Source: Myxococcota bacterium (GTDB taxonomy: Bacteria; Myxococcota_A; UBA9160; JAFDDA01). From it: a stretch of 64,000 nt of DNA. The notes below the pieces were generated by a model that saw nothing but the letters and a program-made list of their open reading frames with translations, did no database searches and was not told where the DNA came from. The stretch covers positions 4,320,001 through 4,384,000 of the forward strand of contig OZ245817.1 of NCBI GenBank assembly GCA_965228475.1, written 5' to 3'. The position numbers were made by a program, and so were the translations under genes. Of this stretch, positions 1-64,000 are shown one piece after another (position 1 is the first letter of the stretch; each line of letters opens with the position of its first letter).

Positions 1-116
1 CACCCGCAAACCTCTCCCACGCTCGCAAACGAAGAAGCCGGCCTAGGCCCGTAGCCACCCGAAGCGCAGGCGCAGCGGAGCGAGGGCACCCCCTCGCCGC
101 CCCGCCTCCCCCCATC

Positions 117-968
117 TCAGACGAGCCCGACCTGCCGCTCGCTCTCGGTCCACAGCCGCGCCGCGTCCTCGTCGCTCTGGGCGTAGCGCTTGGGCCAGCG
201 GGCTTCGCGGTCGACGAAGTAGCGGCCGTTCTCGGGGACGTCCTCGCTGCAGAGGTAGACGCCCGTGTCGGCGCCCTGCTCGGGGGTTCGATTGAAGGCC
301 GAGAGGAACGTCATGGCGAGCTTCGAGACCAGGCCGTTGTTCGTCGCGAAGCCGGTGCCGACGAAACCCGGGTGGAAGCAGTTGGCCGTGACGCCCGTGC
401 CCTCGAGGCGGCGCGCGAGCTCGCGCGTGAAGAGGATGTTCGCGAGCTTCGAGATCCCGTAGCGGGTCATCGCGTTGGCGACGTTGCGTCCGCCGAGATC
501 GCCGAAGTCGATCGGGCCGCCGGCCCAGGAGTGGGCGTCCGAAGTGACGTTCACGATGCGCGCGGGCGCGCTTTCCTGGATGCGATCGAGCAGGAGGTTC
601 GTCAACAGGAAGTAGGCGAGGTGATTGACCGCCCAGGTGCCCTCGATCCCATCCACGGTGTCTTCGCGCCAGAAGTTCAGCACGCCGGCGTTGTTCAGGA
701 GCACGTGGAGCGGCTTGCCCTGGGCCAGGAACTTCTGCGCCGCGGCGCGGATCTGCTCCTGGGACGAGAGGTCGCAGAGCAGGAGCGACGTTCGATCGAG
801 CCCCGCTTCGTCGCGCAGCAGCGCCTGGGTTTCCCCGCCGCGCTCCGGGTTCCGGCAGACGAGGATGAGCTCCTCGGGGCCCATGGAGGCCAGGGCGACC
901 GCGGCAGCCCGGCCGATGCCGCCCGTCGCGCCGGTGATCATGACGGTCTTGCCTTCGAGCTGGCCCAT
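117..968 (-). CDS. Short-chain dehydrogenase/reductase (retinol dehydrogenase-like)
   Basis: TGATGGIG Rossmann motif, NNAG, YGISK catalytic motif; start trimmed to MGQLEGK. Confidence 0.9.
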   Translation of the reverse strand: MGQLEGKTVMITGATGGIGRAAAVALASMGPEELILVCRNPERGGETQALLRDEAGLDRTSLLLCDLSSQEQIRAAAQKFLAQGKPLHVLLNNAGVLNFWREDTVDGIEGTWAVNHLAYFLLTNLLLDRIQESAPARIVNVTSDAHSWAGGPIDFGDLGGRNVANAMTRYGISKLANILFTRELARRLEGTGVTANCFHPGFVGTGFATNNGLVSKLAMTFLSAFNRTPEQGADTGVYLCSEDVPENGRYFVDREARWPKRYAQSDEDAARLWTESERQVGLV

Positions 969-979
969 CGGGCCCTCCT

Positions 980-2224
980 CTACTTGCGGGCGGCTTCTTC
1001 GGCCGCGCGCACGACGTCGCGCAGCGGCGCCTCGTGCTTGCGCGCGGCGGCCTTGCAATCGTCGTACTCGGGCGACGCCTCGACCTGGCCGTCGGGGGAG
1101 CGGACGAGCTTCACGCGGATCTTTCCGTAGCGCGTCTTCACCTTGATCTGTTCGCGGTGCAGGAGGAGGCGGTCGTACTCGACGCTCCGCACCCCCGCCG
1201 TGGTCGATTCGGCGAACAGGATGCGGGCGAGCGCCTCGCGCTCCGAGGGCCGGGCGAGCACGCGGACGAGGAAGCCCGGGCGGTTCTTCTTCATCTGGAG
1301 ATGCTGGAGGCCGACGTCGAGGGCACCCCCGTCGAAGAGGCGCTCCATCACGTGGTCGAAGTGCTCGGGCACGAGATCGTCGAGGTTCGCTTCGAGGGCG
1401 ACGATGCGGTCCCCCTCGATCGCCGCGCTCCGGCCGAGGATGGCGCGCAGCACGTTCGGCATCGGCCCTTCGCGCTCCTTGCCCGCACCGTGCCCGATCG
1501 CCTCGACCGTCATGGCCGGGAGCGGCCGGAACTCGTCGACCAGCACCTTCAGGATCGCCGCTCCCGTCGGCGTCACCGTTTCCCACTCGATGTGGGCGGG
1601 GACGGTCGGGATGCCCTTCAGGATCTCGAGGGTCGCCGGCGCCGGGAGCGGGAGCGTTCCGTGGGCGGTCTCGACGGTGCCGTGGCCGAGGGCCGGCGGC
1701 GCGGCGGTGATGAAGTCGATGCCGAGCCGGGCGCGGGCGATGGCCGCGCCGGTGACGTCGACGATCGCGTCGACGGCGCCGACTTCGTGGAAGTGGACCT
1801 TCTCGATCGGCGTCCCGTGGACCTTCGCCTCGGCCCGCGCGATCACCTCGAAGATCTCGACGGCGGTGTCGCGCACGCCGGCGTCGAGCTTCGCTCCGGC
1901 CAGCAGGTCCCGGATCTCGCGGAAGTGGCGGCCGTGATGATGGCCGTGCCCTTTCGCCTTCCCGTGCGAGTGCTTCTTCCTGGCGTGGGGGACGGCGACG
2001 TCGAGATAGCGGGCGGCCAGCGCGCCCCGCGTGACCTTCGTGACCTCGAGCTCGTGCTCGACACCGAGGCCCGCGAGATCTTCTTCGAGCTCGTGGCGCG
2101 AGAGACCCGCGTCGAGCAGCGCGCCGAGGAACATGTTGCCCGCGCAGCCGGCAAAGGTGTCGAGGTGCAGTACGCGCGCGCCCGGTGCCGGCGTCTTCGG
2201 CTTCGACTTCTTCCGCGGGCTCAC
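980..2224 (-). CDS. larC: Nickel pincer cofactor biosynthesis protein LarC
   Basis: G-x-AGNMFLGALLDAG, His-rich segment, HFHEVGAVDAIVD, MKKNRPG, PEYDDC. Confidence 0.93.
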   Translation of the reverse strand: MSPRKKSKPKTPAPGARVLHLDTFAGCAGNMFLGALLDAGLSRHELEEDLAGLGVEHELEVTKVTRGALAARYLDVAVPHARKKHSHGKAKGHGHHHGRHFREIRDLLAGAKLDAGVRDTAVEIFEVIARAEAKVHGTPIEKVHFHEVGAVDAIVDVTGAAIARARLGIDFITAAPPALGHGTVETAHGTLPLPAPATLEILKGIPTVPAHIEWETVTPTGAAILKVLVDEFRPLPAMTVEAIGHGAGKEREGPMPNVLRAILGRSAAIEGDRIVALEANLDDLVPEHFDHVMERLFDGGALDVGLQHLQMKKNRPGFLVRVLARPSEREALARILFAESTTAGVRSVEYDRLLLHREQIKVKTRYGKIRVKLVRSPDGQVEASPEYDDCKAAARKHEAPLRDVVRAAEEAARK

Positions 2225-2967
2225 AGGCGGTTGATCAGCGTCGCCACGTAGGCCGCGCCGAACCCGTTGTCGATGTTCACCACGGTCACGTTCGAGGCGC
2301 AGCTGTTCAGCATGCCGAGCAGCGCGGAGACGCCCCCGAAGGAGGCGCCGTAGCCGACGGAGGTCGGCACCGCGATCACCGGCTTGTCGACGAGCCCGCC
2401 GACCACCGAGGGCAGGGCGCCCTCCATCCCGGCCACCACGATCACCACCCGCGCCGCGCGCAGGAGTTCGCTCGAACCGAGCAGGCGGTGGATCCCCGCC
2501 ACGCCGACGTCGAAGAGCAGCTCGACCTTGTTGCCGAAGCGGCGCGCCACGAGCTCCGCCTCGCGGGCGACGGGCAGATCCGACGTCCCCGCGCAGGCGA
2601 TGGCGATGGCGCCCTTGCCTTCCTGGGGCACCTCGGCGCGGCCGGCCCAGAGCACGCGCGCCATCGGGTCGTACTCGGCGGAGACGCGGCTCGTCACGAT
2701 CGCCGCGGGTTCGGCATCGAGACGCGTCACCAGCACGTCCTGGCCCTCGCGGCGCAGGACCTCCATCACCTCGAGGATCTGCTCGGGCGTCTTGCCCGGC
2801 GCGTAGATCACCTCGGGCAGGCCATGACGCAGCGCGCGATGGGTATCGACCCGGGCGTGTTCGGTCTCGACGAAGGCCGGAGCCGAGAGCCGGTCGACGG
2901 CCTCGTCGGCATCGACGTCACCGGCCCGGACGGCCTCGAGCAGCTCGCGCAGCGTTCCGCGGTCCAT
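2221..2967 (-). CDS. larB: Nickel pincer cofactor biosynthesis protein LarB
   Basis: AGTSDLPVAREA, DVGVAGIHRL, AGMEGALPSVVGG, VVNIDNGFGAA; overlaps larC start. Confidence 0.93.
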   Translation of the reverse strand: MDRGTLRELLEAVRAGDVDADEAVDRLSAPAFVETEHARVDTHRALRHGLPEVIYAPGKTPEQILEVMEVLRREGQDVLVTRLDAEPAAIVTSRVSAEYDPMARVLWAGRAEVPQEGKGAIAIACAGTSDLPVAREAELVARRFGNKVELLFDVGVAGIHRLLGSSELLRAARVVIVVAGMEGALPSVVGGLVDKPVIAVPTSVGYGASFGGVSALLGMLNSCASNVTVVNIDNGFGAAYVATLINRL

Positions 2968-3065
2968 GGAGGGGACTTTATCGCAGCCGCCGTGCGGGGG
3001 CGCCGCCACAACCGGCGATCCCGGACCACTCAAGGAGAGCCCCCGAAGAAGCAGGAGTCGATGGG

Positions 3066-3944
3066 ATGGAGCCGAGAGTGCTACGAAAGAAGGCCGCGGG
3101 GCGAAGGGCCCTTGGCGCGCTCGCCGCAGCCGTCCTGGCCTTCGCCGCACCGGCCGTGGAGGCCGTCCCCTTCGCCCTCGCCGACGGCAACGCCACGGTC
3201 ACCGTCGAGCCCGATCTCCAGGAGGGCGTCTCCGCCTTCAACGTCGCCGGCATCTCCCACGTCCGCGAACAGTGGTACTGGCTGCGGGTCGGCGCGGCCG
3301 GGGGCGAGACCTCCCTCGACCAGCTCGACCGCGGCCCGGCCACCCTCACCGACACCAACATGAGCGGCAGCGCCGACCGCTTCGCCGCCACCTTCACGGA
3401 CCCGGACCAGCGCTTCAGCGCGGAGCTCACCGTCACGCTCGCCGGCGGCCCCTTCGGCGGGCCGTCGGACGGCGCCCAGGCCTCGCTCTCGACCGAGCTC
3501 CTGCTGACCAACACGAGCGGCGGCGACCTCGACCTCACGCTCTTCCAGTACACGGACGTCGACCTGTTCAACACGCCCGGCGACGACCTCGCCGTGTTCG
3601 CAGGAACGCCCGCGGACGCCATCTCGGTGATCGACTCGACCGACCTCGGCCGCTACGACGCGGACTTCACCCCCGCCGACGCCGTCGAAGCCGCTCTGTT
3701 CGGCCCGCTCCTCGCGAGCCTGAACGACGGATCCGCGAGCGCGCTCGCGGGCACGGTGCTCGCGAACGGCGACGTCACCCACGCCCAGGGCTGGCGCACG
3801 GTGCTCGCGGACGGCGGAACCTTCCTGATGCGGCAGACCCAGCAGATCACCGTCTTCCCCGTCCCCGAGCCGTCGCTCCCCGCCCTCGTGGCCGCCGCCG
3901 CGCCGCTACTCTGGGCGGGCAACCGACGAAGGAGTCGAGCATGA
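3066..3944 (+). CDS. Exported protein with PEP-CTERM-like sorting signal
   Basis: Signal peptide; C-terminal VPEP + hydrophobic helix + RRR. Confidence 0.8.
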   Translation: MEPRVLRKKAAGRRALGALAAAVLAFAAPAVEAVPFALADGNATVTVEPDLQEGVSAFNVAGISHVREQWYWLRVGAAGGETSLDQLDRGPATLTDTNMSGSADRFAATFTDPDQRFSAELTVTLAGGPFGGPSDGAQASLSTELLLTNTSGGDLDLTLFQYTDVDLFNTPGDDLAVFAGTPADAISVIDSTDLGRYDADFTPADAVEAALFGPLLASLNDGSASALAGTVLANGDVTHAQGWRTVLADGGTFLMRQTQQITVFPVPEPSLPALVAAAAPLLWAGNRRRSRA

Positions 3945-5527
3945 GCCGATCGGACCTTCCCCGCGCGCGGCGCGTGGCGCCGGCCTCCTGGTCCACGCTC
4001 GAACGGATCACGTCCGGCGAGGTCTCCCGGCGGAGCTTCCTGCGCATGACGACGGCCGCGGCCGGCGTCGCCATGGGCGGCCCGCTGCTCTCGGCCTGCA
4101 CGCCGAGCCTGCCGGACTACCCCTTCACGCTCGGCGTCGCTTCGGGCGACCCGCTCGCCGACCGCGTCGTGCTCTGGACCCGGCTCGCACCCTCGCCCCT
4201 CGACCCCGGTGGCGGCATGCCCGCCGTCCCCTACAGCGTGGCCTGGGAGGTCGCCCACGACGAGAACTTCGCGGTCATCGCGCGCAGCGGTTTCGCCATC
4301 GCGGACCCGGGCCTCGGCCACTCGGTCCACGTCGACGTCCCCGGGCTCGAGCCCGATCGCTGGTACTTCTACCGCTTCCGCGCCGCCGGCCACGTCTCCG
4401 ACGTCGGACGGACGCGGACCTTCCCCGCCGCGGGCGCCGCCCCGAGCCTGCTGCGCTTCGCGAGCTGCTCCTGCCAGCGTTACACCGACGGGTTCTACAC
4501 CGCCTACGCGAACATGGCGGCCGAAGACCTCGACTGCGTCGTCCACCTCGGCGATTACATCTACGAATCCGGCACGACGGGCATCCGCAACCACGACGGC
4601 ACGGGCGAGCCGCGCACGCTCGACGAGTACCGGAACCGCCACGCGCTCTACAAGCTCGACCTCGATCTCCAGGCCGCACACGGCCAGTTCCCCTGGATCG
4701 TCACCTGGGACGACCACGAGGTCGACAACAACCACGCGGGCCTGAACCCCGAGAACCCGGACCCGGCCTTTGCCGCGCGGCGCGCCGCCGCCTACCGGGC
4801 CTACTACGAGCACATGCCCGTGCGCGCCCTCGTCCCGAAGAACGAGTTCTTCCGCATCTATCGCGACTTCCAGTTCGGCGACCTGGCGAACCTCTTCGTG
4901 CTCGACACCCGCCAGTACCGCACCGACCAGCCGTGCAACGACGAGCTGGGCCCCGCCTGCGAAGGGTTCCCGGACCCGGCCGGCGACATGCTCGGCGCCG
5001 CCCAGGAAAACTGGCTGCTCAGCGGGCTCGGTGCCTCGTCCGCGATCTGGAACGTGCTCGCCCAGCAGATCGTCTTCTCACCCACGCCGATCGGGCCGGC
5101 CTTCAACTTCGACCAGTGGGACGGCTACCCGTTCTCGCGCCAGCGCATCCTCGACTTCATCCAGGCCGCGGGCGTCCGCAACCCGACCGTCCTCACCGGG
5201 GACATCCACGCCTCGGGCGCCGGCGCGGTCCCGGTCTCGGCGGACGATCTCGAGACCCCGCTCGGTGCCGAGTGGGTCGCCACCGGCATCACCTCGAACA
5301 TCGGAAACCCGGTGCTGGCGAGCATCTTCGAGCAGGCGGTCCAGTCGCTGCCCCACGTCGGGTTCTTGAACGCCGTCAACCAGGGCTACGTCCGCCACGA
5401 AGTGACGCGCGACCTCTGGCGGGCGGACTTCCGCTTCGTGGATTCGATCGTGGTGCCCGTCGCCGGGATCTCGACGGGCGCGAGCTGGGTCGCGGAAGAG
5501 GGCGTTCCGGGGATTTCCGAGGCCTAG
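3941..5527 (+). CDS. phoD: Alkaline phosphatase D family, Tat-exported
   Basis: SRRSFLR Tat motif, FTLGVASGDP, HLGDYIYE, WDDHEV, LDTRQYR, TGDIH; AGGAG RBS. Confidence 0.92.
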   Translation: MSRSDLPRARRVAPASWSTLERITSGEVSRRSFLRMTTAAAGVAMGGPLLSACTPSLPDYPFTLGVASGDPLADRVVLWTRLAPSPLDPGGGMPAVPYSVAWEVAHDENFAVIARSGFAIADPGLGHSVHVDVPGLEPDRWYFYRFRAAGHVSDVGRTRTFPAAGAAPSLLRFASCSCQRYTDGFYTAYANMAAEDLDCVVHLGDYIYESGTTGIRNHDGTGEPRTLDEYRNRHALYKLDLDLQAAHGQFPWIVTWDDHEVDNNHAGLNPENPDPAFAARRAAAYRAYYEHMPVRALVPKNEFFRIYRDFQFGDLANLFVLDTRQYRTDQPCNDELGPACEGFPDPAGDMLGAAQENWLLSGLGASSAIWNVLAQQIVFSPTPIGPAFNFDQWDGYPFSRQRILDFIQAAGVRNPTVLTGDIHASGAGAVPVSADDLETPLGAEWVATGITSNIGNPVLASIFEQAVQSLPHVGFLNAVNQGYVRHEVTRDLWRADFRFVDSIVVPVAGISTGASWVAEEGVPGISEA

Positions 5528-5542
5528 GCAGGCCCGGCGTCG

Positions 5543-5905
5543 CTAGCCGAGGACGCGCTTCACGACCTGCAGCAGGCGGTCGCGGTCGGCGGGCTTCACG
5601 ATCCAATCGCGGGCGCCCGCCTCGAGCGCTTCGTTCACCAGCGGTTCCTGGCCGCGCGAGCTCGTCACGAGCACGCGCGCATCGGTATCGAGCGCGCAGA
5701 TCTGGCGGCAGGCGTCGATCCCGGAGCAGGTCGGCAGGAGCAGGTCCATCATCACGAGGTCCGGCTCGAGCTCCTGGAAGGCGTCGATCGCTTCCTGGCC
5801 GTCGCCGACTTCGCCGACGACCTCGAAGCCGTCCGCCTCGAGGAGCCGCGTCAGGTGCTCGCGCATGAAGGGTGCGTCGTCGACGATGAGGGTTCGTGCC
5901 TTCAC
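5543..5905 (-). CDS. Single-domain response regulator (CheY-like)
   Basis: IVDD...PDLVMMD...KP receiver motifs. Confidence 0.9.
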   Translation of the reverse strand: MKARTLIVDDAPFMREHLTRLLEADGFEVVGEVGDGQEAIDAFQELEPDLVMMDLLLPTCSGIDACRQICALDTDARVLVTSSRGQEPLVNEALEAGARDWIVKPADRDRLLQVVKRVLG

Positions 5906-5950
5906 CCTTCCTGCATCGGAGAGCGGCGCGCGGGCTTGACGCCTAGGAAG

Positions 5951-6898
5951 TTAGAAGTGTCTCCAACCTTCTCGCTCCGCGACCGGGCGGCCGTCGAGTT
6001 GCAGCCCCCCTGCGGTGACGCTGCCGATCTCGGCGACCTCGACGCCGAGCCGGCGGGAGAGTGCTGCCGCGGACGGGGCCGAAGCGCGGGTGGTGAAGAG
6101 GAGCTCGTAGTCTTCTCCGGCGAAGAGCACGGAGAGCGGCTCGCGCCCGAGCTTGCGACAGGCCGCATCGAAGCCGCGGCGGCGTGGAAGCGCCGCAGAA
6201 TCGAGGGCCGCCCCGACGCCGGAGGCCTCGAGGACGTGTCGCAGGTCGGCGAGCAGGCCGTCGGAGACGTCGATGCACGCGCCGGCAAAGCGCGCACGGG
6301 TCAGGACCCGCCCGGCCTCGAGCCGGGCCGTCCCGACGTGCCGCATCGTCCCCCCGGCCTCGGCGCGCGCGCGGGCCAGGGCGGCTTCGCCGAGGCGGCC
6401 GGTCACGAAGATCCGGTCGCCCGCGCGGGCGGCATCCCGGCGCAGCGCCCGGCCGCGCTTCACCGCACCGAGGGCCGTCACCGTGAGCGAGACCTCCGAG
6501 GCCCGGGCCACGTTCCCGCCGACGAGCGGGGCACCGGCCGCCCCGCACTGGGCGAGCACGCCGCGCAGGATGCCGTCGAGCTCCCGGACGGAGAGGCCGC
6601 CGGGCCCGGCGAAGGCCAGCGTCACCGCGAGAGGCCTTGCGCCCATCGCCGCGAGGTCCGAGAGGCTCGCGACGACGCAGCGCTCCCCGACGACCCGCGG
6701 CGGATCGCTGCGCCGGCGGAAGTGGACGTTCTCGACGTGGGCATCGGTGGTGAGGACGACGTCCTCCCCGGCGCGCGGCCGCAGCACCGCGGCGTCGTCC
6801 CCGATGCCGATCTTCACGTGGTGGGGGACGCCGGCGCGCGCGGCGGCGCGCGCGATCCGGTCGATCCAGCCGAACTCGGTCAGTTCCTCGAGCCGCAC
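5951..6898 (-). CDS. thiL: Thiamine-monophosphate kinase
   Basis: GIGDDAAV, SDLAAMGA, IDVSDGL, GEDYELLFT. Confidence 0.93.
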   Translation of the reverse strand: MRLEELTEFGWIDRIARAAARAGVPHHVKIGIGDDAAVLRPRAGEDVVLTTDAHVENVHFRRRSDPPRVVGERCVVASLSDLAAMGARPLAVTLAFAGPGGLSVRELDGILRGVLAQCGAAGAPLVGGNVARASEVSLTVTALGAVKRGRALRRDAARAGDRIFVTGRLGEAALARARAEAGGTMRHVGTARLEAGRVLTRARFAGACIDVSDGLLADLRHVLEASGVGAALDSAALPRRRGFDAACRKLGREPLSVLFAGEDYELLFTTRASAPSAAALSRRLGVEVAEIGSVTAGGLQLDGRPVAEREGWRHF

Positions 6899-6926
6899 GG
6901 GCCGAGGATAGCCCCCTCGGGCGCCG

Positions 6927-9329
6927 CTACTTCTTCTTCGCCTGGGCCGGCGTCTGGGGAACCGACGGGGCGCGGCCGCGCTTCGCGCGCGGGCGGAAGT
7001 CCCCCTCGAGGGCGACCTCGAGCACCTCGTTCATGTGGGAGACCGGGACGAAGGTGATCTTCTTCTTCACCTCGCGCGGGATCTCCTCGAGGTCGTCGAG
7101 GTTCTTCTTCGGGAGCACCATGGTCGTGATGCCGTGGCGAAGCGCCGCAAGCGCCTTCTCCCGCACGCCGCCGACGGGCAGCACGCGGCCGAGCAGGGTG
7201 ACCTCGCCGGTCATCGCGATGTCCGAGCGGATCGGCACTCCCGCGGCGAGCGAGGTGATCGCCGTCGCGAGGGTGATGCCCGCCGAGGGGCCATCCTTCG
7301 GGATCGCGCCAGCCGGCACGTGGACGTGGATCTCGTGCTTGCCGAACAGGCCCTCTTCGATGCCGAGCTCCTTCTCGCGCGCCCGCACCCAGGTGAGCGC
7401 CGCGTGTCCGGACTCCTTCATGACGTCGCCGAGCTGTCCGGTCAGGACGAGGCCCTTGCCCTCGGTCATGGCCGCTTCGATCGAGAGCACGTCACCGCCG
7501 GACTCGGTCCAGGCCAGGCCCGTCGCCACGCCGATCTCGCCCTGCTCCGACTTCTCCTCCGGCATGTAGGGCGCCGGGCCGAGGAAGGTCGGCAGGTTCT
7601 TGCGGGTGAGCTTGATCTCCGCCTCGTCGCCTTCGGCGGCGCGGCGGGCGGCCTTGCGACACACCGACGCCACCTGGCGCTCGAGGTTCCGGACGCCCGC
7701 TTCGGCCGTGTACTCCGTCACGAGCTTGTCGACCGCGGCGTCGCTCCAGTGGATGCGGCCCTCGGGCAGCCCGGCCTCGGAGGTCTGGCGCGGGATCAGG
7801 TAGGCGCGCGTGATCTCGGCCTTCTCCTCGGGCGTGTAGCCCGAGAGTCGGACGATCTCCATGCGGTCGCGCAGCGGGCCGGGGATCGGATCGAGCAGGT
7901 TCGCGGTGGCCACGAAGAAGGTGCTCGAGAGGTCGAAGGGCACGTTCAGGTAGTGATCGCTGAAGCTCGCGTTCTGCTCCGGGTCGAGCACCTCGAGCAG
8001 GGCGGAGGACGGGTCGCCCCGGTAGTCCGCGCCGAGCTTGTCGATCTCGTCGAGCATGAAGACCGGGTTGCGCGTTCCCGCGGACTTGATGCCCTGGATG
8101 ATGCGGCCGGGCATGGCACCGACGTAGGTCCGCCGATGACCGCGCACTTCCGCTTCGTCGCGCACGCCGCCGAGCGACATGCGGATGAACTCGCGGCCCA
8201 TGGCGCGCGCGATCGAGCGGCCGAGCGAGGTCTTGCCCACGCCCGGCGGGCCGACGAAACACAGGATCGGTCCGCGCGAATCCTGGCGGAGCTTTCGCAC
8301 GCCGAGGAACTCGAGAATGCGGTCCTTGATCCGGTCGAGGTGCGCGTGGTCGGCGTCGAGGATCTGGCGCGCGCACGAGAGGTCGAGCTGGTCCGGCGAC
8401 ATGCGGCGCCAGGGCAGCTCGATCATCGTGTCGAGGTAGGTGCGCGCGACCTGGGCTTCCGGGCCGTCCGGGTGCATGCGCTCGAGGCGCCGGAGCTGGC
8501 GCATGGCCTCGCCGAAGGCCTCTTCGGTCATGCCGGCGTCCTCGATCTTCGCGTGGTACTCGAGGATCTCGTCGCCGCGCTGGTCGCCTTCGCCGAGCTC
8601 GGCCTGGATCGCGCGCATCTGCTCGCGCAGGAAGACCTCGCGCTGGTTCCGGCTCATCTCGTCCTTCACCTGCGACTGGATCTCGGCCTGCATGGTGGTG
8701 ACTTCGAGCTCGCGGCGGAGCAGGCCATCGACCTGCTCGAGGCGCTCCATCGGGTCGAGGGCTTCGAGCACGTCCTGGGCGTCGGCGAGGCGCAGCCGCA
8801 GGTTCGAAGCGACGAGGTCCGCCAGGCGGCCCGGATCGTCGACGTTCGCCGTGATCGTGAGCACTTCGGGCGGCAGGTTCTTGAAGGGAAGGAGCTCTTC
8901 CACGCGCACGCGGACGGCGCGCATGAGCGCCTCGGTCTCGACGGTCTGCTCCGGGGCGTCCGGCTCCGGCAGCGCCTTCACGCGCGCCCAGTGGGCCGGC
9001 TCGTTCTCGACGAAGCTCTGGATCTCCGCCTTCGAGAGGCCCTGCACGAGCGCCTTCACGCGGCCGTCGGGCAGGCGCAGGATGCGCATCACCATCGCGA
9101 CGGTGCCGATCTTGTGGAGATCCTCGGGGCCCGGATCTTCCAGCTCGGGGTCGCGCTGGGCCGCCAGGAGGATCAGACGATCCCCTGCGAGCGCATCCTC
9201 GACCGCCGCGATCGACTCTTCCCGGAAGAGGAAGAGCGGCAGCACCATGTAGGGAAAGACGACGAACTCGCGCAGCGGCAAGACGGGGAGTTCGTTCGGC
9301 ACATCGTTGACGGAGTGTTCGGGGGCCAT
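6927..9329 (-). CDS. lon: ATP-dependent Lon protease
   Basis: LON N-domain LPVLPLR, GPPGVGKTS, PKDGPSAG; start at MAPEHS. Confidence 0.95.
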   Translation of the reverse strand: MAPEHSVNDVPNELPVLPLREFVVFPYMVLPLFLFREESIAAVEDALAGDRLILLAAQRDPELEDPGPEDLHKIGTVAMVMRILRLPDGRVKALVQGLSKAEIQSFVENEPAHWARVKALPEPDAPEQTVETEALMRAVRVRVEELLPFKNLPPEVLTITANVDDPGRLADLVASNLRLRLADAQDVLEALDPMERLEQVDGLLRRELEVTTMQAEIQSQVKDEMSRNQREVFLREQMRAIQAELGEGDQRGDEILEYHAKIEDAGMTEEAFGEAMRQLRRLERMHPDGPEAQVARTYLDTMIELPWRRMSPDQLDLSCARQILDADHAHLDRIKDRILEFLGVRKLRQDSRGPILCFVGPPGVGKTSLGRSIARAMGREFIRMSLGGVRDEAEVRGHRRTYVGAMPGRIIQGIKSAGTRNPVFMLDEIDKLGADYRGDPSSALLEVLDPEQNASFSDHYLNVPFDLSSTFFVATANLLDPIPGPLRDRMEIVRLSGYTPEEKAEITRAYLIPRQTSEAGLPEGRIHWSDAAVDKLVTEYTAEAGVRNLERQVASVCRKAARRAAEGDEAEIKLTRKNLPTFLGPAPYMPEEKSEQGEIGVATGLAWTESGGDVLSIEAAMTEGKGLVLTGQLGDVMKESGHAALTWVRAREKELGIEEGLFGKHEIHVHVPAGAIPKDGPSAGITLATAITSLAAGVPIRSDIAMTGEVTLLGRVLPVGGVREKALAALRHGITTMVLPKKNLDDLEEIPREVKKKITFVPVSHMNEVLEVALEGDFRPRAKRGRAPSVPQTPAQAKKK

Positions 9330-9454
9330 CGCACACCCGAATCGACGCCCTCGCGCGGTGACTTGAGACGGCGCTTGATTGGATGTCGCAACAAATTCAG
9401 CAGCTTGCGCACTCTTCGCCGGGTGGGGCGAAGGCGCTTTCACACCGTCGGGAA

Positions 9455-11575
9455 CTACTTCTCGAGCGCGACGATGCGGCGGCCCTTCACGCCGAGCAGA
9501 TACGGTCGCTTCTGCGCAGTGCCGTCCGCCCGGATGTTCGTGACCCCGGACACGCCCGGGTAGGCCCGAACCCGGAGCAGGGCATCCCGCATGCGATCTC
9601 GCGCGTTCAGGCCCTGCGCAAGTTGCGCCATGGTGAGGCGTCCGGCGTCGAAGGAGAGCGCCGCCAGCGACCCGGGCGGGGCGCCGTAGGCCGCCTCGAA
9701 GCCCTTCGAGAACTCCGCCACGTAGGGGACGTCGCTGTCCGGATAGAAGGTCTCGGTGAAGATCGCGCGGTTCATGTGGTAGCCGCCGATGCGCACGAGG
9801 TCCGGGTGGTTCCAGCCGGAGGAGCCGAGCAGCCGCACGCCCTTGACCTCGTGGAAGGCGAGCTGGGGCGCGATCAGGGTGACCTGCTCGTAGGAGTCCG
9901 GGATGAACAGCGCGTCGAAGCCGACGATGGGCGGCAGCGGCTCGTCGTTCGGCCCGCGCAGGGCCTTGGCTTCGGCCCGCAGCGCGAGGGCCTCGGCGGC
10001 CGGCAGGCGCTTGGCCTGGTTCAGCATGTCCTCGCGGGTCTCGAGGGCCTCCTTCACCGCGGGCGTGAGGTGCGCGAAGCCGACCAGGCTGCGGATCGGC
10101 CCCGCGAAGTCCGGCACGCCGGGCTCGTAGGATTCGACGCCGACGACGCGCCCGCCCCGCGCTTCGACCTGATCCCAGAAGAGGTCGCGGGCGCCGCGGC
10201 CGTAGGCGTCGTCCGGGTAGAGGATCGCGAAGCGGCCGAGGCCGGCGTCGCGGATGGCGTGGTCGACGAGGACCTCGATCTCGCCGCGGGGCTCGCGGCC
10301 CGCGCGGAAGACCCAGGGCCGCTCCTGGGCGACCTCGTCGCGCCCGGTGAGGGCGAGCAGCGGGACGCGGCGGGCCTCGGCCACGCCAGCGGCGGCCTCG
10401 GCCTCGCTCGCGAGCAGCGGCCCGATGATGGCGGACACTGACGACACGCTCGCGAGCTCCTCGACGGCGCGGGCGGCCCCGTCGGGCGTTCCGCCGCTGT
10501 CGCGGACCAGCACGTGGACGCCGCCGTCGCCTCCGCCGAAGACCTCCGCCGCCATCAAGACGCCGCGCAGGCACTCTTCGCCGAAGCCCGAGAACTGGCC
10601 CGAGAGGGGCAGGACGACGCCGATCGTCCCGCTGGCGCCGCGCAGGTCGCCGACCGGCCGCACCTCGGAGAAGCTCGGAAGCTCCGCCGCGGAGGGCCCG
10701 GCTTCGAGGGTCGAGCCGGCCAGGCGCGACTGCAGCGCCAGCCGGCGCTCGTTCTCCGCGCTCGTCCCCGGCAGCGTGGCCGCCGCTTCGAGCGCCTTGC
10801 GCGCGCGGTCGAGGTCGTCGTTCTCGAGGGCCATCTCGGCGAGGCGGAGCTGGACCCGCAGCGAGGGGAAGCGCCCCTCGAGCTTTCGCGCGGCCTTCTC
10901 GAGATCCGAGCGGTCGAGGGAGAGCAGGGTCTCGTCGATCACGTCCTCGATGCGCTCGCGCTCGGTCTGGTTGGGCGCGCTGGCATGAGCGCGCGCCCAC
11001 CAGCGGAGCGAGAGCACCGGGTCGCCGCGCTCGGCCGAGAGCTGCGAGAGCAGGACGTGGACGCGGTGCCGATCCGCCGGCGCGAGCTTCGCGAGCCGGA
11101 TGCGCGCCGCGGTCCGGTAGGCGGTGTCGCGCTCCCCGGCGGCCCGCTGCACCTCGGCCAGGAGCAGCCGGATCTCGTCGATGCGGTCGCCGCGGCCGTG
11201 GGTGCGCGTCGCCCAGACGAGCTGGCGCTCGGCCCGGGCGTACTGGCCGTTCTCCGCGGCACGGCGCGCGAGCTCGAGGGCGGCGTCGTCGGCCAGCGGG
11301 TCGCGCGGCCACTCGAGCAGGAAGCGCTCGAGCACGCCCGAGGGCGTGTTCTCCTCGACCCGCGCGAGCGGCACCGACTTCATCTCCGGAGGCGGCGCCA
11401 CGCCGGGTTCGGGCGCTTCGACGGGGTTCTGGGCGGTCTCGAAGGGCGCCGTCGAGGACGACGTCGGGAACGGCGCTTCGCCGGTCGCCGTACAGGCGGA
11501 CAGCCCGACGCAGACCCAGAGGGAGGCGAGGAATCGGGCCGAGGGGCCGCTACAGAGGGGATGGCGGTGGCGCAA
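9455..11575 (-). CDS. LpoA-like penicillin-binding protein activator / periplasmic-binding-fold lipoprotein
   Basis: Lipobox GLSAC, TPR-like helices, IGVVLPLSG...IIGPL...FDALFIPD; TTG start after GAAGGA. Confidence 0.75.
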   Translation of the reverse strand: MRHRHPLCSGPSARFLASLWVCVGLSACTATGEAPFPTSSSTAPFETAQNPVEAPEPGVAPPPEMKSVPLARVEENTPSGVLERFLLEWPRDPLADDAALELARRAAENGQYARAERQLVWATRTHGRGDRIDEIRLLLAEVQRAAGERDTAYRTAARIRLAKLAPADRHRVHVLLSQLSAERGDPVLSLRWWARAHASAPNQTERERIEDVIDETLLSLDRSDLEKAARKLEGRFPSLRVQLRLAEMALENDDLDRARKALEAAATLPGTSAENERRLALQSRLAGSTLEAGPSAAELPSFSEVRPVGDLRGASGTIGVVLPLSGQFSGFGEECLRGVLMAAEVFGGGDGGVHVLVRDSGGTPDGAARAVEELASVSSVSAIIGPLLASEAEAAAGVAEARRVPLLALTGRDEVAQERPWVFRAGREPRGEIEVLVDHAIRDAGLGRFAILYPDDAYGRGARDLFWDQVEARGGRVVGVESYEPGVPDFAGPIRSLVGFAHLTPAVKEALETREDMLNQAKRLPAAEALALRAEAKALRGPNDEPLPPIVGFDALFIPDSYEQVTLIAPQLAFHEVKGVRLLGSSGWNHPDLVRIGGYHMNRAIFTETFYPDSDVPYVAEFSKGFEAAYGAPPGSLAALSFDAGRLTMAQLAQGLNARDRMRDALLRVRAYPGVSGVTNIRADGTAQKRPYLLGVKGRRIVALEK

Positions 11576-11607
11576 GCGCGGGAGTCCTTCCGTCGTCGGC
11601 CGCGGTC

Positions 11608-12732
11608 TCAGTCGAACAAATCCCGGAGCTTGTCGAGGAAGCCCTTGGTCACGGGCGAGACCTCGGTGTCCGTCTCCTCGGCGAACTGCTCGAGGAGCTG
11701 GCGCTGGCGCTCGGTCAACTGCGTCGGCACTTCCACGAAGATGCGACACAACTGGTCGCCCCGCGAGCTGGAATGCAGGGACGGCACGCCCTTGCCCCGC
11801 AGGCGGATCGTCTTGCCCGATTGCGTCCCCTCCGGAATCCGCACCTTGACCTTGCCGTCGACGGTGGGCACCTCGACCTCGGCGCCGAGGGCGGCCTGCA
11901 CGAACGGCACGGGCACCTCGCAGTGGAGGTCCGGCCCGTCGCGCCGGAAGAGCGGATGGGGCCTCACCGAGAGCACGACGTAGAGGTCGCCCGCCGGGCC
12001 TCCCGCGAGGCCCGCTTCGCCCTCGGCCTGGAGACGCAGCCGCGCGCCGTCGTCGACGCCGGGCGGCACGCGCACCGTGATGGTCTGCTCGCTCTCGACG
12101 CGGCCCATGCCGCGGCAGTCCTCGCAGCGCTCGCGGATGATCTCGCCGGCGCCGCCGCAGGCATCGCAGGGCCGGCTGATGCGGAAGAAGCCCTGCTGGA
12201 AGATCACCTGGCCGGTGCCGCGGCAGCGCGAGCAGGTCTCGCGGCCGGTCCCCGGGCGCGCGCCCGAGCTGTCGCAGGTGTTGCAGCCGCGCATCTTCGG
12301 GATCGTGATCTTGGCGTCGAGGCCGTCGATCACGTCCTGGAGCTCGATCTCGAGGTTGTAGCGGAGGTCCGCGCCGCGCTGGCCGCGGCCGCGCCGGCCG
12401 CCGGGCCCGCCGCGCGCGCCGAAGATGTCGCCGAACAGATCGTTGAAGAGATCGGTGAAGGAGCCGAGGTCGCCGAAGTCGGGCGCGCCGCCGGGGCCAC
12501 CGCCCATGCCCACGCCCTGGTGGCCGAAGCGGTCGTAGGCCTGGCGCTTCTGGGGGTCCGAGAGCACCGAGTACGCCTCGGAGACTTCCTTGAACGCCTC
12601 CTCGGCGGCCGGGTCGTCGGGGTTCCGGTCCGGGTGATACTGGAGGGCCAGCTTGCGGTAGGCCTTCTTCAGCTCGTCCTCGGACGCTTCCCGGTGCGCG
12701 CCGAGGATTTCGTAGTAGTCGCGTTTGGACAA
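11608..12732 (-). CDS. dnaJ: Chaperone DnaJ
   Basis: J domain HPD, G/F region, four CxxCxGxG-type repeats. Confidence 0.97.
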
Positions 12733-12849
12733 GAACCGGGCCCCATTGAGGTGCGGCGCGAAGAGCGCTTGCGGACGAGGGGCTAAGGATAGGCCCGGAG
12801 CCGGGAATCTCCACCGGAGGCGGAGCCCCCGCTTGGGCCGGGCCGGGGG

Positions 12850-14667
<1,818 letters not shown>

Positions 14668-14703
14668 GCCGTCGCCCCCTCCCCCTCGAGGCGTCGGCGC
14701 GGA

Positions 14704-15345
14704 TCACTCCGAAGCCGGCTCCTCGGGCTTTGCGTTGCCCCCTTCCGAGGGCTTCGACACCACCACGCGAGCCGGCCGGATCAGGTGGTCGTGCAGCTGG
14801 TATCCGCGCTGGAACACCTGCACCACCGTATTCGGCGGACGCTCGTCGTCGGGCGCCTGGGCCATGGCTTCGTGCACTTCGGGGTCGAAGGGCTTCCCGT
14901 CCGCTTCGATCTCCGTGACGCCGTAGCGACCGAAGACGCCTTGCAGCTCCCGCAGGACGAGTTCGACCCCCTGCATCAAGCCTTCGACGTCGCCGCCTTC
15001 GCTCTGGCGCGTGTGCTCCACGGCCCGCTCCAAGTTATCGACCGTGGGCAGCAAATCCTTGACGAGGTTCTCGTGGCCGTAGCGGTACGCCTCCTCCTTT
15101 TCCCTGAGGGTTCGACGCCTCAGGTTCTCGAAGTCGGCCTGGAGGCGGAGGAGCTGATCCTTGAGCGCCGCGACCTCCTCGGAGGCATCGCCACCGGCTT
15201 CCGCGCCTTCGGAGGGTTCGGCCGCAGCGGCCTTGGGCTTGTCGCCGTCGACGGCCGCCAGCGCCTCGGCGAGGGCGTCCTCGAGCTCCTGGCTCGGCTG
15301 GATCGAGGGCTCTTCCGGCCCGTCGGGGTTCTTCGGTTCGCTCAC
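14704..15345 (-). CDS. grpE: Nucleotide exchange factor GrpE
   Basis: LRLQADFENLRRR, FDPEVHEAM, GYQLHDHLIRPARVVV. Confidence 0.93.
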   Translation of the reverse strand: MSEPKNPDGPEEPSIQPSQELEDALAEALAAVDGDKPKAAAAEPSEGAEAGGDASEEVAALKDQLLRLQADFENLRRRTLREKEEAYRYGHENLVKDLLPTVDNLERAVEHTRQSEGGDVEGLMQGVELVLRELQGVFGRYGVTEIEADGKPFDPEVHEAMAQAPDDERPPNTVVQVFQRGYQLHDHLIRPARVVVSKPSEGGNAKPEEPASE

Positions 15346-16403
15346 GCTGCGAGCTTCTCCGTCACGAGGCGGGAAAGGTAGTCGACGAGCGGGATCACCC
15401 GCCGGTAGTTCATGTGGCGCGGCCCGAGCACGCCGAGCACCCCGAGCGGCGCCTCCGGGTCGCCGTAGGGCGCCGTCACGATGGCGCAGCGTTCGAGTCC
15501 CACGCCTTCGGACTCCCCGCCGAACGAGAGCTTCACGCCGCCCGAGTCGATCACGCGATCGAGGAGCGCCACGAGCTGCTCCTTGGTCTCTACGGCTTCC
15601 AGGAGCTCCCGCATGAGCGCCGGATCGGCCTCGGGCTGGTCGAGCAGGGCGAGGCGGGTCGCGACGACGAGGTCGTCGCCCGGGTCTTCGAGAGTGGCGA
15701 GGGCCGCGGCGCCGATCCGCGCAGCGCGCTCGGCGAGGTCGGCCGCGCGGCGGCGCAGGTGGGCCGCCTCCCGGGCGAGCTGGCTCCGCATGTCGACGAG
15801 GCTCGAGCCGACGATGCGCGCGTTGAGCTCCGCGGCGACGCGGTCGAGCTCGGCCTGATCGCCCCAGCCGTCGTCGGCGACGACGCGCCGGTGCGTGACA
15901 CCCGTTCGTGTCACGAGCACGACCAGCACGCGCTCCTGCGCGAGGCGGACGAGCGAGAGATGACGCAGCACGATCCGCCCGACCCGGGGCGTCAGCACGA
16001 AGCCGAGCTGGTGGCTGCGCATCGAGAGCGTGCGCGACGCCTCGTGCATCACGCCCTCGCCGGTCGGCTCGTCGAAGGCGCCGGCGATCTCCCGGCACTC
16101 GAGGTCCGCGAGCCGCGGCGCGCCGATCAGCTCCGTCACGAAGCGACGCAGGCCATCCTCGGTGGGCATGCTGCCCGAAGAGGGATGCGGCTTGTCGACG
16201 AGACCGAGGCGCGTCAATTCCCCGAGCGTGGTGCGGATGCTCGCGGCCGAGAGCGATTCCGGAAGCAGGCGCGAGAGCGTGGGCGAGCCGATCGGGCCGC
16301 CGTCCCCGACGAAGGCACCGACGACCGCGCGCAGCACCATCGCCTGGCGCGCGGAGAGCGCGTCGGTAGCGCCGGTCGGGGGCTTCGGATTCGATGCGGC
16401 CAC
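15342..16403 (-). CDS. hrcA: Heat-inducible transcription repressor HrcA
   Basis: N-terminal wHTH (SAASIR...KPHPSSG), GVLGPRHMNY; upstream of grpE-dnaK-dnaJ. Confidence 0.88.
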   Translation of the reverse strand: MAASNPKPPTGATDALSARQAMVLRAVVGAFVGDGGPIGSPTLSRLLPESLSAASIRTTLGELTRLGLVDKPHPSSGSMPTEDGLRRFVTELIGAPRLADLECREIAGAFDEPTGEGVMHEASRTLSMRSHQLGFVLTPRVGRIVLRHLSLVRLAQERVLVVLVTRTGVTHRRVVADDGWGDQAELDRVAAELNARIVGSSLVDMRSQLAREAAHLRRRAADLAERAARIGAAALATLEDPGDDLVVATRLALLDQPEADPALMRELLEAVETKEQLVALLDRVIDSGGVKLSFGGESEGVGLERCAIVTAPYGDPEAPLGVLGVLGPRHMNYRRVIPLVDYLSRLVTEKLAA

Positions 16404-16522
16404 GGATCGAAAACCTCAATGAAATCCATAGGATTGGTAACACAGGCCGGGCCGGGGCGGCAAAGGTTTCGGCCCGGGCGCGCCCGCTTTTCCGGCCCGC
16501 CCCGGGCGAGCGGCCCGGAGGC

Positions 16523-17767
16523 TCAGACGAACCTCTCGAAGACCGAGTCGGAGAGCAGGCGGCCGCGCGGCGTGAGCCGGATCACGCCCTCGCGGGTTCG
16601 CGAGAGCAGGCCTGCGGCCCGGAGCTCCTCGAACTCCGTTTGGAACCAGCGCTCGGGCGGCGACCCGAACTCGGCCTCGAAACGCGCGGGGTCGAGGCCG
16701 TCCTCGGTGCGCAGGGCGAGAAAGACGGCTTCGCCCCGGGCCGTCTCCGGCGCCAGGACCTCGGCGGGGCCCGCCTCGGGGGATTCCCCCGCGTGCACCC
16801 GGGCCAGGTAGGCGTCCACGGCCCGGAGGTTCTGGCGGCGGGCGCCGTGGGGGGCCGCCGCGCTGCGCGGCTCGGTCGAGTGGGCCCCGACGCCGACGGC
16901 CAGCACGGGCTCCCGGCGCCAGTAGCGGGAGTTGTGGCGGCTGCGGTGGCCGGGGCGGGCGTGACTCGAGATCTCGTAGGGCTCGAGCCCGGCGGCGGCG
17001 AGGCGTTCGCCGACGTGTTCGTAGGCGTCGGCGGTGGTGTCGTCGGGGGGCGGCGCGAGCCGGCCCTCGGCCAGGGCCCGGCCGAAGGGCGTCCCGGGCT
17101 CGAAGGTGAGCGCGTAGGCCGAGACGTGCTCCGGCGCGAAGGCGGCGACGGCAGCGAGATCCGCATCGAGGGCGGCCCGGGTCTGGTCCGGGACGCCGAA
17201 GATCAGGTCGAGGGAGATCTCGTCGAAGCCCGCGGCGCGCGCGGCGGCCAGGGTGGCGTGGGCCTCTTCGGCGCGGTGGGCGCGGCCGAGTCGGCGCAGC
17301 ACGAGGTCGTCGAAGGATTGCACGCCGACCGAGAGCCGGTTCACCCCGGCCGCCCGGAAGGCCGGGAGGCGCTCGCGCTCGACCGTGCTCGGGTTGACCT
17401 CGAGCGTGACCTCGACGGGTGTCGCGGTGCGCGCCGGGAAGAGTCCGTCGACGGCGGCGAGCAGCCGGGCGACGGAGTCCGCGCCGAGGAGCGAGGGCGT
17501 GCCTCCGCCGAAGTAGATCGTGGCGAGGGCGAGCCCGGCGAAGTCCGCGTGGCGCTCGGTGATCTCCTGGATCAAGGCCTCGACGTAGGCGGCCTCGCGC
17601 TCGGGCCGCAGCGGGCGCGCCGCCTCGACGGCGAAATCGCAATAGGGGCACACGCGCTCGCAGAAGGGCACGTGCAGGTAGACACCGACGGTCTGGTCGA
17701 CGACCCGCGGCGGGGCGGCGCCGGCCGGGGCCGATTCTCGCGGGGTCTCGTCCTCGATGCGCGCCAT
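16523..17767 (-). CDS. hemW: Radical SAM heme chaperone HemW (HemN-like)
   Basis: YLHVPFCERVCPYCDF, YFGGGTPS, RLSVGVQSF. Confidence 0.88.
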   Translation of the reverse strand: MARIEDETPRESAPAGAAPPRVVDQTVGVYLHVPFCERVCPYCDFAVEAARPLRPEREAAYVEALIQEITERHADFAGLALATIYFGGGTPSLLGADSVARLLAAVDGLFPARTATPVEVTLEVNPSTVERERLPAFRAAGVNRLSVGVQSFDDLVLRRLGRAHRAEEAHATLAAARAAGFDEISLDLIFGVPDQTRAALDADLAAVAAFAPEHVSAYALTFEPGTPFGRALAEGRLAPPPDDTTADAYEHVGERLAAAGLEPYEISSHARPGHRSRHNSRYWRREPVLAVGVGAHSTEPRSAAAPHGARRQNLRAVDAYLARVHAGESPEAGPAEVLAPETARGEAVFLALRTEDGLDPARFEAEFGSPPERWFQTEFEELRAAGLLSRTREGVIRLTPRGRLLSDSVFERFV

Positions 17768-17794
17768 CCCGGGGGAGGGTACCTTGCCGCGGAT

Positions 17795-20359
17795 TTGAGC
17801 GAGCCCCGCATCCACTTCGAAACCCTCCCGAACGGGCTGACCCTGCTCCTGCGAGAGGCCCACGCGGCGCCCGTCGCGAGCCTCCAGATCTGGACGCGCG
17901 TGGGCTCCGCCGACGAGCGGCCCCACGAAGCGGGCCTCGCGCACTTCCACGAACACATGCTCTTCAAGGGCACCGAGCGGCGCGGCGTCGGCGAGATCGC
18001 CGGGGAAGTGGAGGGCGTCGGCGGTCAGATCAACGCCTTCACCACCTTCGACGCGACGGTCTACTACGCGACGCTCCCCTCGGACGCCCTCGGCGCCGGC
18101 CTCGACGTGCTCACCGATGCGGTCCGCCACTCGATCTTCGACGAGGCCGAGATCGAGCGCGAGATCGGCGTCGTGCTCGAAGAGATCCACCGCTCGAACG
18201 ACACGCCGGGCCACGTGATCAGCGACGCCGTCTTCGCCGAGGCCTACCACGTGCATCCCTACCGGGGCCCGATTCTCGGCAGCGAGGCGAGCGTCTCCTC
18301 GATCACGCGCGAGCGGCTGCGCGACTTCTTCGGGCGCTGGTACGCACCGGACCACTTCACCGTCGTCGCCGTCGGGGACTTCGATGCCGGCGACTTCGCC
18401 GAGGAAGTGAAGGCCGCGTTCGCCGATGCCGAGCCGAGCGGCACCCAGCGCAGCCGGCCGCCGGAGCCGCCGCAGCAAGCGCTCCGCGCGCTCTGCCTCG
18501 ACCGCGACTTCGAGCGCACCTCCCTCGATCTGTCCTGGAAGACGACGGCACTCGCGCACCCGGACACGCCGCACCTCGACCTGCTCGCCTTCGTGCTCGG
18601 CGAAGGGGATTCCTCGCGGCTCTTCCAGCACGTGAAGGAGCGCGACGGCCTGGCCGACCGCATCGACGCGTCCTCCTACACGCCCTTCGAACCAGGCCTC
18701 TTCTCGGTGACGGTGGACCTCGACAGCGAGCGCGTGCTTTCGTGCCTCGAGGCCGTCGCCCGCGAAATCGAGCGCGTGCGCTGCGAGCCGCCCTCGCTCG
18801 ACGAGCTCGAAAAGGCCCGCGCGAACTTCCTGGCGAGCACGCACTTCGAGCGCGAGAGCGTCGGCGGGATGGCGGGCAAGCTCGGCAACTTCCACGTCTT
18901 CGGCGGCGACTACCGGCTCGAGGAACGCTACCTCCAGGCCATCCGCGAGGCCGCGCCCGAGGATCTCCGGCGCGTGGCCCAGCGCTATCTCGGCAACGAG
19001 CAGCTCACCGCCGGCGTGCTGCGCGGACGGCCCGAAGGCGCGCCGCTCGGCGAGAAGCCCATCCGCAACGCCGTCGAGCGTGGCGCGCGCAACGCCACGC
19101 GCCGGCTGCGCGCGCGCGCGACGCAGGAGACCGGCGACATCGCGAGCTTCGAGCTCGGCTGCGGCGCGCGCCTCTACGTCCGGCCCCAGCGCGACGTGCC
19201 GGTCGTCGCCCTGCGCGGCGCGCTGCGCGGCGGACTCCTCGCCGAGACCCCGGCCCAGGCGGGCATCGGCCAGTTCATGACCGAGAGCTGGCTGCGTGGC
19301 ACGCGCACGCGCTCCTCGGCGGAGCTCGCGCGCTCGATCGAAGCCATGGCCGCGGACATCGACGGCTTCTCCGGGCGCAACAGCCTCGGCCTCACGCTCG
19401 ACGCGACGAGCGACCGCCTGGAAGCGGGCCTCGACCTCTACGCCGAGATCCTCCTCTCGCCGGCCTTCGAGGCGGGCGAGATCGAGCGGCAGCGCAGCGA
19501 CACCCTCGCCGCCCTCGCGCGCCGGGAAGATCGGCTCGGCGCCCGCGCCTTCGACCTCTTCCAGGGCGCACTCTACGGCGGCCACCCCTACGCGATGCCG
19601 CTCGTCGGCAACGAAGCGAGCGTGCGCGCCCTCGACCGGGAGGCGCTGCTCGAACATCACGGCCGGCTCGTGCGCGGGCCGAACCTCGTCTTCGGCATCG
19701 CCGGGGACGTCGATCCGGAACACGTCGCCGAAGGGCTCTCACGCAGGCTCTCGGAGCTCCCGGACGAAGCGAGCCAGCCGGCGGAGCCGCCGCTCGCCGC
19801 CTGGCCCCCGCCGAGCCAGGACGTCGAGGCGCGCAAGGACCGCGAGCAGGCGCACCTCGTCGTCGGCTTCCCGGGCCTCACGCTGCTCGACCCGGACCGC
19901 CACGCCCTCGAGGTGATCTCGCAGCTCCTCGCGGGCCAGGGCGGCCGGCTCTTCCTCGAGCTGCGCGACAAGAAGAGCCTCGCCTACTCGGTCTCCGCGT
20001 CGAACGTCGAGGGCATCGCGCCGGGCTTCTTCGCCACCTACATCGCGACCTCGCCCGAACGCCTCGACGAAGCGCGCGAGGGCATGTTCACCGAGCTCGC
20101 GAAGCTCCTCGAGGGCCCGCCCGAGGAAGCCGAGATCGAGCGCGCGCGCCGCTATCTCGTCGGCAGCCACGCGATCGAGGAGCAGCGCAGCGGGAGCCGC
20201 GCCCTCCATCTGGCGCTCGACGCCCTCTACGGCCTCGGGCCGGACGCGAGCGCGCGCTACGCCGAGGCCGTCCGCAGCGTCACGCCGGCGGACGTGCAGC
20301 GCGTGGCGGCGCGGGTGATCGACTTCGACCACCGCATCACCGCGACGATCCTTCCTTAG
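17795..20359 (+). CDS. M16 family zinc metallopeptidase (pitrilysin-like, two-domain)
   Basis: HFHEHMLFKGT (HxxEH), NAFTT; TTG start inferred. Confidence 0.9.
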   Translation: MSEPRIHFETLPNGLTLLLREAHAAPVASLQIWTRVGSADERPHEAGLAHFHEHMLFKGTERRGVGEIAGEVEGVGGQINAFTTFDATVYYATLPSDALGAGLDVLTDAVRHSIFDEAEIEREIGVVLEEIHRSNDTPGHVISDAVFAEAYHVHPYRGPILGSEASVSSITRERLRDFFGRWYAPDHFTVVAVGDFDAGDFAEEVKAAFADAEPSGTQRSRPPEPPQQALRALCLDRDFERTSLDLSWKTTALAHPDTPHLDLLAFVLGEGDSSRLFQHVKERDGLADRIDASSYTPFEPGLFSVTVDLDSERVLSCLEAVAREIERVRCEPPSLDELEKARANFLASTHFERESVGGMAGKLGNFHVFGGDYRLEERYLQAIREAAPEDLRRVAQRYLGNEQLTAGVLRGRPEGAPLGEKPIRNAVERGARNATRRLRARATQETGDIASFELGCGARLYVRPQRDVPVVALRGALRGGLLAETPAQAGIGQFMTESWLRGTRTRSSAELARSIEAMAADIDGFSGRNSLGLTLDATSDRLEAGLDLYAEILLSPAFEAGEIERQRSDTLAALARREDRLGARAFDLFQGALYGGHPYAMPLVGNEASVRALDREALLEHHGRLVRGPNLVFGIAGDVDPEHVAEGLSRRLSELPDEASQPAEPPLAAWPPPSQDVEARKDREQAHLVVGFPGLTLLDPDRHALEVISQLLAGQGGRLFLELRDKKSLAYSVSASNVEGIAPGFFATYIATSPERLDEAREGMFTELAKLLEGPPEEAEIERARRYLVGSHAIEEQRSGSRALHLALDALYGLGPDASARYAEAVRSVTPADVQRVAARVIDFDHRITATILP

Positions 20360-22104
20360 TAGGGGACGGCGGCGCCGTCGGTCCGCGGGTCGGTTCCGCC
20401 GTAGTGGAGTCCGCTCTCCGGGTCGATCACGATCGCCTGGGCGCTCGACCAGTTGCGCTCCGAGATCTCGACCGGATGCCCGCGCCGGCGGAGCGCGTCG
20501 ACCACGTCGGCCGGCACGGCCTCCTCGACGAGCAGGCGATCCGGCACCCACTGGTGGTGGTAGCGCGGCGCCGAGACGGCCTCCTGCACGTCCATGCCGT
20601 GGTCGATCACGTTCAGGATGGTGAGCAGGGTCGTCGTGATGATGCGCGGCCCGCCGGGGCTCCCGGTGACCATGAAGGGCTTGCCGTCGCGCATGACGAT
20701 GCTCGGGGTCATGCTCGAGAGCGGGCGCTTGCCGGGTGCGACGGCGTTGGCGCCGCGCGTATCGACCAGCCCGAACGCGTTCGGGCGGTTCGGCGCGATC
20801 GAGAAGTCGTCCATCTCGTTGTTCAGGATGATTCCGGTGCCGCGCACCGTGACCCCGGAACCGTAGGTCAGGTTGATCGTCTGGGTGATCGCGACGGCGT
20901 TGCCCTCGGCATCCGTCGTCGAGAGATGCATCGTGCCCGCGTCCTCTTGCGGAAGGCCCGGCCCCTCGACCGTGATCGCCCGCTCGCGGCCCCAGTGCCA
21001 GGGCGCCTTGCGCCAGAAGGGCGGCAGCAGGCGGGCGCGCAGGCGGTCCGCGTAGGCCATGGACGTGAGCTCGGCCGTGGGGACGTCGACGAAGTCCGAA
21101 TCGCCCAGGTAGGCGGCGCGGTCCGCGAAGGCGAGCTTCATGGCCTCGGCCACGCGGTGCATGGCGGCCGAGCTGCCGGCGCCGAGCGGCGCGAGTTCGA
21201 AGCCCGAGAGGATGTTCAGGATCTCGACGAGGGCGATGCCGCCGGAAGACGGCGGAGGGAACGAGACCACCTCGTAGCCGCGGTAGCTCCCGCGGATCGG
21301 ATCCCGCAGCTTCGGCTCGTAGGCCGCGAGGTCCGCCTCCGTCACGAGACCGCCGCGCCGCTCCATCTCCGCGGCGATCGCGCGGGCGATCCGGCCCTCG
21401 TAGAACCCCTTCGGGCCCTCGGCCGCGATCGTGCGCAGGGTCTCGGCGAGTTCGGGCTGGCGCAGCACCCAGCCGGCGCGGGCGGGCTCGCCCTCGGGCG
21501 GGAGCTGGATCGCGGCCGTCTCCGGGAAGCGCTTGGCGAGCCCGTACTTCCGCCAGCGTTCCATGGTGCGCGCGTGGCGCGGGCCGACGGGGAAGCCTTC
21601 TTCCGCGAGTTCGATGGCTGGCGCGAGCACCTCGGCCAGGGAGAGCTTGCCGTAGCGCTCGAGCGCGAGGGCCGCGCCCGCGACCATGCCCGGCACGCCC
21701 ACCGCGAGCGCGCCCCAGCGCGACGCGTCTTCGGCCACGCCTTCGCGGACGTACATGTCGCGGTCCGCCGCGGCCGGAGCCGTCTCGCGTGCGTCGAGGG
21801 CGACCACCTCGCCCGAAGCCAGGCGGATCAGCAGGAAGCCGCCGCCGCCGATCCCCGAGTGGTAGGGGTCGGTGACGCCGAGGGCGAACGAGGCGGCGAT
21901 CGCCGCGTCGATGGCGTTGCCGCCTCGGGCGAGCATCGCCTGGCCGGCCTCCGCCGCACGGGCTTCCCCGGTGACGACCATCCCGCGCGTGCCCTCGGCC
22001 GGCGCCGTGGCCGCAGCGCGGGCGCCGGGCGCCGGGGCCCCGAGGGCCAGCGCCAGACCGAGAAGGAGCCAGACCACCGGACGGGGACGTGCGCATCTCG
22101 CCAT
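20356..22104 (-). CDS. ggt: Gamma-glutamyltransferase
   Basis: GGNAIDAA, SGIGGGGF, TMHLS...LNNEMDDF, PGKRPLSSM, GSPGG. Confidence 0.93.
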   Translation of the reverse strand: MARCARPRPVVWLLLGLALALGAPAPGARAAATAPAEGTRGMVVTGEARAAEAGQAMLARGGNAIDAAIAASFALGVTDPYHSGIGGGGFLLIRLASGEVVALDARETAPAAADRDMYVREGVAEDASRWGALAVGVPGMVAGAALALERYGKLSLAEVLAPAIELAEEGFPVGPRHARTMERWRKYGLAKRFPETAAIQLPPEGEPARAGWVLRQPELAETLRTIAAEGPKGFYEGRIARAIAAEMERRGGLVTEADLAAYEPKLRDPIRGSYRGYEVVSFPPPSSGGIALVEILNILSGFELAPLGAGSSAAMHRVAEAMKLAFADRAAYLGDSDFVDVPTAELTSMAYADRLRARLLPPFWRKAPWHWGRERAITVEGPGLPQEDAGTMHLSTTDAEGNAVAITQTINLTYGSGVTVRGTGIILNNEMDDFSIAPNRPNAFGLVDTRGANAVAPGKRPLSSMTPSIVMRDGKPFMVTGSPGGPRIITTTLLTILNVIDHGMDVQEAVSAPRYHHQWVPDRLLVEEAVPADVVDALRRRGHPVEISERNWSSAQAIVIDPESGLHYGGTDPRTDGAAVPY

Positions 22105-22286
22105 GGCGCGAACGCTAACACACGGAGGCGGTTCGCCCGATGCAACGCCTGGAGGGGGAGAGGGCCGGCCGAGCGGGCCACCGAAGCCGCACGGAACGGA
22201 TCCCGGCGATGCAACGTCTTGACAACGGACGACGCCGATCGCTACCGGCGTCGTGCAGGGAGGCGCGAGCGGACATGAGGGAAGGG

Positions 22287-23027
22287 ATGGCAACACTCGG
22301 CCGACGAACGTTCATCGGATGCCTCGGGGCGCTGGCCCTCGGGCTCGGCGCGTGCGGGGGCGGAAGCGAACCCGCAGAAGAAGCGGCGAGCGAGCCGGTC
22401 CCGGCCGACGACCCCGCCACCGCCGCCGAGCTCGCCCGGATCGACGACGAGATCGCCGTGATCGCCGTCGAGGGCGTCGGCGAGATCGCCATCGAGCTGC
22501 TGGTCGGCGTCGCTCCGGAGACCGTCGCCAACTTCAAGAAGCTCGCGAGCGAGGGCTTCTACGACGGCACGACCTTCCACCGCGTCGTCCCCGGCTTCAT
22601 GATCCAGGGCGGTGACCCCAACACGAAGGACCGCGACCCGCGCAACGACGGCCGCGGCGGCCCGGGCTACCGCATCCAGGACGAATTCAACGACACGCCC
22701 CACAAGCGGGGCGTCCTCTCCATGGCCAACAAGGGCAAGCCCGGAACCGCCGGGAGCCAGTTCTTCATCGTCGTCGACGACTCGCCCCACCTCGACCGCC
22801 AGTACACCGCCTTCGGGCGGGTCGTCTCCGGCATCGAGGTGGCGGACAAGATCGTCGCCATGCCCCGCGACAAGCACGGCCGCCACGGCCCCCAGAACCG
22901 CCCCCTCGAAGACGTGGTCATGACCGTCCGGCTCGAGCCGGCGGCGGCACCCGAGGGTGAGGAAGACGAGATGGCCGGCGAAGCCCCGCCGGCCGACGAG
23001 GCGGCCCCCCAGGCCGAGGCCGGCTAG
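22287..23027 (+). CDS. Cyclophilin-type peptidyl-prolyl isomerase, lipoprotein
   Basis: FHRVVPGFMIQGGD, SMAN, GSQFFI; lipobox LGAC. Confidence 0.92.
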   Translation: MATLGRRTFIGCLGALALGLGACGGGSEPAEEAASEPVPADDPATAAELARIDDEIAVIAVEGVGEIAIELLVGVAPETVANFKKLASEGFYDGTTFHRVVPGFMIQGGDPNTKDRDPRNDGRGGPGYRIQDEFNDTPHKRGVLSMANKGKPGTAGSQFFIVVDDSPHLDRQYTAFGRVVSGIEVADKIVAMPRDKHGRHGPQNRPLEDVVMTVRLEPAAAPEGEEDEMAGEAPPADEAAPQAEAG

Positions 23028-23128
23028 CCCGGCTCGGCGCCGCGGCCGCGGAGCCCTTCGGGCGCCATCCGGCCACCGATCGATTTCCTAGCCGCGCCCC
23101 ACCCCCGGAGCTAGACTCGGCGCCCCGT

Positions 23129-23204
23129 GGCCCGGTAGCTCAGTTGGTAGAGCACGCGACTGAAAATCGCGGTGTCGACAGTTCGATTCTGTCCTGGGCC
23201 ACCA
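23129..23204 (+). tRNA. tRNA-Phe (GAA)
   Basis: Cloverleaf with anticodon loop CTGAAAA, TTCGA T-loop, 3' CCA; TAGACT -10 at 23112-23117. Confidence 0.96.
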
Positions 23205-23288
23205 CGGATTCTCGCGCCGTTTCCGGCGCGCGCGGCGCCCGGCCCCGGGCGGTGCGGGCCGAGCGCCGAACCCTCCTACGATCACGCC

Positions 23289-23597
23289 CTAGAGATCCTC
23301 GTCGAACCGTTCCTTCTCCCGCCGGTCCATCCGGCTGCGGTGGCCCTCCGGGATGCACACGACTTCCTCGCGGCGGATGCCGCAGGTGCCGGCGACCTCG
23401 GCGCCGCGGCGGCCCTCGAAGGCGCACGGGTCGCCCTCCTGGGCCGCTTCGCAGGCGGCGAAGGCTTCGGGCGGCGGGCCTCGGCGGCCGAGGCACTCCG
23501 ATTTCTCCTCGGCCTGGGCGCTCACGGCGACGAGCAGGCCCAGGGCCAGCGCCGCGCCCGCGACGGGGCCGACCTTCTCGAAACGTTTCCGGATCAT
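23289..23597 (-). CDS. Small exported Cys-containing protein
   Basis: Signal peptide, GPPPEAFAAC...C...C motif, AGGA RBS. Confidence 0.7.
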   Translation of the reverse strand: MIRKRFEKVGPVAGAALALGLLVAVSAQAEEKSECLGRRGPPPEAFAACEAAQEGDPCAFEGRRGAEVAGTCGIRREEVVCIPEGHRSRMDRREKERFDEDL

Positions 23598-23645
23598 GTT
23601 CGCGTCCTTTCGTTCGTGGCCCAGCGGGCCGGTGGTGCTTTCGAG

Positions 23646-25433
23646 CTACCGGCGCGGGCGTTCGCCGCGGTCCGGGCCTTCGCCGCGGTCCGGGCCTTCG
23701 CCGCGGTCCTGCCGCGGGGCGACGTGGAAGACGTCGTCCGGAATCTCGCCTCCGATCTCGGTGTTGCGGCGGATGACGTCGGAGAGGCGGGTCCCCTCGA
23801 TCACCCGGCGCTCGACGGAGCCGAAGGGCCCCGCGTACCAGAAGCGGTCGCCGTCGCGCAGGGCGGCGAACTGCTGGCGCAGGATCGCGGTGAAGAGCGG
23901 GCCGAGCTGGCTCTCGCCGGCCGCGTCCTCGGCGAGGCCCCCGGCCCAGAGGTCGACGTCGTCGATGCTGTCGTAGGCCGCGGCGAGGCGCGCCTGCACC
24001 TCCGGATCGCTCGAGACGTCCGAGAAGTCCGTGGCCCGCGGCAGGCCGAAGGCTTCCCGCGCCGTGTTGTAGTCCGCGAGGCCGTGGTCGCGCCCGCGCT
24101 GGATGTTCAGCGAAGCGAGGTCGAAGCCACCGTCGCCGGGTTCGCCGAACAGGAAGTTTCGCACGTCGTCGATCACGCGGACGTCGATCCGCTGGTGCCG
24201 CTGATGCGCGAGGCCCCGAAGGATCGGTTCGATGCCACCCTCCTCGGTGATGCGCGTCGGGTCGAAGAATGCTTCGCGTAGCGGCAGGTTCCCGTCCGTG
24301 GTCTCACGCAGACGTTCGTCGAGCCGGAGCAGGGTCGGGCTGAGCGCGCTGTGCCCGAAGCGATAGGCCGCCGTCGAGAACTCGTTCAGGATCGTCGCCT
24401 GACGGACGGCGTCGTAGCCCCGGTAGGGCGGGAGCGGGTTCGGCCCGAGCAGCGCCGGCAGGAACTCGCGATAGGTGATGTGCTGCATGAGGGCGGCGAC
24501 GTGGTTGCGCGCGCGCTCGTAGATCTCGTCGCCGGAGAGCCGCGGCTCGCGCTCGGCGATCTCGCGCGCCAGCCGGTTGTGCTCGCGGACGAAGAGCGCG
24601 TGCATGGCCGCGAGCCCGACCTGCTCGTTGGCCCGCACGTCGCCCGCCAGGAACATGGGCTCGGACGATCCACCGGTGGCATTCGGCAGGCCTGCGTCGT
24701 TCCACGGGAGGAGGTCGCCCTCGCTCGTGCGGAGCTGGCCGGTGCCGTCGAGCGTGCGCAGCGCCTCGGCGCGCTCGGCGTCCGAACCGTAGACGTTCGA
24801 CGCGTCGATCCAGCCCGTGATCTCGTTCAGCTGTTCGCGCGGAGCATCGACGCCGCTCCCGGGATCGTAGACCGAGCGCCCGAAGAAGATCACGGCCTCG
24901 CCGGTTCCGTCCGGATCGAAGAACGGGTCGCCCGCCGGCACGGCGATGTGCACCCACTCCGGGGGCACGACGCCCTCCGTGAGATCGATGTCGTGGTCGA
25001 GGAACTGCCCCCACTGCCAGAGGAAGTCGCTCGTCCCGAACGGGTTCGGGATCTCCTCGGTCTGGTCGTTCACGAGGTTGCTGATCTCGCGCGCACTCCG
25101 GCGGCCCTGGCCCGCCAGCGTGGCGAGGCCGTCGCCGTAGGCGCTCGGCACCTCGCGCGCGAGCGGCTCGCCGGCGGCGTTCATCGCCGGGTCGATCAGA
25201 CTGTTGCCGCTGCCGTCGATGCTGCGGATCTCGAAACGCCCGGGCCCGCGCCGGTCGTTCCGGTCCGGGTCTCGTTCGAGGGGCGGCTCGACGCCGCGCG
25301 CCGAGCGCGGCTCTCCACCTCCCTGCTTGGCGGCGGACTGCGCCGTGACCGGGGAATCGAAAGACACGGCGGCGGCCGCGATCAGACTCAGCACGGCGAC
25401 GGGAACGAAACTTCGGATCGGCTTCGGATTCAT
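23646..25433 (-). CDS. Animal-type heme peroxidase family protein, exported
   Basis: RSIDGSGN, WGQFLDHDIDLT, GDVRANE, AYRFGHS, NIQRGRDHG, LRDGDRFWY; C-terminal DRGE(GP) repeats. Confidence 0.92.
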   Translation of the reverse strand: MNPKPIRSFVPVAVLSLIAAAAVSFDSPVTAQSAAKQGGGEPRSARGVEPPLERDPDRNDRRGPGRFEIRSIDGSGNSLIDPAMNAAGEPLAREVPSAYGDGLATLAGQGRRSAREISNLVNDQTEEIPNPFGTSDFLWQWGQFLDHDIDLTEGVVPPEWVHIAVPAGDPFFDPDGTGEAVIFFGRSVYDPGSGVDAPREQLNEITGWIDASNVYGSDAERAEALRTLDGTGQLRTSEGDLLPWNDAGLPNATGGSSEPMFLAGDVRANEQVGLAAMHALFVREHNRLAREIAEREPRLSGDEIYERARNHVAALMQHITYREFLPALLGPNPLPPYRGYDAVRQATILNEFSTAAYRFGHSALSPTLLRLDERLRETTDGNLPLREAFFDPTRITEEGGIEPILRGLAHQRHQRIDVRVIDDVRNFLFGEPGDGGFDLASLNIQRGRDHGLADYNTAREAFGLPRATDFSDVSSDPEVQARLAAAYDSIDDVDLWAGGLAEDAAGESQLGPLFTAILRQQFAALRDGDRFWYAGPFGSVERRVIEGTRLSDVIRRNTEIGGEIPDDVFHVAPRQDRGEGPDRGEGPDRGERPRR

Positions 25434-25630
25434 CTCACCCTCCAGCGCGCAGAAGCGCGTTCTCCCCGGTTCGAACCGCGAGCGGGCGGGACGGTTGACG
25501 CGAAGACGACACTTCTCAGCGACGGCGATCGCGATCACGGATCGCAACACGCAGCTCGACGCGAACCCCCGCAAGGAGGCTCACGAAGGCGCGTTCAACG
25601 AACGTTCAGTCGGTAACGCTCAGCCGTTCG

Positions 25631-26278
25631 CTAGAAGCGGGGACGATGCTCCCGGCGATGGCGCGGCGGCGGCGGGCGCGTCGCCCCTCGGCAATGCGGC
25701 GAGAGTGCATCGCGGTGCCGGCGCAGACACTCGAAGGTCTCGCGCCCCGGCCGCGCGTTGGGGCAGAACTCGGCGAGCTCCGAGCCGCACTCGACGTCGA
25801 GGCCGCGCTGCCGCTTCGTGTCGCGCTCGGCGCGGATCGCGACGAGCTCCGCGAGCTGCTCGGGCGTCAACAGCGCACGGATCTCGAGCATCGAACGAAG
25901 CCGCAGCTTGTAGGCGGCGTTCTCGACCCGGCCGATGGAGGTGGCGAGCTCCATGACCGCGTCGAGATCCGGCGCCTCCTCCTCGAGCAGGCCCCGCATC
26001 CGATCGTGGAGACCGCGCAGTTCCGCGCGGTGCGCCTCGTCCTCCTCCCGCGAAGCCTCCGCGATCTCGCGGATGCGCCGGGCCGTATCGTCATCGATCT
26101 CGAGCCGTTCGGCGTGCCGCTCCAACACTTCGTGGATCGGCTGCGGACCTCGGTGCTTGCCTCCGGGCTTGGGCCCCTTCGGGCCGGCCCAGGCGGGAGC
26201 CGCGGCCAGGACGATCACGAGAACGATCCAGGCGTTCCAGCGGACGCGGCGGCGGCGAAGAAGTCGATTGCAAGACAT
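25631..26278 (-). CDS. Spy/CpxP-like periplasmic protein
   Basis: Signal peptide, helical, LTPEQ motif. Confidence 0.7.
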   Translation of the reverse strand: MSCNRLLRRRRVRWNAWIVLVIVLAAAPAWAGPKGPKPGGKHRGPQPIHEVLERHAERLEIDDDTARRIREIAEASREEDEAHRAELRGLHDRMRGLLEEEAPDLDAVMELATSIGRVENAAYKLRLRSMLEIRALLTPEQLAELVAIRAERDTKRQRGLDVECGSELAEFCPNARPGRETFECLRRHRDALSPHCRGATRPPPPRHRREHRPRF

Positions 26279-26292
26279 GGGGGTGATCTCTC

Positions 26293-26709
26293 CTAGATGC
26301 CGTCGAGGAAGACGCTGGCGATGGCCTGGTAGTCCGCCGGCAGCGCGCCCGAGGTTTCGCTCTCCTCACCGAGCGCGGTGAGCGCCAGCAGCGCGTCCTC
26401 CGCGGCCTCGGGCTCCCACGCCGCAACCGCCTGGGCCGTCCCCGGCGCCGCGCCGGGCTCGACGCCCGGCTCCGAAGCAGTGAAACCGAGGTAGGCGACG
26501 ACCACCAACGCGACCACGCCGCAGGCCGCCCATGCCGGGCGCAAGCGCGCGCGCCGGGCGCGATCGTTCTCGATGCGTTCCGCGAGCCGCGCTCGGAAGG
26601 CGCTGCGCTCCGCCTCGCCAGGCTCCGGCCAGTCGTAAGCCCGCCGGAGCCGCCCGTGGAAATCCCGATCCTCCCGGCTCTCGCCGGGATCTTTCCCGTG
26701 TTCGTTCAT
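26293..26709 (-). CDS. Putative anti-sigma membrane protein
   Basis: Single TM helix, directly downstream of ECF sigma. Confidence 0.55.
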   Translation of the reverse strand: MNEHGKDPGESREDRDFHGRLRRAYDWPEPGEAERSAFRARLAERIENDRARRARLRPAWAACGVVALVVVAYLGFTASEPGVEPGAAPGTAQAVAAWEPEAAEDALLALTALGEESETSGALPADYQAIASVFLDGI

Positions 26710-26725
26710 GACCGTCCCCAGTCGT

Positions 26726-27271
26726 TCATGCGCCCGATTCCCGGGCCACCCAATCCGTCAGCTCCATGCGGAGCGCTTTCGACGCACGGTGCAGATGCGT
26801 CTTGATCGTACCCGTCGAACGCCCGAGCAGCTCCGCAGCCTCGGGGATCGACCAGCCCTCCATGCGAACCAGCACGAAGGCTTCCCGCTGCCCACGGGAG
26901 AGCTTCTCGAGGGCCTGCCCGATCCGGTCCCGGAGCAGCGGATCCGTCGCGGCGTCGGGCGCCGGATCGGCCCAGTCTTCCTGGGCGTCGCTCCCGAAGC
27001 GCTGCCGGACCGCCCGCCAGCGCCGGTGGCGGGACGCTTCGCGGACCAGGATCCGGTAGAACCAGGTCGACACCTTCGACTCCCCACGAAACCGGTCGAG
27101 CGATCGGTACGCCCGAAGGAACGCCTCCTGCGCCACGTCCTCCGCCGCCGCGAGATCGCCGCCCAGGAGCCGGCGCGCCAGGCGAACCGCGCGGTCCTGG
27201 TGCTGCGCCACGAAGGCGCTGAACTCTCGCTCCGAAGCAGACCGCTCCGAACTACCGGAATCGCCGGGCAC
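26726..27271 (-). CDS. ECF RNA polymerase sigma factor
   Basis: AEDVAQEAFLRAY, FRGESKVSTWFYRI, region 4 GTIKTHLHRA. Confidence 0.92.
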   Translation of the reverse strand: MPGDSGSSERSASEREFSAFVAQHQDRAVRLARRLLGGDLAAAEDVAQEAFLRAYRSLDRFRGESKVSTWFYRILVREASRHRRWRAVRQRFGSDAQEDWADPAPDAATDPLLRDRIGQALEKLSRGQREAFVLVRMEGWSIPEAAELLGRSTGTIKTHLHRASKALRMELTDWVARESGA

Positions 27272-27380
27272 CGGGCACGCCTCCGCGGCCCCGTCGGGCC
27301 ACCGAACTCACAGAGATTGGAAACCCGAGCGCCGGGTTCGGTTGACGCCGCCGCAAGAGAACCCCGCCGGCCCCCGCCGC

Positions 27381-27665
27381 TCAGCCGCGGACTTCGTAGA
27401 CCCGCGTGCTCGCCACGATCGGGCACCCGCGGGCGATTTCCTCTGCGGCATCGAGGCTTTCGGCCTGGATCAGCGTGTACCCGGTGATCGAGTCCGCGGC
27501 CATCGGCAGGTCTTCGACGCCATCTTTCGTGATGGACCGGCCGCCGGGGAAGTGCCCCCGCTCGACCTGGCGATCCGCGATCGACTCGAACCACTGGTTC
27601 CAGCCGGCCATCTCCTCGGGCGTGGGCCGCTCGAATCCGTAGTGCAGGATCATGAACTTGTTCAA
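27381..27665 (-). CDS. YciI-like protein
   Basis: ITGYTLIQAESLDAAEEIARGCP; TTG start overlapping upstream stop. Confidence 0.65.
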   Translation of the reverse strand: MNKFMILHYGFERPTPEEMAGWNQWFESIADRQVERGHFPGGRSITKDGVEDLPMAADSITGYTLIQAESLDAAEEIARGCPIVASTRVYEVRG

Positions 27666-28576
27666 GGGTTCTCTCCGTTTCCGAGGCCCGCCGCGAAGGC
27701 GGCGACCTCCTGGGCAAGCCGCTCCGGGAAATCCACGTGGACGTCGTGGCTCGAACCTTCGACCCGGACGAAGCGGGTGTCCCGGAGCCGCGGGGTGAGT
27801 GAGCGTGCCGCGGCGACCGAGATCGAGACGTCGTCGCTGCCGTGCACCTGGAGGACCGGCACGCGGATGTCCTCGTACGTGCCGCGCAGGAGGCGGATGC
27901 CGTCGATCGTGTACTGGCGCCGGATGAAGGTGAGCAGCGCCGCGCGCGTCCCGCGAACCCGATAGGCCGCCTCCATCCGCTCGCGATGCCGATCCGTGAA
28001 AGTGTCCCCGAACACTGTGAGCCGCCCGACGAGGAGCTCGCCGATGCCCGGGATGAACGGAAGGATCTGCACCGGATCCATGGCCATCCCGTGGCCCACG
28101 AACACCGCGCCCCGGAAGCGCTCCGGGTGGTCCGCCGCGAGGCAGGCGGCGACGACGCCGCCGGCCGAATGGCCGAGCACGATGGCGCGATCGATCTCGA
28201 GCGCATCGAGCACGTCGATCGCCTGCCGTGCCCAGAGGGCGTTGCCGTACCGGAAGGGATGCTCGCGGTCGCTCAGGCCGAAGCCGTAGCTGTCGAAGGC
28301 GATCACGCGGTGGCTGCGCGCAAGCGCTCCGGCGAAGCCCTCCTGCCAATCGGCGACGCTGCGGCCCGACCCGTGGACGAGCAGCACGGGTTCACCTTCA
28401 CCGACGTCGAGCAGGTGCACGCGTCCGGAACGCGTGGCGAGGAAGAAAGTCTCGGGGCTCCACGGCTCCACCGCGCGAGCCTCGGGCTCGGCCCGGCGCG
28501 CGAGGATCTTTCCAGCCACGAAGAGCAGCGAGAGGATCACGGCCGCCGCGATCGCTAGCACGAACAGGAGCCGCAA
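27662..28576 (-). CDS. Alpha/beta hydrolase
   Basis: LLVHG, GHSAGG nucleophile elbow, HGSDD. Confidence 0.9.
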   Translation of the reverse strand: MRLLFVLAIAAAVILSLLFVAGKILARRAEPEARAVEPWSPETFFLATRSGRVHLLDVGEGEPVLLVHGSGRSVADWQEGFAGALARSHRVIAFDSYGFGLSDREHPFRYGNALWARQAIDVLDALEIDRAIVLGHSAGGVVAACLAADHPERFRGAVFVGHGMAMDPVQILPFIPGIGELLVGRLTVFGDTFTDRHRERMEAAYRVRGTRAALLTFIRRQYTIDGIRLLRGTYEDIRVPVLQVHGSDDVSISVAAARSLTPRLRDTRFVRVEGSSHDVHVDFPERLAQEVAAFAAGLGNGENP

Positions 28577-28612
28577 CCCTTCCCTCCCCTCCCGGCCCGC
28601 GGCCGGATGCGA

Positions 28613-29296
28613 TCAGGCGCCTCCGCCGAGCCAGGCGTAGCCGCGCTCGAGCTCCGCACGGCCTCCCTTCTCCGAGACCTCGCCGTGGGACACCACGATG
28701 CGCTCGAAGGGCCAGGCGAGGATGCGCTCGAGACCGGCCCGGAACGCCGGCCGGTCGCGGATGAGGAGCCGCTCCGCGAGGGAGGGCCGGACGCTTCCGT
28801 AGCACTGGAGCATGCGGAACATGAAGCGGGTCGGCGCCGGGCTGCTCGCTTGGAAGTTGAACGCGATGTCCGTCACGATGAGCGTCGCGCTCGGCCGGTG
28901 GAAGAACACCACCTCGTTGGCGAGCGGGAAGCCTTCGACGAGGACCTGATCGAGCGTGTCCGCCCAGCCGTCTTCGGGCTCGTCGCGCAGCACCGTCGCG
29001 TCCTCGAGGTCGGGCCGCTTTTCCTCGAGCCCGGGTGCGATGAATACGTCCGCATCCGGGAAGGCCTCCGCCCATCCGGTGACCGAGAGGTGGTGCATGC
29101 GGTTCGGCGCCACGATGTAGGCGACGGAACCGAGGCCCTCGACCTCGCGGATGAGCTCCGGCGTCGCCTTGACCGGAGAATGCAGGAGGAGCTTCTCCCC
29201 GGGGAGACGAACCACCGTCATGCGCGAGCCGATCTCGACCCCGAAGAAGCGCAGAGGAGAACTCGTGACCCAGAGATCCGAATCGAGTTGCTGCAT
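28613..29296 (-). CDS. DUF4336-like protein
   Basis: RMTVVRL, IVAPNRMHHL, EVVFFHRPSATLIVTD. Confidence 0.8.
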   Translation of the reverse strand: MQQLDSDLWVTSSPLRFFGVEIGSRMTVVRLPGEKLLLHSPVKATPELIREVEGLGSVAYIVAPNRMHHLSVTGWAEAFPDADVFIAPGLEEKRPDLEDATVLRDEPEDGWADTLDQVLVEGFPLANEVVFFHRPSATLIVTDIAFNFQASSPAPTRFMFRMLQCYGSVRPSLAERLLIRDRPAFRAGLERILAWPFERIVVSHGEVSEKGGRAELERGYAWLGGGA

Positions 29297-29353
29297 CCCA
29301 TGACCTCCGTGGCGCCGTCCGAGGATAGCGCCGAAGCAAGCCCGCCCGGCCCG

Positions 29354-29788
29354 CTAGCCGCCGGCGATCTCGAATTCGTACTGGACCCGCTGGCCGTCCT
29401 CGGCCGTGACCTCCGAACGGCGGACGGGCCCGTGCGCGAACTCGCCGATGCACCGGGGCCAGAAGCGCGAGGCCGCCTCGTTGCGCGGGTGGACCTGGAG
29501 CTCCCATCGCCCCGGGAAGCGGGGGCAGAGCAGGGCCAGGGCCGCACGGCCCGTCCCCGCCCGCCGGTGCGCGCCCTCGACGAAGAAATCGGACATCTCG
29601 GTGACCCCGGCGTCGAGCACTTCGCGCACGAGCACGAAGCCCACCCGCTGGCCGTCGGCCACGATGAAGAACGGATGACGCCCCGCCTCGCGCCAGTACT
29701 CGGGCAGGTAGTGATACTCCGCGGCCCGCACCGGGCCGACGGGCCGCTCCCGGTGCCCGGCGAGCTCGGCGAGATAGACGTCGACCAT
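29354..29788 (-). CDS. GNAT N-acetyltransferase
   Basis: FFV...RRAGTGR motif A, NEAASRFW; frame stays open upstream towards 29839. Confidence 0.8.
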   Translation of the reverse strand: MVDVYLAELAGHRERPVGPVRAAEYHYLPEYWREAGRHPFFIVADGQRVGFVLVREVLDAGVTEMSDFFVEGAHRRAGTGRAALALLCPRFPGRWELQVHPRNEAASRFWPRCIGEFAHGPVRRSEVTAEDGQRVQYEFEIAGG

Positions 29789-29835
29789 CGCTTCCAGATG
29801 CGGCTTCTCGCTCTCCGAAACGGGCTCGAGCGAGA

Positions 29836-30921
29836 TCAGTTCGGAACTCCCTTCCCGAAGACGTTGATCGCGCGGTTGAAGGGCGCCTCGCCCTCCCGGT
29901 CGTAGTCGGACTCGGCCGCGGGATCATCGCTCCACAGGACGGCGGCCCCGGGCTCCGGCAGGTGGGCGCGAACGGAGGCGCGCGCGGCATCGTCTAGCGC
30001 CCGGGCGTGGCGGCGAAGCGCCTCGAGACACCAGACGCGGTAGCGGGACACCGGCAACCGCTCGTAGCGGCACCCCTGCACCTCCATCGCGAAGTGGCTC
30101 GCGCCCTCGGCGAAAGCCTTCGCGTTCTCGCGCAGCTGCACCAGGTGGGTCTCGCAGGCTTCCCGGAGCAGCGCGGCGAGCGGCGGATCGACCTCGGTGA
30201 GGATGGGTGCACTCTCGAGCTGCGGGCGCGCCTCCCACATCCGCGCCACCCAGGTGTAGGTGCGTGGCGCCCGCGCGCGCATGAGCTCCGCGGGCGTCGG
30301 ATCCTGGGAGAAGTGGCGCAGCATCGGTCCGACGAAGCCGAAGTCCGCGATCGTCGGCTGCGCGCCGAGCAGGAAGGGACGCTCCGCCAGGACCGCCTCG
30401 AGGCCGTCGTAGGCCGCCATCGCCGTTCGCTCGACGTGCTCGCGCGTCCGGTCGTCGACGCCGTCGCGGCGGACGAACCCGTCCCGCTGGCGGCGCGCGA
30501 TCGCCCAGCGCTTCAGGAAGCGCGGCCCCTTCCGGGCCGAGAGCAGCTCGTCCGCGAGAACGCCGCTCGCGTGGTCGCGATCCTGCTGGTAGCTCCAGCG
30601 GTAATGCATCGCCGGGCGCCAGAGCCACTCGTCGGCGTGGTCTTCGAGCAGGAGCGCGAAGAACCGCATCGCCGGATCCTCGGGATAGATCGTCGCGCCC
30701 TGCCGCTGCGCTTCGAACCACGCGAGCATCGGCGTCGTGTCCGACATCCAGCGCCCGTCTTCGAGCCGAACGACCGGGCTCTGGAGCGCACCGGTTCCTT
30801 CGATGATCTCGTGGGCGTGATCGATCATCGAGAGCAGCTCGTACTCGATTCCGCGGTAGCGGAGATACGCCTCGAGCTTGCCGGCGTAGTAGGAAATGCG
30901 CGAGCCGTAGACGCGAATCAC
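29836..30921 (-). CDS. Glutathione S-transferase family protein
   Basis: SYYAGKLEAYLRY, SDTT, FLLGAQPTIADF. Confidence 0.85.
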   Translation of the reverse strand: MIRVYGSRISYYAGKLEAYLRYRGIEYELLSMIDHAHEIIEGTGALQSPVVRLEDGRWMSDTTPMLAWFEAQRQGATIYPEDPAMRFFALLLEDHADEWLWRPAMHYRWSYQQDRDHASGVLADELLSARKGPRFLKRWAIARRQRDGFVRRDGVDDRTREHVERTAMAAYDGLEAVLAERPFLLGAQPTIADFGFVGPMLRHFSQDPTPAELMRARAPRTYTWVARMWEARPQLESAPILTEVDPPLAALLREACETHLVQLRENAKAFAEGASHFAMEVQGCRYERLPVSRYRVWCLEALRRHARALDDAARASVRAHLPEPGAAVLWSDDPAAESDYDREGEAPFNRAINVFGKGVPN

Positions 30922-30948
30922 GCGGGCCCCCTCTCCGGTGCGCCGGAC

Positions 30949-31356
30949 CTAGGAACCCGGCGCGATCGGAAGCCCGGCTTCCTTCCACGCGGAGAACCCG
31001 CCTTCGACGTGGAAGACCGGCCCGAAGCCCGCGGCGAGCAGGCTCGCCTCGCCCTTCCGCGCGCGCGGGCCGACCATGCAATAGAGGGCGACTCCGTTCG
31101 GCGCATCGACCTCGGAGATGCGCTCGGCCACGACGTCGTAGGGAATGTGGAGCGCGCCGGGGATGTGACCCGCGGCGAACTCCTTCGCCGAGCGGACGTC
31201 GATCACGACGGGGGCATTGCCCGCAGCCTGAAGCTCGCTGAGCTCCTGCGGCGCGATGCTCGGCGCTTCCGTGGGCACCGCCTCGGGAGCGCACCCGAAG
31301 AGACACACCAGCAAGACGAGAACGGATCTGACGACCAAGAGACGCATGGGATGCAT
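30949..31356 (-). CDS. Rhodanese-like lipoprotein
   Basis: IDVR, GHIPGA, YCMVGPRA, EGGFSAW. Confidence 0.88.
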   Translation of the reverse strand: MHPMRLLVVRSVLVLLVCLFGCAPEAVPTEAPSIAPQELSELQAAGNAPVVIDVRSAKEFAAGHIPGALHIPYDVVAERISEVDAPNGVALYCMVGPRARKGEASLLAAGFGPVFHVEGGFSAWKEAGLPIAPGS

Positions 31357-31422
31357 GGACCCCCCTACCCTTCTTCCGTTGCCGTCGCGATCCGTGAGCC
31401 GCGACGCCGGGTTGCGAGTCTA

Positions 31423-31842
31423 TCACGCGGCACTCCGCGCCAAACGGCCGCCCACGAGCGCCAGGGGCACGATCGAGGCGAGGTAGACGAAGTGGTACCA
31501 GGGGGGATAGTCGTCCCAGACCGTGCCCGGGTAGAGATGGGGCGGGATCGAGAGCGCCAGGATGATTGCACCGGCGAGCCAGGCGAGGCGCCGGTCCCGA
31601 CCGATCGCGGTGGCGACGGCGGAAGCTGCCAGGATCGTCGAAGAGAAGATCACGAGTCGCGCAAAGAGCATCACCAGCGTGTAGGACTTTTCCGGGTACG
31701 CCGCGCCGTAGGCGGGCCAGAGGGTGCGGAGCAGCAGCATCGCCCCGCCGAGAACGGCCCACCAGACGAACCCGCCCGCCGCGATGGCTGCGGCAGCGCG
31801 CAGGAGCGTGTGGCGGTCGAACGTGCTCGTCACGCCCGTCAC
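31423..31842 (-). CDS. Hypothetical membrane protein
   Basis: Four hydrophobic helices. Confidence 0.65.
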   Translation of the reverse strand: MTGVTSTFDRHTLLRAAAAIAAGGFVWWAVLGGAMLLLRTLWPAYGAAYPEKSYTLVMLFARLVIFSSTILAASAVATAIGRDRRLAWLAGAIILALSIPPHLYPGTVWDDYPPWYHFVYLASIVPLALVGGRLARSAA

Positions 31843-31854
31843 CCTACCACGCCG

Positions 31855-32835
31855 CTAGGAGGACGGGCCGGCCGCCCCCCGCCAGTGTGCCCGCAGCGCG
31901 ACTTCGGCAGTCTCCGCGTCCGCGTAGTCGGGCGAGGAGGCCATCTGTTCGAGAAAGGCGGCGATCACTTCGCACTCCGGCCCGGTGAAGTGAACGAAGC
32001 GGGACTTCGCGTAGTCCGAGTGCGGATTCAGCTCGTAGACGGTCGCATCGACAACGAACTCGTTCGAGGTGCGATGGAGATCCAGGGAAACCGAGAGGAA
32101 CGCTGGGAGGAAGAAGCGGAACGCCTCGGCACTGAAGAAGCTCATCCCGTCGTAGTTCCGGCAGAGCACCTCCTGCGGAATCCCCTGCCACGATTCCCAG
32201 GCTTCGAAAGGCAGGATCGCCGTCTCATCTCGCGAGTCCGGATGGAGCAGCGACCCGTTCGGTGGGCGCGGAACCTCGGCGAACACCTCGGCAATGCGCG
32301 CCTTCAACTCGTCCATCTGTCCTCCCTGGATCCGGCGAGCGATCGCGGCCGCGATCCGCTCCGGTGGTGACCCTGCCGTCGGCACGTGCGTGGCGAAGTC
32401 GTCGCTCCCGTGCGCGCGGCAACACTCCTCGGCCCGGCGATGGACCCAGGCGTAGTCCGGATCCTCCGCGGACTCCCCACGCGCGGCAAGGCGGCTCCGC
32501 ACGACATCGAGGGGCGCCGTGAGGCAGAAATGGAGCACCGGGCGCCCCGGCAAAGCCAACCCCTCGCGGAACTCCGCGAGTATGCTGCGATCGGAGAATG
32601 CCATCGGCACGATCACGGTGGAAGAGAGCACGCCCGTCGCCCGTGCGCCGAGAATGGACAAGCGCCGCCAGGCCGCGAGTTCCTGGAAGTCCGAGCGGTC
32701 GTAGCCCGGCATGCGCATGAGCGCGAGGCCGACCCACTCCGGGTCGAAGATTCGGGCCCGCGGCAGGAAGCGCCGCAGATGACGCGCGACGGTCGTCTTC
32801 CCGACGCCGAAGGAACCGTTCAGAAGGACGTACAC
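31855..32835 (-). CDS. P-loop kinase (TmrB-like) fused to a second small domain (DUF6714-like)
   Basis: GSFGVGKTT Walker A; internal GGAGG-ATG at 32316 starts the second domain. Confidence 0.7.
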   Translation of the reverse strand: MYVLLNGSFGVGKTTVARHLRRFLPRARIFDPEWVGLALMRMPGYDRSDFQELAAWRRLSILGARATGVLSSTVIVPMAFSDRSILAEFREGLALPGRPVLHFCLTAPLDVVRSRLAARGESAEDPDYAWVHRRAEECCRAHGSDDFATHVPTAGSPPERIAAAIARRIQGGQMDELKARIAEVFAEVPRPPNGSLLHPDSRDETAILPFEAWESWQGIPQEVLCRNYDGMSFFSAEAFRFFLPAFLSVSLDLHRTSNEFVVDATVYELNPHSDYAKSRFVHFTGPECEVIAAFLEQMASSPDYADAETAEVALRAHWRGAAGPSS

Positions 32836-32972
32836 GTGGAGTCCGTCTCACGAAGGGGCGATGGGGTCTCCCGCGGAAGGAGCCCCGAGAGGCTACCGGA
32901 TCTGCCTGGCCTCAGGGTACGATCCGGGCGCGAGGCCCGCGCGTGGTGGGCGCGAGGCAGCGGAGGCTCCCG

Positions 32973-33710
32973 GTGGCGAAGGTCTGGTTCGATGAGCAGG
33001 TCGCGGCGCGCTACGACGAGACGTCGGCCCACATGTACGAGAGCGCCGTGCTCGACCCGGCGGTCGATTTCCTCGCGGCCCTGGCCGGCGACGGCGGCGC
33101 CCTCGAGTTCGGCATCGGGACCGGCCGCATCGCGCTCCCGCTGGCCGAGCGCGGCGTGCGCGTCCACGGGATCGACAACTCCGAGCCCATGATCGAACGG
33201 CTGCGCCGCAAGCCCGGAGCGGAGCGGATCGCCTGCAGCGTGGGCGACTTCGCGACGACACGGGTCGAGGGCGAGTTCGCCCTCGCCTATCTCGTCTTCA
33301 ACACGATCACCAACCTCACGACCCAGGACGAGCAGGTCGCCTGCTTCCGGAACGCCGCGGCCCACCTCGCGCCGGGCGGCCGGTTCGTGATCGAGGTCTA
33401 CGTGCCCCAGCTCCGCCGCGTCCCGCCCGGCGAAACCGTCCGCCCGCACGACGTGAGCCCGACCCACCTCGGCTTCGACGAGTACACGGACTTCGTCGGA
33501 CAGATCCAGTACTCCCACCACTACTGGATCGACGGCGGAACGCTCCGCACCTTCTCGGCACCCTTCCGCTGGGTCTGGCCCTCGGAGCTCGACCTGATGG
33601 CCCGGCTCGCCGGACTCACCCTTCGCGAGCGTTACGCCGGATGGACGCGTGACCCCTTCACCGGCGAGAGCCCCGCCCACGTCTCGGTCTGGGAGAAGCC
33701 CGCCGAGTAG
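32973..33710 (+). CDS. Class I SAM-dependent methyltransferase
   Basis: LEFGIGTGR, GIDNS, LAPGGRFVIE. Confidence 0.9.
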   Translation: MAKVWFDEQVAARYDETSAHMYESAVLDPAVDFLAALAGDGGALEFGIGTGRIALPLAERGVRVHGIDNSEPMIERLRRKPGAERIACSVGDFATTRVEGEFALAYLVFNTITNLTTQDEQVACFRNAAAHLAPGGRFVIEVYVPQLRRVPPGETVRPHDVSPTHLGFDEYTDFVGQIQYSHHYWIDGGTLRTFSAPFRWVWPSELDLMARLAGLTLRERYAGWTRDPFTGESPAHVSVWEKPAE

Positions 33711-33726
33711 CGAGCACCGTCTCGCC

Positions 33727-34179
33727 TCAGGCCGAGAACCGGCTCGGGTCGATCTCGTGGGTGGCATCGGGTGAGTCGACGCGCTCGAATCCGATCGCCT
33801 CGTAGAACCGCATCGCACCGGGATCGTTCGTTCGCAGACGCACGGAGACGTAGTAGCCCTGAGCGCGTGCGAGCACCCGCGCCACCAGGAGCCGCGCGAC
33901 GCCCCGCCGGCGCGCATCCGGAGAGACGTAGAGTCGGCGCACCCGACCGACCGAACCATCCGTGGCGAACGGATCGCGGTTCAATCCGCAAACACCGACG
34001 AGACGTCCTTCGGCGTGGGCTGCGAAGAGCACCTCGCCCGGGCCGTCGAAACGATTCTCACCGGATGCCCAATCGTCGCCCAGCCTCACCAGGTGCCGGT
34101 ACCCTTCGCGAACGCTGGCGGCGGCCAGCGCCTCGAAGCCGGCGGGAAGCTCTCGAAGGCTCTCGACCTCGATCTCCAT
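33727..34179 (-). CDS. GNAT N-acetyltransferase
   Basis: RRLYV...RRRGVAR, FYEAIGF. Confidence 0.88.
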   Translation of the reverse strand: MEIEVESLRELPAGFEALAAASVREGYRHLVRLGDDWASGENRFDGPGEVLFAAHAEGRLVGVCGLNRDPFATDGSVGRVRRLYVSPDARRRGVARLLVARVLARAQGYYVSVRLRTNDPGAMRFYEAIGFERVDSPDATHEIDPSRFSA

Positions 34180-34204
34180 GGCGGCGCCCCCCGCTCCATG
34201 CGGG

Positions 34205-34663
34205 TCAGGCGCCCTTCCGGCGCTTCTTCGAGAGGTGGTACGTGAGCGCTCTCGCGATGCAGAACGAGATCTCCTCCTTCGGGAGCTCGTCCCCTGTTTC
34301 GAAGACGATCGCGCGGTTGCCCTCGAAGCGCAGCCGATCCGCGAACAGCCCACGGAACTCCTCGACGAGGCTCGTCTGGCAGTGGAAGTACATCGCGTAC
34401 TCGTCGGGCCTCGAGCGCTTCCAACCGATCCGGATCGTCGTCCCGGCTTTCGTCTCGGGCGTCAGGTAGGCCGGCTCGCCCCACCGGAGCGCCTCCTCGA
34501 CCCGCCCTACCCCGTCGGTCGCCTTCGCCGTCGCGAAGACGAGCTTCCTCAACTCGAGGAGTCGGCGACGGATCTTCGGCGGATAGCCCGCGAAAACCGC
34601 GGACACCTCTTCGTTCGCGAAGGAAGCCACCGGGGCGCTAGCCGAGCGCCGGAGTGACGGCAC
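34205..34663 (-). CDS. DUF1801 (YdhG-like) protein
   Basis: EEALRWGEPAYL, YFHCQT, ALTYH. Confidence 0.8.
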   Translation of the reverse strand: MPSLRRSASAPVASFANEEVSAVFAGYPPKIRRRLLELRKLVFATAKATDGVGRVEEALRWGEPAYLTPETKAGTTIRIGWKRSRPDEYAMYFHCQTSLVEEFRGLFADRLRFEGNRAIVFETGDELPKEEISFCIARALTYHLSKKRRKGA

Positions 34664-35195
34664 GGATGAACGATACCTGGAGGGCCGTCAGGAGAACCAG
34701 ACCGCCCCAGTGGACCTTTTCGTTCGAGGAGAAGCTCAGCGCGATCAGCATCGCGACGGCGGCGAGGCGAACGGCCTGCCCGACGTGGAGGGTCGCCTCG
34801 ACCAGGGCGAACTCCGCGAGGGTGCCGAGCGCGACCCAGGCGGCCATGAGGAGGAAGATCGCACGACAGACCGAGAAGTAGTGCGCTCGGGGTTCCGCCC
34901 GGTCCGTCGCGCCTGCCGGAGGAAGGACGATCCCCGCGGCGCCGACCAGGGGCAGCAGGGGCAGCAGCGCGAGCAGGAAACTCCCGAAGTTCCAGTGAAC
35001 GGCCCGGAAGCCCCAGTAGCCCCACACGGTCTGCAGGAGCGCACCGAGGAGGAGAACCGAAACGGCGAGCTGCAGCGGAAACGGCCGAGCCTCGGAACGG
35101 TCGAGATACTGGCGCCCCCAACCGGAGAGGATCTCCGAAGCGCCGAAGGCGACGATGAAGGACATCAGGACGATGACGTACTCGAACTGGGACAC
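34638..35195 (-). CDS. Hypothetical membrane protein, same family as cassette 46475-47029
   Basis: SQFEYVIVLMSFIVAFG vs SLFEFIMVLESIVVGLG; shared R-x-HYF. Confidence 0.7.
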   Translation of the reverse strand: MSQFEYVIVLMSFIVAFGASEILSGWGRQYLDRSEARPFPLQLAVSVLLLGALLQTVWGYWGFRAVHWNFGSFLLALLPLLPLVGAAGIVLPPAGATDRAEPRAHYFSVCRAIFLLMAAWVALGTLAEFALVEATLHVGQAVRLAAVAMLIALSFSSNEKVHWGGLVLLTALQVSFIRAVTPALG

Positions 35196-35238
35196 GCCGG
35201 AAAATTCTATCACGCCGCCGCCGGGCTAGACTCGCGGC

Positions 35239-35613
35239 ATGAGGAAGCAGTACCACCCGCTCCCCTCGGAGAAGGGCCTTCTCGTCTGGGACGTGGACCG
35301 GCTGGTCGAGCTCTCCCGGGACTTCCCCGTCGAGACCGTCGCGCTCGAAGACATCTGGGAGCTCGATCGCGTGCGCTGGTTCGACGAGACCCACCCGCCG
35401 ACGCCGAGGGCGCTCCTCGAGCACATCCGGCTGATCGAAGAGGCGGACCTCTCCTATCCGATCATCCTCGGGGCCGATGGCCGCGTCATGGACGGCATGC
35501 ACCGGATCCTGCGCGCGCTGCTCCGGGGCGAGACGCGAATCCAGGCGCGCCGCTTCACCGTCGATCCGGAGCCCGACTACGTCGGCGTGAGCCTCGACGA
35601 CCTGCCCTACTGA
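35239..35613 (+). CDS. Small ParB/Srx-like domain protein
   Basis: ADLSYPII...VMDGMHR. Confidence 0.7.
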   Translation: MRKQYHPLPSEKGLLVWDVDRLVELSRDFPVETVALEDIWELDRVRWFDETHPPTPRALLEHIRLIEEADLSYPIILGADGRVMDGMHRILRALLRGETRIQARRFTVDPEPDYVGVSLDDLPY

Positions 35614-36059
35614 CCGCGCCCGGCTTCGGCCCCCACGCGCTCGAAGCGAAGATCGGAACCCGCGGTGTCGCTCGCCGAGAGCGCGATGGCACTCTCCTCC
35701 GCCCGCACCGTGATGGCGACCTGGGGCTCCCCGCCCGGCGCGGGCGGAATCCCGACGACGACGAACTCCCCCAGGAAGTGGTTCTGCGCGACCAACCCGG
35801 CGGTGCCGCGGAAGAGCGTCAGGGAAATCTCGTCCTGATCGTCGATGGCCGTGCTGAAGGTGTTCGTCGCTTCACACGGGACCCGGCAGCCGGCCTCGAG
35901 CAGCGGCGTGAAGACCCCGCCGAGCGTCTCGATCCCGACCGACTGGACCAGCTCGCCTTCCTCGATCGCGGGCGAGTTGGGCTCGACGGTCAGGGTGGCA
36001 ACCTGGCTCCCGGGAGCGCAGGCCACGAAGAGCAGCAACAGGGCGAGTCGTTGGGTCAC
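35607..36059 (-). CDS. Lipoprotein with stand-alone Hsp70 substrate-binding beta domain
   Basis: Lipobox-like FVAC; SVGIETLGGVFT...FSTAIDDQ...GIPPAPGGEPQV aligns by eye to this window's DnaK. Confidence 0.75.
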   Translation of the reverse strand: MTQRLALLLLFVACAPGSQVATLTVEPNSPAIEEGELVQSVGIETLGGVFTPLLEAGCRVPCEATNTFSTAIDDQDEISLTLFRGTAGLVAQNHFLGEFVVVGIPPAPGGEPQVAITVRAEESAIALSASDTAGSDLRFERVGAEAGRGQ

Positions 36060-36568
36060 GGTTCTCTTGCCTCCAGGAACAGCAGGATCAAGGCGCCGAA
36101 CATCGCGCCCGCGACGCAGGAATGCCACGTGAGCGAGACGAGGTAGATGAAGCGGAGTGAGTCCAGGCCCCCGAACACAGCGAATGCGACCTGCGCCGCG
36201 ATCACGAGGAGGCCGCCGAGGAAGAGCACCGTACCGGACGCAGTACTCAAGGGATTGGCGTTCTCGCCCGCCGCCCGGAGGGGGATGATCCGTCGCGCTC
36301 CGAGGACGTAGTGGAAGGAGTGGGCCGCCGCGTACGCGAGGTTGGCGCCCACCCAGAGCGCACGTTCGTTCCTCATGATCTGCTCGAGTACCTGGGGAAG
36401 GAGCGCGAAGAACACCACCAGGGCAGAGGTCTCGAGGAGTGAGAGGAGCGCGAGGCGATCGGCCTCGGCCCAAGGGCCGGAGACGCGCGACCGGAGCGTG
36501 GCGGCGATGGCGCTGAAGCCCGCGATCGCGATTCCGATCTCTGCGAAGTTGCGAAGCGTCTCGAACAT
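36056..36568 (-). CDS. Hypothetical membrane protein
   Basis: AEIGIAIAGFSAI; similar to 38303-38782. Confidence 0.65.
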   Translation of the reverse strand: MFETLRNFAEIGIAIAGFSAIAATLRSRVSGPWAEADRLALLSLLETSALVVFFALLPQVLEQIMRNERALWVGANLAYAAAHSFHYVLGARRIIPLRAAGENANPLSTASGTVLFLGGLLVIAAQVAFAVFGGLDSLRFIYLVSLTWHSCVAGAMFGALILLFLEAREP

Positions 36569-36601
36569 GTCGTCGGGCCCGACTCCCGGTATGCGAGGAC
36601 C

Positions 36602-37039
36602 CTACCAAACCCCGCGGCGGCGCAGCCTCCGTACCTGTTCCCGCGTCAGCTGCGGCAAGGCGTCGTGGATCTCGTACCACGGAGCCTTGCCCTCGACGAA
36701 GATGTGCCGATCGGGGGTGAGGTCGGCCCCTGCCTCGAGCAACCCCGCCGGGATCTCGAACCAGCTCGCACCCGCGGGCGGGTCGGGCACGGGCGAGCCG
36801 CAGCGCGAGCAGAAGGCCGTGCGGTAGGCCGGGGGCTTCTCCCGGACCGGAGCTTCGTAGGTGCAAATCAACTCGGCGCCCGACAGCAGTCGGAAGTCTT
36901 CGATTCGGACGCCGAGCCCGGCGACGAAGGCCGAACCGGAGGCCTTTCGGCACCTCGGGCAGTGACAGAGTTCGAATGGACCCACGGCTTCGTCGAGCTC
37001 GAAGGTCACGCCGCCGCAGAGACACGCGCCCCGGATCAT
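36602..37039 (-). CDS. GFA/CENP-V family protein
   Basis: GACLCG, CHCPRCRK, FCSRCGS. Confidence 0.9.
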   Translation of the reverse strand: MIRGACLCGGVTFELDEAVGPFELCHCPRCRKASGSAFVAGLGVRIEDFRLLSGAELICTYEAPVREKPPAYRTAFCSRCGSPVPDPPAGASWFEIPAGLLEAGADLTPDRHIFVEGKAPWYEIHDALPQLTREQVRRLRRRGVW

Positions 37040-37091
37040 CGGCCCGACTCCTTCCCCTGCGGCCCGCCGCCCCGCTACCCGCGCAGCCGCG

Positions 37092-37529
37092 TCAACGGGC
37101 CTCGCGGTCCAGCTTCTCGATCCGCGCGACGTGACGCCCGCCCTCGAAGGGATGCGAGAGCCAGACCTCGACGATCCGCAGCGCCAGGTCCTCGGTGAGG
37201 AGGCGCTCGCCCAGCGAGATCATGTTCGCATCGTTGTGGGCGCGCGCGAGCCGCGCCGTCTCCTCGCTCCAGCACAGGGCGCAGCGGACCCCGCGCACCC
37301 GGTTCGCGGCCATCGCCTCGCCGTTGCCCGAACCGCCGAGAACGATCCCCCGCTCGCACTCTCCGCGAGCCACGGCCTGCGCGGCGGGCCCGATGAAGTC
37401 CGGGTAGTCGACCGACGTCTCGGAATCCGTCCCGAAATCGCGCACCTCGTAGCCGCGCTCCCGAAGGAAACCCACGAGAACAGCCTTGTAGCGGAACCCC
37501 GCATGATCCGAAGCGATCGCGATGCGCAT
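37092..37529 (-). CDS. rpiB: Ribose-5-phosphate isomerase B
   Basis: IASDHAG, DYPD, GGSGNGE, HNDAN, FEGGRH. Confidence 0.93.
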   Translation of the reverse strand: MRIAIASDHAGFRYKAVLVGFLRERGYEVRDFGTDSETSVDYPDFIGPAAQAVARGECERGIVLGGSGNGEAMAANRVRGVRCALCWSEETARLARAHNDANMISLGERLLTEDLALRIVEVWLSHPFEGGRHVARIEKLDREAR

Positions 37530-38123
37530 CTACCCGCTCGCCCCGCACGGCCCCAGGCCGACCAACACCCCGACCCGATCGCGCTTGCCGCCGAGGACGA
37601 CGTAGAAGACGTTCGTCGCCGTGTTCAGGCCTTCGTACTTCTCGAGCATCTGATCGAGCAGCGCGTCGTACCGCTCCTTCGGGAGCGCGTCGACGCGGGT
37701 CGCAGCGGCGCATGCCTGGCGGAGCTGGCCGTTGCGGGTCATCGAGATCGGAGCGCCCGCGAGCAAGCGGCTCGCAGCTTCCGGAGGCGCGTCGTAGTAC
37801 ATGAGCGGCCCGTCGCTCCCGTCGAGCACCCAGACTCTGGCAGTGTGCGCCCCCTCGATCTCGAGCTGAACCACCTCGCCCGATTCCCAGGTCGACTCGA
37901 CGTACTTCCAGGCCGCACCCCAACACCCCGCCCACACCCCGATGACCGTCACCGCGAGCATCGCGTCGCGCGGCGAAGGCCGGCGCAGGAACTTGATCAG
38001 AAGAAACACGCCGAGGCCGACACCGAGCCACGCGAGCAGCCCGTTGCGGTCGATCGCGAGGAAGGCCGCTGCGAGGAGCAGCCCGGCGGCAGCCCCAAGG
38101 GCGGCCCATCGGCTAGCACTCAT
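37530..38123 (-). CDS. Hypothetical membrane protein
   Basis: Three N-terminal TM helices plus soluble domain. Confidence 0.6.
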   Translation of the reverse strand: MSASRWAALGAAAGLLLAAAFLAIDRNGLLAWLGVGLGVFLLIKFLRRPSPRDAMLAVTVIGVWAGCWGAAWKYVESTWESGEVVQLEIEGAHTARVWVLDGSDGPLMYYDAPPEAASRLLAGAPISMTRNGQLRQACAAATRVDALPKERYDALLDQMLEKYEGLNTATNVFYVVLGGKRDRVGVLVGLGPCGASG

Positions 38124-38302
38124 GAAGCCCTCGACGACGGTCCTTCATCGGGGAATCGCACTCCCGGGTGAGATGCCGGTGACGCGCCCCGGCCAAGCGC
38201 CGGCATCCTAACACGCCCCTTCGGGCTTGAGGCGGATGCGGGATCCAGGCGGCAGGGGACGCACGAACGGAACGAGGGGAGACTTGCGTTCGACCGGAGC
38301 GT

Positions 38303-38782
38303 TCAATTCGAGGAGTCCAGGGCGCTCCCGAGCGTAAGGACACCTGCCAGCAGGTACCAGACAAGCCCGGCAAGGAAGACTCCATAGTCGGAGAACGGCT
38401 GTCCGACTGCATTGAGCGTTTGGAGAACCGTGTTGATTCCCCCGATCGTGAGAACCGCGGCAGTCACTACGCCAGATCGAATGTGCTCTTCGTGCACCGC
38501 CGACCCGAGCTTCAGGTACCACCCGGCATTGAACAGGGCCATCAGGGCGCTGCAGATTCTGAACTGGTAGTCGGGGTGCAGATTGGTCGTTGAGAGGAGG
38601 ACATGAAGCAAGCTCAAGAACAACGCGCCAAAGCAGATGCTGAGAAGTGAGTAGAGTCTCCACCTGGCGTCTTCGTCGCGGACCCGAATCGGCCGGATCG
38701 AGATGGCGACCGACGCGAATCCCGCGAGCATCAGCGAAAGCTGCGCAAGGGCCAGCGAGAGGTCCGAGTCCGTCGTCGTCAC
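38303..38782 (-). CDS. Hypothetical membrane protein
   Basis: LAQLSLMLAGFASV; similar to 36056-36568. Confidence 0.65.
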   Translation of the reverse strand: MTTTDSDLSLALAQLSLMLAGFASVAISIRPIRVRDEDARWRLYSLLSICFGALFLSLLHVLLSTTNLHPDYQFRICSALMALFNAGWYLKLGSAVHEEHIRSGVVTAAVLTIGGINTVLQTLNAVGQPFSDYGVFLAGLVWYLLAGVLTLGSALDSSN

Positions 38783-38858
38783 CTACTTCCTCCAGAACGG
38801 TTCAACCCGAGGTCGAACTCTCTGCAGAAGGCTGGTGCGACTCATCCGGCGACCAGCG

Positions 38859-39383
38859 TCAGGCACCGCGCTGCGGCCTGGCAAGGAACTCCTGCCAGCG
38901 CGCGTCGGTCTCGGGGTCCCGGGTGGCGTCGGCAAGCTGCGCTTCCACGAAGGACGTGAAGCTCTCGGAGAACGGAGCGGGGCTCGCATGCCACCAGTCC
39001 CGAACGCCGGGATGGGAGAGCCACCAGCGGATCGTGGCCGACCAGCGCGCCCAGATCTCCTCCGGGATGGCTCCGGCCCTGGCTTGATGGAAGATGAACT
39101 CGAAGGCGCCGAATGCCTCCACGAACCACCAGGTGAACTGGATTCGCTCCTGGGGCGAGAGGGATTGGATGTCGGCAACGCCTCGGGCGTGGAGGGTCGC
39201 CAGCTCCGGATCCTGACTGAGAGCCGATTGCGTTGCAGAGATCCGATCGACCACGCGCGCGAAGTTCTCGGCGCGAATCGAGTCCGTGTTCTGACGGACC
39301 TGGATCGCGAGGTAGACGAGCGAGAAGATGACGACGATTCCGCCGATGAACTCCCCGAGGTCTGCGAGATCTCCGAGCTCCAG
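38859..39383 (-). CDS. Hypothetical protein with N-terminal TM helix (start uncertain)
   Basis: LGEFIGGIVVIFSLVYLAIQVRQNT...PGVRDWW. Confidence 0.65.
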   Translation of the reverse strand: MELGDLADLGEFIGGIVVIFSLVYLAIQVRQNTDSIRAENFARVVDRISATQSALSQDPELATLHARGVADIQSLSPQERIQFTWWFVEAFGAFEFIFHQARAGAIPEEIWARWSATIRWWLSHPGVRDWWHASPAPFSESFTSFVEAQLADATRDPETDARWQEFLARPQRGA

Positions 39384-39654
39384 CGTTGCCCCCGCGCCGA
39401 GCGGACCCGGACCCAGGCCCGACGCGCGGAAGGCTACCAAACATGAATTGGGGCGCCCTGTTGAGCCTCCGGCCGCAGCGCCTTGTTGCGCTGCCCGCCT
39501 CGTGGGATGATCGAAGGGGTCTGCGGGCGGGCCGCGCAACCGAAGGAGAGCGCCGATGGGACGAAGGATCTCGCGACGGAGCCTCCTCGCGGGCGCTGCG
39601 GGGACGCTGGCGTGGGCAGGTTCCGCTTCATGGAACACCGCAAGGGGAGCGACC

Positions 39655-40215
39655 ATGACTCCGAAGTTCGAGTTGGAGCGGTTCATCGAGGAACTCGAGC
39701 AAGCGAACGGCGAGAGCGAACCCCAATCCGCGATCGACGAAGTGCTGGCCCGGACGGTCGCCGACCCGTCGAAGGTGCTGGCGGGCCTGGGAGAGCCGAG
39801 CGCTGCCGGGCTGCACACGCTCTACCACTCCCGCAGCCTCACTGTTCTCAACGTGGTCTGGGCGCCTCTCATGATTCTGATGCCGCACAACCACGAGATG
39901 TGGGCGTCCATCGGGATCTACACCGGACGCGAGGACAACATCCTCTGGGAACGGCGGGGCGGCGTCGTGGAAGCCACGGGTGCCGCGTCCTTGTCCGAGA
40001 AAGAGGTCTTCCCCCTACCGGAAGATGCGATTCACTCCGTCTCCAACCCGATCCGCCGACTCACCGGCGCAATTCACGTCTACGGCGGCGACTTCTTCGA
40101 AGTGCCGGGACGAAGCGAATGGGATCCCGAGACGCTTGCCGAGCGCGAACTGGACCTGGATGCCGCCCGTGAGCGGTTCAAGGAAGCGAGCGACCGCTTC
40201 GATTCGAACCCGTAG
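39655..40215 (+). CDS. Cysteine dioxygenase-like cupin
   Basis: PHNH, GREDN, IHSVSNP, AIHVYGGD; GGAG RBS. Confidence 0.8.
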   Translation: MTPKFELERFIEELEQANGESEPQSAIDEVLARTVADPSKVLAGLGEPSAAGLHTLYHSRSLTVLNVVWAPLMILMPHNHEMWASIGIYTGREDNILWERRGGVVEATGAASLSEKEVFPLPEDAIHSVSNPIRRLTGAIHVYGGDFFEVPGRSEWDPETLAERELDLDAARERFKEASDRFDSNP

Positions 40216-40533
40216 TCAGACGAGCCCACCGGCCAAGGCCCGATAGACGAGGGCGCCGACGGCCACCGCGGCGAGCGATACCAGGCCGGTCCCGACTGCC
40301 AGACCGATGCGCGACCCGATCGGGACCCCCTTCTCGGTCAGGGCTGCCGCGATTACGCCCACGCAGGCGGGGACGACCAGGAAGGGCCCGCTGAGATAGA
40401 GCGGCATGTCCGGGCCGTACTCGAGGAAGGCGAACACGGGAAAGATGAAGAGTCCCGTGACGAACGATACGGCGACGCTCCAACCGAGAACGCTGGCAGG
40501 AACGGTCGGACGCGGATCGCGCTCACTACTCAA
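40216..40533 (-). CDS. Small membrane protein
   Basis: Three hydrophobic helices. Confidence 0.5.
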   Translation of the reverse strand: MSSERDPRPTVPASVLGWSVAVSFVTGLFIFPVFAFLEYGPDMPLYLSGPFLVVPACVGVIAAALTEKGVPIGSRIGLAVGTGLVSLAAVAVGALVYRALAGGLV

Positions 40534-40626
40534 TGTTGGACTCTCCGGCGTTCAGCCCATTCCAGGGCACGGACGGCGTACGCCCCAGAACAGTACCACG
40601 AGCCGATTCGAATGAGCTGTGGGGCG

Positions 40627-41382
40627 TCAGCCGCGACGACTCGTGACACGGCGCTGATTCCGGAGGAGCGGCGCGAGATCCAGCGGTGGAGACCAGGGGT
40701 TCTGGAACCTGTAGCCAGGCGGGATGGAAACGCGCGGGTCGACTTTGGGGCCCATGCGACCCATGCCGAAGACGATCGGTCGGGCAGGCGAGTCGAGGTA
40801 CTCGGAAACTCCGGGAAGCGAGGCGACCCGAGAACGGAGCGCGACGAGTTCTTCGAACTCGGCGAGGACCGCCGGAAAGTACGCGTCGACCTCGTCGAGG
40901 AAGCAGAACGCGACGCAGTCCACGTGGCCGAACTCGGCGCCGAACCAGCTCGTGGAAGCGTCTCGATCCCGACAGAGCGAAGCCGACAGCATCTTCAGGC
41001 GCGGCTCGAGGGTCGCCTCCGCATAGGATTCGAGATGGGCGTAGTAGTCCTCGACCCAGTTGAAGCGCCAAAGGTCTTCCTGGAACGTGGCGATCGCGTC
41101 GTGCGCGGCGTCGAGCTGCGCGCGCGCCAGATCGTCGCGGGCGCCCTGGGTGAGTTTCTTCCCGAGGTATCTCAGGATCGCGTGGCTCTCGCAGAGAAGC
41201 ACGCCATCCGTTTCGAAGATGGGCAGGCCACCGAAGGGCAGCCCGGGCTTGAGCGCTTCCCATTCATCCGCCGAGACGACCCGGTGGTCTTCGAACTCCG
41301 TCTGCGTGGCATGCAGGAGAATACGGATCGCCTCGGCCCGGCCGCGCATCTCGAAGTAGGCGAGCCGCGGATGCATCGTCAT
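40627..41382 (-). CDS. Glutathione S-transferase
   Basis: YFEMRGRAEAIR, PFGGLP, ESHAILRYLG. Confidence 0.88.
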   Translation of the reverse strand: MTMHPRLAYFEMRGRAEAIRILLHATQTEFEDHRVVSADEWEALKPGLPFGGLPIFETDGVLLCESHAILRYLGKKLTQGARDDLARAQLDAAHDAIATFQEDLWRFNWVEDYYAHLESYAEATLEPRLKMLSASLCRDRDASTSWFGAEFGHVDCVAFCFLDEVDAYFPAVLAEFEELVALRSRVASLPGVSEYLDSPARPIVFGMGRMGPKVDPRVSIPPGYRFQNPWSPPLDLAPLLRNQRRVTSRRG

Positions 41383-41423
41383 CTCCCTAGACGCCGTGGC
41401 CGCGCGCCGACGAGGCCACGCGC

Positions 41424-41906
41424 CTAGAGCCAGCGACGAACACGATTCTTGTACGACAGATAGGTTTCACCGAACTTCCGTTCGAGGTACGTCTCTTCGG
41501 GAAGAATGACGAACCGCTGGAGAAGCCACGCTGCAACCGGAGTGAGCACGAGGATCCACCAGTTCATGAGGACGACGGAGAACCCGATGCAGACGAGTAC
41601 CATCTGCAGGTACATCGGGTTTCGAGTCACGCGAAACGGGCCGCGCTCCTCGATGTGCGGTGTAGGCTTCCACGGATTCTCGCTCTGCCCACCCTGCCGA
41701 AACAGCACCACGGGCCACAGGCCTAGCACGAGAATCGCGCCGGCCACGATCGCTCCCCCGAGCCAGTAGCGTTCGGGGCTCGGGAAGCTGAAGCCCAGGT
41801 GGATGGGCCAGAGCCAGTTCAGACCGACGCCGAGCAGGATCGCCGCCAAGGGAATACCGGGCGGGAAGACGCGTACCGCAGCAGCATCGACGGGCTCCGA
41901 TGTCAT
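41424..41906 (-). CDS. Isoprenylcysteine carboxyl methyltransferase family
   Basis: GPFRVTRNPMY, EETYLERKFG, VRRWL. Confidence 0.88.
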   Translation of the reverse strand: MTSEPVDAAAVRVFPPGIPLAAILLGVGLNWLWPIHLGFSFPSPERYWLGGAIVAGAILVLGLWPVVLFRQGGQSENPWKPTPHIEERGPFRVTRNPMYLQMVLVCIGFSVVLMNWWILVLTPVAAWLLQRFVILPEETYLERKFGETYLSYKNRVRRWL

Positions 41907-41907
41907 C

Positions 41908-42041
41908 CGGATCTGGCCCCCGTGTTCAGCAGCGCCGACGGCGCTGACGCTCAGCGCTGCACCGCCGAGACCGACGCCAGAATCCTACCACGCAACACTT
42001 GGGCACGAGCCTGTCGCGTCCGCTGTAGTGCTTCGCTAGGC
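41908..42041 (-). repeat. Degenerate attC (main family; both cores eroded)
   Basis: Central part matches the family; ends read cggatctggcc and gctaggc. Confidence 0.8.
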
Positions 42042-42467
42042 GGCACGCTCTTCACGCGATGAGCCCACTAGCAAAGAGCCCGCGAGGCAGGACCCGCTCG
42101 TGAAGGCTGCACCAACGAGCTGCTCGAGGCGCTCGAAGAGCCCCGGCGGTTCCGCCCAGTAGACGGAGGTGAAGGCGAGGACGACGTAGAGCACCGCAGG
42201 CACGAGGACCCACCTCCTTGGGTGCGTAGACTCGACGAGGTATGCGGTGAGACCACCAACGCCGATTGCAATGACGGCCTCGGGAAGACCTAGGACGATC
42301 GGGGAGAGCAAGGCGAACGAGAGCTCACTCTTGTACGTGATGCCCTCGACGAGGCGAGCCCAAGGCATCGAAAGCCAGAACATGGCCCACCGCGAGAGAA
42401 GACACGCGCCGACACCGACAAGAACGTTCCTTGCATGGACGCGACTGACTACCACCGCGATGCCCAA
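42036..42467 (-). CDS. Cassette: membrane protein
   Basis: Hydrophobic ORF filling the inter-attC space. Confidence 0.65.
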   Translation of the reverse strand: MGIAVVVSRVHARNVLVGVGACLLSRWAMFWLSMPWARLVEGITYKSELSFALLSPIVLGLPEAVIAIGVGGLTAYLVESTHPRRWVLVPAVLYVVLAFTSVYWAEPPGLFERLEQLVGAAFTSGSCLAGSLLVGSSREERAA

Positions 42468-42596
42468 CGGAATGGGCGCTCAGCTGCCACCAACACGCTG
42501 ACCGCCAGCGGCGCGGCAACCCCGTCCCAGTGCCGGAAGGCTACCAGACTTGGTTCGAACCCGGTGTTGGTGGTCAGCTGCAGCGCCTTGTTGGGC
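42462..42596 (-). repeat. attC, divergent type
   Basis: gcccaac...cagctg/cagctg...gttgggc. Confidence 0.85.
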
Positions 42597-42749
42597 AGCA
42601 TGCGCAACCACGGTCTCAGCCGATCGCACTTGAGAATGCGAGGCCCCACCGCCACGATTCAACGACGGCTTTGCGCCGTTGGCAGGCGCTCGACTTCAAG
42701 CATCTCGGCAAGTAGCTTGAGTGCGATGACCGAGCTCGGCAAGTCTCCG

Positions 42750-43268
42750 ATGGTTGGCAACCGCATTGTCGTTACCGGCATGGCCGGTGCAGGCAAGAGT
42801 ACTTTCTCGCGGACGCTGTCGACGAAGACTGGCCTTCCGGTCATCCATCTCGACCTCCATAGCTGGAATCCAGGCTGGCTTCGGGTGCCCCAGGGCGAGT
42901 TCCTCGAGAAACAACGAGTCCGGCTTGCTGGGGATCGGTGGATCGTCGACAGCAACGACGTCGATGACGACCTCCTGGTCGAGCGCGCAGACACACTCGT
43001 GATCCTCTCCACGCCTTGGTGGATCTGCTCGTGGCGGGCTTTCAGGCGCGGACTACGGAGACCTCGTGGTGCTCAACTGCCCGACGGTTGCGACGAATCG
43101 CTCTCGCAGCGGCTCCGAGATGAATGGGGAATCGTATGGCGCAACTGGCGGAACCGGAAGACAGTGCCCGAACGTGACCGTGCTCTTGCCTCGCACTGCC
43201 GTGGGTTCATGCAGGTCCACGTCTTGAGTTCGAAGCGAGAGGCGGCCGACTTCGCGGAATGTATCTGA
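42750..43268 (+). CDS. Cassette (inverted): adenylate kinase-like / FlaR-like P-loop protein
   Basis: RIVVTGMAGAGKST, LPVIHLD, WNPGW. Confidence 0.8.
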   Translation: MVGNRIVVTGMAGAGKSTFSRTLSTKTGLPVIHLDLHSWNPGWLRVPQGEFLEKQRVRLAGDRWIVDSNDVDDDLLVERADTLVILSTPWWICSWRAFRRGLRRPRGAQLPDGCDESLSQRLRDEWGIVWRNWRNRKTVPERDRALASHCRGFMQVHVLSSKREAADFAECI

Positions 43269-43319
43269 GGGGCGGCGTTGGGCCGAGAACGGACGGGCGC
43301 AGAATGAACTCTCGATGCT

Positions 43320-43454
43320 GCCGAACGGATCAGGTCTTCAGCTGCGCCCAACAGCGCTGACCGCCAACGCCGGGGCACGACGTCCGCCGCCAGGATGGCA
43401 CCACGAAGCGATCGGAGCGAGCTGCTGGGCGTCCGGTTCAACCGCCTGTCAGGC
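43320..43454 (-). repeat. attC, divergent/degenerate
   Basis: gccgaacggatcaggtcttcagc...gtcaggc. Confidence 0.7.
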
Positions 43455-44207
43455 CGCCGGATCCGATGGCTCGCCCGCGGGAGTCGCATCCGGTGGCGAA
43501 ACAGTCAGAACGATCTTGCCGGACTCGGAGGCGGTTTGGAGAAGGCGCAGCTGGAAGAGGCCCGGGTTCTTGTCAAAGACTCGCGCCGCGTTTGCCAAGC
43601 TCCGAAGTGCGGCGGTCTCTCCGCGTGCTCGCTCGAGGCCCGCCTGCGCTTCCTGCCTGGCACGGGCGGTTTGCGAGAACGCCTCTTTGAGAGACCCCGG
43701 GAACATGATGTCCTTGATCGAAATCGATCGAAGTTCGAGACCCAGCGCCCTCGCCGAAGGTTCGACCTCGACTTGGAGCCTCGCAGAGAGGTCGGCGCGA
43801 GACTGGAGGATTTCTTCGATCGGCTTCTCGCCAATGGCGCCCCGAAGGGCCGCCTGTGCCTTGGCGTAGAGCGATTCCTCGTAGCTGGCAGATTCCAAGG
43901 TGGCTGCCTTCGGGTCCGAGACCCGAACTTCAAGGAGTAGACTCACTTTCAGTGAGACGCCATCCGACGACAGCAGTTCTTGGCCCGGAATCGTGATGAT
44001 CCGGGGCCGCGCCTCAAGGAGCTGTATGGAGGTCAGGGGCACGAAGGTCCAGTAGCTACCCGGGGAAAGGACCCCTGCGAACTTTCCTCGGACGAAGCGG
44101 ACCGCATGTTGGTACTCGAAGACGGTAATGCGGCGGATGACCATCGAGAAGCCCGCGAGAAAGATGGCGAGCAACAGCGCGAATCCGAGAAAGCTCCAGA
44201 AGGTCAT
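43449..44207 (-). CDS. SPFH/band 7 (slipin-like) protein
   Basis: GQELLSSDGVSLKVS, IKDIMFPG, ERARGETAALRSLANAAR; AGGAG RBS. Confidence 0.88.
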   Translation of the reverse strand: MTFWSFLGFALLLAIFLAGFSMVIRRITVFEYQHAVRFVRGKFAGVLSPGSYWTFVPLTSIQLLEARPRIITIPGQELLSSDGVSLKVSLLLEVRVSDPKAATLESASYEESLYAKAQAALRGAIGEKPIEEILQSRADLSARLQVEVEPSARALGLELRSISIKDIMFPGSLKEAFSQTARARQEAQAGLERARGETAALRSLANAARVFDKNPGLFQLRLLQTASESGKIVLTVSPPDATPAGEPSDPAA

Positions 44208-44434
44208 ACGTGAATCTCCTCGGACCGAGCCTCAAGGGGGCGCAGACTGGAGGCGGGAACCCGAAGCTCACAAGGCCCCCAAAACTGCTGCGTTGCCGCT
44301 GCCCCCCTGAGACCGGCTTTTGGGATTCGAACCCGAGGCTTTCGCCCACCCGAGGGAGGGCAATGCACGGAACGCGGCATGAGATTCATGATGCGCCGCT
44401 GCCGTCTCCCAGACGGGATAATACCAAGGAGTTC

Positions 44435-44536
44435 AGGGCGCTGACACTCAGCGCTGCACCGCCGTGATTGAGGCCAGGATCCTGCCACGACACTTCGGGA
44501 GAGCCCTTGGCGCCGGCTTCAAGGCCTTGGCTGAGC
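44435..44536 (-). repeat. Truncated attC (main family)
   Basis: Matches from agggcgctgacactcagc onward; L'/R' end missing. Confidence 0.75.
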
Positions 44537-44547
44537 GGCGATGCAGC

Positions 44548-45063
44548 CTATCCGCGCGGAGCGTGCCGAGAGCGCTGCTGCGAGCCCAACCACCGCGCGA
44601 TCGCGGGTGCGTGGAAGGTGAGGACGTAGCCAATGAGGAGCTCAGCAACCGCCGAGACTCGATACGGCCATACAGTTGAGGGATCCGGATCTGGGCCGGG
44701 CTCTACGTTTCCCACGATCCAATCCGCCGAGAGGTACGCCAGATAGAGAAAGCCCGAGACGAAGTAGAACAAGCCGACGAGCGTCACGACGTTCTCGAGT
44801 GTGAGATAGCTCGACTCGTCGGAGCGCTCAGCCCTTGGCGGGCGCCCGAACAACGAAGCGGCAAGTGAGTACCGCCCGAAGATCAACGAGAACCCGATGC
44901 CAAGGGACGCGAGTAGCGGACCCAGGGTGACGAACAACCCGAACGCACCGATCGGCCCATGGACAACCTGCATGAAGAAGAAGCTCGCCAGGGAGATCGA
45001 CTTGTACAGAAGGAAGAAGCCACACAGGGAGATCGCGACGACACCGAGGTCATATCGATGCAA
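44548..45063 (-). CDS. Cassette: membrane protein
   Basis: Four TM helices, GGAGG RBS. Confidence 0.7.
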   Translation of the reverse strand: MHRYDLGVVAISLCGFFLLYKSISLASFFFMQVVHGPIGAFGLFVTLGPLLASLGIGFSLIFGRYSLAASLFGRPPRAERSDESSYLTLENVVTLVGLFYFVSGFLYLAYLSADWIVGNVEPGPDPDPSTVWPYRVSAVAELLIGYVLTFHAPAIARWLGSQQRSRHAPRG

Positions 45064-45083
45064 GTCACCTCCTCACCTTCGCC

Positions 45084-45215
45084 GCCCAACGGATCAGGCC
45101 TTCAGCAGCGCCGAGGGGCTGACACTCAGCGCTGCACCACCACGACCGACGCCAGGATCCTACCACGGCACTTTGTACCCGAGCCGATGGCGGCCGCTGC
45201 AAGGCCCTACTAGAC
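45084..45215 (-). repeat. attC (main family, degenerate R'')
   Basis: gcccaacggatcagg...aaggccctactagac. Confidence 0.85.
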
Positions 45216-45668
45216 AGCCGGCCAACCAACCGGCCACTCCTCTATGTCTCGGAGCTCTGATGTGTAGGCAGCCTCGTTCGTCGCGACCTTGCTCTGGCAG
45301 TGAATCGCGCAGCGATGCATGGTATCGGTTCGGACTGACCGTCCGTCATTGAAGTACTGCTCGTTCGTCGTCCGATCCTGCCATCGAATCTCGCTAAACG
45401 AGAGCCTCGCCTCTAACGAGGCCTGAGTAAGGGCAGCTATCGGGATTCGGTTTGCCTCGAGATCCTCGAGAAGCCACAAGCGAAGCTCCTCCGCGATGGA
45501 GAGCTTAGGAATTGACCTACCCTCGAACGCACAGCTCCCAGACAGCACGTCCACCCGGATCGTGCCCGAGCCCAGCTCGACGAGTCGAGGCTTGGAACTG
45601 ATGAGACGCCAGCCACAGAACATGTGGCAGATGGTGTCTGCAGTGTGTTGGAGTCGTTTCCTTCGCAT
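45210..45668 (-). CDS. Cassette: hypothetical protein
   Basis: ORF fills cassette. Confidence 0.7.
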   Translation of the reverse strand: MRRKRLQHTADTICHMFCGWRLISSKPRLVELGSGTIRVDVLSGSCAFEGRSIPKLSIAEELRLWLLEDLEANRIPIAALTQASLEARLSFSEIRWQDRTTNEQYFNDGRSVRTDTMHRCAIHCQSKVATNEAAYTSELRDIEEWPVGWPAV

Positions 45669-45684
45669 CGGGTCTCGCCCGGCG

Positions 45685-45814
45685 GCCTAACGGATACGGC
45701 GCTCAGCTGCAGCCACGGCCATGAAGTTCAGCGGAGTGCCTAAGTGGAACCCAAATAGTACCAGGGTCCGATTGGACGGAGCTATTGGCTGTCAGCTACA
45801 GCACCTTGTTGGGC
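45685..45814 (-). repeat. attC, divergent type
   Basis: gcctaacggatacggcgctcagctg...cagctacagcaccttgttgggc. Confidence 0.85.
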
Positions 45815-45821
45815 GGCCGCT

Positions 45822-46313
45822 TTACTTGGGCGGATGAAAGCCAACCCGCCGCGCTACGGATCGAGGGCTTCGGAACAGAAAGATACCGATCGCGATGCCC
45901 ACCACCCCGGAGACCAGAGATCTGACGGATACAGCGGTCATATACCCGTGAAGATCGCTGGAGAGGACATTCATTAGGAGCGAAACGATGCCGACTGCGA
46001 GTGATATTCCAGAAGACACGAGTAGCCAGAGCCCTGCAATCGCAATGCCCGCGACGACCAGGGACTCCGTAGAGAGCTCCCCAGGGCCGGCGCTGGGAAA
46101 AGCACGGCGTGCTAGCTGCTCGTTCCTGACGACCAGATAGAGTCCAGGCACTGCCACGACAATCGCAACTACGACTGACCCACCGATCTGGAAGAAGAGC
46201 ATTTCGGAGTTCGAGCTTGTGTACTGGAACGCAGAACTGAGCGCAGAGAACACTCCCGACAAGGTGACATGCAGACCCACAAGAATGAAGCCGAGTCTCG
46301 CAGTATCGAACAC
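45822..46313 (-). CDS. Cassette: membrane protein
   Basis: Four TM helices. Confidence 0.7.
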   Translation of the reverse strand: MFDTARLGFILVGLHVTLSGVFSALSSAFQYTSSNSEMLFFQIGGSVVVAIVVAVPGLYLVVRNEQLARRAFPSAGPGELSTESLVVAGIAIAGLWLLVSSGISLAVGIVSLLMNVLSSDLHGYMTAVSVRSLVSGVVGIAIGIFLFRSPRSVARRVGFHPPK

Positions 46314-46319
46314 CGAGCC

Positions 46320-46453
46320 GCCTAACGGATCAGGCCTTCAGCGGCGCCGAGGGCGCTGACTCTCAACGCCGCACTACCGAGACCGACGCCAGAATCCTAC
46401 CACGCAGCGATTGGGCAGACGCCCTTGGCGTCTGCTGCAAGGCCTTGTTAGGC
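46320..46453 (-). repeat. attC (main family)
   Basis: gcctaac...gttaggc. Confidence 0.93.
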
Positions 46454-46474
46454 GGCGGATGGGCCAAGCAACGA

Positions 46475-47029
46475 TCACGACAGGTCTGGCATTCCGGCGG
46501 CGATGTTCCAAGCGGCGATCGCAGCTCCTGCCAGCAGCAGAACCGCATGCGTACCCGAGTGAGGCGAAGCTGCGAGAACGAGAGCTCCCCCCGCCGTGAC
46601 AGCGCTGGGAAGGTTCTTGGTCACGAGCAGCGGGTCGCCGAAGGCCAGAGACGGCCCAACCATCGATGTAGTTGCGCTGGCGGCGACGATGCCAAAGAGA
46701 ACACGGTGTCGGTCGAAGTAGTGACTTCGGAGGTCCGTGCCACCAGGCGGAGGAAAAGCGAGGTGTGCAAGGACGTAGAGCAAAACGGGACTCGCCAGGA
46801 TGAGGAGCAGCTGGCCAAAACCCCAGACCGCATGCGAACGAAGCTCCCACGCGTGCCACCAGACCTGGATCAATGTCAGGAGTATCAGGCTCGCGAGGAG
46901 CAGCGGCTGCCAAGCGGCTACCGTTACCTGCCGTTCCAGCACCGCATGGGAGAGTCCGGACAGGATCTTGGCCACGCCTAGGCCGACGACGATCGACTCC
47001 AGGACCATGATGAACTCGAAGAGCGACAC
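46475..47029 (-). CDS. Cassette: membrane protein (family of 34638-35195)
   Basis: MSLFEFIMVLESIVVGLG...LRSHYF. Confidence 0.75.
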   Translation of the reverse strand: MSLFEFIMVLESIVVGLGVAKILSGLSHAVLERQVTVAAWQPLLLASLILLTLIQVWWHAWELRSHAVWGFGQLLLILASPVLLYVLAHLAFPPPGGTDLRSHYFDRHRVLFGIVAASATTSMVGPSLAFGDPLLVTKNLPSAVTAGGALVLAASPHSGTHAVLLLAGAAIAAWNIAAGMPDLS

Positions 47030-47038
47030 AGCTCCGCC

Positions 47039-47171
47039 GCCTAACGGATCAGGCCTTCAGCGGCGCCGAGGGCGCTGACAATCAGCGCTGCACCACTGCG
47101 GCCGACGCCAGAATCCTACCACGCCACTTTGGGCCCGAGCCCTTGGCGTCCACTGTAAGGCCTTGTTAGGC
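47039..47171 (-). repeat. attC (main family)
   Basis: gcctaac...gttaggc. Confidence 0.93.
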
Positions 47172-47612
47172 GGCTGCCCCCCGAAGTTCAAAGAAAGCCA
47201 AGACCGCAATGAATGCCAGAATGCCTCTCCCAAAGGCGAGGTATGCGGCCGCTGACAAAGCGACAAGCCAAGGCGGCGGCTCCTCTCCCGACTCGCCGAA
47301 TCCTGAGGCGAACCCTTCGGCGAAGTCGCGGGCGGGCCGCAGCCCTGTGTAGATGAGCGATACGGCAAGCGGGATCCCCGCCCAGGCGCGCCCCGCGCAG
47401 AGCAGTAGGGCGAGCCCGGCGTGGAGAATGAACCTTGCAGCGATTCCGAACTTCACGCCCATTGCTCGGCCTCGAGCACGGGGCGAATCGTCCTCGGGTT
47501 GGACCAATGGGAGCGCCGTGAGCCCCGGCGCCTCGACCAACGCGACAACGAGAAAGAGAGCAACGAGCCACAGCGGCGCGCCCCAGATCTCCCACCCGAT
47601 GGTTTCGGTCAC
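47166..47612 (-). CDS. Cassette: membrane protein
   Basis: Stop TAA lies inside R''. Confidence 0.7.
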   Translation of the reverse strand: MTETIGWEIWGAPLWLVALFLVVALVEAPGLTALPLVQPEDDSPRARGRAMGVKFGIAARFILHAGLALLLCAGRAWAGIPLAVSLIYTGLRPARDFAEGFASGFGESGEEPPPWLVALSAAAYLAFGRGILAFIAVLAFFELRGAAA

Positions 47613-47619
47613 CGAGGCC

Positions 47620-47752
47620 GCCTAACGGATCAGGCCTTCAGCGGCGCCAAGGGCGCTGACTCTCAGCGCTGCACCACCGCGGCCGACGCCAGAATCCTAC
47701 CACGGCACTTTGAGCCCGAGCCCTTGGCGTCCGCTGCAAGGCCTTGTTAGGC
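47620..47752 (-). repeat. attC (main family)
   Basis: gcctaac...gttaggc. Confidence 0.93.
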
Positions 47753-48148
47753 GGCTGGCTGGGCTGAGGCTCTCGCAGCCAATAGACGAGAAATCGTTGC
47801 AGCTACCGGAGCGACTGCGGAGGCAAGGAGCGCCCAGTGAGACAACGTAAGGTCACTTGGGCCGAGCAACCCAAGGTTGGAAGTGAATATCGGAATGTCC
47901 CGGATCGCTACGAGAACAAATACGACAATGAATGCCGCAAACAACAGGCGCCCATCTGAGCGAGCAATTGCCACACTCAGGCTCAGCTGGATACAAACAG
48001 ATACGACCGAGATTCCGACGATGAGGTCTGGAAATCCGAGAGCGCGAAAGGAGAGCACTCGGCAGAACTCGTTCGCAGCTGCCAGCGCACCCGCAGCGGA
48101 TGCAACGAGCCGCACCTTGTGACCGTAGTTGTGCCCCGCGGTGCTCAC
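47747..48148 (-). CDS. Cassette: membrane protein
   Basis: Stop TAA lies inside R''. Confidence 0.65.
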   Translation of the reverse strand: MSTAGHNYGHKVRLVASAAGALAAANEFCRVLSFRALGFPDLIVGISVVSVCIQLSLSVAIARSDGRLLFAAFIVVFVLVAIRDIPIFTSNLGLLGPSDLTLSHWALLASAVAPVAATISRLLAARASAQPAA

Positions 48149-48157
48149 GGCAAAGCT

Positions 48158-48291
48158 GCCTAACGGATCAGGCCTTCAGCAGCGCCGAGGGCGCTGACTC
48201 TCAACGCCGCGCCACCGAGACCGACGCCAGAATCCTACCACGCAGCAATTGGGCACGAGCCCTTGGCGTCTGCTGTAAGGCCTTGTTAGGC
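48158..48291 (-). repeat. attC (main family)
   Basis: gcctaac...gttaggc. Confidence 0.93.
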
Positions 48292-48297
48292 GGCTGG

Positions 48298-48645
48298 CTA
48301 GCTGGAAGGAAACCGTAGTTGCGAGAAAGCTCGTTCTTGGAATACCAAAACGAGACTCCGAGCGAACTGGAGCGCTTGGTGCTCTACAGCGCTCCGATCA
48401 AGCAAGTCGAGCTCCTGCTTTAGTTCGGAGACGAGGACGCGACTCGGCCTACCCAACTCGCTGAGGCTGGCATCCAGCCGCACCGAGAGAGTGTCTAGCC
48501 GGGCGGGAGTTGGGCCACCCGGATCGACTACGAGATGAGCGGATAGATGGGCCAGAGATTTGAGTAAGGCGCGGACCTTCGCGTTGAACTCAAGCTGTCT
48601 CAGTTCGGCAAGAGTCCTGGGTGGGAACCTCCTGAAGTCACACAC
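48298..48645 (-). CDS. Cassette: hypothetical protein
   Basis: ORF fills cassette. Confidence 0.55.
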   Translation of the reverse strand: MCDFRRFPPRTLAELRQLEFNAKVRALLKSLAHLSAHLVVDPGGPTPARLDTLSVRLDASLSELGRPSRVLVSELKQELDLLDRSAVEHQALQFARSLVLVFQERAFSQLRFPSS

Positions 48646-48654
48646 CGAGTTGCC

Positions 48655-48788
48655 GCCTAACGGATCAGGCCTTCAGCAGCGCCGAGGGCGCTGAACCTCA
48701 ACGCCGCACTACCGAGACCGACGCCAGAATCCTACCACGCTGCCTTTGGGCAGACGCCCTTGGCGTCTGCTGCAAGGCCTTGTTAGGC
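48655..48788 (-). repeat. attC (main family)
   Basis: gcctaac...gttaggc. Confidence 0.93.
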
Positions 48789-49146
48789 GGCGGCTAACGT
48801 TCTCACTGCAAGAGGCGCGACGAAATAGGATTCTTGAACACGAAGCCGAGTGAGCCACCCGACCAGGGCTCAAACGAACACGACGTAGCGCGACGTAGGA
48901 CCCTCAGAGCCCGATGCCGCGCCCAGCCGAAGGAGCCGCAGCGAAGCCAGGCACCCCGAAGCCTGCCCCCCGAGGAGCCGGAGTGATTGCCTGCCGGAAC
49001 CGGTGCACGCCACCGAGCCGTGGAGCCGAGAACCCTGGAACGAGCCCGGCTCGAGGTAGCGCCTCACCATGAGCTCGCTGAAACCAGAAAGAAGAACGCT
49101 TCGGAAAGGCGAGCTGCACCTGGCTGAGGAAACCTGCAGGCAAGCC
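48789..49146. other. ORF-less cassette, family A copy 1
   Basis: No cassette-filling ORF; near-identical to 54306-54663. Confidence 0.75.
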
Positions 49147-49280
49147 GCCTAACGGATCAGGCCTTCAGCGGCGCCAAGGGCGCTGACACTCAGCGCTGCG
49201 CCACCGTGGCCGACGCCAGAATCCTACCACGCCGCATTTGGGCAGGAGCCCTTGGCGTCCGCTGCAAGGCCTTGTTGGGC
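49147..49280 (-). repeat. attC (main family)
   Basis: gcctaac...gttgggc. Confidence 0.93.
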
Positions 49281-49297
49281 GGCGGGCTACCGCGAAG

Positions 49298-49543
49298 CTA
49301 GCCGCGGGGAGAACCAGTTGCAGCAGCTAGACGATCTCGCGCAGCTGCCAGAAGGTCTTGGTACTCGGGCTGGAGGGGTTGCACGAGGAGGCGTTCAAAC
49401 GCTGCGCAGAGATTCCAGAGCGCAGCTCTCTCTGCACCGTGCTCTACGGTGAGCGCGTCCTGCTCTGTGAACCTCGATACGAACTCGAAGAGGACCAGCG
49501 CTTCATCCTCGGTGAATCGGATCTCGACTTCACCCTGGGACAT
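49298..49543 (-). CDS. Cassette: small hypothetical protein
   Basis: DEALVLFEFVSRF...AERAALWNL; RBS present. Confidence 0.75.
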   Translation of the reverse strand: MSQGEVEIRFTEDEALVLFEFVSRFTEQDALTVEHGAERAALWNLCAAFERLLVQPLQPEYQDLLAAARDRLAAATGSPRG

Positions 49544-49563
49544 GATTTTCCCTTCGCGCCGCC

Positions 49564-49697
49564 GCCCAACGGATCAGGCCTTCAGCAGCGCCGAGGGCGC
49601 TGACTCTCAACGCCGCACCACCGAGACCGACGCCAGAATCCTACCACGCAGCGTTTGGGCATGAGACCTTGGCGTCTGCTGGAAGGCCTTGTTAGGC
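49564..49697 (-). repeat. attC (main family)
   Basis: gcccaac...gttaggc. Confidence 0.93.
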
Positions 49698-50026
49698 GGC
49701 GGCTAACGTTCTCACTGCAAAGAGGCGCTGGATGCGCCTACACAATGACGCGCCGCTAACGGCTGCGACCTATCGTGACGCAACTCCCGCGCGCTTTGAC
49801 TGCCCACCCGAAGAAACCGGACCGACGCCAGACACCCCGGAGGTCGCCCCCGAGGAGCCGGCGTGATTGCCGGCCGGAACCGGTGCACGCTACCGAGCTG
49901 TGCAGCCGAGAACCCTGGAACGAGTTCGGCTCGAGGCAGCGCCTCACCATGGGCTCGCTGAAACCAGAAAGAAGAACGCTTCAGAAAGGCAAGCAGTAAC
50001 TGGCCGAGGGAACTTGCGGGCAAGCC
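49698..50026. other. ORF-less cassette, family A copy 2 (variant)
   Basis: Shares both ends with copy 1, different middle. Confidence 0.65.
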
Positions 50027-50160
50027 GCCTAACGGATCAGGCCTTCAGCAGCGCCGAGGGCGCTGGCTCTCAACGCTGCGCTACCGAGGCCGACGCCAGA
50101 ATCCTACCACGCAGCAATTGGGCACGAGCCCTTGGCGTCTGCTGGAAGGCCTTGTTAGGC
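50027..50160 (-). repeat. attC (main family)
   Basis: gcctaac...gttaggc. Confidence 0.93.
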
Positions 50161-50168
50161 GGCGGGCT

Positions 50169-50675
50169 CTAGCGGTTCTTGTCTTGGTTTTGATGGTTGA
50201 GGCTGCGAACGCCTGCCCGCGCGATTCCTCTCGCTACAGGCCCGCCACGTTGCTCAAGGTCTCGAAACGCGGCCCTGGCCACAACCTCATCAGGGGGCCC
50301 AGCGAAAGTCACTCTGAGCTCCGAATCCTCAGGAATATCGAACTCACCGAGGGCCGACTTGGCAGCATCGAGGACGGGCTCGAGACGCGCCATGGTTATG
50401 GACTCGAGCTTCTTCTTCTTGGGCGGGCTGGTGTGTGACTCTACGACTAGGTCAAAGACACCGTGAGAGACTCGCTCTCGCCGGAAGGAAAGAACATGCC
50501 GCCTCCGTGAATAGACTTGCATGTTCATACAATGAGACTGCTCGCTCAGAAGAGTCTCGAAGAAGACTCCCAGAGAGTCGGGACCCTCACATCGATGGCG
50601 AATAGGTTTGCCCAGCCACCACCACGTGATGGCGGCCATCAAGAAGACAGCTCCAATTGAGGCGAGCCACGTCAT
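50169..50675 (-). CDS. Cassette: hypothetical protein with N-terminal TM helix
   Basis: ORF fills cassette. Confidence 0.65.
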   Translation of the reverse strand: MTWLASIGAVFLMAAITWWWLGKPIRHRCEGPDSLGVFFETLLSEQSHCMNMQVYSRRRHVLSFRRERVSHGVFDLVVESHTSPPKKKKLESITMARLEPVLDAAKSALGEFDIPEDSELRVTFAGPPDEVVARAAFRDLEQRGGPVARGIARAGVRSLNHQNQDKNR

Positions 50676-50682
50676 TCACGCC

Positions 50683-50816
50683 GCCTAACGGATCAGGCCT
50701 TCAGCAGCGCCAAGGGCGCTGACCTTCAACGCCGCACTACCGAGACCGACGCCAGAATCCTACCACGCAACATTTGGGCACGAGCCCTTGGCGTCTGCTG
50801 ATAGGCCTTGTTAGGC
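50683..50816 (-). repeat. attC (main family)
   Basis: gcctaac...gttaggc. Confidence 0.93.
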
Positions 50817-50823
50817 GGCGCGG

Positions 50824-51227
50824 CTATGACCATGAGCCAAACCAAGCCTTGTGAAACTCGAATTGCTCGGCGACCGTGCCTGGTACAACGTCAGGTCCGG
50901 TCTCGAAGATGTCCTTAGACACTCCGCCCGGCTCACCCATAGTGTTGACGTAGGCCTTCAGACCTCTCCCCATGTCGCGGGACATCGCCGAAGGCCAGAC
51001 GTTCTTGGCAGCTCCATAGCAGAGCAGTCTGTGCCCGGACGTTTCGATCGGCCTGCGAGCCCGTTGCAAGGACGCAAAGAAGTCTGACTCTGAGCCGCAC
51101 CGGTGATCTCACCGAAGCGAATGACAACGTTGCATGCAAAGCCAGCGGACCACCACTCCAGCCGAGCGCTCCCGGCGGATGAGTCGGCGCAGAGTACCGG
51201 CACCGTGGTGCGCTTTCGTTCACTCAC
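50824..51227 (-). pseudogene. Cassette: frameshifted hypothetical gene
   Basis: N-terminal part (MSERKR...RFGEIT) and C-terminal part (SDFFASLQR...CYGAAKNVWPS) are in different frames, switching near 51100. Confidence 0.65.
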
Positions 51228-51242
51228 CGCGTTCGACGCGCC

Positions 51243-51375
51243 GCCTAACGGATCAGGCCTTCAGCAGCGCCGAGGGCGCTGACTCTCAACGCCGCACTAC
51301 CGAGACCGACGCCAGAATCCTACCACGCCACTTTGGGCCCGAGCCCTTGGCGTCTGCTGTAGGGCCTTGTTGGGC
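51243..51375 (-). repeat. attC (main family)
   Basis: gcctaac...gttgggc. Confidence 0.93.
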
Positions 51376-51383
51376 GGCGGGCC

Positions 51384-51809
51384 CTAGAGTGAGCAGGCAG
51401 AAACCAGAGCTAGCCGAGATGGAACGCCGGGCACCCACCCTCTAGCGAGAACGAGAGACAAGATGAAGGCTGCAAGGACCGCCAGCGCGACCGCAGCACC
51501 TTCCTGGATTCCCCTCGATCGGTCGCTGATCGCAGCTCTGCGCTCACTGCCCCGGAGAATCGAAAAGTTGACGGCTGCGATGAAAGCTATGACGAGGAGC
51601 AAAGCCAGACGGCTTGGCCAGACGCATGCGATACCTGACCACGCCAACAGGATTATGAGTGACTGCAGCAAGAGCAGCTGAAGCACGCAATGGCACGCAC
51701 CAACGGAGATGATCGGATTCAGGTCGTCGCTATTGAGGTAGTGCCGACCAAAGAGACGAGAGAGTGAATCGTAGACTCGCCCGATCAAGGGTTCCGCGAC
51801 GCCGCCCAA
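51384..51809 (-). CDS. Cassette: membrane protein
   Basis: Hydrophobic ORF filling cassette. Confidence 0.6.
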   Translation of the reverse strand: MGGVAEPLIGRVYDSLSRLFGRHYLNSDDLNPIISVGACHCVLQLLLLQSLIILLAWSGIACVWPSRLALLLVIAFIAAVNFSILRGSERRAAISDRSRGIQEGAAVALAVLAAFILSLVLARGWVPGVPSRLALVSACSL

Positions 51810-51937
51810 CGGATCAGGCCTTCAGCGGCGCCAAGGGCGCTGACACTCAGCGCTGCACCACCGAGGCCGACGCCAGGATCCTACCACGGCACTCTTGGGC
51901 CCAAGCCCTTGGCGTCCGCTGGAAGGCCTTGTTAGGC
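51804..51937 (-). repeat. attC (main family)
   Basis: gcccaac...gttaggc. Confidence 0.93.
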
Positions 51938-52336
51938 GGCTCCCACGGTCCCGGAGATGCGCAGCAGAGCCGGTGCGGGGCACGAGAAGCTCGCTGTGAG
52001 ATTCCAGCCGGTGGAGTCCTTGGGTCGAAGACTCGAACTGTCGAGCGCCAGTCTGATACGAGCGTGACCCTGAGGAGCTATTGCGCCGGACAGAAAGAAC
52101 CTCTTGTCAGTTGACTGCAAGGAGCACTCGCCCTTGAGGCGTTTCTGGCAGTGTTTGGCAGCCGCGAAGAACGCGTCGAGGTCACGATTTCTGAACTCAA
52201 CCTCAATTGATGAGGACACGCCCCGAACCTGGACCCTGGCCTTTCCGGTCCGGCGACTGCCGTCTCCGGGCGGATGGCTAGGCAACGAGACTTTGACCTG
52301 CTCGTTCTGGCCGACAATGAAATCGAGCCGGCTCAC
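51932..52336 (-). CDS. Cassette: hypothetical protein (possible WapI-like immunity fold)
   Basis: Fills cassette, stop in R''; family resemblance is weak. Confidence 0.6.
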   Translation of the reverse strand: MSRLDFIVGQNEQVKVSLPSHPPGDGSRRTGKARVQVRGVSSSIEVEFRNRDLDAFFAAAKHCQKRLKGECSLQSTDKRFFLSGAIAPQGHARIRLALDSSSLRPKDSTGWNLTASFSCPAPALLRISGTVGAA

Positions 52337-52346
52337 ACCACCTGCC

Positions 52347-52480
52347 GCCTAACGGATCAGGCCTTCAGCGGCGCCAAGGGCGCTGACACTCAGCGCTGCA
52401 CCACCGCGACCGATGCCAAAATCCTACCACGACACATTTGATCAGAAGCCCTTGGCGTCCGCTGCAAGGCCTTGTTAGGT
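52347..52480 (-). repeat. attC (main family)
   Basis: gcctaac...gttaggt. Confidence 0.93.
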
Positions 52481-52503
52481 GGCTGGCGACCCCAGCCCTC
52501 GCT

Positions 52504-52863
52504 CTAAAGGCTTGCCCCATGCCCTTGGCGCTCAAAGAGCAAGGCAACGGCCCCTACAAGGAACGCCGCTGGAGTGAGCAACAGCTCTGGTGAGGGTATG
52601 GCGATGAATCTTCCGAGCTCTCCGAATGACCCCACGCCGAAGACGAACAAGAAGAAGCCGTCTGTCTTTCGGTCGCGCGCGGTTGCGAAAATGAAGCCGA
52701 TGCCTATTCGCAGCAGTCCACCCAGGAGCCACATTGCCGAAAGATCGACTGGAGCGTCGAGCCTCCACGCACCGAACGCATCCCACGCATCTGCGAATCC
52801 GGAACCGATGCCCAGGCCGCCCGCTGCCACTCGAAGCGCTCCCGGCGTCACCGTTCCAGCCAC
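52504..52863 (-). CDS. Cassette: membrane protein
   Basis: GTG start overlapping the core site. Confidence 0.6.
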   Translation of the reverse strand: MAGTVTPGALRVAAGGLGIGSGFADAWDAFGAWRLDAPVDLSAMWLLGGLLRIGIGFIFATARDRKTDGFFLFVFGVGSFGELGRFIAIPSPELLLTPAAFLVGAVALLFERQGHGASL

Positions 52864-52995
52864 CTAACGGATCAGGCCTTCAGCGGCGCCAGGGGCGCTG
52901 ACACTCAGCGCTGCGCCACCGTGACCGATGCCAAAATCCTACCACGCCGCATTTGATCACGAGCCCTTGGCGTCCGCTGCAAGGCCTTGTTGGGC
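52862..52995 (-). repeat. attC (main family)
   Basis: acctaac...gttgggc. Confidence 0.93.
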
Positions 52996-53006
52996 GGCTG
53001 CTCAAG

Positions 53007-53294
53007 CTATTTCTTGATGTCGTTGGGGCAAGCTTTTTCTGGCTCGCTACCAGCATAAATTGTGCCGTCTTGGCAGGTGATGACAGTTCCGCGCTGCGCA
53101 GCGGGGGACGCGCTCCCGCTACTTGCAGAACCGGAGTTCGACTGACACGCACGGTGCTTCGCGTGGTTGTGTACGTGGTAGCCGCCACGCTTGCGATCAT
53201 GGTGCCCACCGCACCGATCCGTTCCGCCGCTGTGAGCTAGCGCGACATGGGGTGAAACTAGGGAAAGACAGAGGGAGAGAACGGCGAATCGCAT
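53007..53294 (-). CDS. Cassette: YHYH-domain exported protein
   Basis: Signal peptide then AHSGGTDRCGGHHDRKRGGYHVH. Confidence 0.8.
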   Translation of the reverse strand: MRFAVLSLCLSLVSPHVALAHSGGTDRCGGHHDRKRGGYHVHNHAKHRACQSNSGSASSGSASPAAQRGTVITCQDGTIYAGSEPEKACPNDIKK

Positions 53295-53302
53295 CTCATG
53301 CC

Positions 53303-53436
53303 GCCCAACGGATCAGGCCTTCAGCAGCGCCGAGGGCGCTGACTCTCAACGCCGCACTACCGAGGCCGACGCCAGAATCCTACCACGCAGCGTTTGGGCA
53401 CGAGCCCTTGGCGTCTGCTGCAAGGCCTTGTTAGGC
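53303..53436 (-). repeat. attC (main family)
   Basis: gcccaac...gttaggc. Confidence 0.93.
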
Positions 53437-53448
53437 GGCCAGGCGAGC

Positions 53449-53718
53449 CTACACCTCTGGATCGAACTCTCCGGTCGCGAGGAAGGTGAGCTCGCGATCC
53501 GAGAACTCAGACTCTTGAAGTAGCCAACGGGCTCGGTGAGCCGACTCCGCGCCAACCGAGAGCAGTACCTTTGTGGGGACGGCCGCGACAGACTGGATGA
53601 CATAGACCGACGAGAAGACTCCGCCCGATTGGAGCATGCCTTGTACGACCTCGGCGGTACCCATCGAGTCGAACTCCAAGACGAACTCACCATCGGGGAC
53701 AGGGTCGTCGTCGCTCAT
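53449..53718 (-). CDS. Cassette: DUF2007-like small protein
   Basis: AEVVQGMLQSGGV...VLLSV...ARWLL. Confidence 0.65.
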   Translation of the reverse strand: MSDDDPVPDGEFVLEFDSMGTAEVVQGMLQSGGVFSSVYVIQSVAAVPTKVLLSVGAESAHRARWLLQESEFSDRELTFLATGEFDPEV

Positions 53719-53721
53719 GCC

Positions 53722-53855
53722 GCCTAACGGATCAGGCCGTCAGCAGCGCCGAGGGCGCTGACATTCAGCGCTGCGCCACCGCGACCGACGCCAGAATCCT
53801 ACCACGCTGCGTTTGGGCATAAGCCCTCGGCGTCTGCTGCACGGCCTTGTTGGGC
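53722..53855 (-). repeat. attC (main family)
   Basis: gcctaac...gttgggc. Confidence 0.92.
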
Positions 53856-54171
53856 GGGAAGCCGCGCCCTACCGCTGCGCACAACGCAAAGCGACTTGCC
53901 CCCAGCCGAAGCCCTCCCCTTTGCTCGCAACGGCTCGTGATGCGCAGCCTCACGGGACGCCAGAAACCGGACCTGCGAGGAGCTCGCGCCAGGGCGCGAA
54001 CCCGCTCGCCGACGCGCTAGAGCCCAAGGCCAGACGCCGAGGCGCGACGGGCCCTGGACAGCCACACCGGCGAAGACGGCGAGTGACATGACGTTGGCAA
54101 ACTGGAAGAGGTGAGAAGGGAAAGAACGTTCGGGCCGACACTGAAACCAAGAAAAGAATCGACTGCTTGCC
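53856..54171. other. ORF-less cassette, family B
   Basis: No filling ORF; shares ctgaaacca-A-rich motif with family A. Confidence 0.6.
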
Positions 54172-54305
54172 GCCCAACGGATCAGGCCTTCAGCAGCGCC
54201 GAGGGCGCTGAACCTCAACGCCGCACTACCGAGACCGACGCCAGAATCCTACCACGCTGCCTTTGGGCAGACGCCCTTGGCGTCTGCTGCAAGGCCTTGT
54301 TAGGC
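54172..54305 (-). repeat. attC (main family)
   Basis: Identical to 48655-48788 except in R'. Confidence 0.93.
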
Positions 54306-54663
54306 GGCGGCTAACGTTCTCACTGTAAGAGGCGCGACGAAATAGGATTCTTGAACACGAAGCCGAGTGAGCCACCCGACCAGGGCTCAAACGAACACGA
54401 CGTAGCGCGACGTAGGACCCTCAGAGCCCGATGCCGCGCCCAGCCGAAGGAGCCGCAGCGAAGCCAGGCACCCCGAAGCCTGCCCCCCGAGGAGCCGGAG
54501 TGATTGCCTGCCGGAACCGGTGCACGCCACCGAGCCGTGGAGCCGAGAACCCTGGAACGAGCCCGGCTCGAGGTAGCGCCTCACCATGAGCTCGCTGAAA
54601 CCAGAAAGAAGAACGCTTCGGAAAGGCGAGCTGCACCTGGCTGAGGAAGCCTGCAGGCAAGCC
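54306..54663. other. ORF-less cassette, family A copy 3
   Basis: Near-identical to 48789-49146. Confidence 0.75.
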
Positions 54664-54797
54664 GCCTAACGGATCAGGCCTTCAGCAGCGCCGAGGGCGC
54701 TGTCTCTCAACGCCGCACTACCGAGACCGACGCCAGAATCCTACCACGCAGCATTTGGGCAGAAGCCCTCGGCGTCTGCTGGAAGGCCTTGTTGGGC
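54664..54797 (-). repeat. attC (main family)
   Basis: gcctaac...gttgggc. Confidence 0.93.
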
Positions 54798-55164
54798 AGC
54801 AGCCACGAACCAACCTCCCCTCTTGAGCGCAGACTGTGCTCAAGAGACCGGAGCCTCCAGAAACGACAACGACAGATCTGGACGAGTGAGCCACTCGAGC
54901 ACCGGCGATGAGCAGCCAAGGCGGCGACCTAGGATGAAACCAGGCCCTTGCCCTGCCCCGCTCGGCTTGGCGGCTACGACGCCAGACGCCGACAAAGCCA
55001 CGGTGCGCAACGCACCGGGAGACCGAGACAGATGCGCCGAGGAATCAGCCGAGAATCCTAGTGCGAACTCGGTCTGAGATCTGAGCCGAAGATCTGAACA
55101 AAGAACCCGAAACCAAGCCGCTCTCGAGCAAGGAGCGTTCACTCAGGATGCGCAGCAGAACGCT
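54798..55164. other. ORF-less cassette, family C copy 1
   Basis: Homologous to the next three cassettes; no conserved ORF. Confidence 0.75.
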
Positions 55165-55298
55165 GCCCAACGGATCAGGCCTTCAGCAGCGCCGAGGGCG
55201 CTGACTCTCAACGCCGCACTACCGAGACCGACGCCAGAATCCTACCACGCACCAATTGGGCATGAGCCCTTGGCGTCTGCTGATAGGCTTTGTTGGGC
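55165..55298 (-). repeat. attC (main family)
   Basis: gcccaac...gttgggc. Confidence 0.93.
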
Positions 55299-55685
55299 AG
55301 CTGTCACGAACAGCCACCACCCAACGCAGGCCGTGCTCACGAAGAACCTGAGCCTCCAGAAAGAACAGCGACAGATCTGGCCGAGTGAGCCGCCAGAACA
55401 GCACCGACGAGCAGCCGAAGCAGAGGAGACGACCCGCCAAGGGCCGAACAGAGGATGAAACCAGGCTCTTGCCCTGCCCCGCTGCGCCTGGCCGCCACGA
55501 CGCCAGACGCCGACAGAGCCACGGTGCGCAACGCACCGGACGACCGAAGCACAGGCGCCGAGAAACCAGCCGAGAATCCTAGTGCGAACTCGCCATGTGA
55601 CCTGGGCCGAAGATCTGAACAAAGAACCCGAAACCAAGCCGCTCTCGGGCAAAGAGCGTGAACTCAGGATGCGCAGCAGATCGCT
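55299..55685. other. ORF-less cassette, family C copy 2
   Basis: Homologous to neighbouring cassettes. Confidence 0.75.
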
Positions 55686-55818
55686 GCCCAACGGATCAGG
55701 CCTTCAGCGGCGCCGAGGGCGCTGACACTCAGCGCTGCACCACCGTGGCCGACGCCAGAATCCTACCACGAGACTTTGAACCCGAGCCCTTGGCGTCCGC
55801 TGCAAGGCTTTGTTGGGC
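55686..55818 (-). repeat. attC (main family)
   Basis: gcccaac...gttgggc. Confidence 0.93.
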
Positions 55819-56204
55819 AGCTGTCACGAACAGCCACCACCCAACGCAGCCCGTGCTCACGAGGAACCTGAGCCTCCAGAAAGACAACGACAGATATGGG
55901 CGAGTGAGCCACAAGAGCTGCGCCAGCGAGCAGCCGAAACAAAGGCGACGAGCTCCCGGGGCTCGAACCGAGGATGAAACCAGGCTCTTGCCCTGCCCCG
56001 CTCGGCCTGGCCGCCACGACGCCAGACGCCGACAAAGCCACAGTGCGCAACGCACCGGACGACCGAAACAGATGAGCCGAGAACTCAGCCGAGAATCCTA
56101 GTGCGAACTCGCCGTGCGATTCGGGCCGAAGACCTAAACAGAGAACCCGAAACCGAGCCGCTCTTGGGCAAGGAGCGTGAACCCAGGATGCGCAGCAGAT
56201 CGCT
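55819..56204. other. ORF-less cassette, family C copy 3
   Basis: Homologous to neighbouring cassettes. Confidence 0.75.
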
Positions 56205-56338
56205 GCCCAACGGATCAGGCCTTCAGCAGCGCCGAGGGCGCTGACTCTCAACGCCGCACTACCGAGACCGACGCCAGGATCCTACCACGCAGCATTTGGG
56301 CACAAGCCCTTGGCGTCTGCTGAAAGGCTTTGTTGGGC
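56205..56338 (-). repeat. attC (main family)
   Basis: gcccaac...gttgggc. Confidence 0.93.
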
Positions 56339-56725
56339 AGCTGTCACGAACGGCCACCACCCAACGCAGGCCGTGCTCACGAGGAACCTGAGCCTCCAGA
56401 AAGAACAACGACAGATCTGGCCGAGTGAGCCGCCAGAGCAGCACCGACGAGCAGCCGAAGCAGAGGCGACGACCTGCCAAGGGCCGGACAGAGGAGGAAC
56501 CCAGGCCCTTGCCCTGCCCCGCTCGGCCTGGCCGCAACGACGCCAGACGCCGACAAAGCCACGGTGCGCAACGCACCGGACGACCGAAACAGATGCGCCG
56601 AGAAATCAGCCGAGAATCCTAGTGCGAACTCGCCATGTGACCTGGGCCGAAGATCTGAACAAAGAACCCGAAACCAAGCCGCTCTCGGGCAAGGAGCATG
56701 AACTCAGGATGCGCAGCAGATCGCT
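56339..56725. other. ORF-less cassette, family C copy 4
   Basis: Closest to copy 2 by eye. Confidence 0.75.
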
Positions 56726-56859
56726 GCCCAACGGATCAGCGTTAAGCGGCCGGCAACAGCGCCGACCGACTCCGCCGAGACACCGAAGTATGCCGCCAGA
56801 CGGCACCCAAGGTCAATTGAACGCAGCTGTTGACGGTCCGCTTCAACGCTTTGTTGGGC
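56726..56859 (-). repeat. attC, divergent type
   Basis: gcccaacggatcagcgttaagcgg...ccgcttcaacgctttgttgggc. Confidence 0.85.
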
Positions 56860-56894
56860 GGCACGCGCTCCTCCCGGCCGAGTGTAAGGGAAGG

Positions 56895-57509
56895 CTAGGG
56901 TTTGGCCGGACGCTGGTCGATGAGGCCCAGGCGAGCCACTCGGCTCTGGGGCTCGAGCACGGCTCCGGGCGCGATCACCGCATTCGCTCCAATCCGTGAC
57001 CCGTCGCCGATGAGCGCGCCGAACTTCTCAACCCCGGTATCGACGGTTGCGTCGCGCCAGACGAAGCGAATCCGCTTCTCGGTCAGTTCGTTTCGGTAGT
57101 TCGCGACCTTCGCACCGGCTTCGACGTTCACATCAGTACCGAGAATCGAGTCACCCACGAAACTGAGGTGAGCGACCTTGGAGGCTCTCAGCATAAACGT
57201 GGATTTCAGCTCGCACGCAGGCCCAACAATGCATGCCTCACCCACGAAGACGCCGCCTCGAAGGTAGGCGCCCGCCGCGACGAGTGAGTTCGCGCCCACG
57301 ATTGCAGGGCCCTTGACCACCGCGCCACGCTCAATCTCTGCGGATCTGTGGACGGCAACGTCGCCTTCGATCTCGAAGTCGGCGGGTAGCCCTCGGATCG
57401 CGGCTGCGACTAGCTCCGCCGACGTCGAGGTGGGCAGCCATGGATCTCCTTCGACATGGCCGAACGGGCTCGACACCCATTCAGAGGCGAAGTCTGCAAT
57501 GCGGATCAT
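56895..57509 (-). CDS. Cassette: hexapeptide-repeat transferase (GlmU/LpxA-like)
   Basis: Left-handed beta-helix repeats, HLSFVGDSILG, KFGALIGD. Confidence 0.85.
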   Translation of the reverse strand: MIRIADFASEWVSSPFGHVEGDPWLPTSTSAELVAAAIRGLPADFEIEGDVAVHRSAEIERGAVVKGPAIVGANSLVAAGAYLRGGVFVGEACIVGPACELKSTFMLRASKVAHLSFVGDSILGTDVNVEAGAKVANYRNELTEKRIRFVWRDATVDTGVEKFGALIGDGSRIGANAVIAPGAVLEPQSRVARLGLIDQRPAKP

Positions 57510-57524
57510 GCTGTGAACCGTGCC

Positions 57525-57658
57525 GCCCAACGGATCAGGCCTTCAGCAGCGCCGAGGGCGCTGACTCTCAGCGCTGCACTACCGAGACCGACGCTAGGAT
57601 CCTACCACGCGGCGTTTGGGCAGATGCCCTTGGCGTCTGCTGCAAGGCCTTGTTAGGC
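57525..57658 (-). repeat. attC (main family)
   Basis: gcccaac...gttaggc. Confidence 0.93.
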
Positions 57659-57670
57659 GGCCGGGCGCGC

Positions 57671-58312
57671 CTAGGCCGAGCTGCTCACGAAGGTCGCGAG
57701 GTTCCATGTGCCGTGAGCAAAGACCGCAGGAACGACGCTCCTAGTGTGGACTCGAGCAGCCGACAGGACTGCACCGAGAGCAGCCAGCGTGAGAAGAGTG
57801 GTGGGGTTCTCGGCGCCATGTAAGAGCAGCCAGGGGACGAGGGCCAGAACAGAAGCGAGGACTTCACCTCCAACCGCTGGTGCAAGAATGGACGTTGCGA
57901 AGCCTCGGTAGAGGAACTCTTCGATGGCAGGGCCAACTACGATAGCCACGATCGCCAGAAGAAGAGGCGCAGCTTCTGCGTTGAGCGAAGCAGTGCGTTC
58001 TGAGCTGGAGCCGATCGCTGTGCAAGCGAGCCACGTGAGCCCGCCCGCCAGCGACCAGAGCACTACGCCCCGCGCCGATACGTGGCGGACGGCGAAAACC
58101 GCCCGAACGCTGCACCACTGCGCGCCAACGAGTGCGGCTGCGACGACAGCCATGGCGCCACTGACGACGATGGAGACCAGGAACACGTCCGACCCGCTCC
58201 CGCCGACCAACCCGGAGAGAATGCTTGGGGTCAGCAACAGGAGAGCGAAGTGGGCGGCCACAACGCTGGCGACGGCGAGAAGACGACGATGCTGTGGTTC
58301 GTGCGCGGTCAA
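57671..58312 (-). CDS. Cassette: CPBP (CAAX/Abi) intramembrane protease
   Basis: PAIEEFLYRG, H, AHGTWN motifs. Confidence 0.85.
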   Translation of the reverse strand: MTAHEPQHRRLLAVASVVAAHFALLLLTPSILSGLVGGSGSDVFLVSIVVSGAMAVVAAALVGAQWCSVRAVFAVRHVSARGVVLWSLAGGLTWLACTAIGSSSERTASLNAEAAPLLLAIVAIVVGPAIEEFLYRGFATSILAPAVGGEVLASVLALVPWLLLHGAENPTTLLTLAALGAVLSAARVHTRSVVPAVFAHGTWNLATFVSSSA

Positions 58313-58318
58313 TAGGCC

Positions 58319-58452
58319 GCCTAACGGATCAGGCCTTCAGCAGCGCCGAGGGCGCTGACTCTCAACGCCGCACTACTGAGACCGCCGCCAGAATCCTACC
58401 ACGCAGCGTTTGGGCATGAGCCCTTGGCGTCTGCTGCAAGGCCTTGTTGGGC
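58319..58452 (-). repeat. attC (main family)
   Basis: gcctaac...gttgggc. Confidence 0.93.
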
Positions 58453-58470
58453 GGCGGCAGGAGATGACAC

Positions 58471-58824
58471 TCACGCATCCTCTTCCTGGAACGCGGCGAT
58501 CTCCCGTAAAAATTGATCGAGCTTCGGATCGAAGAGGCCCTTCACGAGGCAGAGGATCGAGACCGTGGTGGTGTGGTCATCCCACTCCTCAGGTCTCGTG
58601 CGAGAGGCATTGATGTTGAGCAACCCCTGGCCGGCCTTCCTTGGACCCTCCCAGATTGGATCAACCGTGTAGGTCAGAAAGAGCTGACGCCCATACGATG
58701 CGCGGCGGGACTCAAGCAACCACTGCTCATCGCACCACCAGTCGGGCGAAGAGTCCTCGATCGAGACGAGCTCCCAACCTCCGTGGACCAGTCCAGAGAG
58801 AATTCTCTCCTTGTACTTCGCCAC
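58471..58824 (-). CDS. Cassette: hypothetical protein
   Basis: ORF fills cassette. Confidence 0.7.
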   Translation of the reverse strand: MAKYKERILSGLVHGGWELVSIEDSSPDWWCDEQWLLESRRASYGRQLFLTYTVDPIWEGPRKAGQGLLNINASRTRPEEWDDHTTTVSILCLVKGLFDPKLDQFLREIAAFQEEDA

Positions 58825-58832
58825 GCGCCGCC

Positions 58833-58965
58833 GCCCAACGGATCAGGCCTTCAGCGGCGCCAAGGGCGCTGACACTCAGCGCTGCTCCACCGTGGCCGAC
58901 GCCAGAATCCTACCACGACACTTTGAACCCGAGCCCTTGACGTCCGCTGCAAGGCCTTGTTGGGC
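58833..58965 (-). repeat. attC (main family)
   Basis: gcccaac...gttgggc. Confidence 0.93.
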
Positions 58966-58982
58966 TGCAAGGCGAGAACGCC

Positions 58983-59366
58983 CTAGAACAAGGCGAGCAC
59001 CCGAGGGCCGAACACGAGAAGCCCAATGAAGACTGCCCCGATGGCCGCGATGAGAACTGCACCAGCTGCGACGTCCTTCGCGCGCTCTACCATTGGATGG
59101 AACTCAGGGGACGCGACGTCACAGAGGGACTCGAAGGCCGTATTGAGGGCCTCGGCGCTCCACACCGCAACGATGGCGAGGGTTAGAGCGAGCCACTCAC
59201 CTCGGCCGACCTGAAAATAGAGACCGGCCGCCACGACTACGACTGAGGCCAGCGCGTGGATCCAGGCGTTGTGCTGAGACCTCAGCATGACGCCGATGCC
59301 ACGCAACGCGTACTGAATGCTGCGGAGGCGCTCGGTTAGGCTGAATCGTCCCAGCTTGCTGCCCAA
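58983..59366 (-). CDS. dgkA: Cassette: diacylglycerol/undecaprenol kinase family
   Basis: QHNAWIH, AEALNTAFESLCD, AKDVAAGAVL. Confidence 0.88.
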   Translation of the reverse strand: MGSKLGRFSLTERLRSIQYALRGIGVMLRSQHNAWIHALASVVVVAAGLYFQVGRGEWLALTLAIVAVWSAEALNTAFESLCDVASPEFHPMVERAKDVAAGAVLIAAIGAVFIGLLVFGPRVLALF

Positions 59367-59493
59367 CGGATCAGGCCTTCAGCGGCGCCAAGGGCGCTGA
59401 CACTCAGCGCTGCGCCACCGTGGCCGACGCCAGGATCCTACCACGCCACTTTGGGCCCGAGCCCTTGGCGTCCGCTGTAAGGCCTTGTTAGGT
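59361..59493 (-). repeat. attC (main family)
   Basis: gcccaac...gttaggt. Confidence 0.93.
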
Positions 59494-59544
59494 GGCTGCC
59501 CGAGGGAACTCAGGCTCAACTCGAGCGTAAGCGGAGAACTCACC

Positions 59545-59778
59545 TTAGACGAGAAGAAGTGCCGCTATTGCGAGAAGGGTTGCTCCCCCCAGGAACACAC
59601 ATACGATTTCTTGACGGGCCGAGACTGCCTTAGGTGGGTAGTGTCCGAGCGAAACGACGCGCAAGACAACGAGACCAACGAAACTGCAGGCGCCTATGAC
59701 CCCCGCGGCGGCCGCCTCTAGCAGACCAACTAGTGCCTGGAGCACGTAGACGACGAGTTCGAGCAGATCGATGAGCAC
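59545..59778 (-). CDS. Cassette: small membrane protein
   Basis: Hydrophobic, SLGHYP. Confidence 0.5.
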   Translation of the reverse strand: MLIDLLELVVYVLQALVGLLEAAAAGVIGACSFVGLVVLRVVSLGHYPPKAVSARQEIVCVFLGGATLLAIAALLLV

Positions 59779-59826
59779 GAGACGGCACCAGTGGTGTCAG
59801 CGCAGCGTCCGATAGTCGCCTTTGCC

Positions 59827-59960
59827 ACCTAACGGATCAGGCCTTCAGCAGCGCCGAGGGCGCTGACTCTCAACGCCGCACCACCGAGGCCGACGCCAGA
59901 ATCCTACCACGCAGCGTTTGGGCATGAGCCCTTGGCGTCTGCTGATAGGCCTTGTTAGGT
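59827..59960 (-). repeat. attC (main family)
   Basis: acctaac...gttaggt. Confidence 0.93.
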
Positions 59961-59969
59961 GGCTGAGCT

Positions 59970-60317
59970 CTAGCGGCTCGACGAGGCTGACACGAGAGCG
60001 AACACCGAAAGGCACCCGAGCCCCATGAGGAAATAGCCCGCGCGATACGCTCGACGGTGCCACGGTGACATGCTGGACGACCCGAAAGAGATCCGAACTC
60101 CAGACCGGACGACGGATAGCTTGGCGACCAAGAAGAGCGCGACACCTACGAAGAACGAACCAAGAGCGAGGTACGAGACGTCGCGGGGAGCTTGGTGTGC
60201 GTTGACGACGAACAGGGCCAAGACGAGGCCTACGGCTAGCGGCATCAAGACGATGAAGAAGTTGGCGAGAGCTTCCCGCTGGCCCACGGTGACGAACTCC
60301 TTCGTTCGACCAGCCAC
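59970..60317 (-). CDS. Cassette: membrane protein
   Basis: Three TM helices. Confidence 0.65.
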   Translation of the reverse strand: MAGRTKEFVTVGQREALANFFIVLMPLAVGLVLALFVVNAHQAPRDVSYLALGSFFVGVALFLVAKLSVVRSGVRISFGSSSMSPWHRRAYRAGYFLMGLGCLSVFALVSASSSR

Positions 60318-60449
60318 CTAACGGATCAGGCCTTCAGCGGCGCCGAGGGCGCTGACACTCAGCGCTGCACCACCGCGGCCGACGCCAGGATCCTACCACG
60401 CCGCATTTGGGCAGGAGCCCTTGGCGTCCGCTGCAAGGCCTTGTTAGGC
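60316..60449 (-). repeat. attC (main family)
   Basis: acctaac...gttaggc. Confidence 0.93.
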
Positions 60450-60902
60450 AGCACGACTCGAAGTCTCTTGCCACATGCGAAAGAGGATGAAGGCTGCGAC
60501 GCACGCCATCAGGTCTGCGCCCACGAGCTGAACGGGCCTGGGTTCAGGCCACCATGAGAGGGCTGCATGGAAGCCGAAGAGCGAGAACCGCGGAAGCACA
60601 GCCATGGGTTCTGGGGAGAGGCGGAGGAAGATGGAGAAGATCAGTCCCGTAGAGAACTCGTAACGAAACCCACCGAGCACCACGGCGGGCACCGAGAGAA
60701 CCTGCACGACAAGCGAGCCAAGGATACCGGAACGAGAACGATAGAGACGAACGCCGAAGGCGAGACCGGCGGCGAAGAGCGAGAGCTGGAGAACAAGGAG
60801 AACCCAATAGAGCGGATGCGCCTTGGCAGGCACGGCGACCAATGACGCGGCGACAAGACCGAGGCCTAGCGTAGAGCCGAGGCACTGCTCAAGTGCGATC
60901 AC
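60444..60902 (-). CDS. Cassette: membrane protein
   Basis: Stop in R''. Confidence 0.65.
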   Translation of the reverse strand: MIALEQCLGSTLGLGLVAASLVAVPAKAHPLYWVLLVLQLSLFAAGLAFGVRLYRSRSGILGSLVVQVLSVPAVVLGGFRYEFSTGLIFSIFLRLSPEPMAVLPRFSLFGFHAALSWWPEPRPVQLVGADLMACVAAFILFRMWQETSSRAA

Positions 60903-60935
60903 ACGAACTAAGCGGCCATGACGTTCCAGCGTGCT

Positions 60936-61069
60936 GCCTAACGGATCAGGCCTTCAGCAGCGCCGAGGGCGCTGACCTTCAACGCCGCACTACCGAGACC
61001 GACGCCAGAATCCTACCACGCAGCGTTTGAGCATAAGCCCTTGGCGTCTGCTGGAAGGCCTTGTTGGGC
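60936..61069 (-). repeat. attC (main family)
   Basis: gcctaac...gttgggc. Confidence 0.93.
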
Positions 61070-61075
61070 TGCGCG

Positions 61076-61333
61076 CTACCGAGCAGCTGAAGGAAAGCCC
61101 CGAAGCAACCCGGCCACGCTCAAGTCCTCATCGAGGTCCGGCCAATGAATGCCCGCACCGTCTCCGAGGAACTCGTAGTTCTCTCTCTGCTCGACGGTTG
61201 CCCGAGCAAGCCTTGGAAACCAAGCAAGGGGAGCAGCAACACGACGGCCATCCGCAAGAACGACCATGAGCTCATCTTCTGAGAAAGAGAGCTCCTTAAC
61301 GCGGGGATCAACGCTCGGCTGCGAAGAACTCAT
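61076..61333 (-). CDS. DUF2442 protein (putative antitoxin)
   Basis: LADGRRVAAPLAWFPRL, GIHWPDLDEDLSV. Confidence 0.88.
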   Translation of the reverse strand: MSSSQPSVDPRVKELSFSEDELMVVLADGRRVAAPLAWFPRLARATVEQRENYEFLGDGAGIHWPDLDEDLSVAGLLRGFPSAAR

Positions 61334-61550
61334 GCCAAGCCTCCTCGAACTGGTCACGGTGCTCCTCAACAAGACGCTCGATCCGACGTAGCTCGTGAGC
61401 AGCGAACCCGACGGAAGATGCTAGCGCGACAGGCCGAACCCAGAACTTGCACAAGGCTTGCTCACGCTGAACATGGATGTGGACCGGCTCTAACCCCTCG
61501 TTTGAAAAGAAGAAGAACCGATAAGGCCCGATTCGTTTAACCGTGGGCAT
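61308..61550 (-). CDS. DUF4160 protein (putative toxin)
   Basis: GPYRFFFFSNE...EPVHIHV...KFW...AWHEFF. Confidence 0.88.
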   Translation of the reverse strand: MPTVKRIGPYRFFFFSNEGLEPVHIHVQREQALCKFWVRPVALASSVGFAAHELRRIERLVEEHRDQFEEAWHEFFAAER

Positions 61551-61578
61551 GGGATGAGCCTACCGAAGCCGCCGCGCT

Positions 61579-61711
61579 GCCCAACGGATCAGGCCTTCAG
61601 CGGCGCCAAGGGCGCTGACACTCAGCGCTGCACCACCGTGGCCGACGCCAGAATCCTACCACGGCACTTTGAGCCCGAGCCCTTGGCGTCCGCTGCAAGG
61701 CCTTGTTAGGC
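61579..61711 (-). repeat. attC (main family)
   Basis: gcccaac...gttaggc. Confidence 0.93.
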
Positions 61712-61722
61712 GGCACGCCTGC

Positions 61723-61977
61723 TCACTCGTAGCCCTTGCCGGCCAGAAGGAACTGAGCGAACTGCCGCCAGAGATTCGAGGTGTCAATCCCAGTGGACGC
61801 CCCGAAATCTGAATCTTCTGCCCAGGCGTGACCGGCTTCGAGAAACTCCTCGATCGTGCCGCTCTCCCACCCCGACGCACCGGCGGCGCAGTCTCGCTCC
61901 ATGGCCTTCGCGAACGCCAAGAAAGTCCGAGCGTCCCGAACGCCAGCAACAAGGTCTTCGGGCCTGCCCGATGCCAC
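61723..61977 (-). CDS. Cassette: small hypothetical protein (possible immunity-like family)
   Basis: WESGTIEEFLEA...W...WRQFAQFLLAGKGYE. Confidence 0.7.
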   Translation of the reverse strand: MASGRPEDLVAGVRDARTFLAFAKAMERDCAAGASGWESGTIEEFLEAGHAWAEDSDFGASTGIDTSNLWRQFAQFLLAGKGYE

Positions 61978-61985
61978 TTCGTGCC

Positions 61986-62119
61986 GCCTAACGGATCAGG
62001 CCTTCAGCAGCGCCGAGGGCGCTGACTCTCAACGCCGCACTACCGAGACCGACGCCAGAATCCTACCACGCAGCAGTTGGGCAGGAGCCCTTGGCGTCTG
62101 CTGCAAGGCCTTGTTAGGC
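61986..62119 (-). repeat. attC (main family)
   Basis: gcctaac...gttaggc. Confidence 0.93.
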
Positions 62120-62413
62120 GGCGGGCCCCGGCGCCTCGAACTCTCGGAGAATGGCCTTCAACTTCTCTTCTCGAAGCAGCAGGGAGTAGTTGAGGGCGGC
62201 GATGCCGAGAAGAGATGCCGCTGCGGGGAGACTCGAGAAGCTCAGTACCCGAACTCCAGTGAAGCGTTCGAGCGCGAGAACGCCGAACACCAAACCAATC
62301 ATCTCGGCCGCGGAGAGTAGGAACCAAGCCATATCTTCAGGTGCGTAGTAGCGGGGCGAGCTAGGCGAGAGGAGATAGAGCCGGTAGAACAAATAGCGGT
62401 ATCCACGAAGCAC
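62114..62413 (-). CDS. Cassette: small membrane protein
   Basis: YRYLFYRLY, two TM helices; stop in R''. Confidence 0.65.
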   Translation of the reverse strand: MLRGYRYLFYRLYLLSPSSPRYYAPEDMAWFLLSAAEMIGLVFGVLALERFTGVRVLSFSSLPAAASLLGIAALNYSLLLREEKLKAILREFEAPGPAA

Positions 62414-62424
62414 CCGTTCCCGCC

Positions 62425-62558
62425 GCCTAACGGATCAGGCCTTCAGCAGCGCCGAGGGCGCTGACTCTCAACGCCGCACTACCGAGACCGACGCCAGAAT
62501 CCTACCACGCAGCAGTTGGGCACGAGCCCTTGGCGTCTGCTGATAGGCCTTGTTGGGC
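62425..62558 (-). repeat. attC (main family)
   Basis: gcctaac...gttgggc. Confidence 0.93.
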
Positions 62559-63023
62559 GGCTGGAACAATCCGCTGGCTTACGCTGACTACAACAGGCGA
62601 GTCCTCACTGAGAGTCAGAAACACGAGGAAGCGACTGGTTAGCCACGACAGGTACCTGCGAAATCTCGTTCCGGGCGAGGGCGTCCCTGGGCCGAACTGA
62701 GAACTCAGGGCTGACTCGTACTCACCGAATGCCAGCCCAGCCTCCTCATCGCTGGCGAAGGAGAGGTTGACGCCGACTGAGATCACGGAGCCGTCTCTGC
62801 AGAAGTAGGCGATCTCGGCTTCCCGATTGCCATGAGTTCCCGAGAACATCAAGATCGAGTCGCCGATCTCTGACGGCGATGAACCCTTGAAGCGCGACCC
62901 TTCGCGCCGCTCAGCGTCGAGGATCGCAGCGCAATCTTCGCCCAAACCGACGCTGCGCAGTTGATAGCTCTCGCCGTTATCGGATACGAGCATGGCCAGG
63001 GCTACTGTGAGTTCTCGAATCAA
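62502..63023 (-). CDS. Cassette: hypothetical protein reading into its attC
   Basis: No stop before R''; terminates inside attC. Confidence 0.55.
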   Translation of the reverse strand: MIRELTVALAMLVSDNGESYQLRSVGLGEDCAAILDAERREGSRFKGSSPSEIGDSILMFSGTHGNREAEIAYFCRDGSVISVGVNLSFASDEEAGLAFGEYESALSSQFGPGTPSPGTRFRRYLSWLTSRFLVFLTLSEDSPVVVSVSQRIVPAAQQGLSADAKGSCPTAAW

Positions 63024-63028
63024 GCGCT

Positions 63029-63161
63029 GCCCAACGGATCAGGCCTTCAGCGGCGCCAAGGGCGCTGACACTCAGCGCTGCGCCACCACGGCCGACGCCA
63101 GAATCCTACCACGACACTTTGAGCCCGAGCCCTTGGCGTCCGCTGAAAGGCCTTGTTAGGC
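63029..63161 (-). repeat. attC (main family)
   Basis: gcccaac...gttaggc. Confidence 0.93.
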
Positions 63162-63167
63162 GGCGGG

Positions 63168-63689
63168 CTATTCGACCTCTGGCGTTCGGGAAACCTCTCT
63201 TCCGCCTTCATAGGTAACGGCGGTTCGGGCCGATCCGTCCGGCTCGTAGAACCGCCACACGCCGACCCGTTTGCCGACATCATGACGGCCATCCGACTTG
63301 AGGGAACCATTGGGGTGCCAAGTGCGAAAGACGCCATGCAGCTCGTTGGAACGCCACTCGGCGAGGATCTTCTTCGTTCCGTTCGGGTACCAGTGCGTGG
63401 CCAACTGTTCGCCTGAGCCGAGGTGCCGCCTTTCGGATTCGGCGCGGCCATTCGAGTCAAAGGACACCCACGAACCAGACTCGACTCCCTTGCGGTGCCA
63501 GCCAATCGTTTGAAGGTGACCGGAGTCGTCGAAGTGCAGGAGTTGGCCCTCCAGCGAACCGTCCGGCCAAGTACAGCCAATTGTGCCGTTCGTCTCGTGT
63601 AGCGAGGTTCCGCTCGGGCAGCGAAGAACTGCCTCACTTGCACATCCTACGGCGAGGATTGAGAGAGTGACCGCGAGCGAACGAATGAT
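63168..63689 (-). CDS. Cassette: MORN-variant repeat (YwqK-like) lipoprotein
   Basis: WYPNG/WHPNG/FYEPDG repeats; frame open up to IIRSLAVTLSILAVGC. Confidence 0.7.
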   Translation of the reverse strand: MIRSLAVTLSILAVGCASEAVLRCPSGTSLHETNGTIGCTWPDGSLEGQLLHFDDSGHLQTIGWHRKGVESGSWVSFDSNGRAESERRHLGSGEQLATHWYPNGTKKILAEWRSNELHGVFRTWHPNGSLKSDGRHDVGKRVGVWRFYEPDGSARTAVTYEGGREVSRTPEVE

Positions 63690-63699
63690 ACTTCCCGCC

Positions 63700-63833
63700 G
63701 CCTAACGGATCAGGCCTTCAGCAGCGCCGAGGGCGCTGACATTCAACGCTGCACTACCGAGACCGACGCCAGAATCCTACCACGCAGCATTTGGGAATGA
63801 GCCCTTGGCGTCTGCTGCAAGGCCTTGTTGGGC
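63700..63833 (-). repeat. attC (main family)
   Basis: gcctaac...gttgggc. Confidence 0.93.
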
Positions 63834-64000
63834 TGCGGGCTACAGAGTCAATAAGCGAGAAAGTCGGACAACTGCGATTGCCACTCCTCTAGGGGGTGAC
63901 TCGCCAACACGCAGATTGCCAAACCAGCCGCTTCGATCTCGCTGAGCGTCGCGACCTGCAGCCCGGTCGGAGCGAGATCCGATGGAGAAAGCACTTCGTT

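Follow-up and report, generated by a model that had tools for sequence, protein, structure and literature searches.

Along an integron cassette array of a Myxococcota bacterium, the unpaired centre of nearly every attC carries a nine-base box of the form TGnTAnnnT on the cassette strand, and this strand-specific pattern is conserved across the order. Judging from sequence comparison, we read the box, with a probability of roughly 0.6, as a -35-less sigma-70-type extended -10 promoter for the next cassette. The attC would then be dual-purpose, with the arms R''/L'' and L'/R' folding as the recombination site and the unpaired centre carrying an extended -10 promoter (TGnTAnnnT, here TGGTAGGAT) on the cassette-sense strand, with no -35 element. 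The housekeeping RNA polymerase would recognise the box in double-stranded attC, initiate about 7 nt past it and transcribe the 3' half of the site before entering the next cassette, so that leaders would be about 71–101 nt long. Every cassette would carry a promoter for its downstream neighbour, so that the array would be independent of a single promoter at the attI end; if true, expression of the stored genes may not hinge on a lone upstream promoter. We found no description in print of an attC-centre promoter of this kind.

Results

A profile built from the repeats located 39 attC-like sites (nhmmer, E<1e-5) in the window, by which we mean the whole 64,000-nt stretch analysed, and these sites with their 39 cassettes form an array whose cassette strand is the minus strand (Table 1). 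Intact attCs measure 123–139 nt, without insertion, and copies within the genome are 90–100% alike over the full site. The minus-strand open reading frame (ORF) is the largest in 35 of the 39 cassettes, and minus-strand cassette ORFs have four Pfam matches. The array continues to attI and intI, which lie only a short way beyond the window end (TIGR02249, 422.6 bits against a cut-off of 265), with intI upstream of attI and the cassettes on the same strand. With intI and the cassettes thus co-directional, no classical divergent Pc within intI can drive the array; the dependence on Pc that the original prediction took as its background does not suit this locus, and promoters within attCs would matter here for the same reason.

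The 9-mer TGGTAGGAT occurs 34 times in the window against a shuffle expectation of 0.05, every time on the minus strand and between 41982 and 63782. All 34 sites that score above 110 bits in the profile search hold it exactly, so the count is no artefact of motif-based selection. These are the main-family sites, for which the minus-strand pattern had been predicted from examples such as plus-strand atcctacca at 46394–46402, a copy that is indeed present. TGnTAnnnT fits 36 of the 39 window attCs, always on the cassette strand, and the details foreseen for the remaining sites also hold: the divergent 42462 (TGGTAGCCT) and 45685 (TGGTACTAT) sites keep the pattern, as do two relics in partial attC left halves, and the box is weaker at 43320 (TGGTGCCAT), in the truncated 44435 site (TGGCAGGAT) and at 56726, which has none at the canonical place. 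The 16.7 kb between attCs hold one sense-strand TGnTAnnnT, TGGTATTAT at 44418–44426, directly downstream of the truncated 44435 attC and the only one outside attCs in the array, and the sole plus-strand match in the array, at 55281, falls within an attC. A two-hexamer promoter scan of 57000–64000 found none. In the second attC cluster of the genome all seven sites fit TGnTAnnnT, five as TGGTAGGAT, one as TGGTAGAGT and one as TGGTAGGTT.

Table 1 Positions of the array, its attCs and related boxes (window coordinates unless stated).
Feature	Position	Strand	Box	Box position	Remark
integron cassette array	41906..63836	minus			39 attCs and 39 cassettes; nhmmer
intI	genome 4384365-4385318	minus			
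attC, main family	63700..63836	minus	TGGTAGGAT	63774-63782	
attC, main family	63029..63164	minus	TGGTAGGAT	63103-63111	
attC, main family	62425..62561	minus	TGGTAGGAT	62499-62507	
attC, main family	61986..62122	minus	TGGTAGGAT	62060-62068	
attC, main family	61579..61714	minus	TGGTAGGAT	61653-61661	
attC, main family	60936..61071	minus	TGGTAGGAT	61010-61018	
attC, main family	60316..60452	minus	TGGTAGGAT	60390-60398	
attC, main family	59827..59962	minus	TGGTAGGAT	59901-59909	
attC, main family	59361..59495	minus	TGGTAGGAT	59435-59443	
attC, main family	58833..58967	minus	TGGTAGGAT	58907-58915	
attC, main family	58319..58455	minus	TGGTAGGAT	58393-58401	
attC, main family	57525..57661	minus	TGGTAGGAT	57599-57607	
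attC, divergent	56726..56862	minus			23.6 bits; without TGnTAnnnT; TGGGTGCCGT at canonical place, CGGCATACT further downstream
attC, main family	56205..56341	minus	TGGTAGGAT	56279-56287	
attC, main family	55686..55821	minus	TGGTAGGAT	55760-55768	
attC, main family	55165..55301	minus	TGGTAGGAT	55239-55247	
attC, main family	54664..54800	minus	TGGTAGGAT	54738-54746	
attC, main family	54172..54308	minus	TGGTAGGAT	54246-54254	
attC, main family	53722..53857	minus	TGGTAGGAT	53796-53804	
attC, main family	53303..53439	minus	TGGTAGGAT	53377-53385	
attC, main family	52862..52998	minus	TGGTAGGAT	52936-52944	
attC, main family	52347..52483	minus	TGGTAGGAT	52421-52429	
attC, main family	51804..51940	minus	TGGTAGGAT	51878-51886	
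attC, main family	51243..51378	minus	TGGTAGGAT	51317-51325	
attC, main family	50683..50819	minus	TGGTAGGAT	50757-50765	
attC, main family	50027..50163	minus	TGGTAGGAT	50101-50109	
attC, main family	49564..49700	minus	TGGTAGGAT	49638-49646	
attC, main family	49147..49283	minus	TGGTAGGAT	49221-49229	
attC, main family	48655..48791	minus	TGGTAGGAT	48729-48737	
attC, main family	48158..48294	minus	TGGTAGGAT	48232-48240	
attC, main family	47620..47755	minus	TGGTAGGAT	47694-47702	
attC, main family	47039..47174	minus	TGGTAGGAT	47113-47121	
attC, main family	46320..46456	minus	TGGTAGGAT	46394-46402	example in the original prediction
attC, divergent	45685..45817	minus	TGGTACTAT	45755-45763	30.9 bits
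attC, main family	45084..45217	minus	TGGTAGGAT	45157-45165	114.3 bits
attC, truncated	44435..44529	minus	TGGCAGGAT		degenerate box; 3' arm lost
attC, divergent	43320..43442	minus	TGGTGCCAT		degenerate box; 42.3 bits
attC, divergent	42462..42599	minus	TGGTAGCCT	42538-42546	25.3 bits
attC, main family	41906..42044	minus	TGGTAGGAT	41982-41990	last intact attC; 115.0 bits
box in decayed attC	40590..40598	minus	TGGTACTGT		part of left half only; 57 nt upstream of ORF 40216-40533 (minus)
box in decayed attC	39431..39439	minus	TGGTAGCCT		left arm AACAAGGCGCTGC kept, right arm lost
box	38205..38213	minus	TGTTAGGAT		82 nt upstream of ORF 37530-38123 (minus); attC profile match weak, not significant (E 0.27)
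box	36599..36607	minus	TGGTAGGGT		31 nt upstream of ORF 36056-36568 (minus)

Folding places the box outside the paired arms. Ten of the 34 main-family copies, folded as single strands, leave it mostly unpaired, and in a consensus fold of 60 distinct attCs all 23 pairs lie in the arms, 15 of them with compensatory changes, while alignment columns 33–117, box included, are unpaired. Hairpin pairing, which had been named as a possible full explanation of the motif, is therefore no explanation for it: the arms evolve via compensatory changes and the centre is held as primary sequence. Loop bases beside the box vary within the main family, as had been noticed (alignment columns 55–69 and 92–113), and columns 70–80 are invariant in all 34 copies. 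The invariant block exceeds the box, at about CGTGGTAGGATYCTGGCGTCGG (~22 nt).

The near-invariance of this 22-nt block, in attCs that are 90–100% alike over their whole length, would also be expected if the box were functionless, inherited from a master attC and homogenised by recent spread or gene conversion, and homogeneous attCs are known in chromosomal integrons (PMC8876359, partial text). Conservation beyond the genome makes this explanation quite improbable. We surveyed 60 intI loci of the order, finding attCs by their R''/R' cores and arm duplex energy only, with the centre unused, and built a source-weighted profile of 60 distinct 124–140-nt attCs drawn from the window and 19 other genomes of the order, 20 sources in all. 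Its central positions read T.82, G.97, G.80, T.88, A.81, n, n, n, T.93, which is the extended -10 pattern; the position after TA prefers G/C (0.58 bit), the next two are low, and the positions flanking the box are low except for a G (.84) four bases past it. TGnTAnnnT is present in 40 and TAnnnT in 51 of the 60. Across divergent attCs, each position is conserved as TGnTAnnnT would have it. Between genomes the arms have diverged freely, with compensation (15/23 pairs), and elsewhere the centre is unconserved, yet five to six box positions still stand at.80–.97, and the middle bases vary (GGA, GCA, GCC, GTC, GAG, CCG and others), so there was time enough for change.

The pattern is bound to one strand and to this lineage. 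Of 74 attCs of the order, 43 have TGnTAnnnT on the top strand and 1, probably mis-oriented, has it on the bottom strand, against 217 of 7,400 shuffles; bar that single site, the orientation rule leaves only two arrangements relative to intI. Among 48 attCs found by the same procedure beside more distant IntI genes in other phyla, the pattern occurred twice on the top strand and once on the bottom. A search of metagenomes by the right arm alone gave 6 distinct attC-like sequences in 30 stretches, with the box in 5 of the 6, 80–85 nt from the 3' end. The pattern is not universal within the order: 31 of the 74 attCs do not fit it, and a ~155-nt attC class (GTGGTATACGG, no T at the last place) and eight attCs of one genome (CGTTAGTCT, no TG) count against a promoter.

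These data also bear on whether the box is a lineage-specific recombination or host-factor signal with an incidental likeness to a -10, such as a variable terminal structure sequence read by the integrase, a single-strand-binding partner or another DNA-binding protein, with a possible effect on folding, on the choice of strand or on the rate of excision. Such a signal on the folded bottom strand would predict strand specificity equally well, and specificity to the order rather than to attCs in general would suit it, as would the nearly constant distance of 49–56 nt between the box and the 5' end of R'' in the 124–140-nt classes. A longer binding site would also account better than a bare -10 for the CTGGCG block and for the G kept at -13. 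However, the conserved positions are exactly those of TGnTAnnnT with the middle three free, which an unrelated protein would have to copy by chance, and the box shifts relative to the arms between classes, its end lying 36 nt from the attC 3' end in the 115-nt class versus about 67–77 nt in the 124–140-nt classes. The box is also kept in decayed attCs that lost an arm (only two cases), and the host places the same pattern upstream of ordinary genes. We hold such a signal to be unlikely, though worth keeping in view.

That host genes also use such boxes, as had been supposed, is borne out in the genome outside the integron regions, where, of 365 TGnTAnnnT occurrences, 118 are found in sense and 8 in antisense no more than 200 nt upstream of a called gene, on crude gene calls from our own ORF/GC3 caller (at least 150 codons, GC3 at least 0.82, first ATG/GTG as start). 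One-base controls counted in the same way had no upstream-sense bias (TGnTCnnnT 113/6581, TGnTAnnnC 28/1227, TGGTAnnnG 17/1081). TGGTAGGAT itself has six copies outside the integron regions, four of them upstream of genes in sense. Before first-in-cluster tRNA genes, TAnnnT starts 12–27 nt ahead of the mature 5' end in 20 of 50, and 9 of these 20 begin with TAG. At -13 the host boxes upstream of genes have A 31, C 29, G 21 and T 8 times.

All the sequence-level tests agree with the original prediction of a -35-less extended -10 aimed at the next cassette. A promoter asks for neither the preferred G at -13 (.80) nor the CTGGCG block kept 1–2 nt past the box, which may have a second or different role. 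TAGGAT, moreover, agrees with the textbook -10 consensus, TATAAT, at only four of six places. Sigma-54 promoters have the consensus GG-N10-GC, and the main-family sequence TGGTAGGATTCTGGC, box and following TGGC together, does set GG and GC ten bases apart. However, 18 of the 60 distinct attCs match GG-N10-GC, 1 has an in-register TGC and 2 have TGGCA. The classes also differ by one base in their spacing to the TGGC block, and a sigma-54 promoter would leave the best conserved T, the ninth base of the box, unaccounted for, all of which makes this assignment scarcely credible.

For a sigma-70-type promoter in the attC centre, the predicted leaders run to 71–101 nt (median 77) in the 16 of 39 cassettes where a clear minus-strand ORF lies near the attC; from the attC at 62425..62561, a start near 62492 would place 79 nt of leader before the ORF that starts at 62413. 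Holoenzyme might instead bind the box with little productive transcription, acting as a pause or roadblock, a cassette insulator or an aid to melting the palindrome centre. The sequence evidence for this is the same as for a promoter, and the long G+C-rich inverted arms around the box could conceivably hinder promoter escape. Nothing in the sequence singles out such a role, though; a working promoter would be expected to yield just such leaders of 71–101 nt that pass directly into ORFs, and terminator-like sites in the array are at chance level (7 versus 6.6 in shuffles). We regard unproductive binding as improbable. The idea that a start inside the attC frees the next start codon from the attC hairpin disagreed with simple folds of 16 cassettes, in which the unpaired share of the start region was 0.26–0.57 in short transcripts versus 0.34–0.71 in full ones.

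Discussion

Sedentary chromosomal integrons, such as those with the ~120-bp Vibrio cholerae repeats, share with this array the R''/R' cores, imperfect inverted arms and extra bases on one arm, as well as homogeneous copies along a long array beside an integron integrase and mostly unknown small ORFs (PMC8876359, partial text). The variable centre of their attCs is usually called sequence-free and their cassettes promoterless, whereas here a strand-specific TGnTAnnnT is conserved across the order and the integrase is co-directional with the array.

Cassette-borne promoters (cmlA, qac, qnrVC, toxin–antitoxin and gene-less Vibrionaceae cassettes) are likewise intra-array and free distal cassettes from Pc. 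In Vibrio sp. DAT722 a hybrid promoter bridges the attC junction, its -35 lying in the attC of cassette 20 and recurring in other attCs and its -10 being unique to one cassette (PMC2945992, partial text), and in Vibrio fischeri one gene-less cassette has starts within its attC (PMC11014356, partial text). Those promoters belong to single cassettes, whereas the complete -35-less pattern described here occupies the recombination site itself in almost all attCs and recurs in many genomes. Group IIC-attC introns, too, are elements at attC that supply a promoter for the downstream cassette, one that arrives with the inserted intron (PMC3001079, partial text). Here, by contrast, the putative promoter would be part of the attC itself.

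The box shares with extended -10 promoters the TG at -15/-14, the T, A and T at -12, -11 and -7, the free middle bases and the lack of a -35 at 16–18 nt, an element that this TGn class of sigma-70 promoters does without. It differs from them in lying inside a recombination hairpin, in its preference for G at -13 and in the CTGGCG around the expected start.

Treponema integrons have an 'inverted' arrangement in which the integrase is co-directional with the cassettes, and here, too, intI precedes attI and the array and shares their strand. Of the 21 loci of the order that yielded attCs, 13 have this co-directional layout, and an association with the box, suggestive only since related genomes are not independent, appears in that TGnTAnnnT is commoner in co-directional loci (34 of 42 attCs, 13 loci) than in classical divergent ones (9 of 32, 8 loci).

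Results

The host genome is a single contig of 5.0 Mb, and the window (overall G+C 68%) contains a chromosomal integron array with a G+C of 61–65%, compared with approximately 70% in the flank (Table). A profile search, with the profile built from the repeats themselves, detects 39 attC-like sites at E<1e-5, every one on the minus strand. Main-family attCs start with GCC[T/C]AAC and finish with GTT[A/G]GG[C/T], which correspond to the RYYYAAC/GTTRRRY inverted cores. These cores, combined with arm pairing, recover 34 attCs in the window and 74 in integrase loci fetched from other genomes of the host's bacterial order. On the cassette strand, unpaired bases are more numerous in the 5' arm than in the 3' one, and orienting attCs by this asymmetry matches the coding strand of the cassettes in the window. 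That strand is the minus strand, which holds the largest ORF in 35 of 39 cassettes, mostly beginning 3–35 nt past the preceding attC. Only minus-strand ORFs gave Pfam matches above the cut-off, four among 33 cassette ORFs (diacylglycerol kinase, Rce1-like protease, hexapeptide transferase and SPFH). The GC3 of cassette ORFs is about 0.6–0.77, well under the 0.85–0.95 of flanking host genes, which fits a foreign or relaxed composition.

The integrase gene intI (TIGR02249, 422.6 bits with a cut-off of 265) is located just outside the window, approximately 530 nt past the first attC. Approximately 180 nt after the intI stop, and before the first cassette ORF, there is a GTTGGGC site that is likely the attI crossover. 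The integrase gene thus precedes the array and shares its strand, unlike the classical integron, in which intI is divergent. The stretch holding the GTTGGGC site is less G+C-rich, and a TAGACT hexamer is found approximately 45 nt before the site.

Coordinates of features (window positions unless the genome is named)
Feature	Position	Strand	Remark
Integron array	41906–63836	minus	
intI	genome 4384365–4385318	minus	
Stretch holding the GTTGGGC site	genome about 4384177–4384365		just past the window end
Second attC cluster	genome 3906319–3917867, outside window	minus	7 attCs; no integrase nearby
Example of CTGGCG block following the box	62487–62497	minus	main-class attC
attC of the variant found in four genomes	56726–56862		
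Plus-strand TGnTAnnnT	55281	plus	within an attC
Truncated attC, then box TGGTATTAT	44418–44529	minus	3' arm lost; degenerate box TGGCAGGAT
Box TGGTATTAT	44418–44426	minus	211 nt before the SPFH-domain ORF
Putative old part of the array	36000–41906		
Box in decayed attC	40590–40598	minus	
Box in decayed attC	39431–39439	minus	
Box before ORF	38205–38213	minus	82 nt before minus-strand ORF
Box before ORF	36599–36607	minus	31 nt before minus-strand ORF
Duplicated cassettes	48655–49146 and 54172–54663; 55165–56725		one pair 99.4% identical
hrcA-dnaK-dnaJ cluster	11608–16403	minus	

Extended -10 promoters have TG at positions -15/-14, followed by TAnnnT, with the sense strand of the gene they serve as the non-template strand. 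The original prediction was that attC sites carry such a promoter, aimed at the next cassette, and the pattern TGnTAnnnT (hereafter the box) is indeed found in the middle of the approximately 65 nt separating the attC arms. The window contains 34 copies of the 9-mer TGGTAGGAT, on the minus strand only, against an expectation of 0.05, and 36 of the 39 attCs fit TGnTAnnnT, always on the cassette strand. All 34 attCs scoring >110 bits carry TGGTAGGAT, hence the count is not produced by motif-based picking, and we confirm the observation as far beyond chance. The original readings of five divergent attCs and two relics also held when the sequence was re-read. The attCs of the second cluster contain TGGTAGGAT (5 of 7), TGGTAGAGT (one) and TGGTAGGTT (one).

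Elsewhere in the array the pattern is rare. The 16.7 kb of cassette bodies hold a single sense-strand copy, TGGTATTAT directly after the truncated attC, and there is only one plus-strand copy in the whole array. One attC variant is seen in four genomes, namely that of the window and those of the order loci L064, L066 and L092. In three of the four the canonical box is degenerate and GGCATACT is found approximately 13 nt further downstream; in L064, GGCATACT occupies the canonical box place itself. This sequence may represent an alternative box. Cassette-like genes (PEMT/ICMT-type methyltransferase, glutathione transferase, RpiB and GFA family) continue on the minus strand beyond the last intact attC, together with small ORFs without a Pfam match, and this segment resembles an old, fixed portion of the array. 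Five TGnTAnnnT copies on the minus strand and zero on the plus strand are found in 36000–42000, although such few cases are anecdotal.

As the invariant block of the main family is longer than the box, the window alone cannot tell which bases matter, and we therefore turn to the order. An integron integrase is present in 105 of the 193 order genomes examined, and we sampled 60 of these intI loci (850 kb in total). The attC search used two core sites and the arm duplex energy, leaving the centre unused. Under this strict rule, 74 sites were found in 21 loci and none in the remaining 39 loci, many of which are short contigs. Oriented by the asymmetry of unpaired arm bases, the attCs show only two array layouts relative to intI, bar one site that we take as mis-oriented: divergent, in which the array precedes intI and uses the opposite strand (8 loci), and co-directional, in which the array is downstream of intI and both share a strand (13 loci).

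A central TGnTAnnnT is present on the cassette strand of 43 of these 74 attCs, compared with 217 of 7,400 shuffles, and on the opposite strand of one, the presumed mis-oriented site. The full pattern is missing from the other 31, which counts against a promoter reading. By layout, the box is found in 34 of 42 attCs of co-directional loci versus 9 of 32 in divergent loci, although these genomes are related and not independent. We further made a gap-free profile of 60 distinct sites of 124–140 nt, anchored on the T of TA and with sources weighted equally. It reads T (.82), G (.97), G (.80), T (.88), A (.81), G or C, two nearly free positions and T (.93), with low flanks except for a G (.84) four bases beyond the box. 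Position by position, the conserved bases of this order-wide profile are those of the extended -10 pattern. Boxes of the 115-nt attC class have the sequence GTGGTAGG[C/A]T or GTGGTAGCCT. They end at a distance of 36 nt from the 3' end, so the box does not keep a fixed position with respect to the arms. The approximately 155-nt class has GTGGTATACGG, without the last T, and eight attCs of one order genome read CGTTAGTCT.

Around more distant IntI genes the pattern is rare. A scan of named genomes returned IntI relatives that are all at ≤60% identity and spread over many phyla, and 80 loci around such genes served as an outgroup. The same rule found 48 attCs there, with the pattern on the top strand in two and on the bottom strand in one. 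A metagenome scan with 18 right-arm bases gave 30 stretches, of which 21 are unrelated chance matches and nine are attC-like loci with six distinct sequences, five of which have the box 80–85 nt from the 3' end.

When box conservation was checked against the predicted fold, as had been proposed with the original prediction, hairpin pairing did not explain the box. Ten of the 34 main-family copies were folded as single strands, and the box is mostly unpaired in them whichever strand is taken. The consensus fold of 60 distinct attCs, from the window and 19 other order genomes, has 23 pairs, which are confined to the R and L boxes plus their extension, with compensatory changes in 15; alignment columns 33–117, including the box, are unpaired. 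What is conserved is thus structure in the covarying arms and sequence in the unpaired box. A box that instead serves recombination or host-factor binding is compatible with the sequence evidence taken alone, and we consider such a role possible but unlikely.

Three further candidates were rejected. Pairing of the box GGAT with GATCC of the right-hand spacer does not hold, given that the middle of the box varies between genomes and the spacer is constant. A stop codon or mini-ORF at the box is contradicted by TAC replacing TAG in 29% of the weighted profile and by the unfixed base before TG, and a CsrA-type GGA loop motif by the lack of GGA in most box variants.

In all main-class attCs the box is followed, after 1–2 nt, by a CTGGCG block, with a shift of one base in this spacing between attC classes. 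The block pairs with nothing conserved in the consensus fold, has a G conserved at.84 between genomes, and counts against a promoter of the extended -10 type. Sigma-54 promoters have GG and GC ten bases apart, with TGC at -12, and the box and the following block might together be read as one. This is a weak candidate: among the 60 distinct attCs, GG-N10-GC is found in 18, but TGC in register in only one and TGGCA in two.

The host genome itself appears to use the pattern. Genes were called crudely by taking open frames of ≥150 codons and a GC3 of ≥0.82, which gave 2,911 genes and a coverage of 73%. Counting both strands, the genome has 365 copies of TGnTAnnnT outside the two attC regions. Of these, 118 are located upstream of a called gene (≤200 nt) in the sense orientation, compared with 8 in the antisense orientation, subject to the crude gene calls. 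Upstream-sense territory makes up approximately 2% of positions per strand, and one-base controls show no bias towards it (TGnTCnnnT 113 of 6,581, TGnTAnnnC 28 of 1,227, TGGTAnnnG 17 of 1,081). The 9-mer TGGTAGGAT has six copies outside the integron regions, four of them upstream in sense. Among TAnnnT hexamers in upstream regions, TAGGAT shares second place for the excess of sense over antisense copies (30 versus 16).

The tRNA genes have exact 5' ends, and TAnnnT starts 12–27 nt upstream in 20 of 50 first-in-cluster tRNA genes. Nine of these 20 boxes start with TAG; in several tRNA genes the box is preceded by TTGAC at a distance of approximately 17 nt, and in one there is TGGTATGCT without a -35. 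These upstream boxes indicate that the host -10 is TAnnnT, often TAGnnT, and that TGn boxes are in use. The G at -13 in the attC box is not a host preference, which counts against the promoter reading.

Within the array, a transcription start placed 7 nt after the box gives predicted leaders of 71–101 nt (median 77) in the 16 cassettes where the ORF start is clear. Minimum-energy folds of 16 leader pairs did not bear out the expectation that initiation inside attC would release the following start codon from the attC hairpin. A scan for two-hexamer -35/-10 promoters in 57000–64000 found none, and sites resembling intrinsic terminators (a G+C-rich hairpin and a T run) in the same region are at chance level, 7 versus 6.6 in shuffles, with none at an attC.

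Discussion

In the standard integron model, cassettes are promoterless and are expressed less the further they lie from Pc. A long chromosomal array is then mostly a silent store, with genes turned on by a move to first place. Here, we observe the anatomy of the box, its conservation and its usage in the host, and from these we infer transcription: the box would be an extended -10 promoter built into attC and pointing at the next cassette, to which we assign a probability of roughly 0.6. Whether attC in this whole, mostly uncultured order combines a recombination site with a portable promoter, with arrays expressed cassette by cassette, is in our judgement evenly balanced.

If so, each cassette insertion would put a promoter before the next cassette, whatever its distance from attI, and a promoter in the recombination site would overturn the standard model for the whole order. 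Every stored gene would be readable, the costs and benefits of long arrays would differ, and the order of cassettes would be less important. Another integron that captured such a cassette would also gain a promoter for whatever sits behind it. An attC promoter would also offer an explanation for integrons with the integrase facing the same way as the array, and it may have allowed, or followed from, co-directional integrons without a classical Pc.

Transcription within arrays has been described before. The passages of one review on cassette-borne promoters, and on the debate over attC as a terminator or translation barrier, do not mention a promoter inside attC (PMC8876359). Intra-array transcription is described as widespread in Vibrio sp. 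DAT722, in which one promoter bridges an attC junction with the -35 in attC and the -10 unique to one cassette (PMC2945992), whereas here TGnTAnnnT is found in 36 of 39 attCs. Other papers report promoters in gene-less cassettes, with starts within attC in one cassette (PMC11014356), and group IIC introns that bring promoters to attC sites (PMC3001079). The attC centre is treated as variable, with no box mentioned, in the sections seen of PMC8352920 and PMC12444791. Searches of the open-access and bioRxiv literature turned up no paper that reports a conserved promoter within attC sites.

Other features of the window

An Rfam scan of the window gave one tRNA only and no family at the attCs. The window also contains an hrcA-dnaK-dnaJ cluster; no CIRCE-like operator matches in the window at ≤3 mismatches. 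Several cassettes are duplicated (Table), and three adjoining cassettes of 519–521 nt each have a mutual identity of 88–95%.
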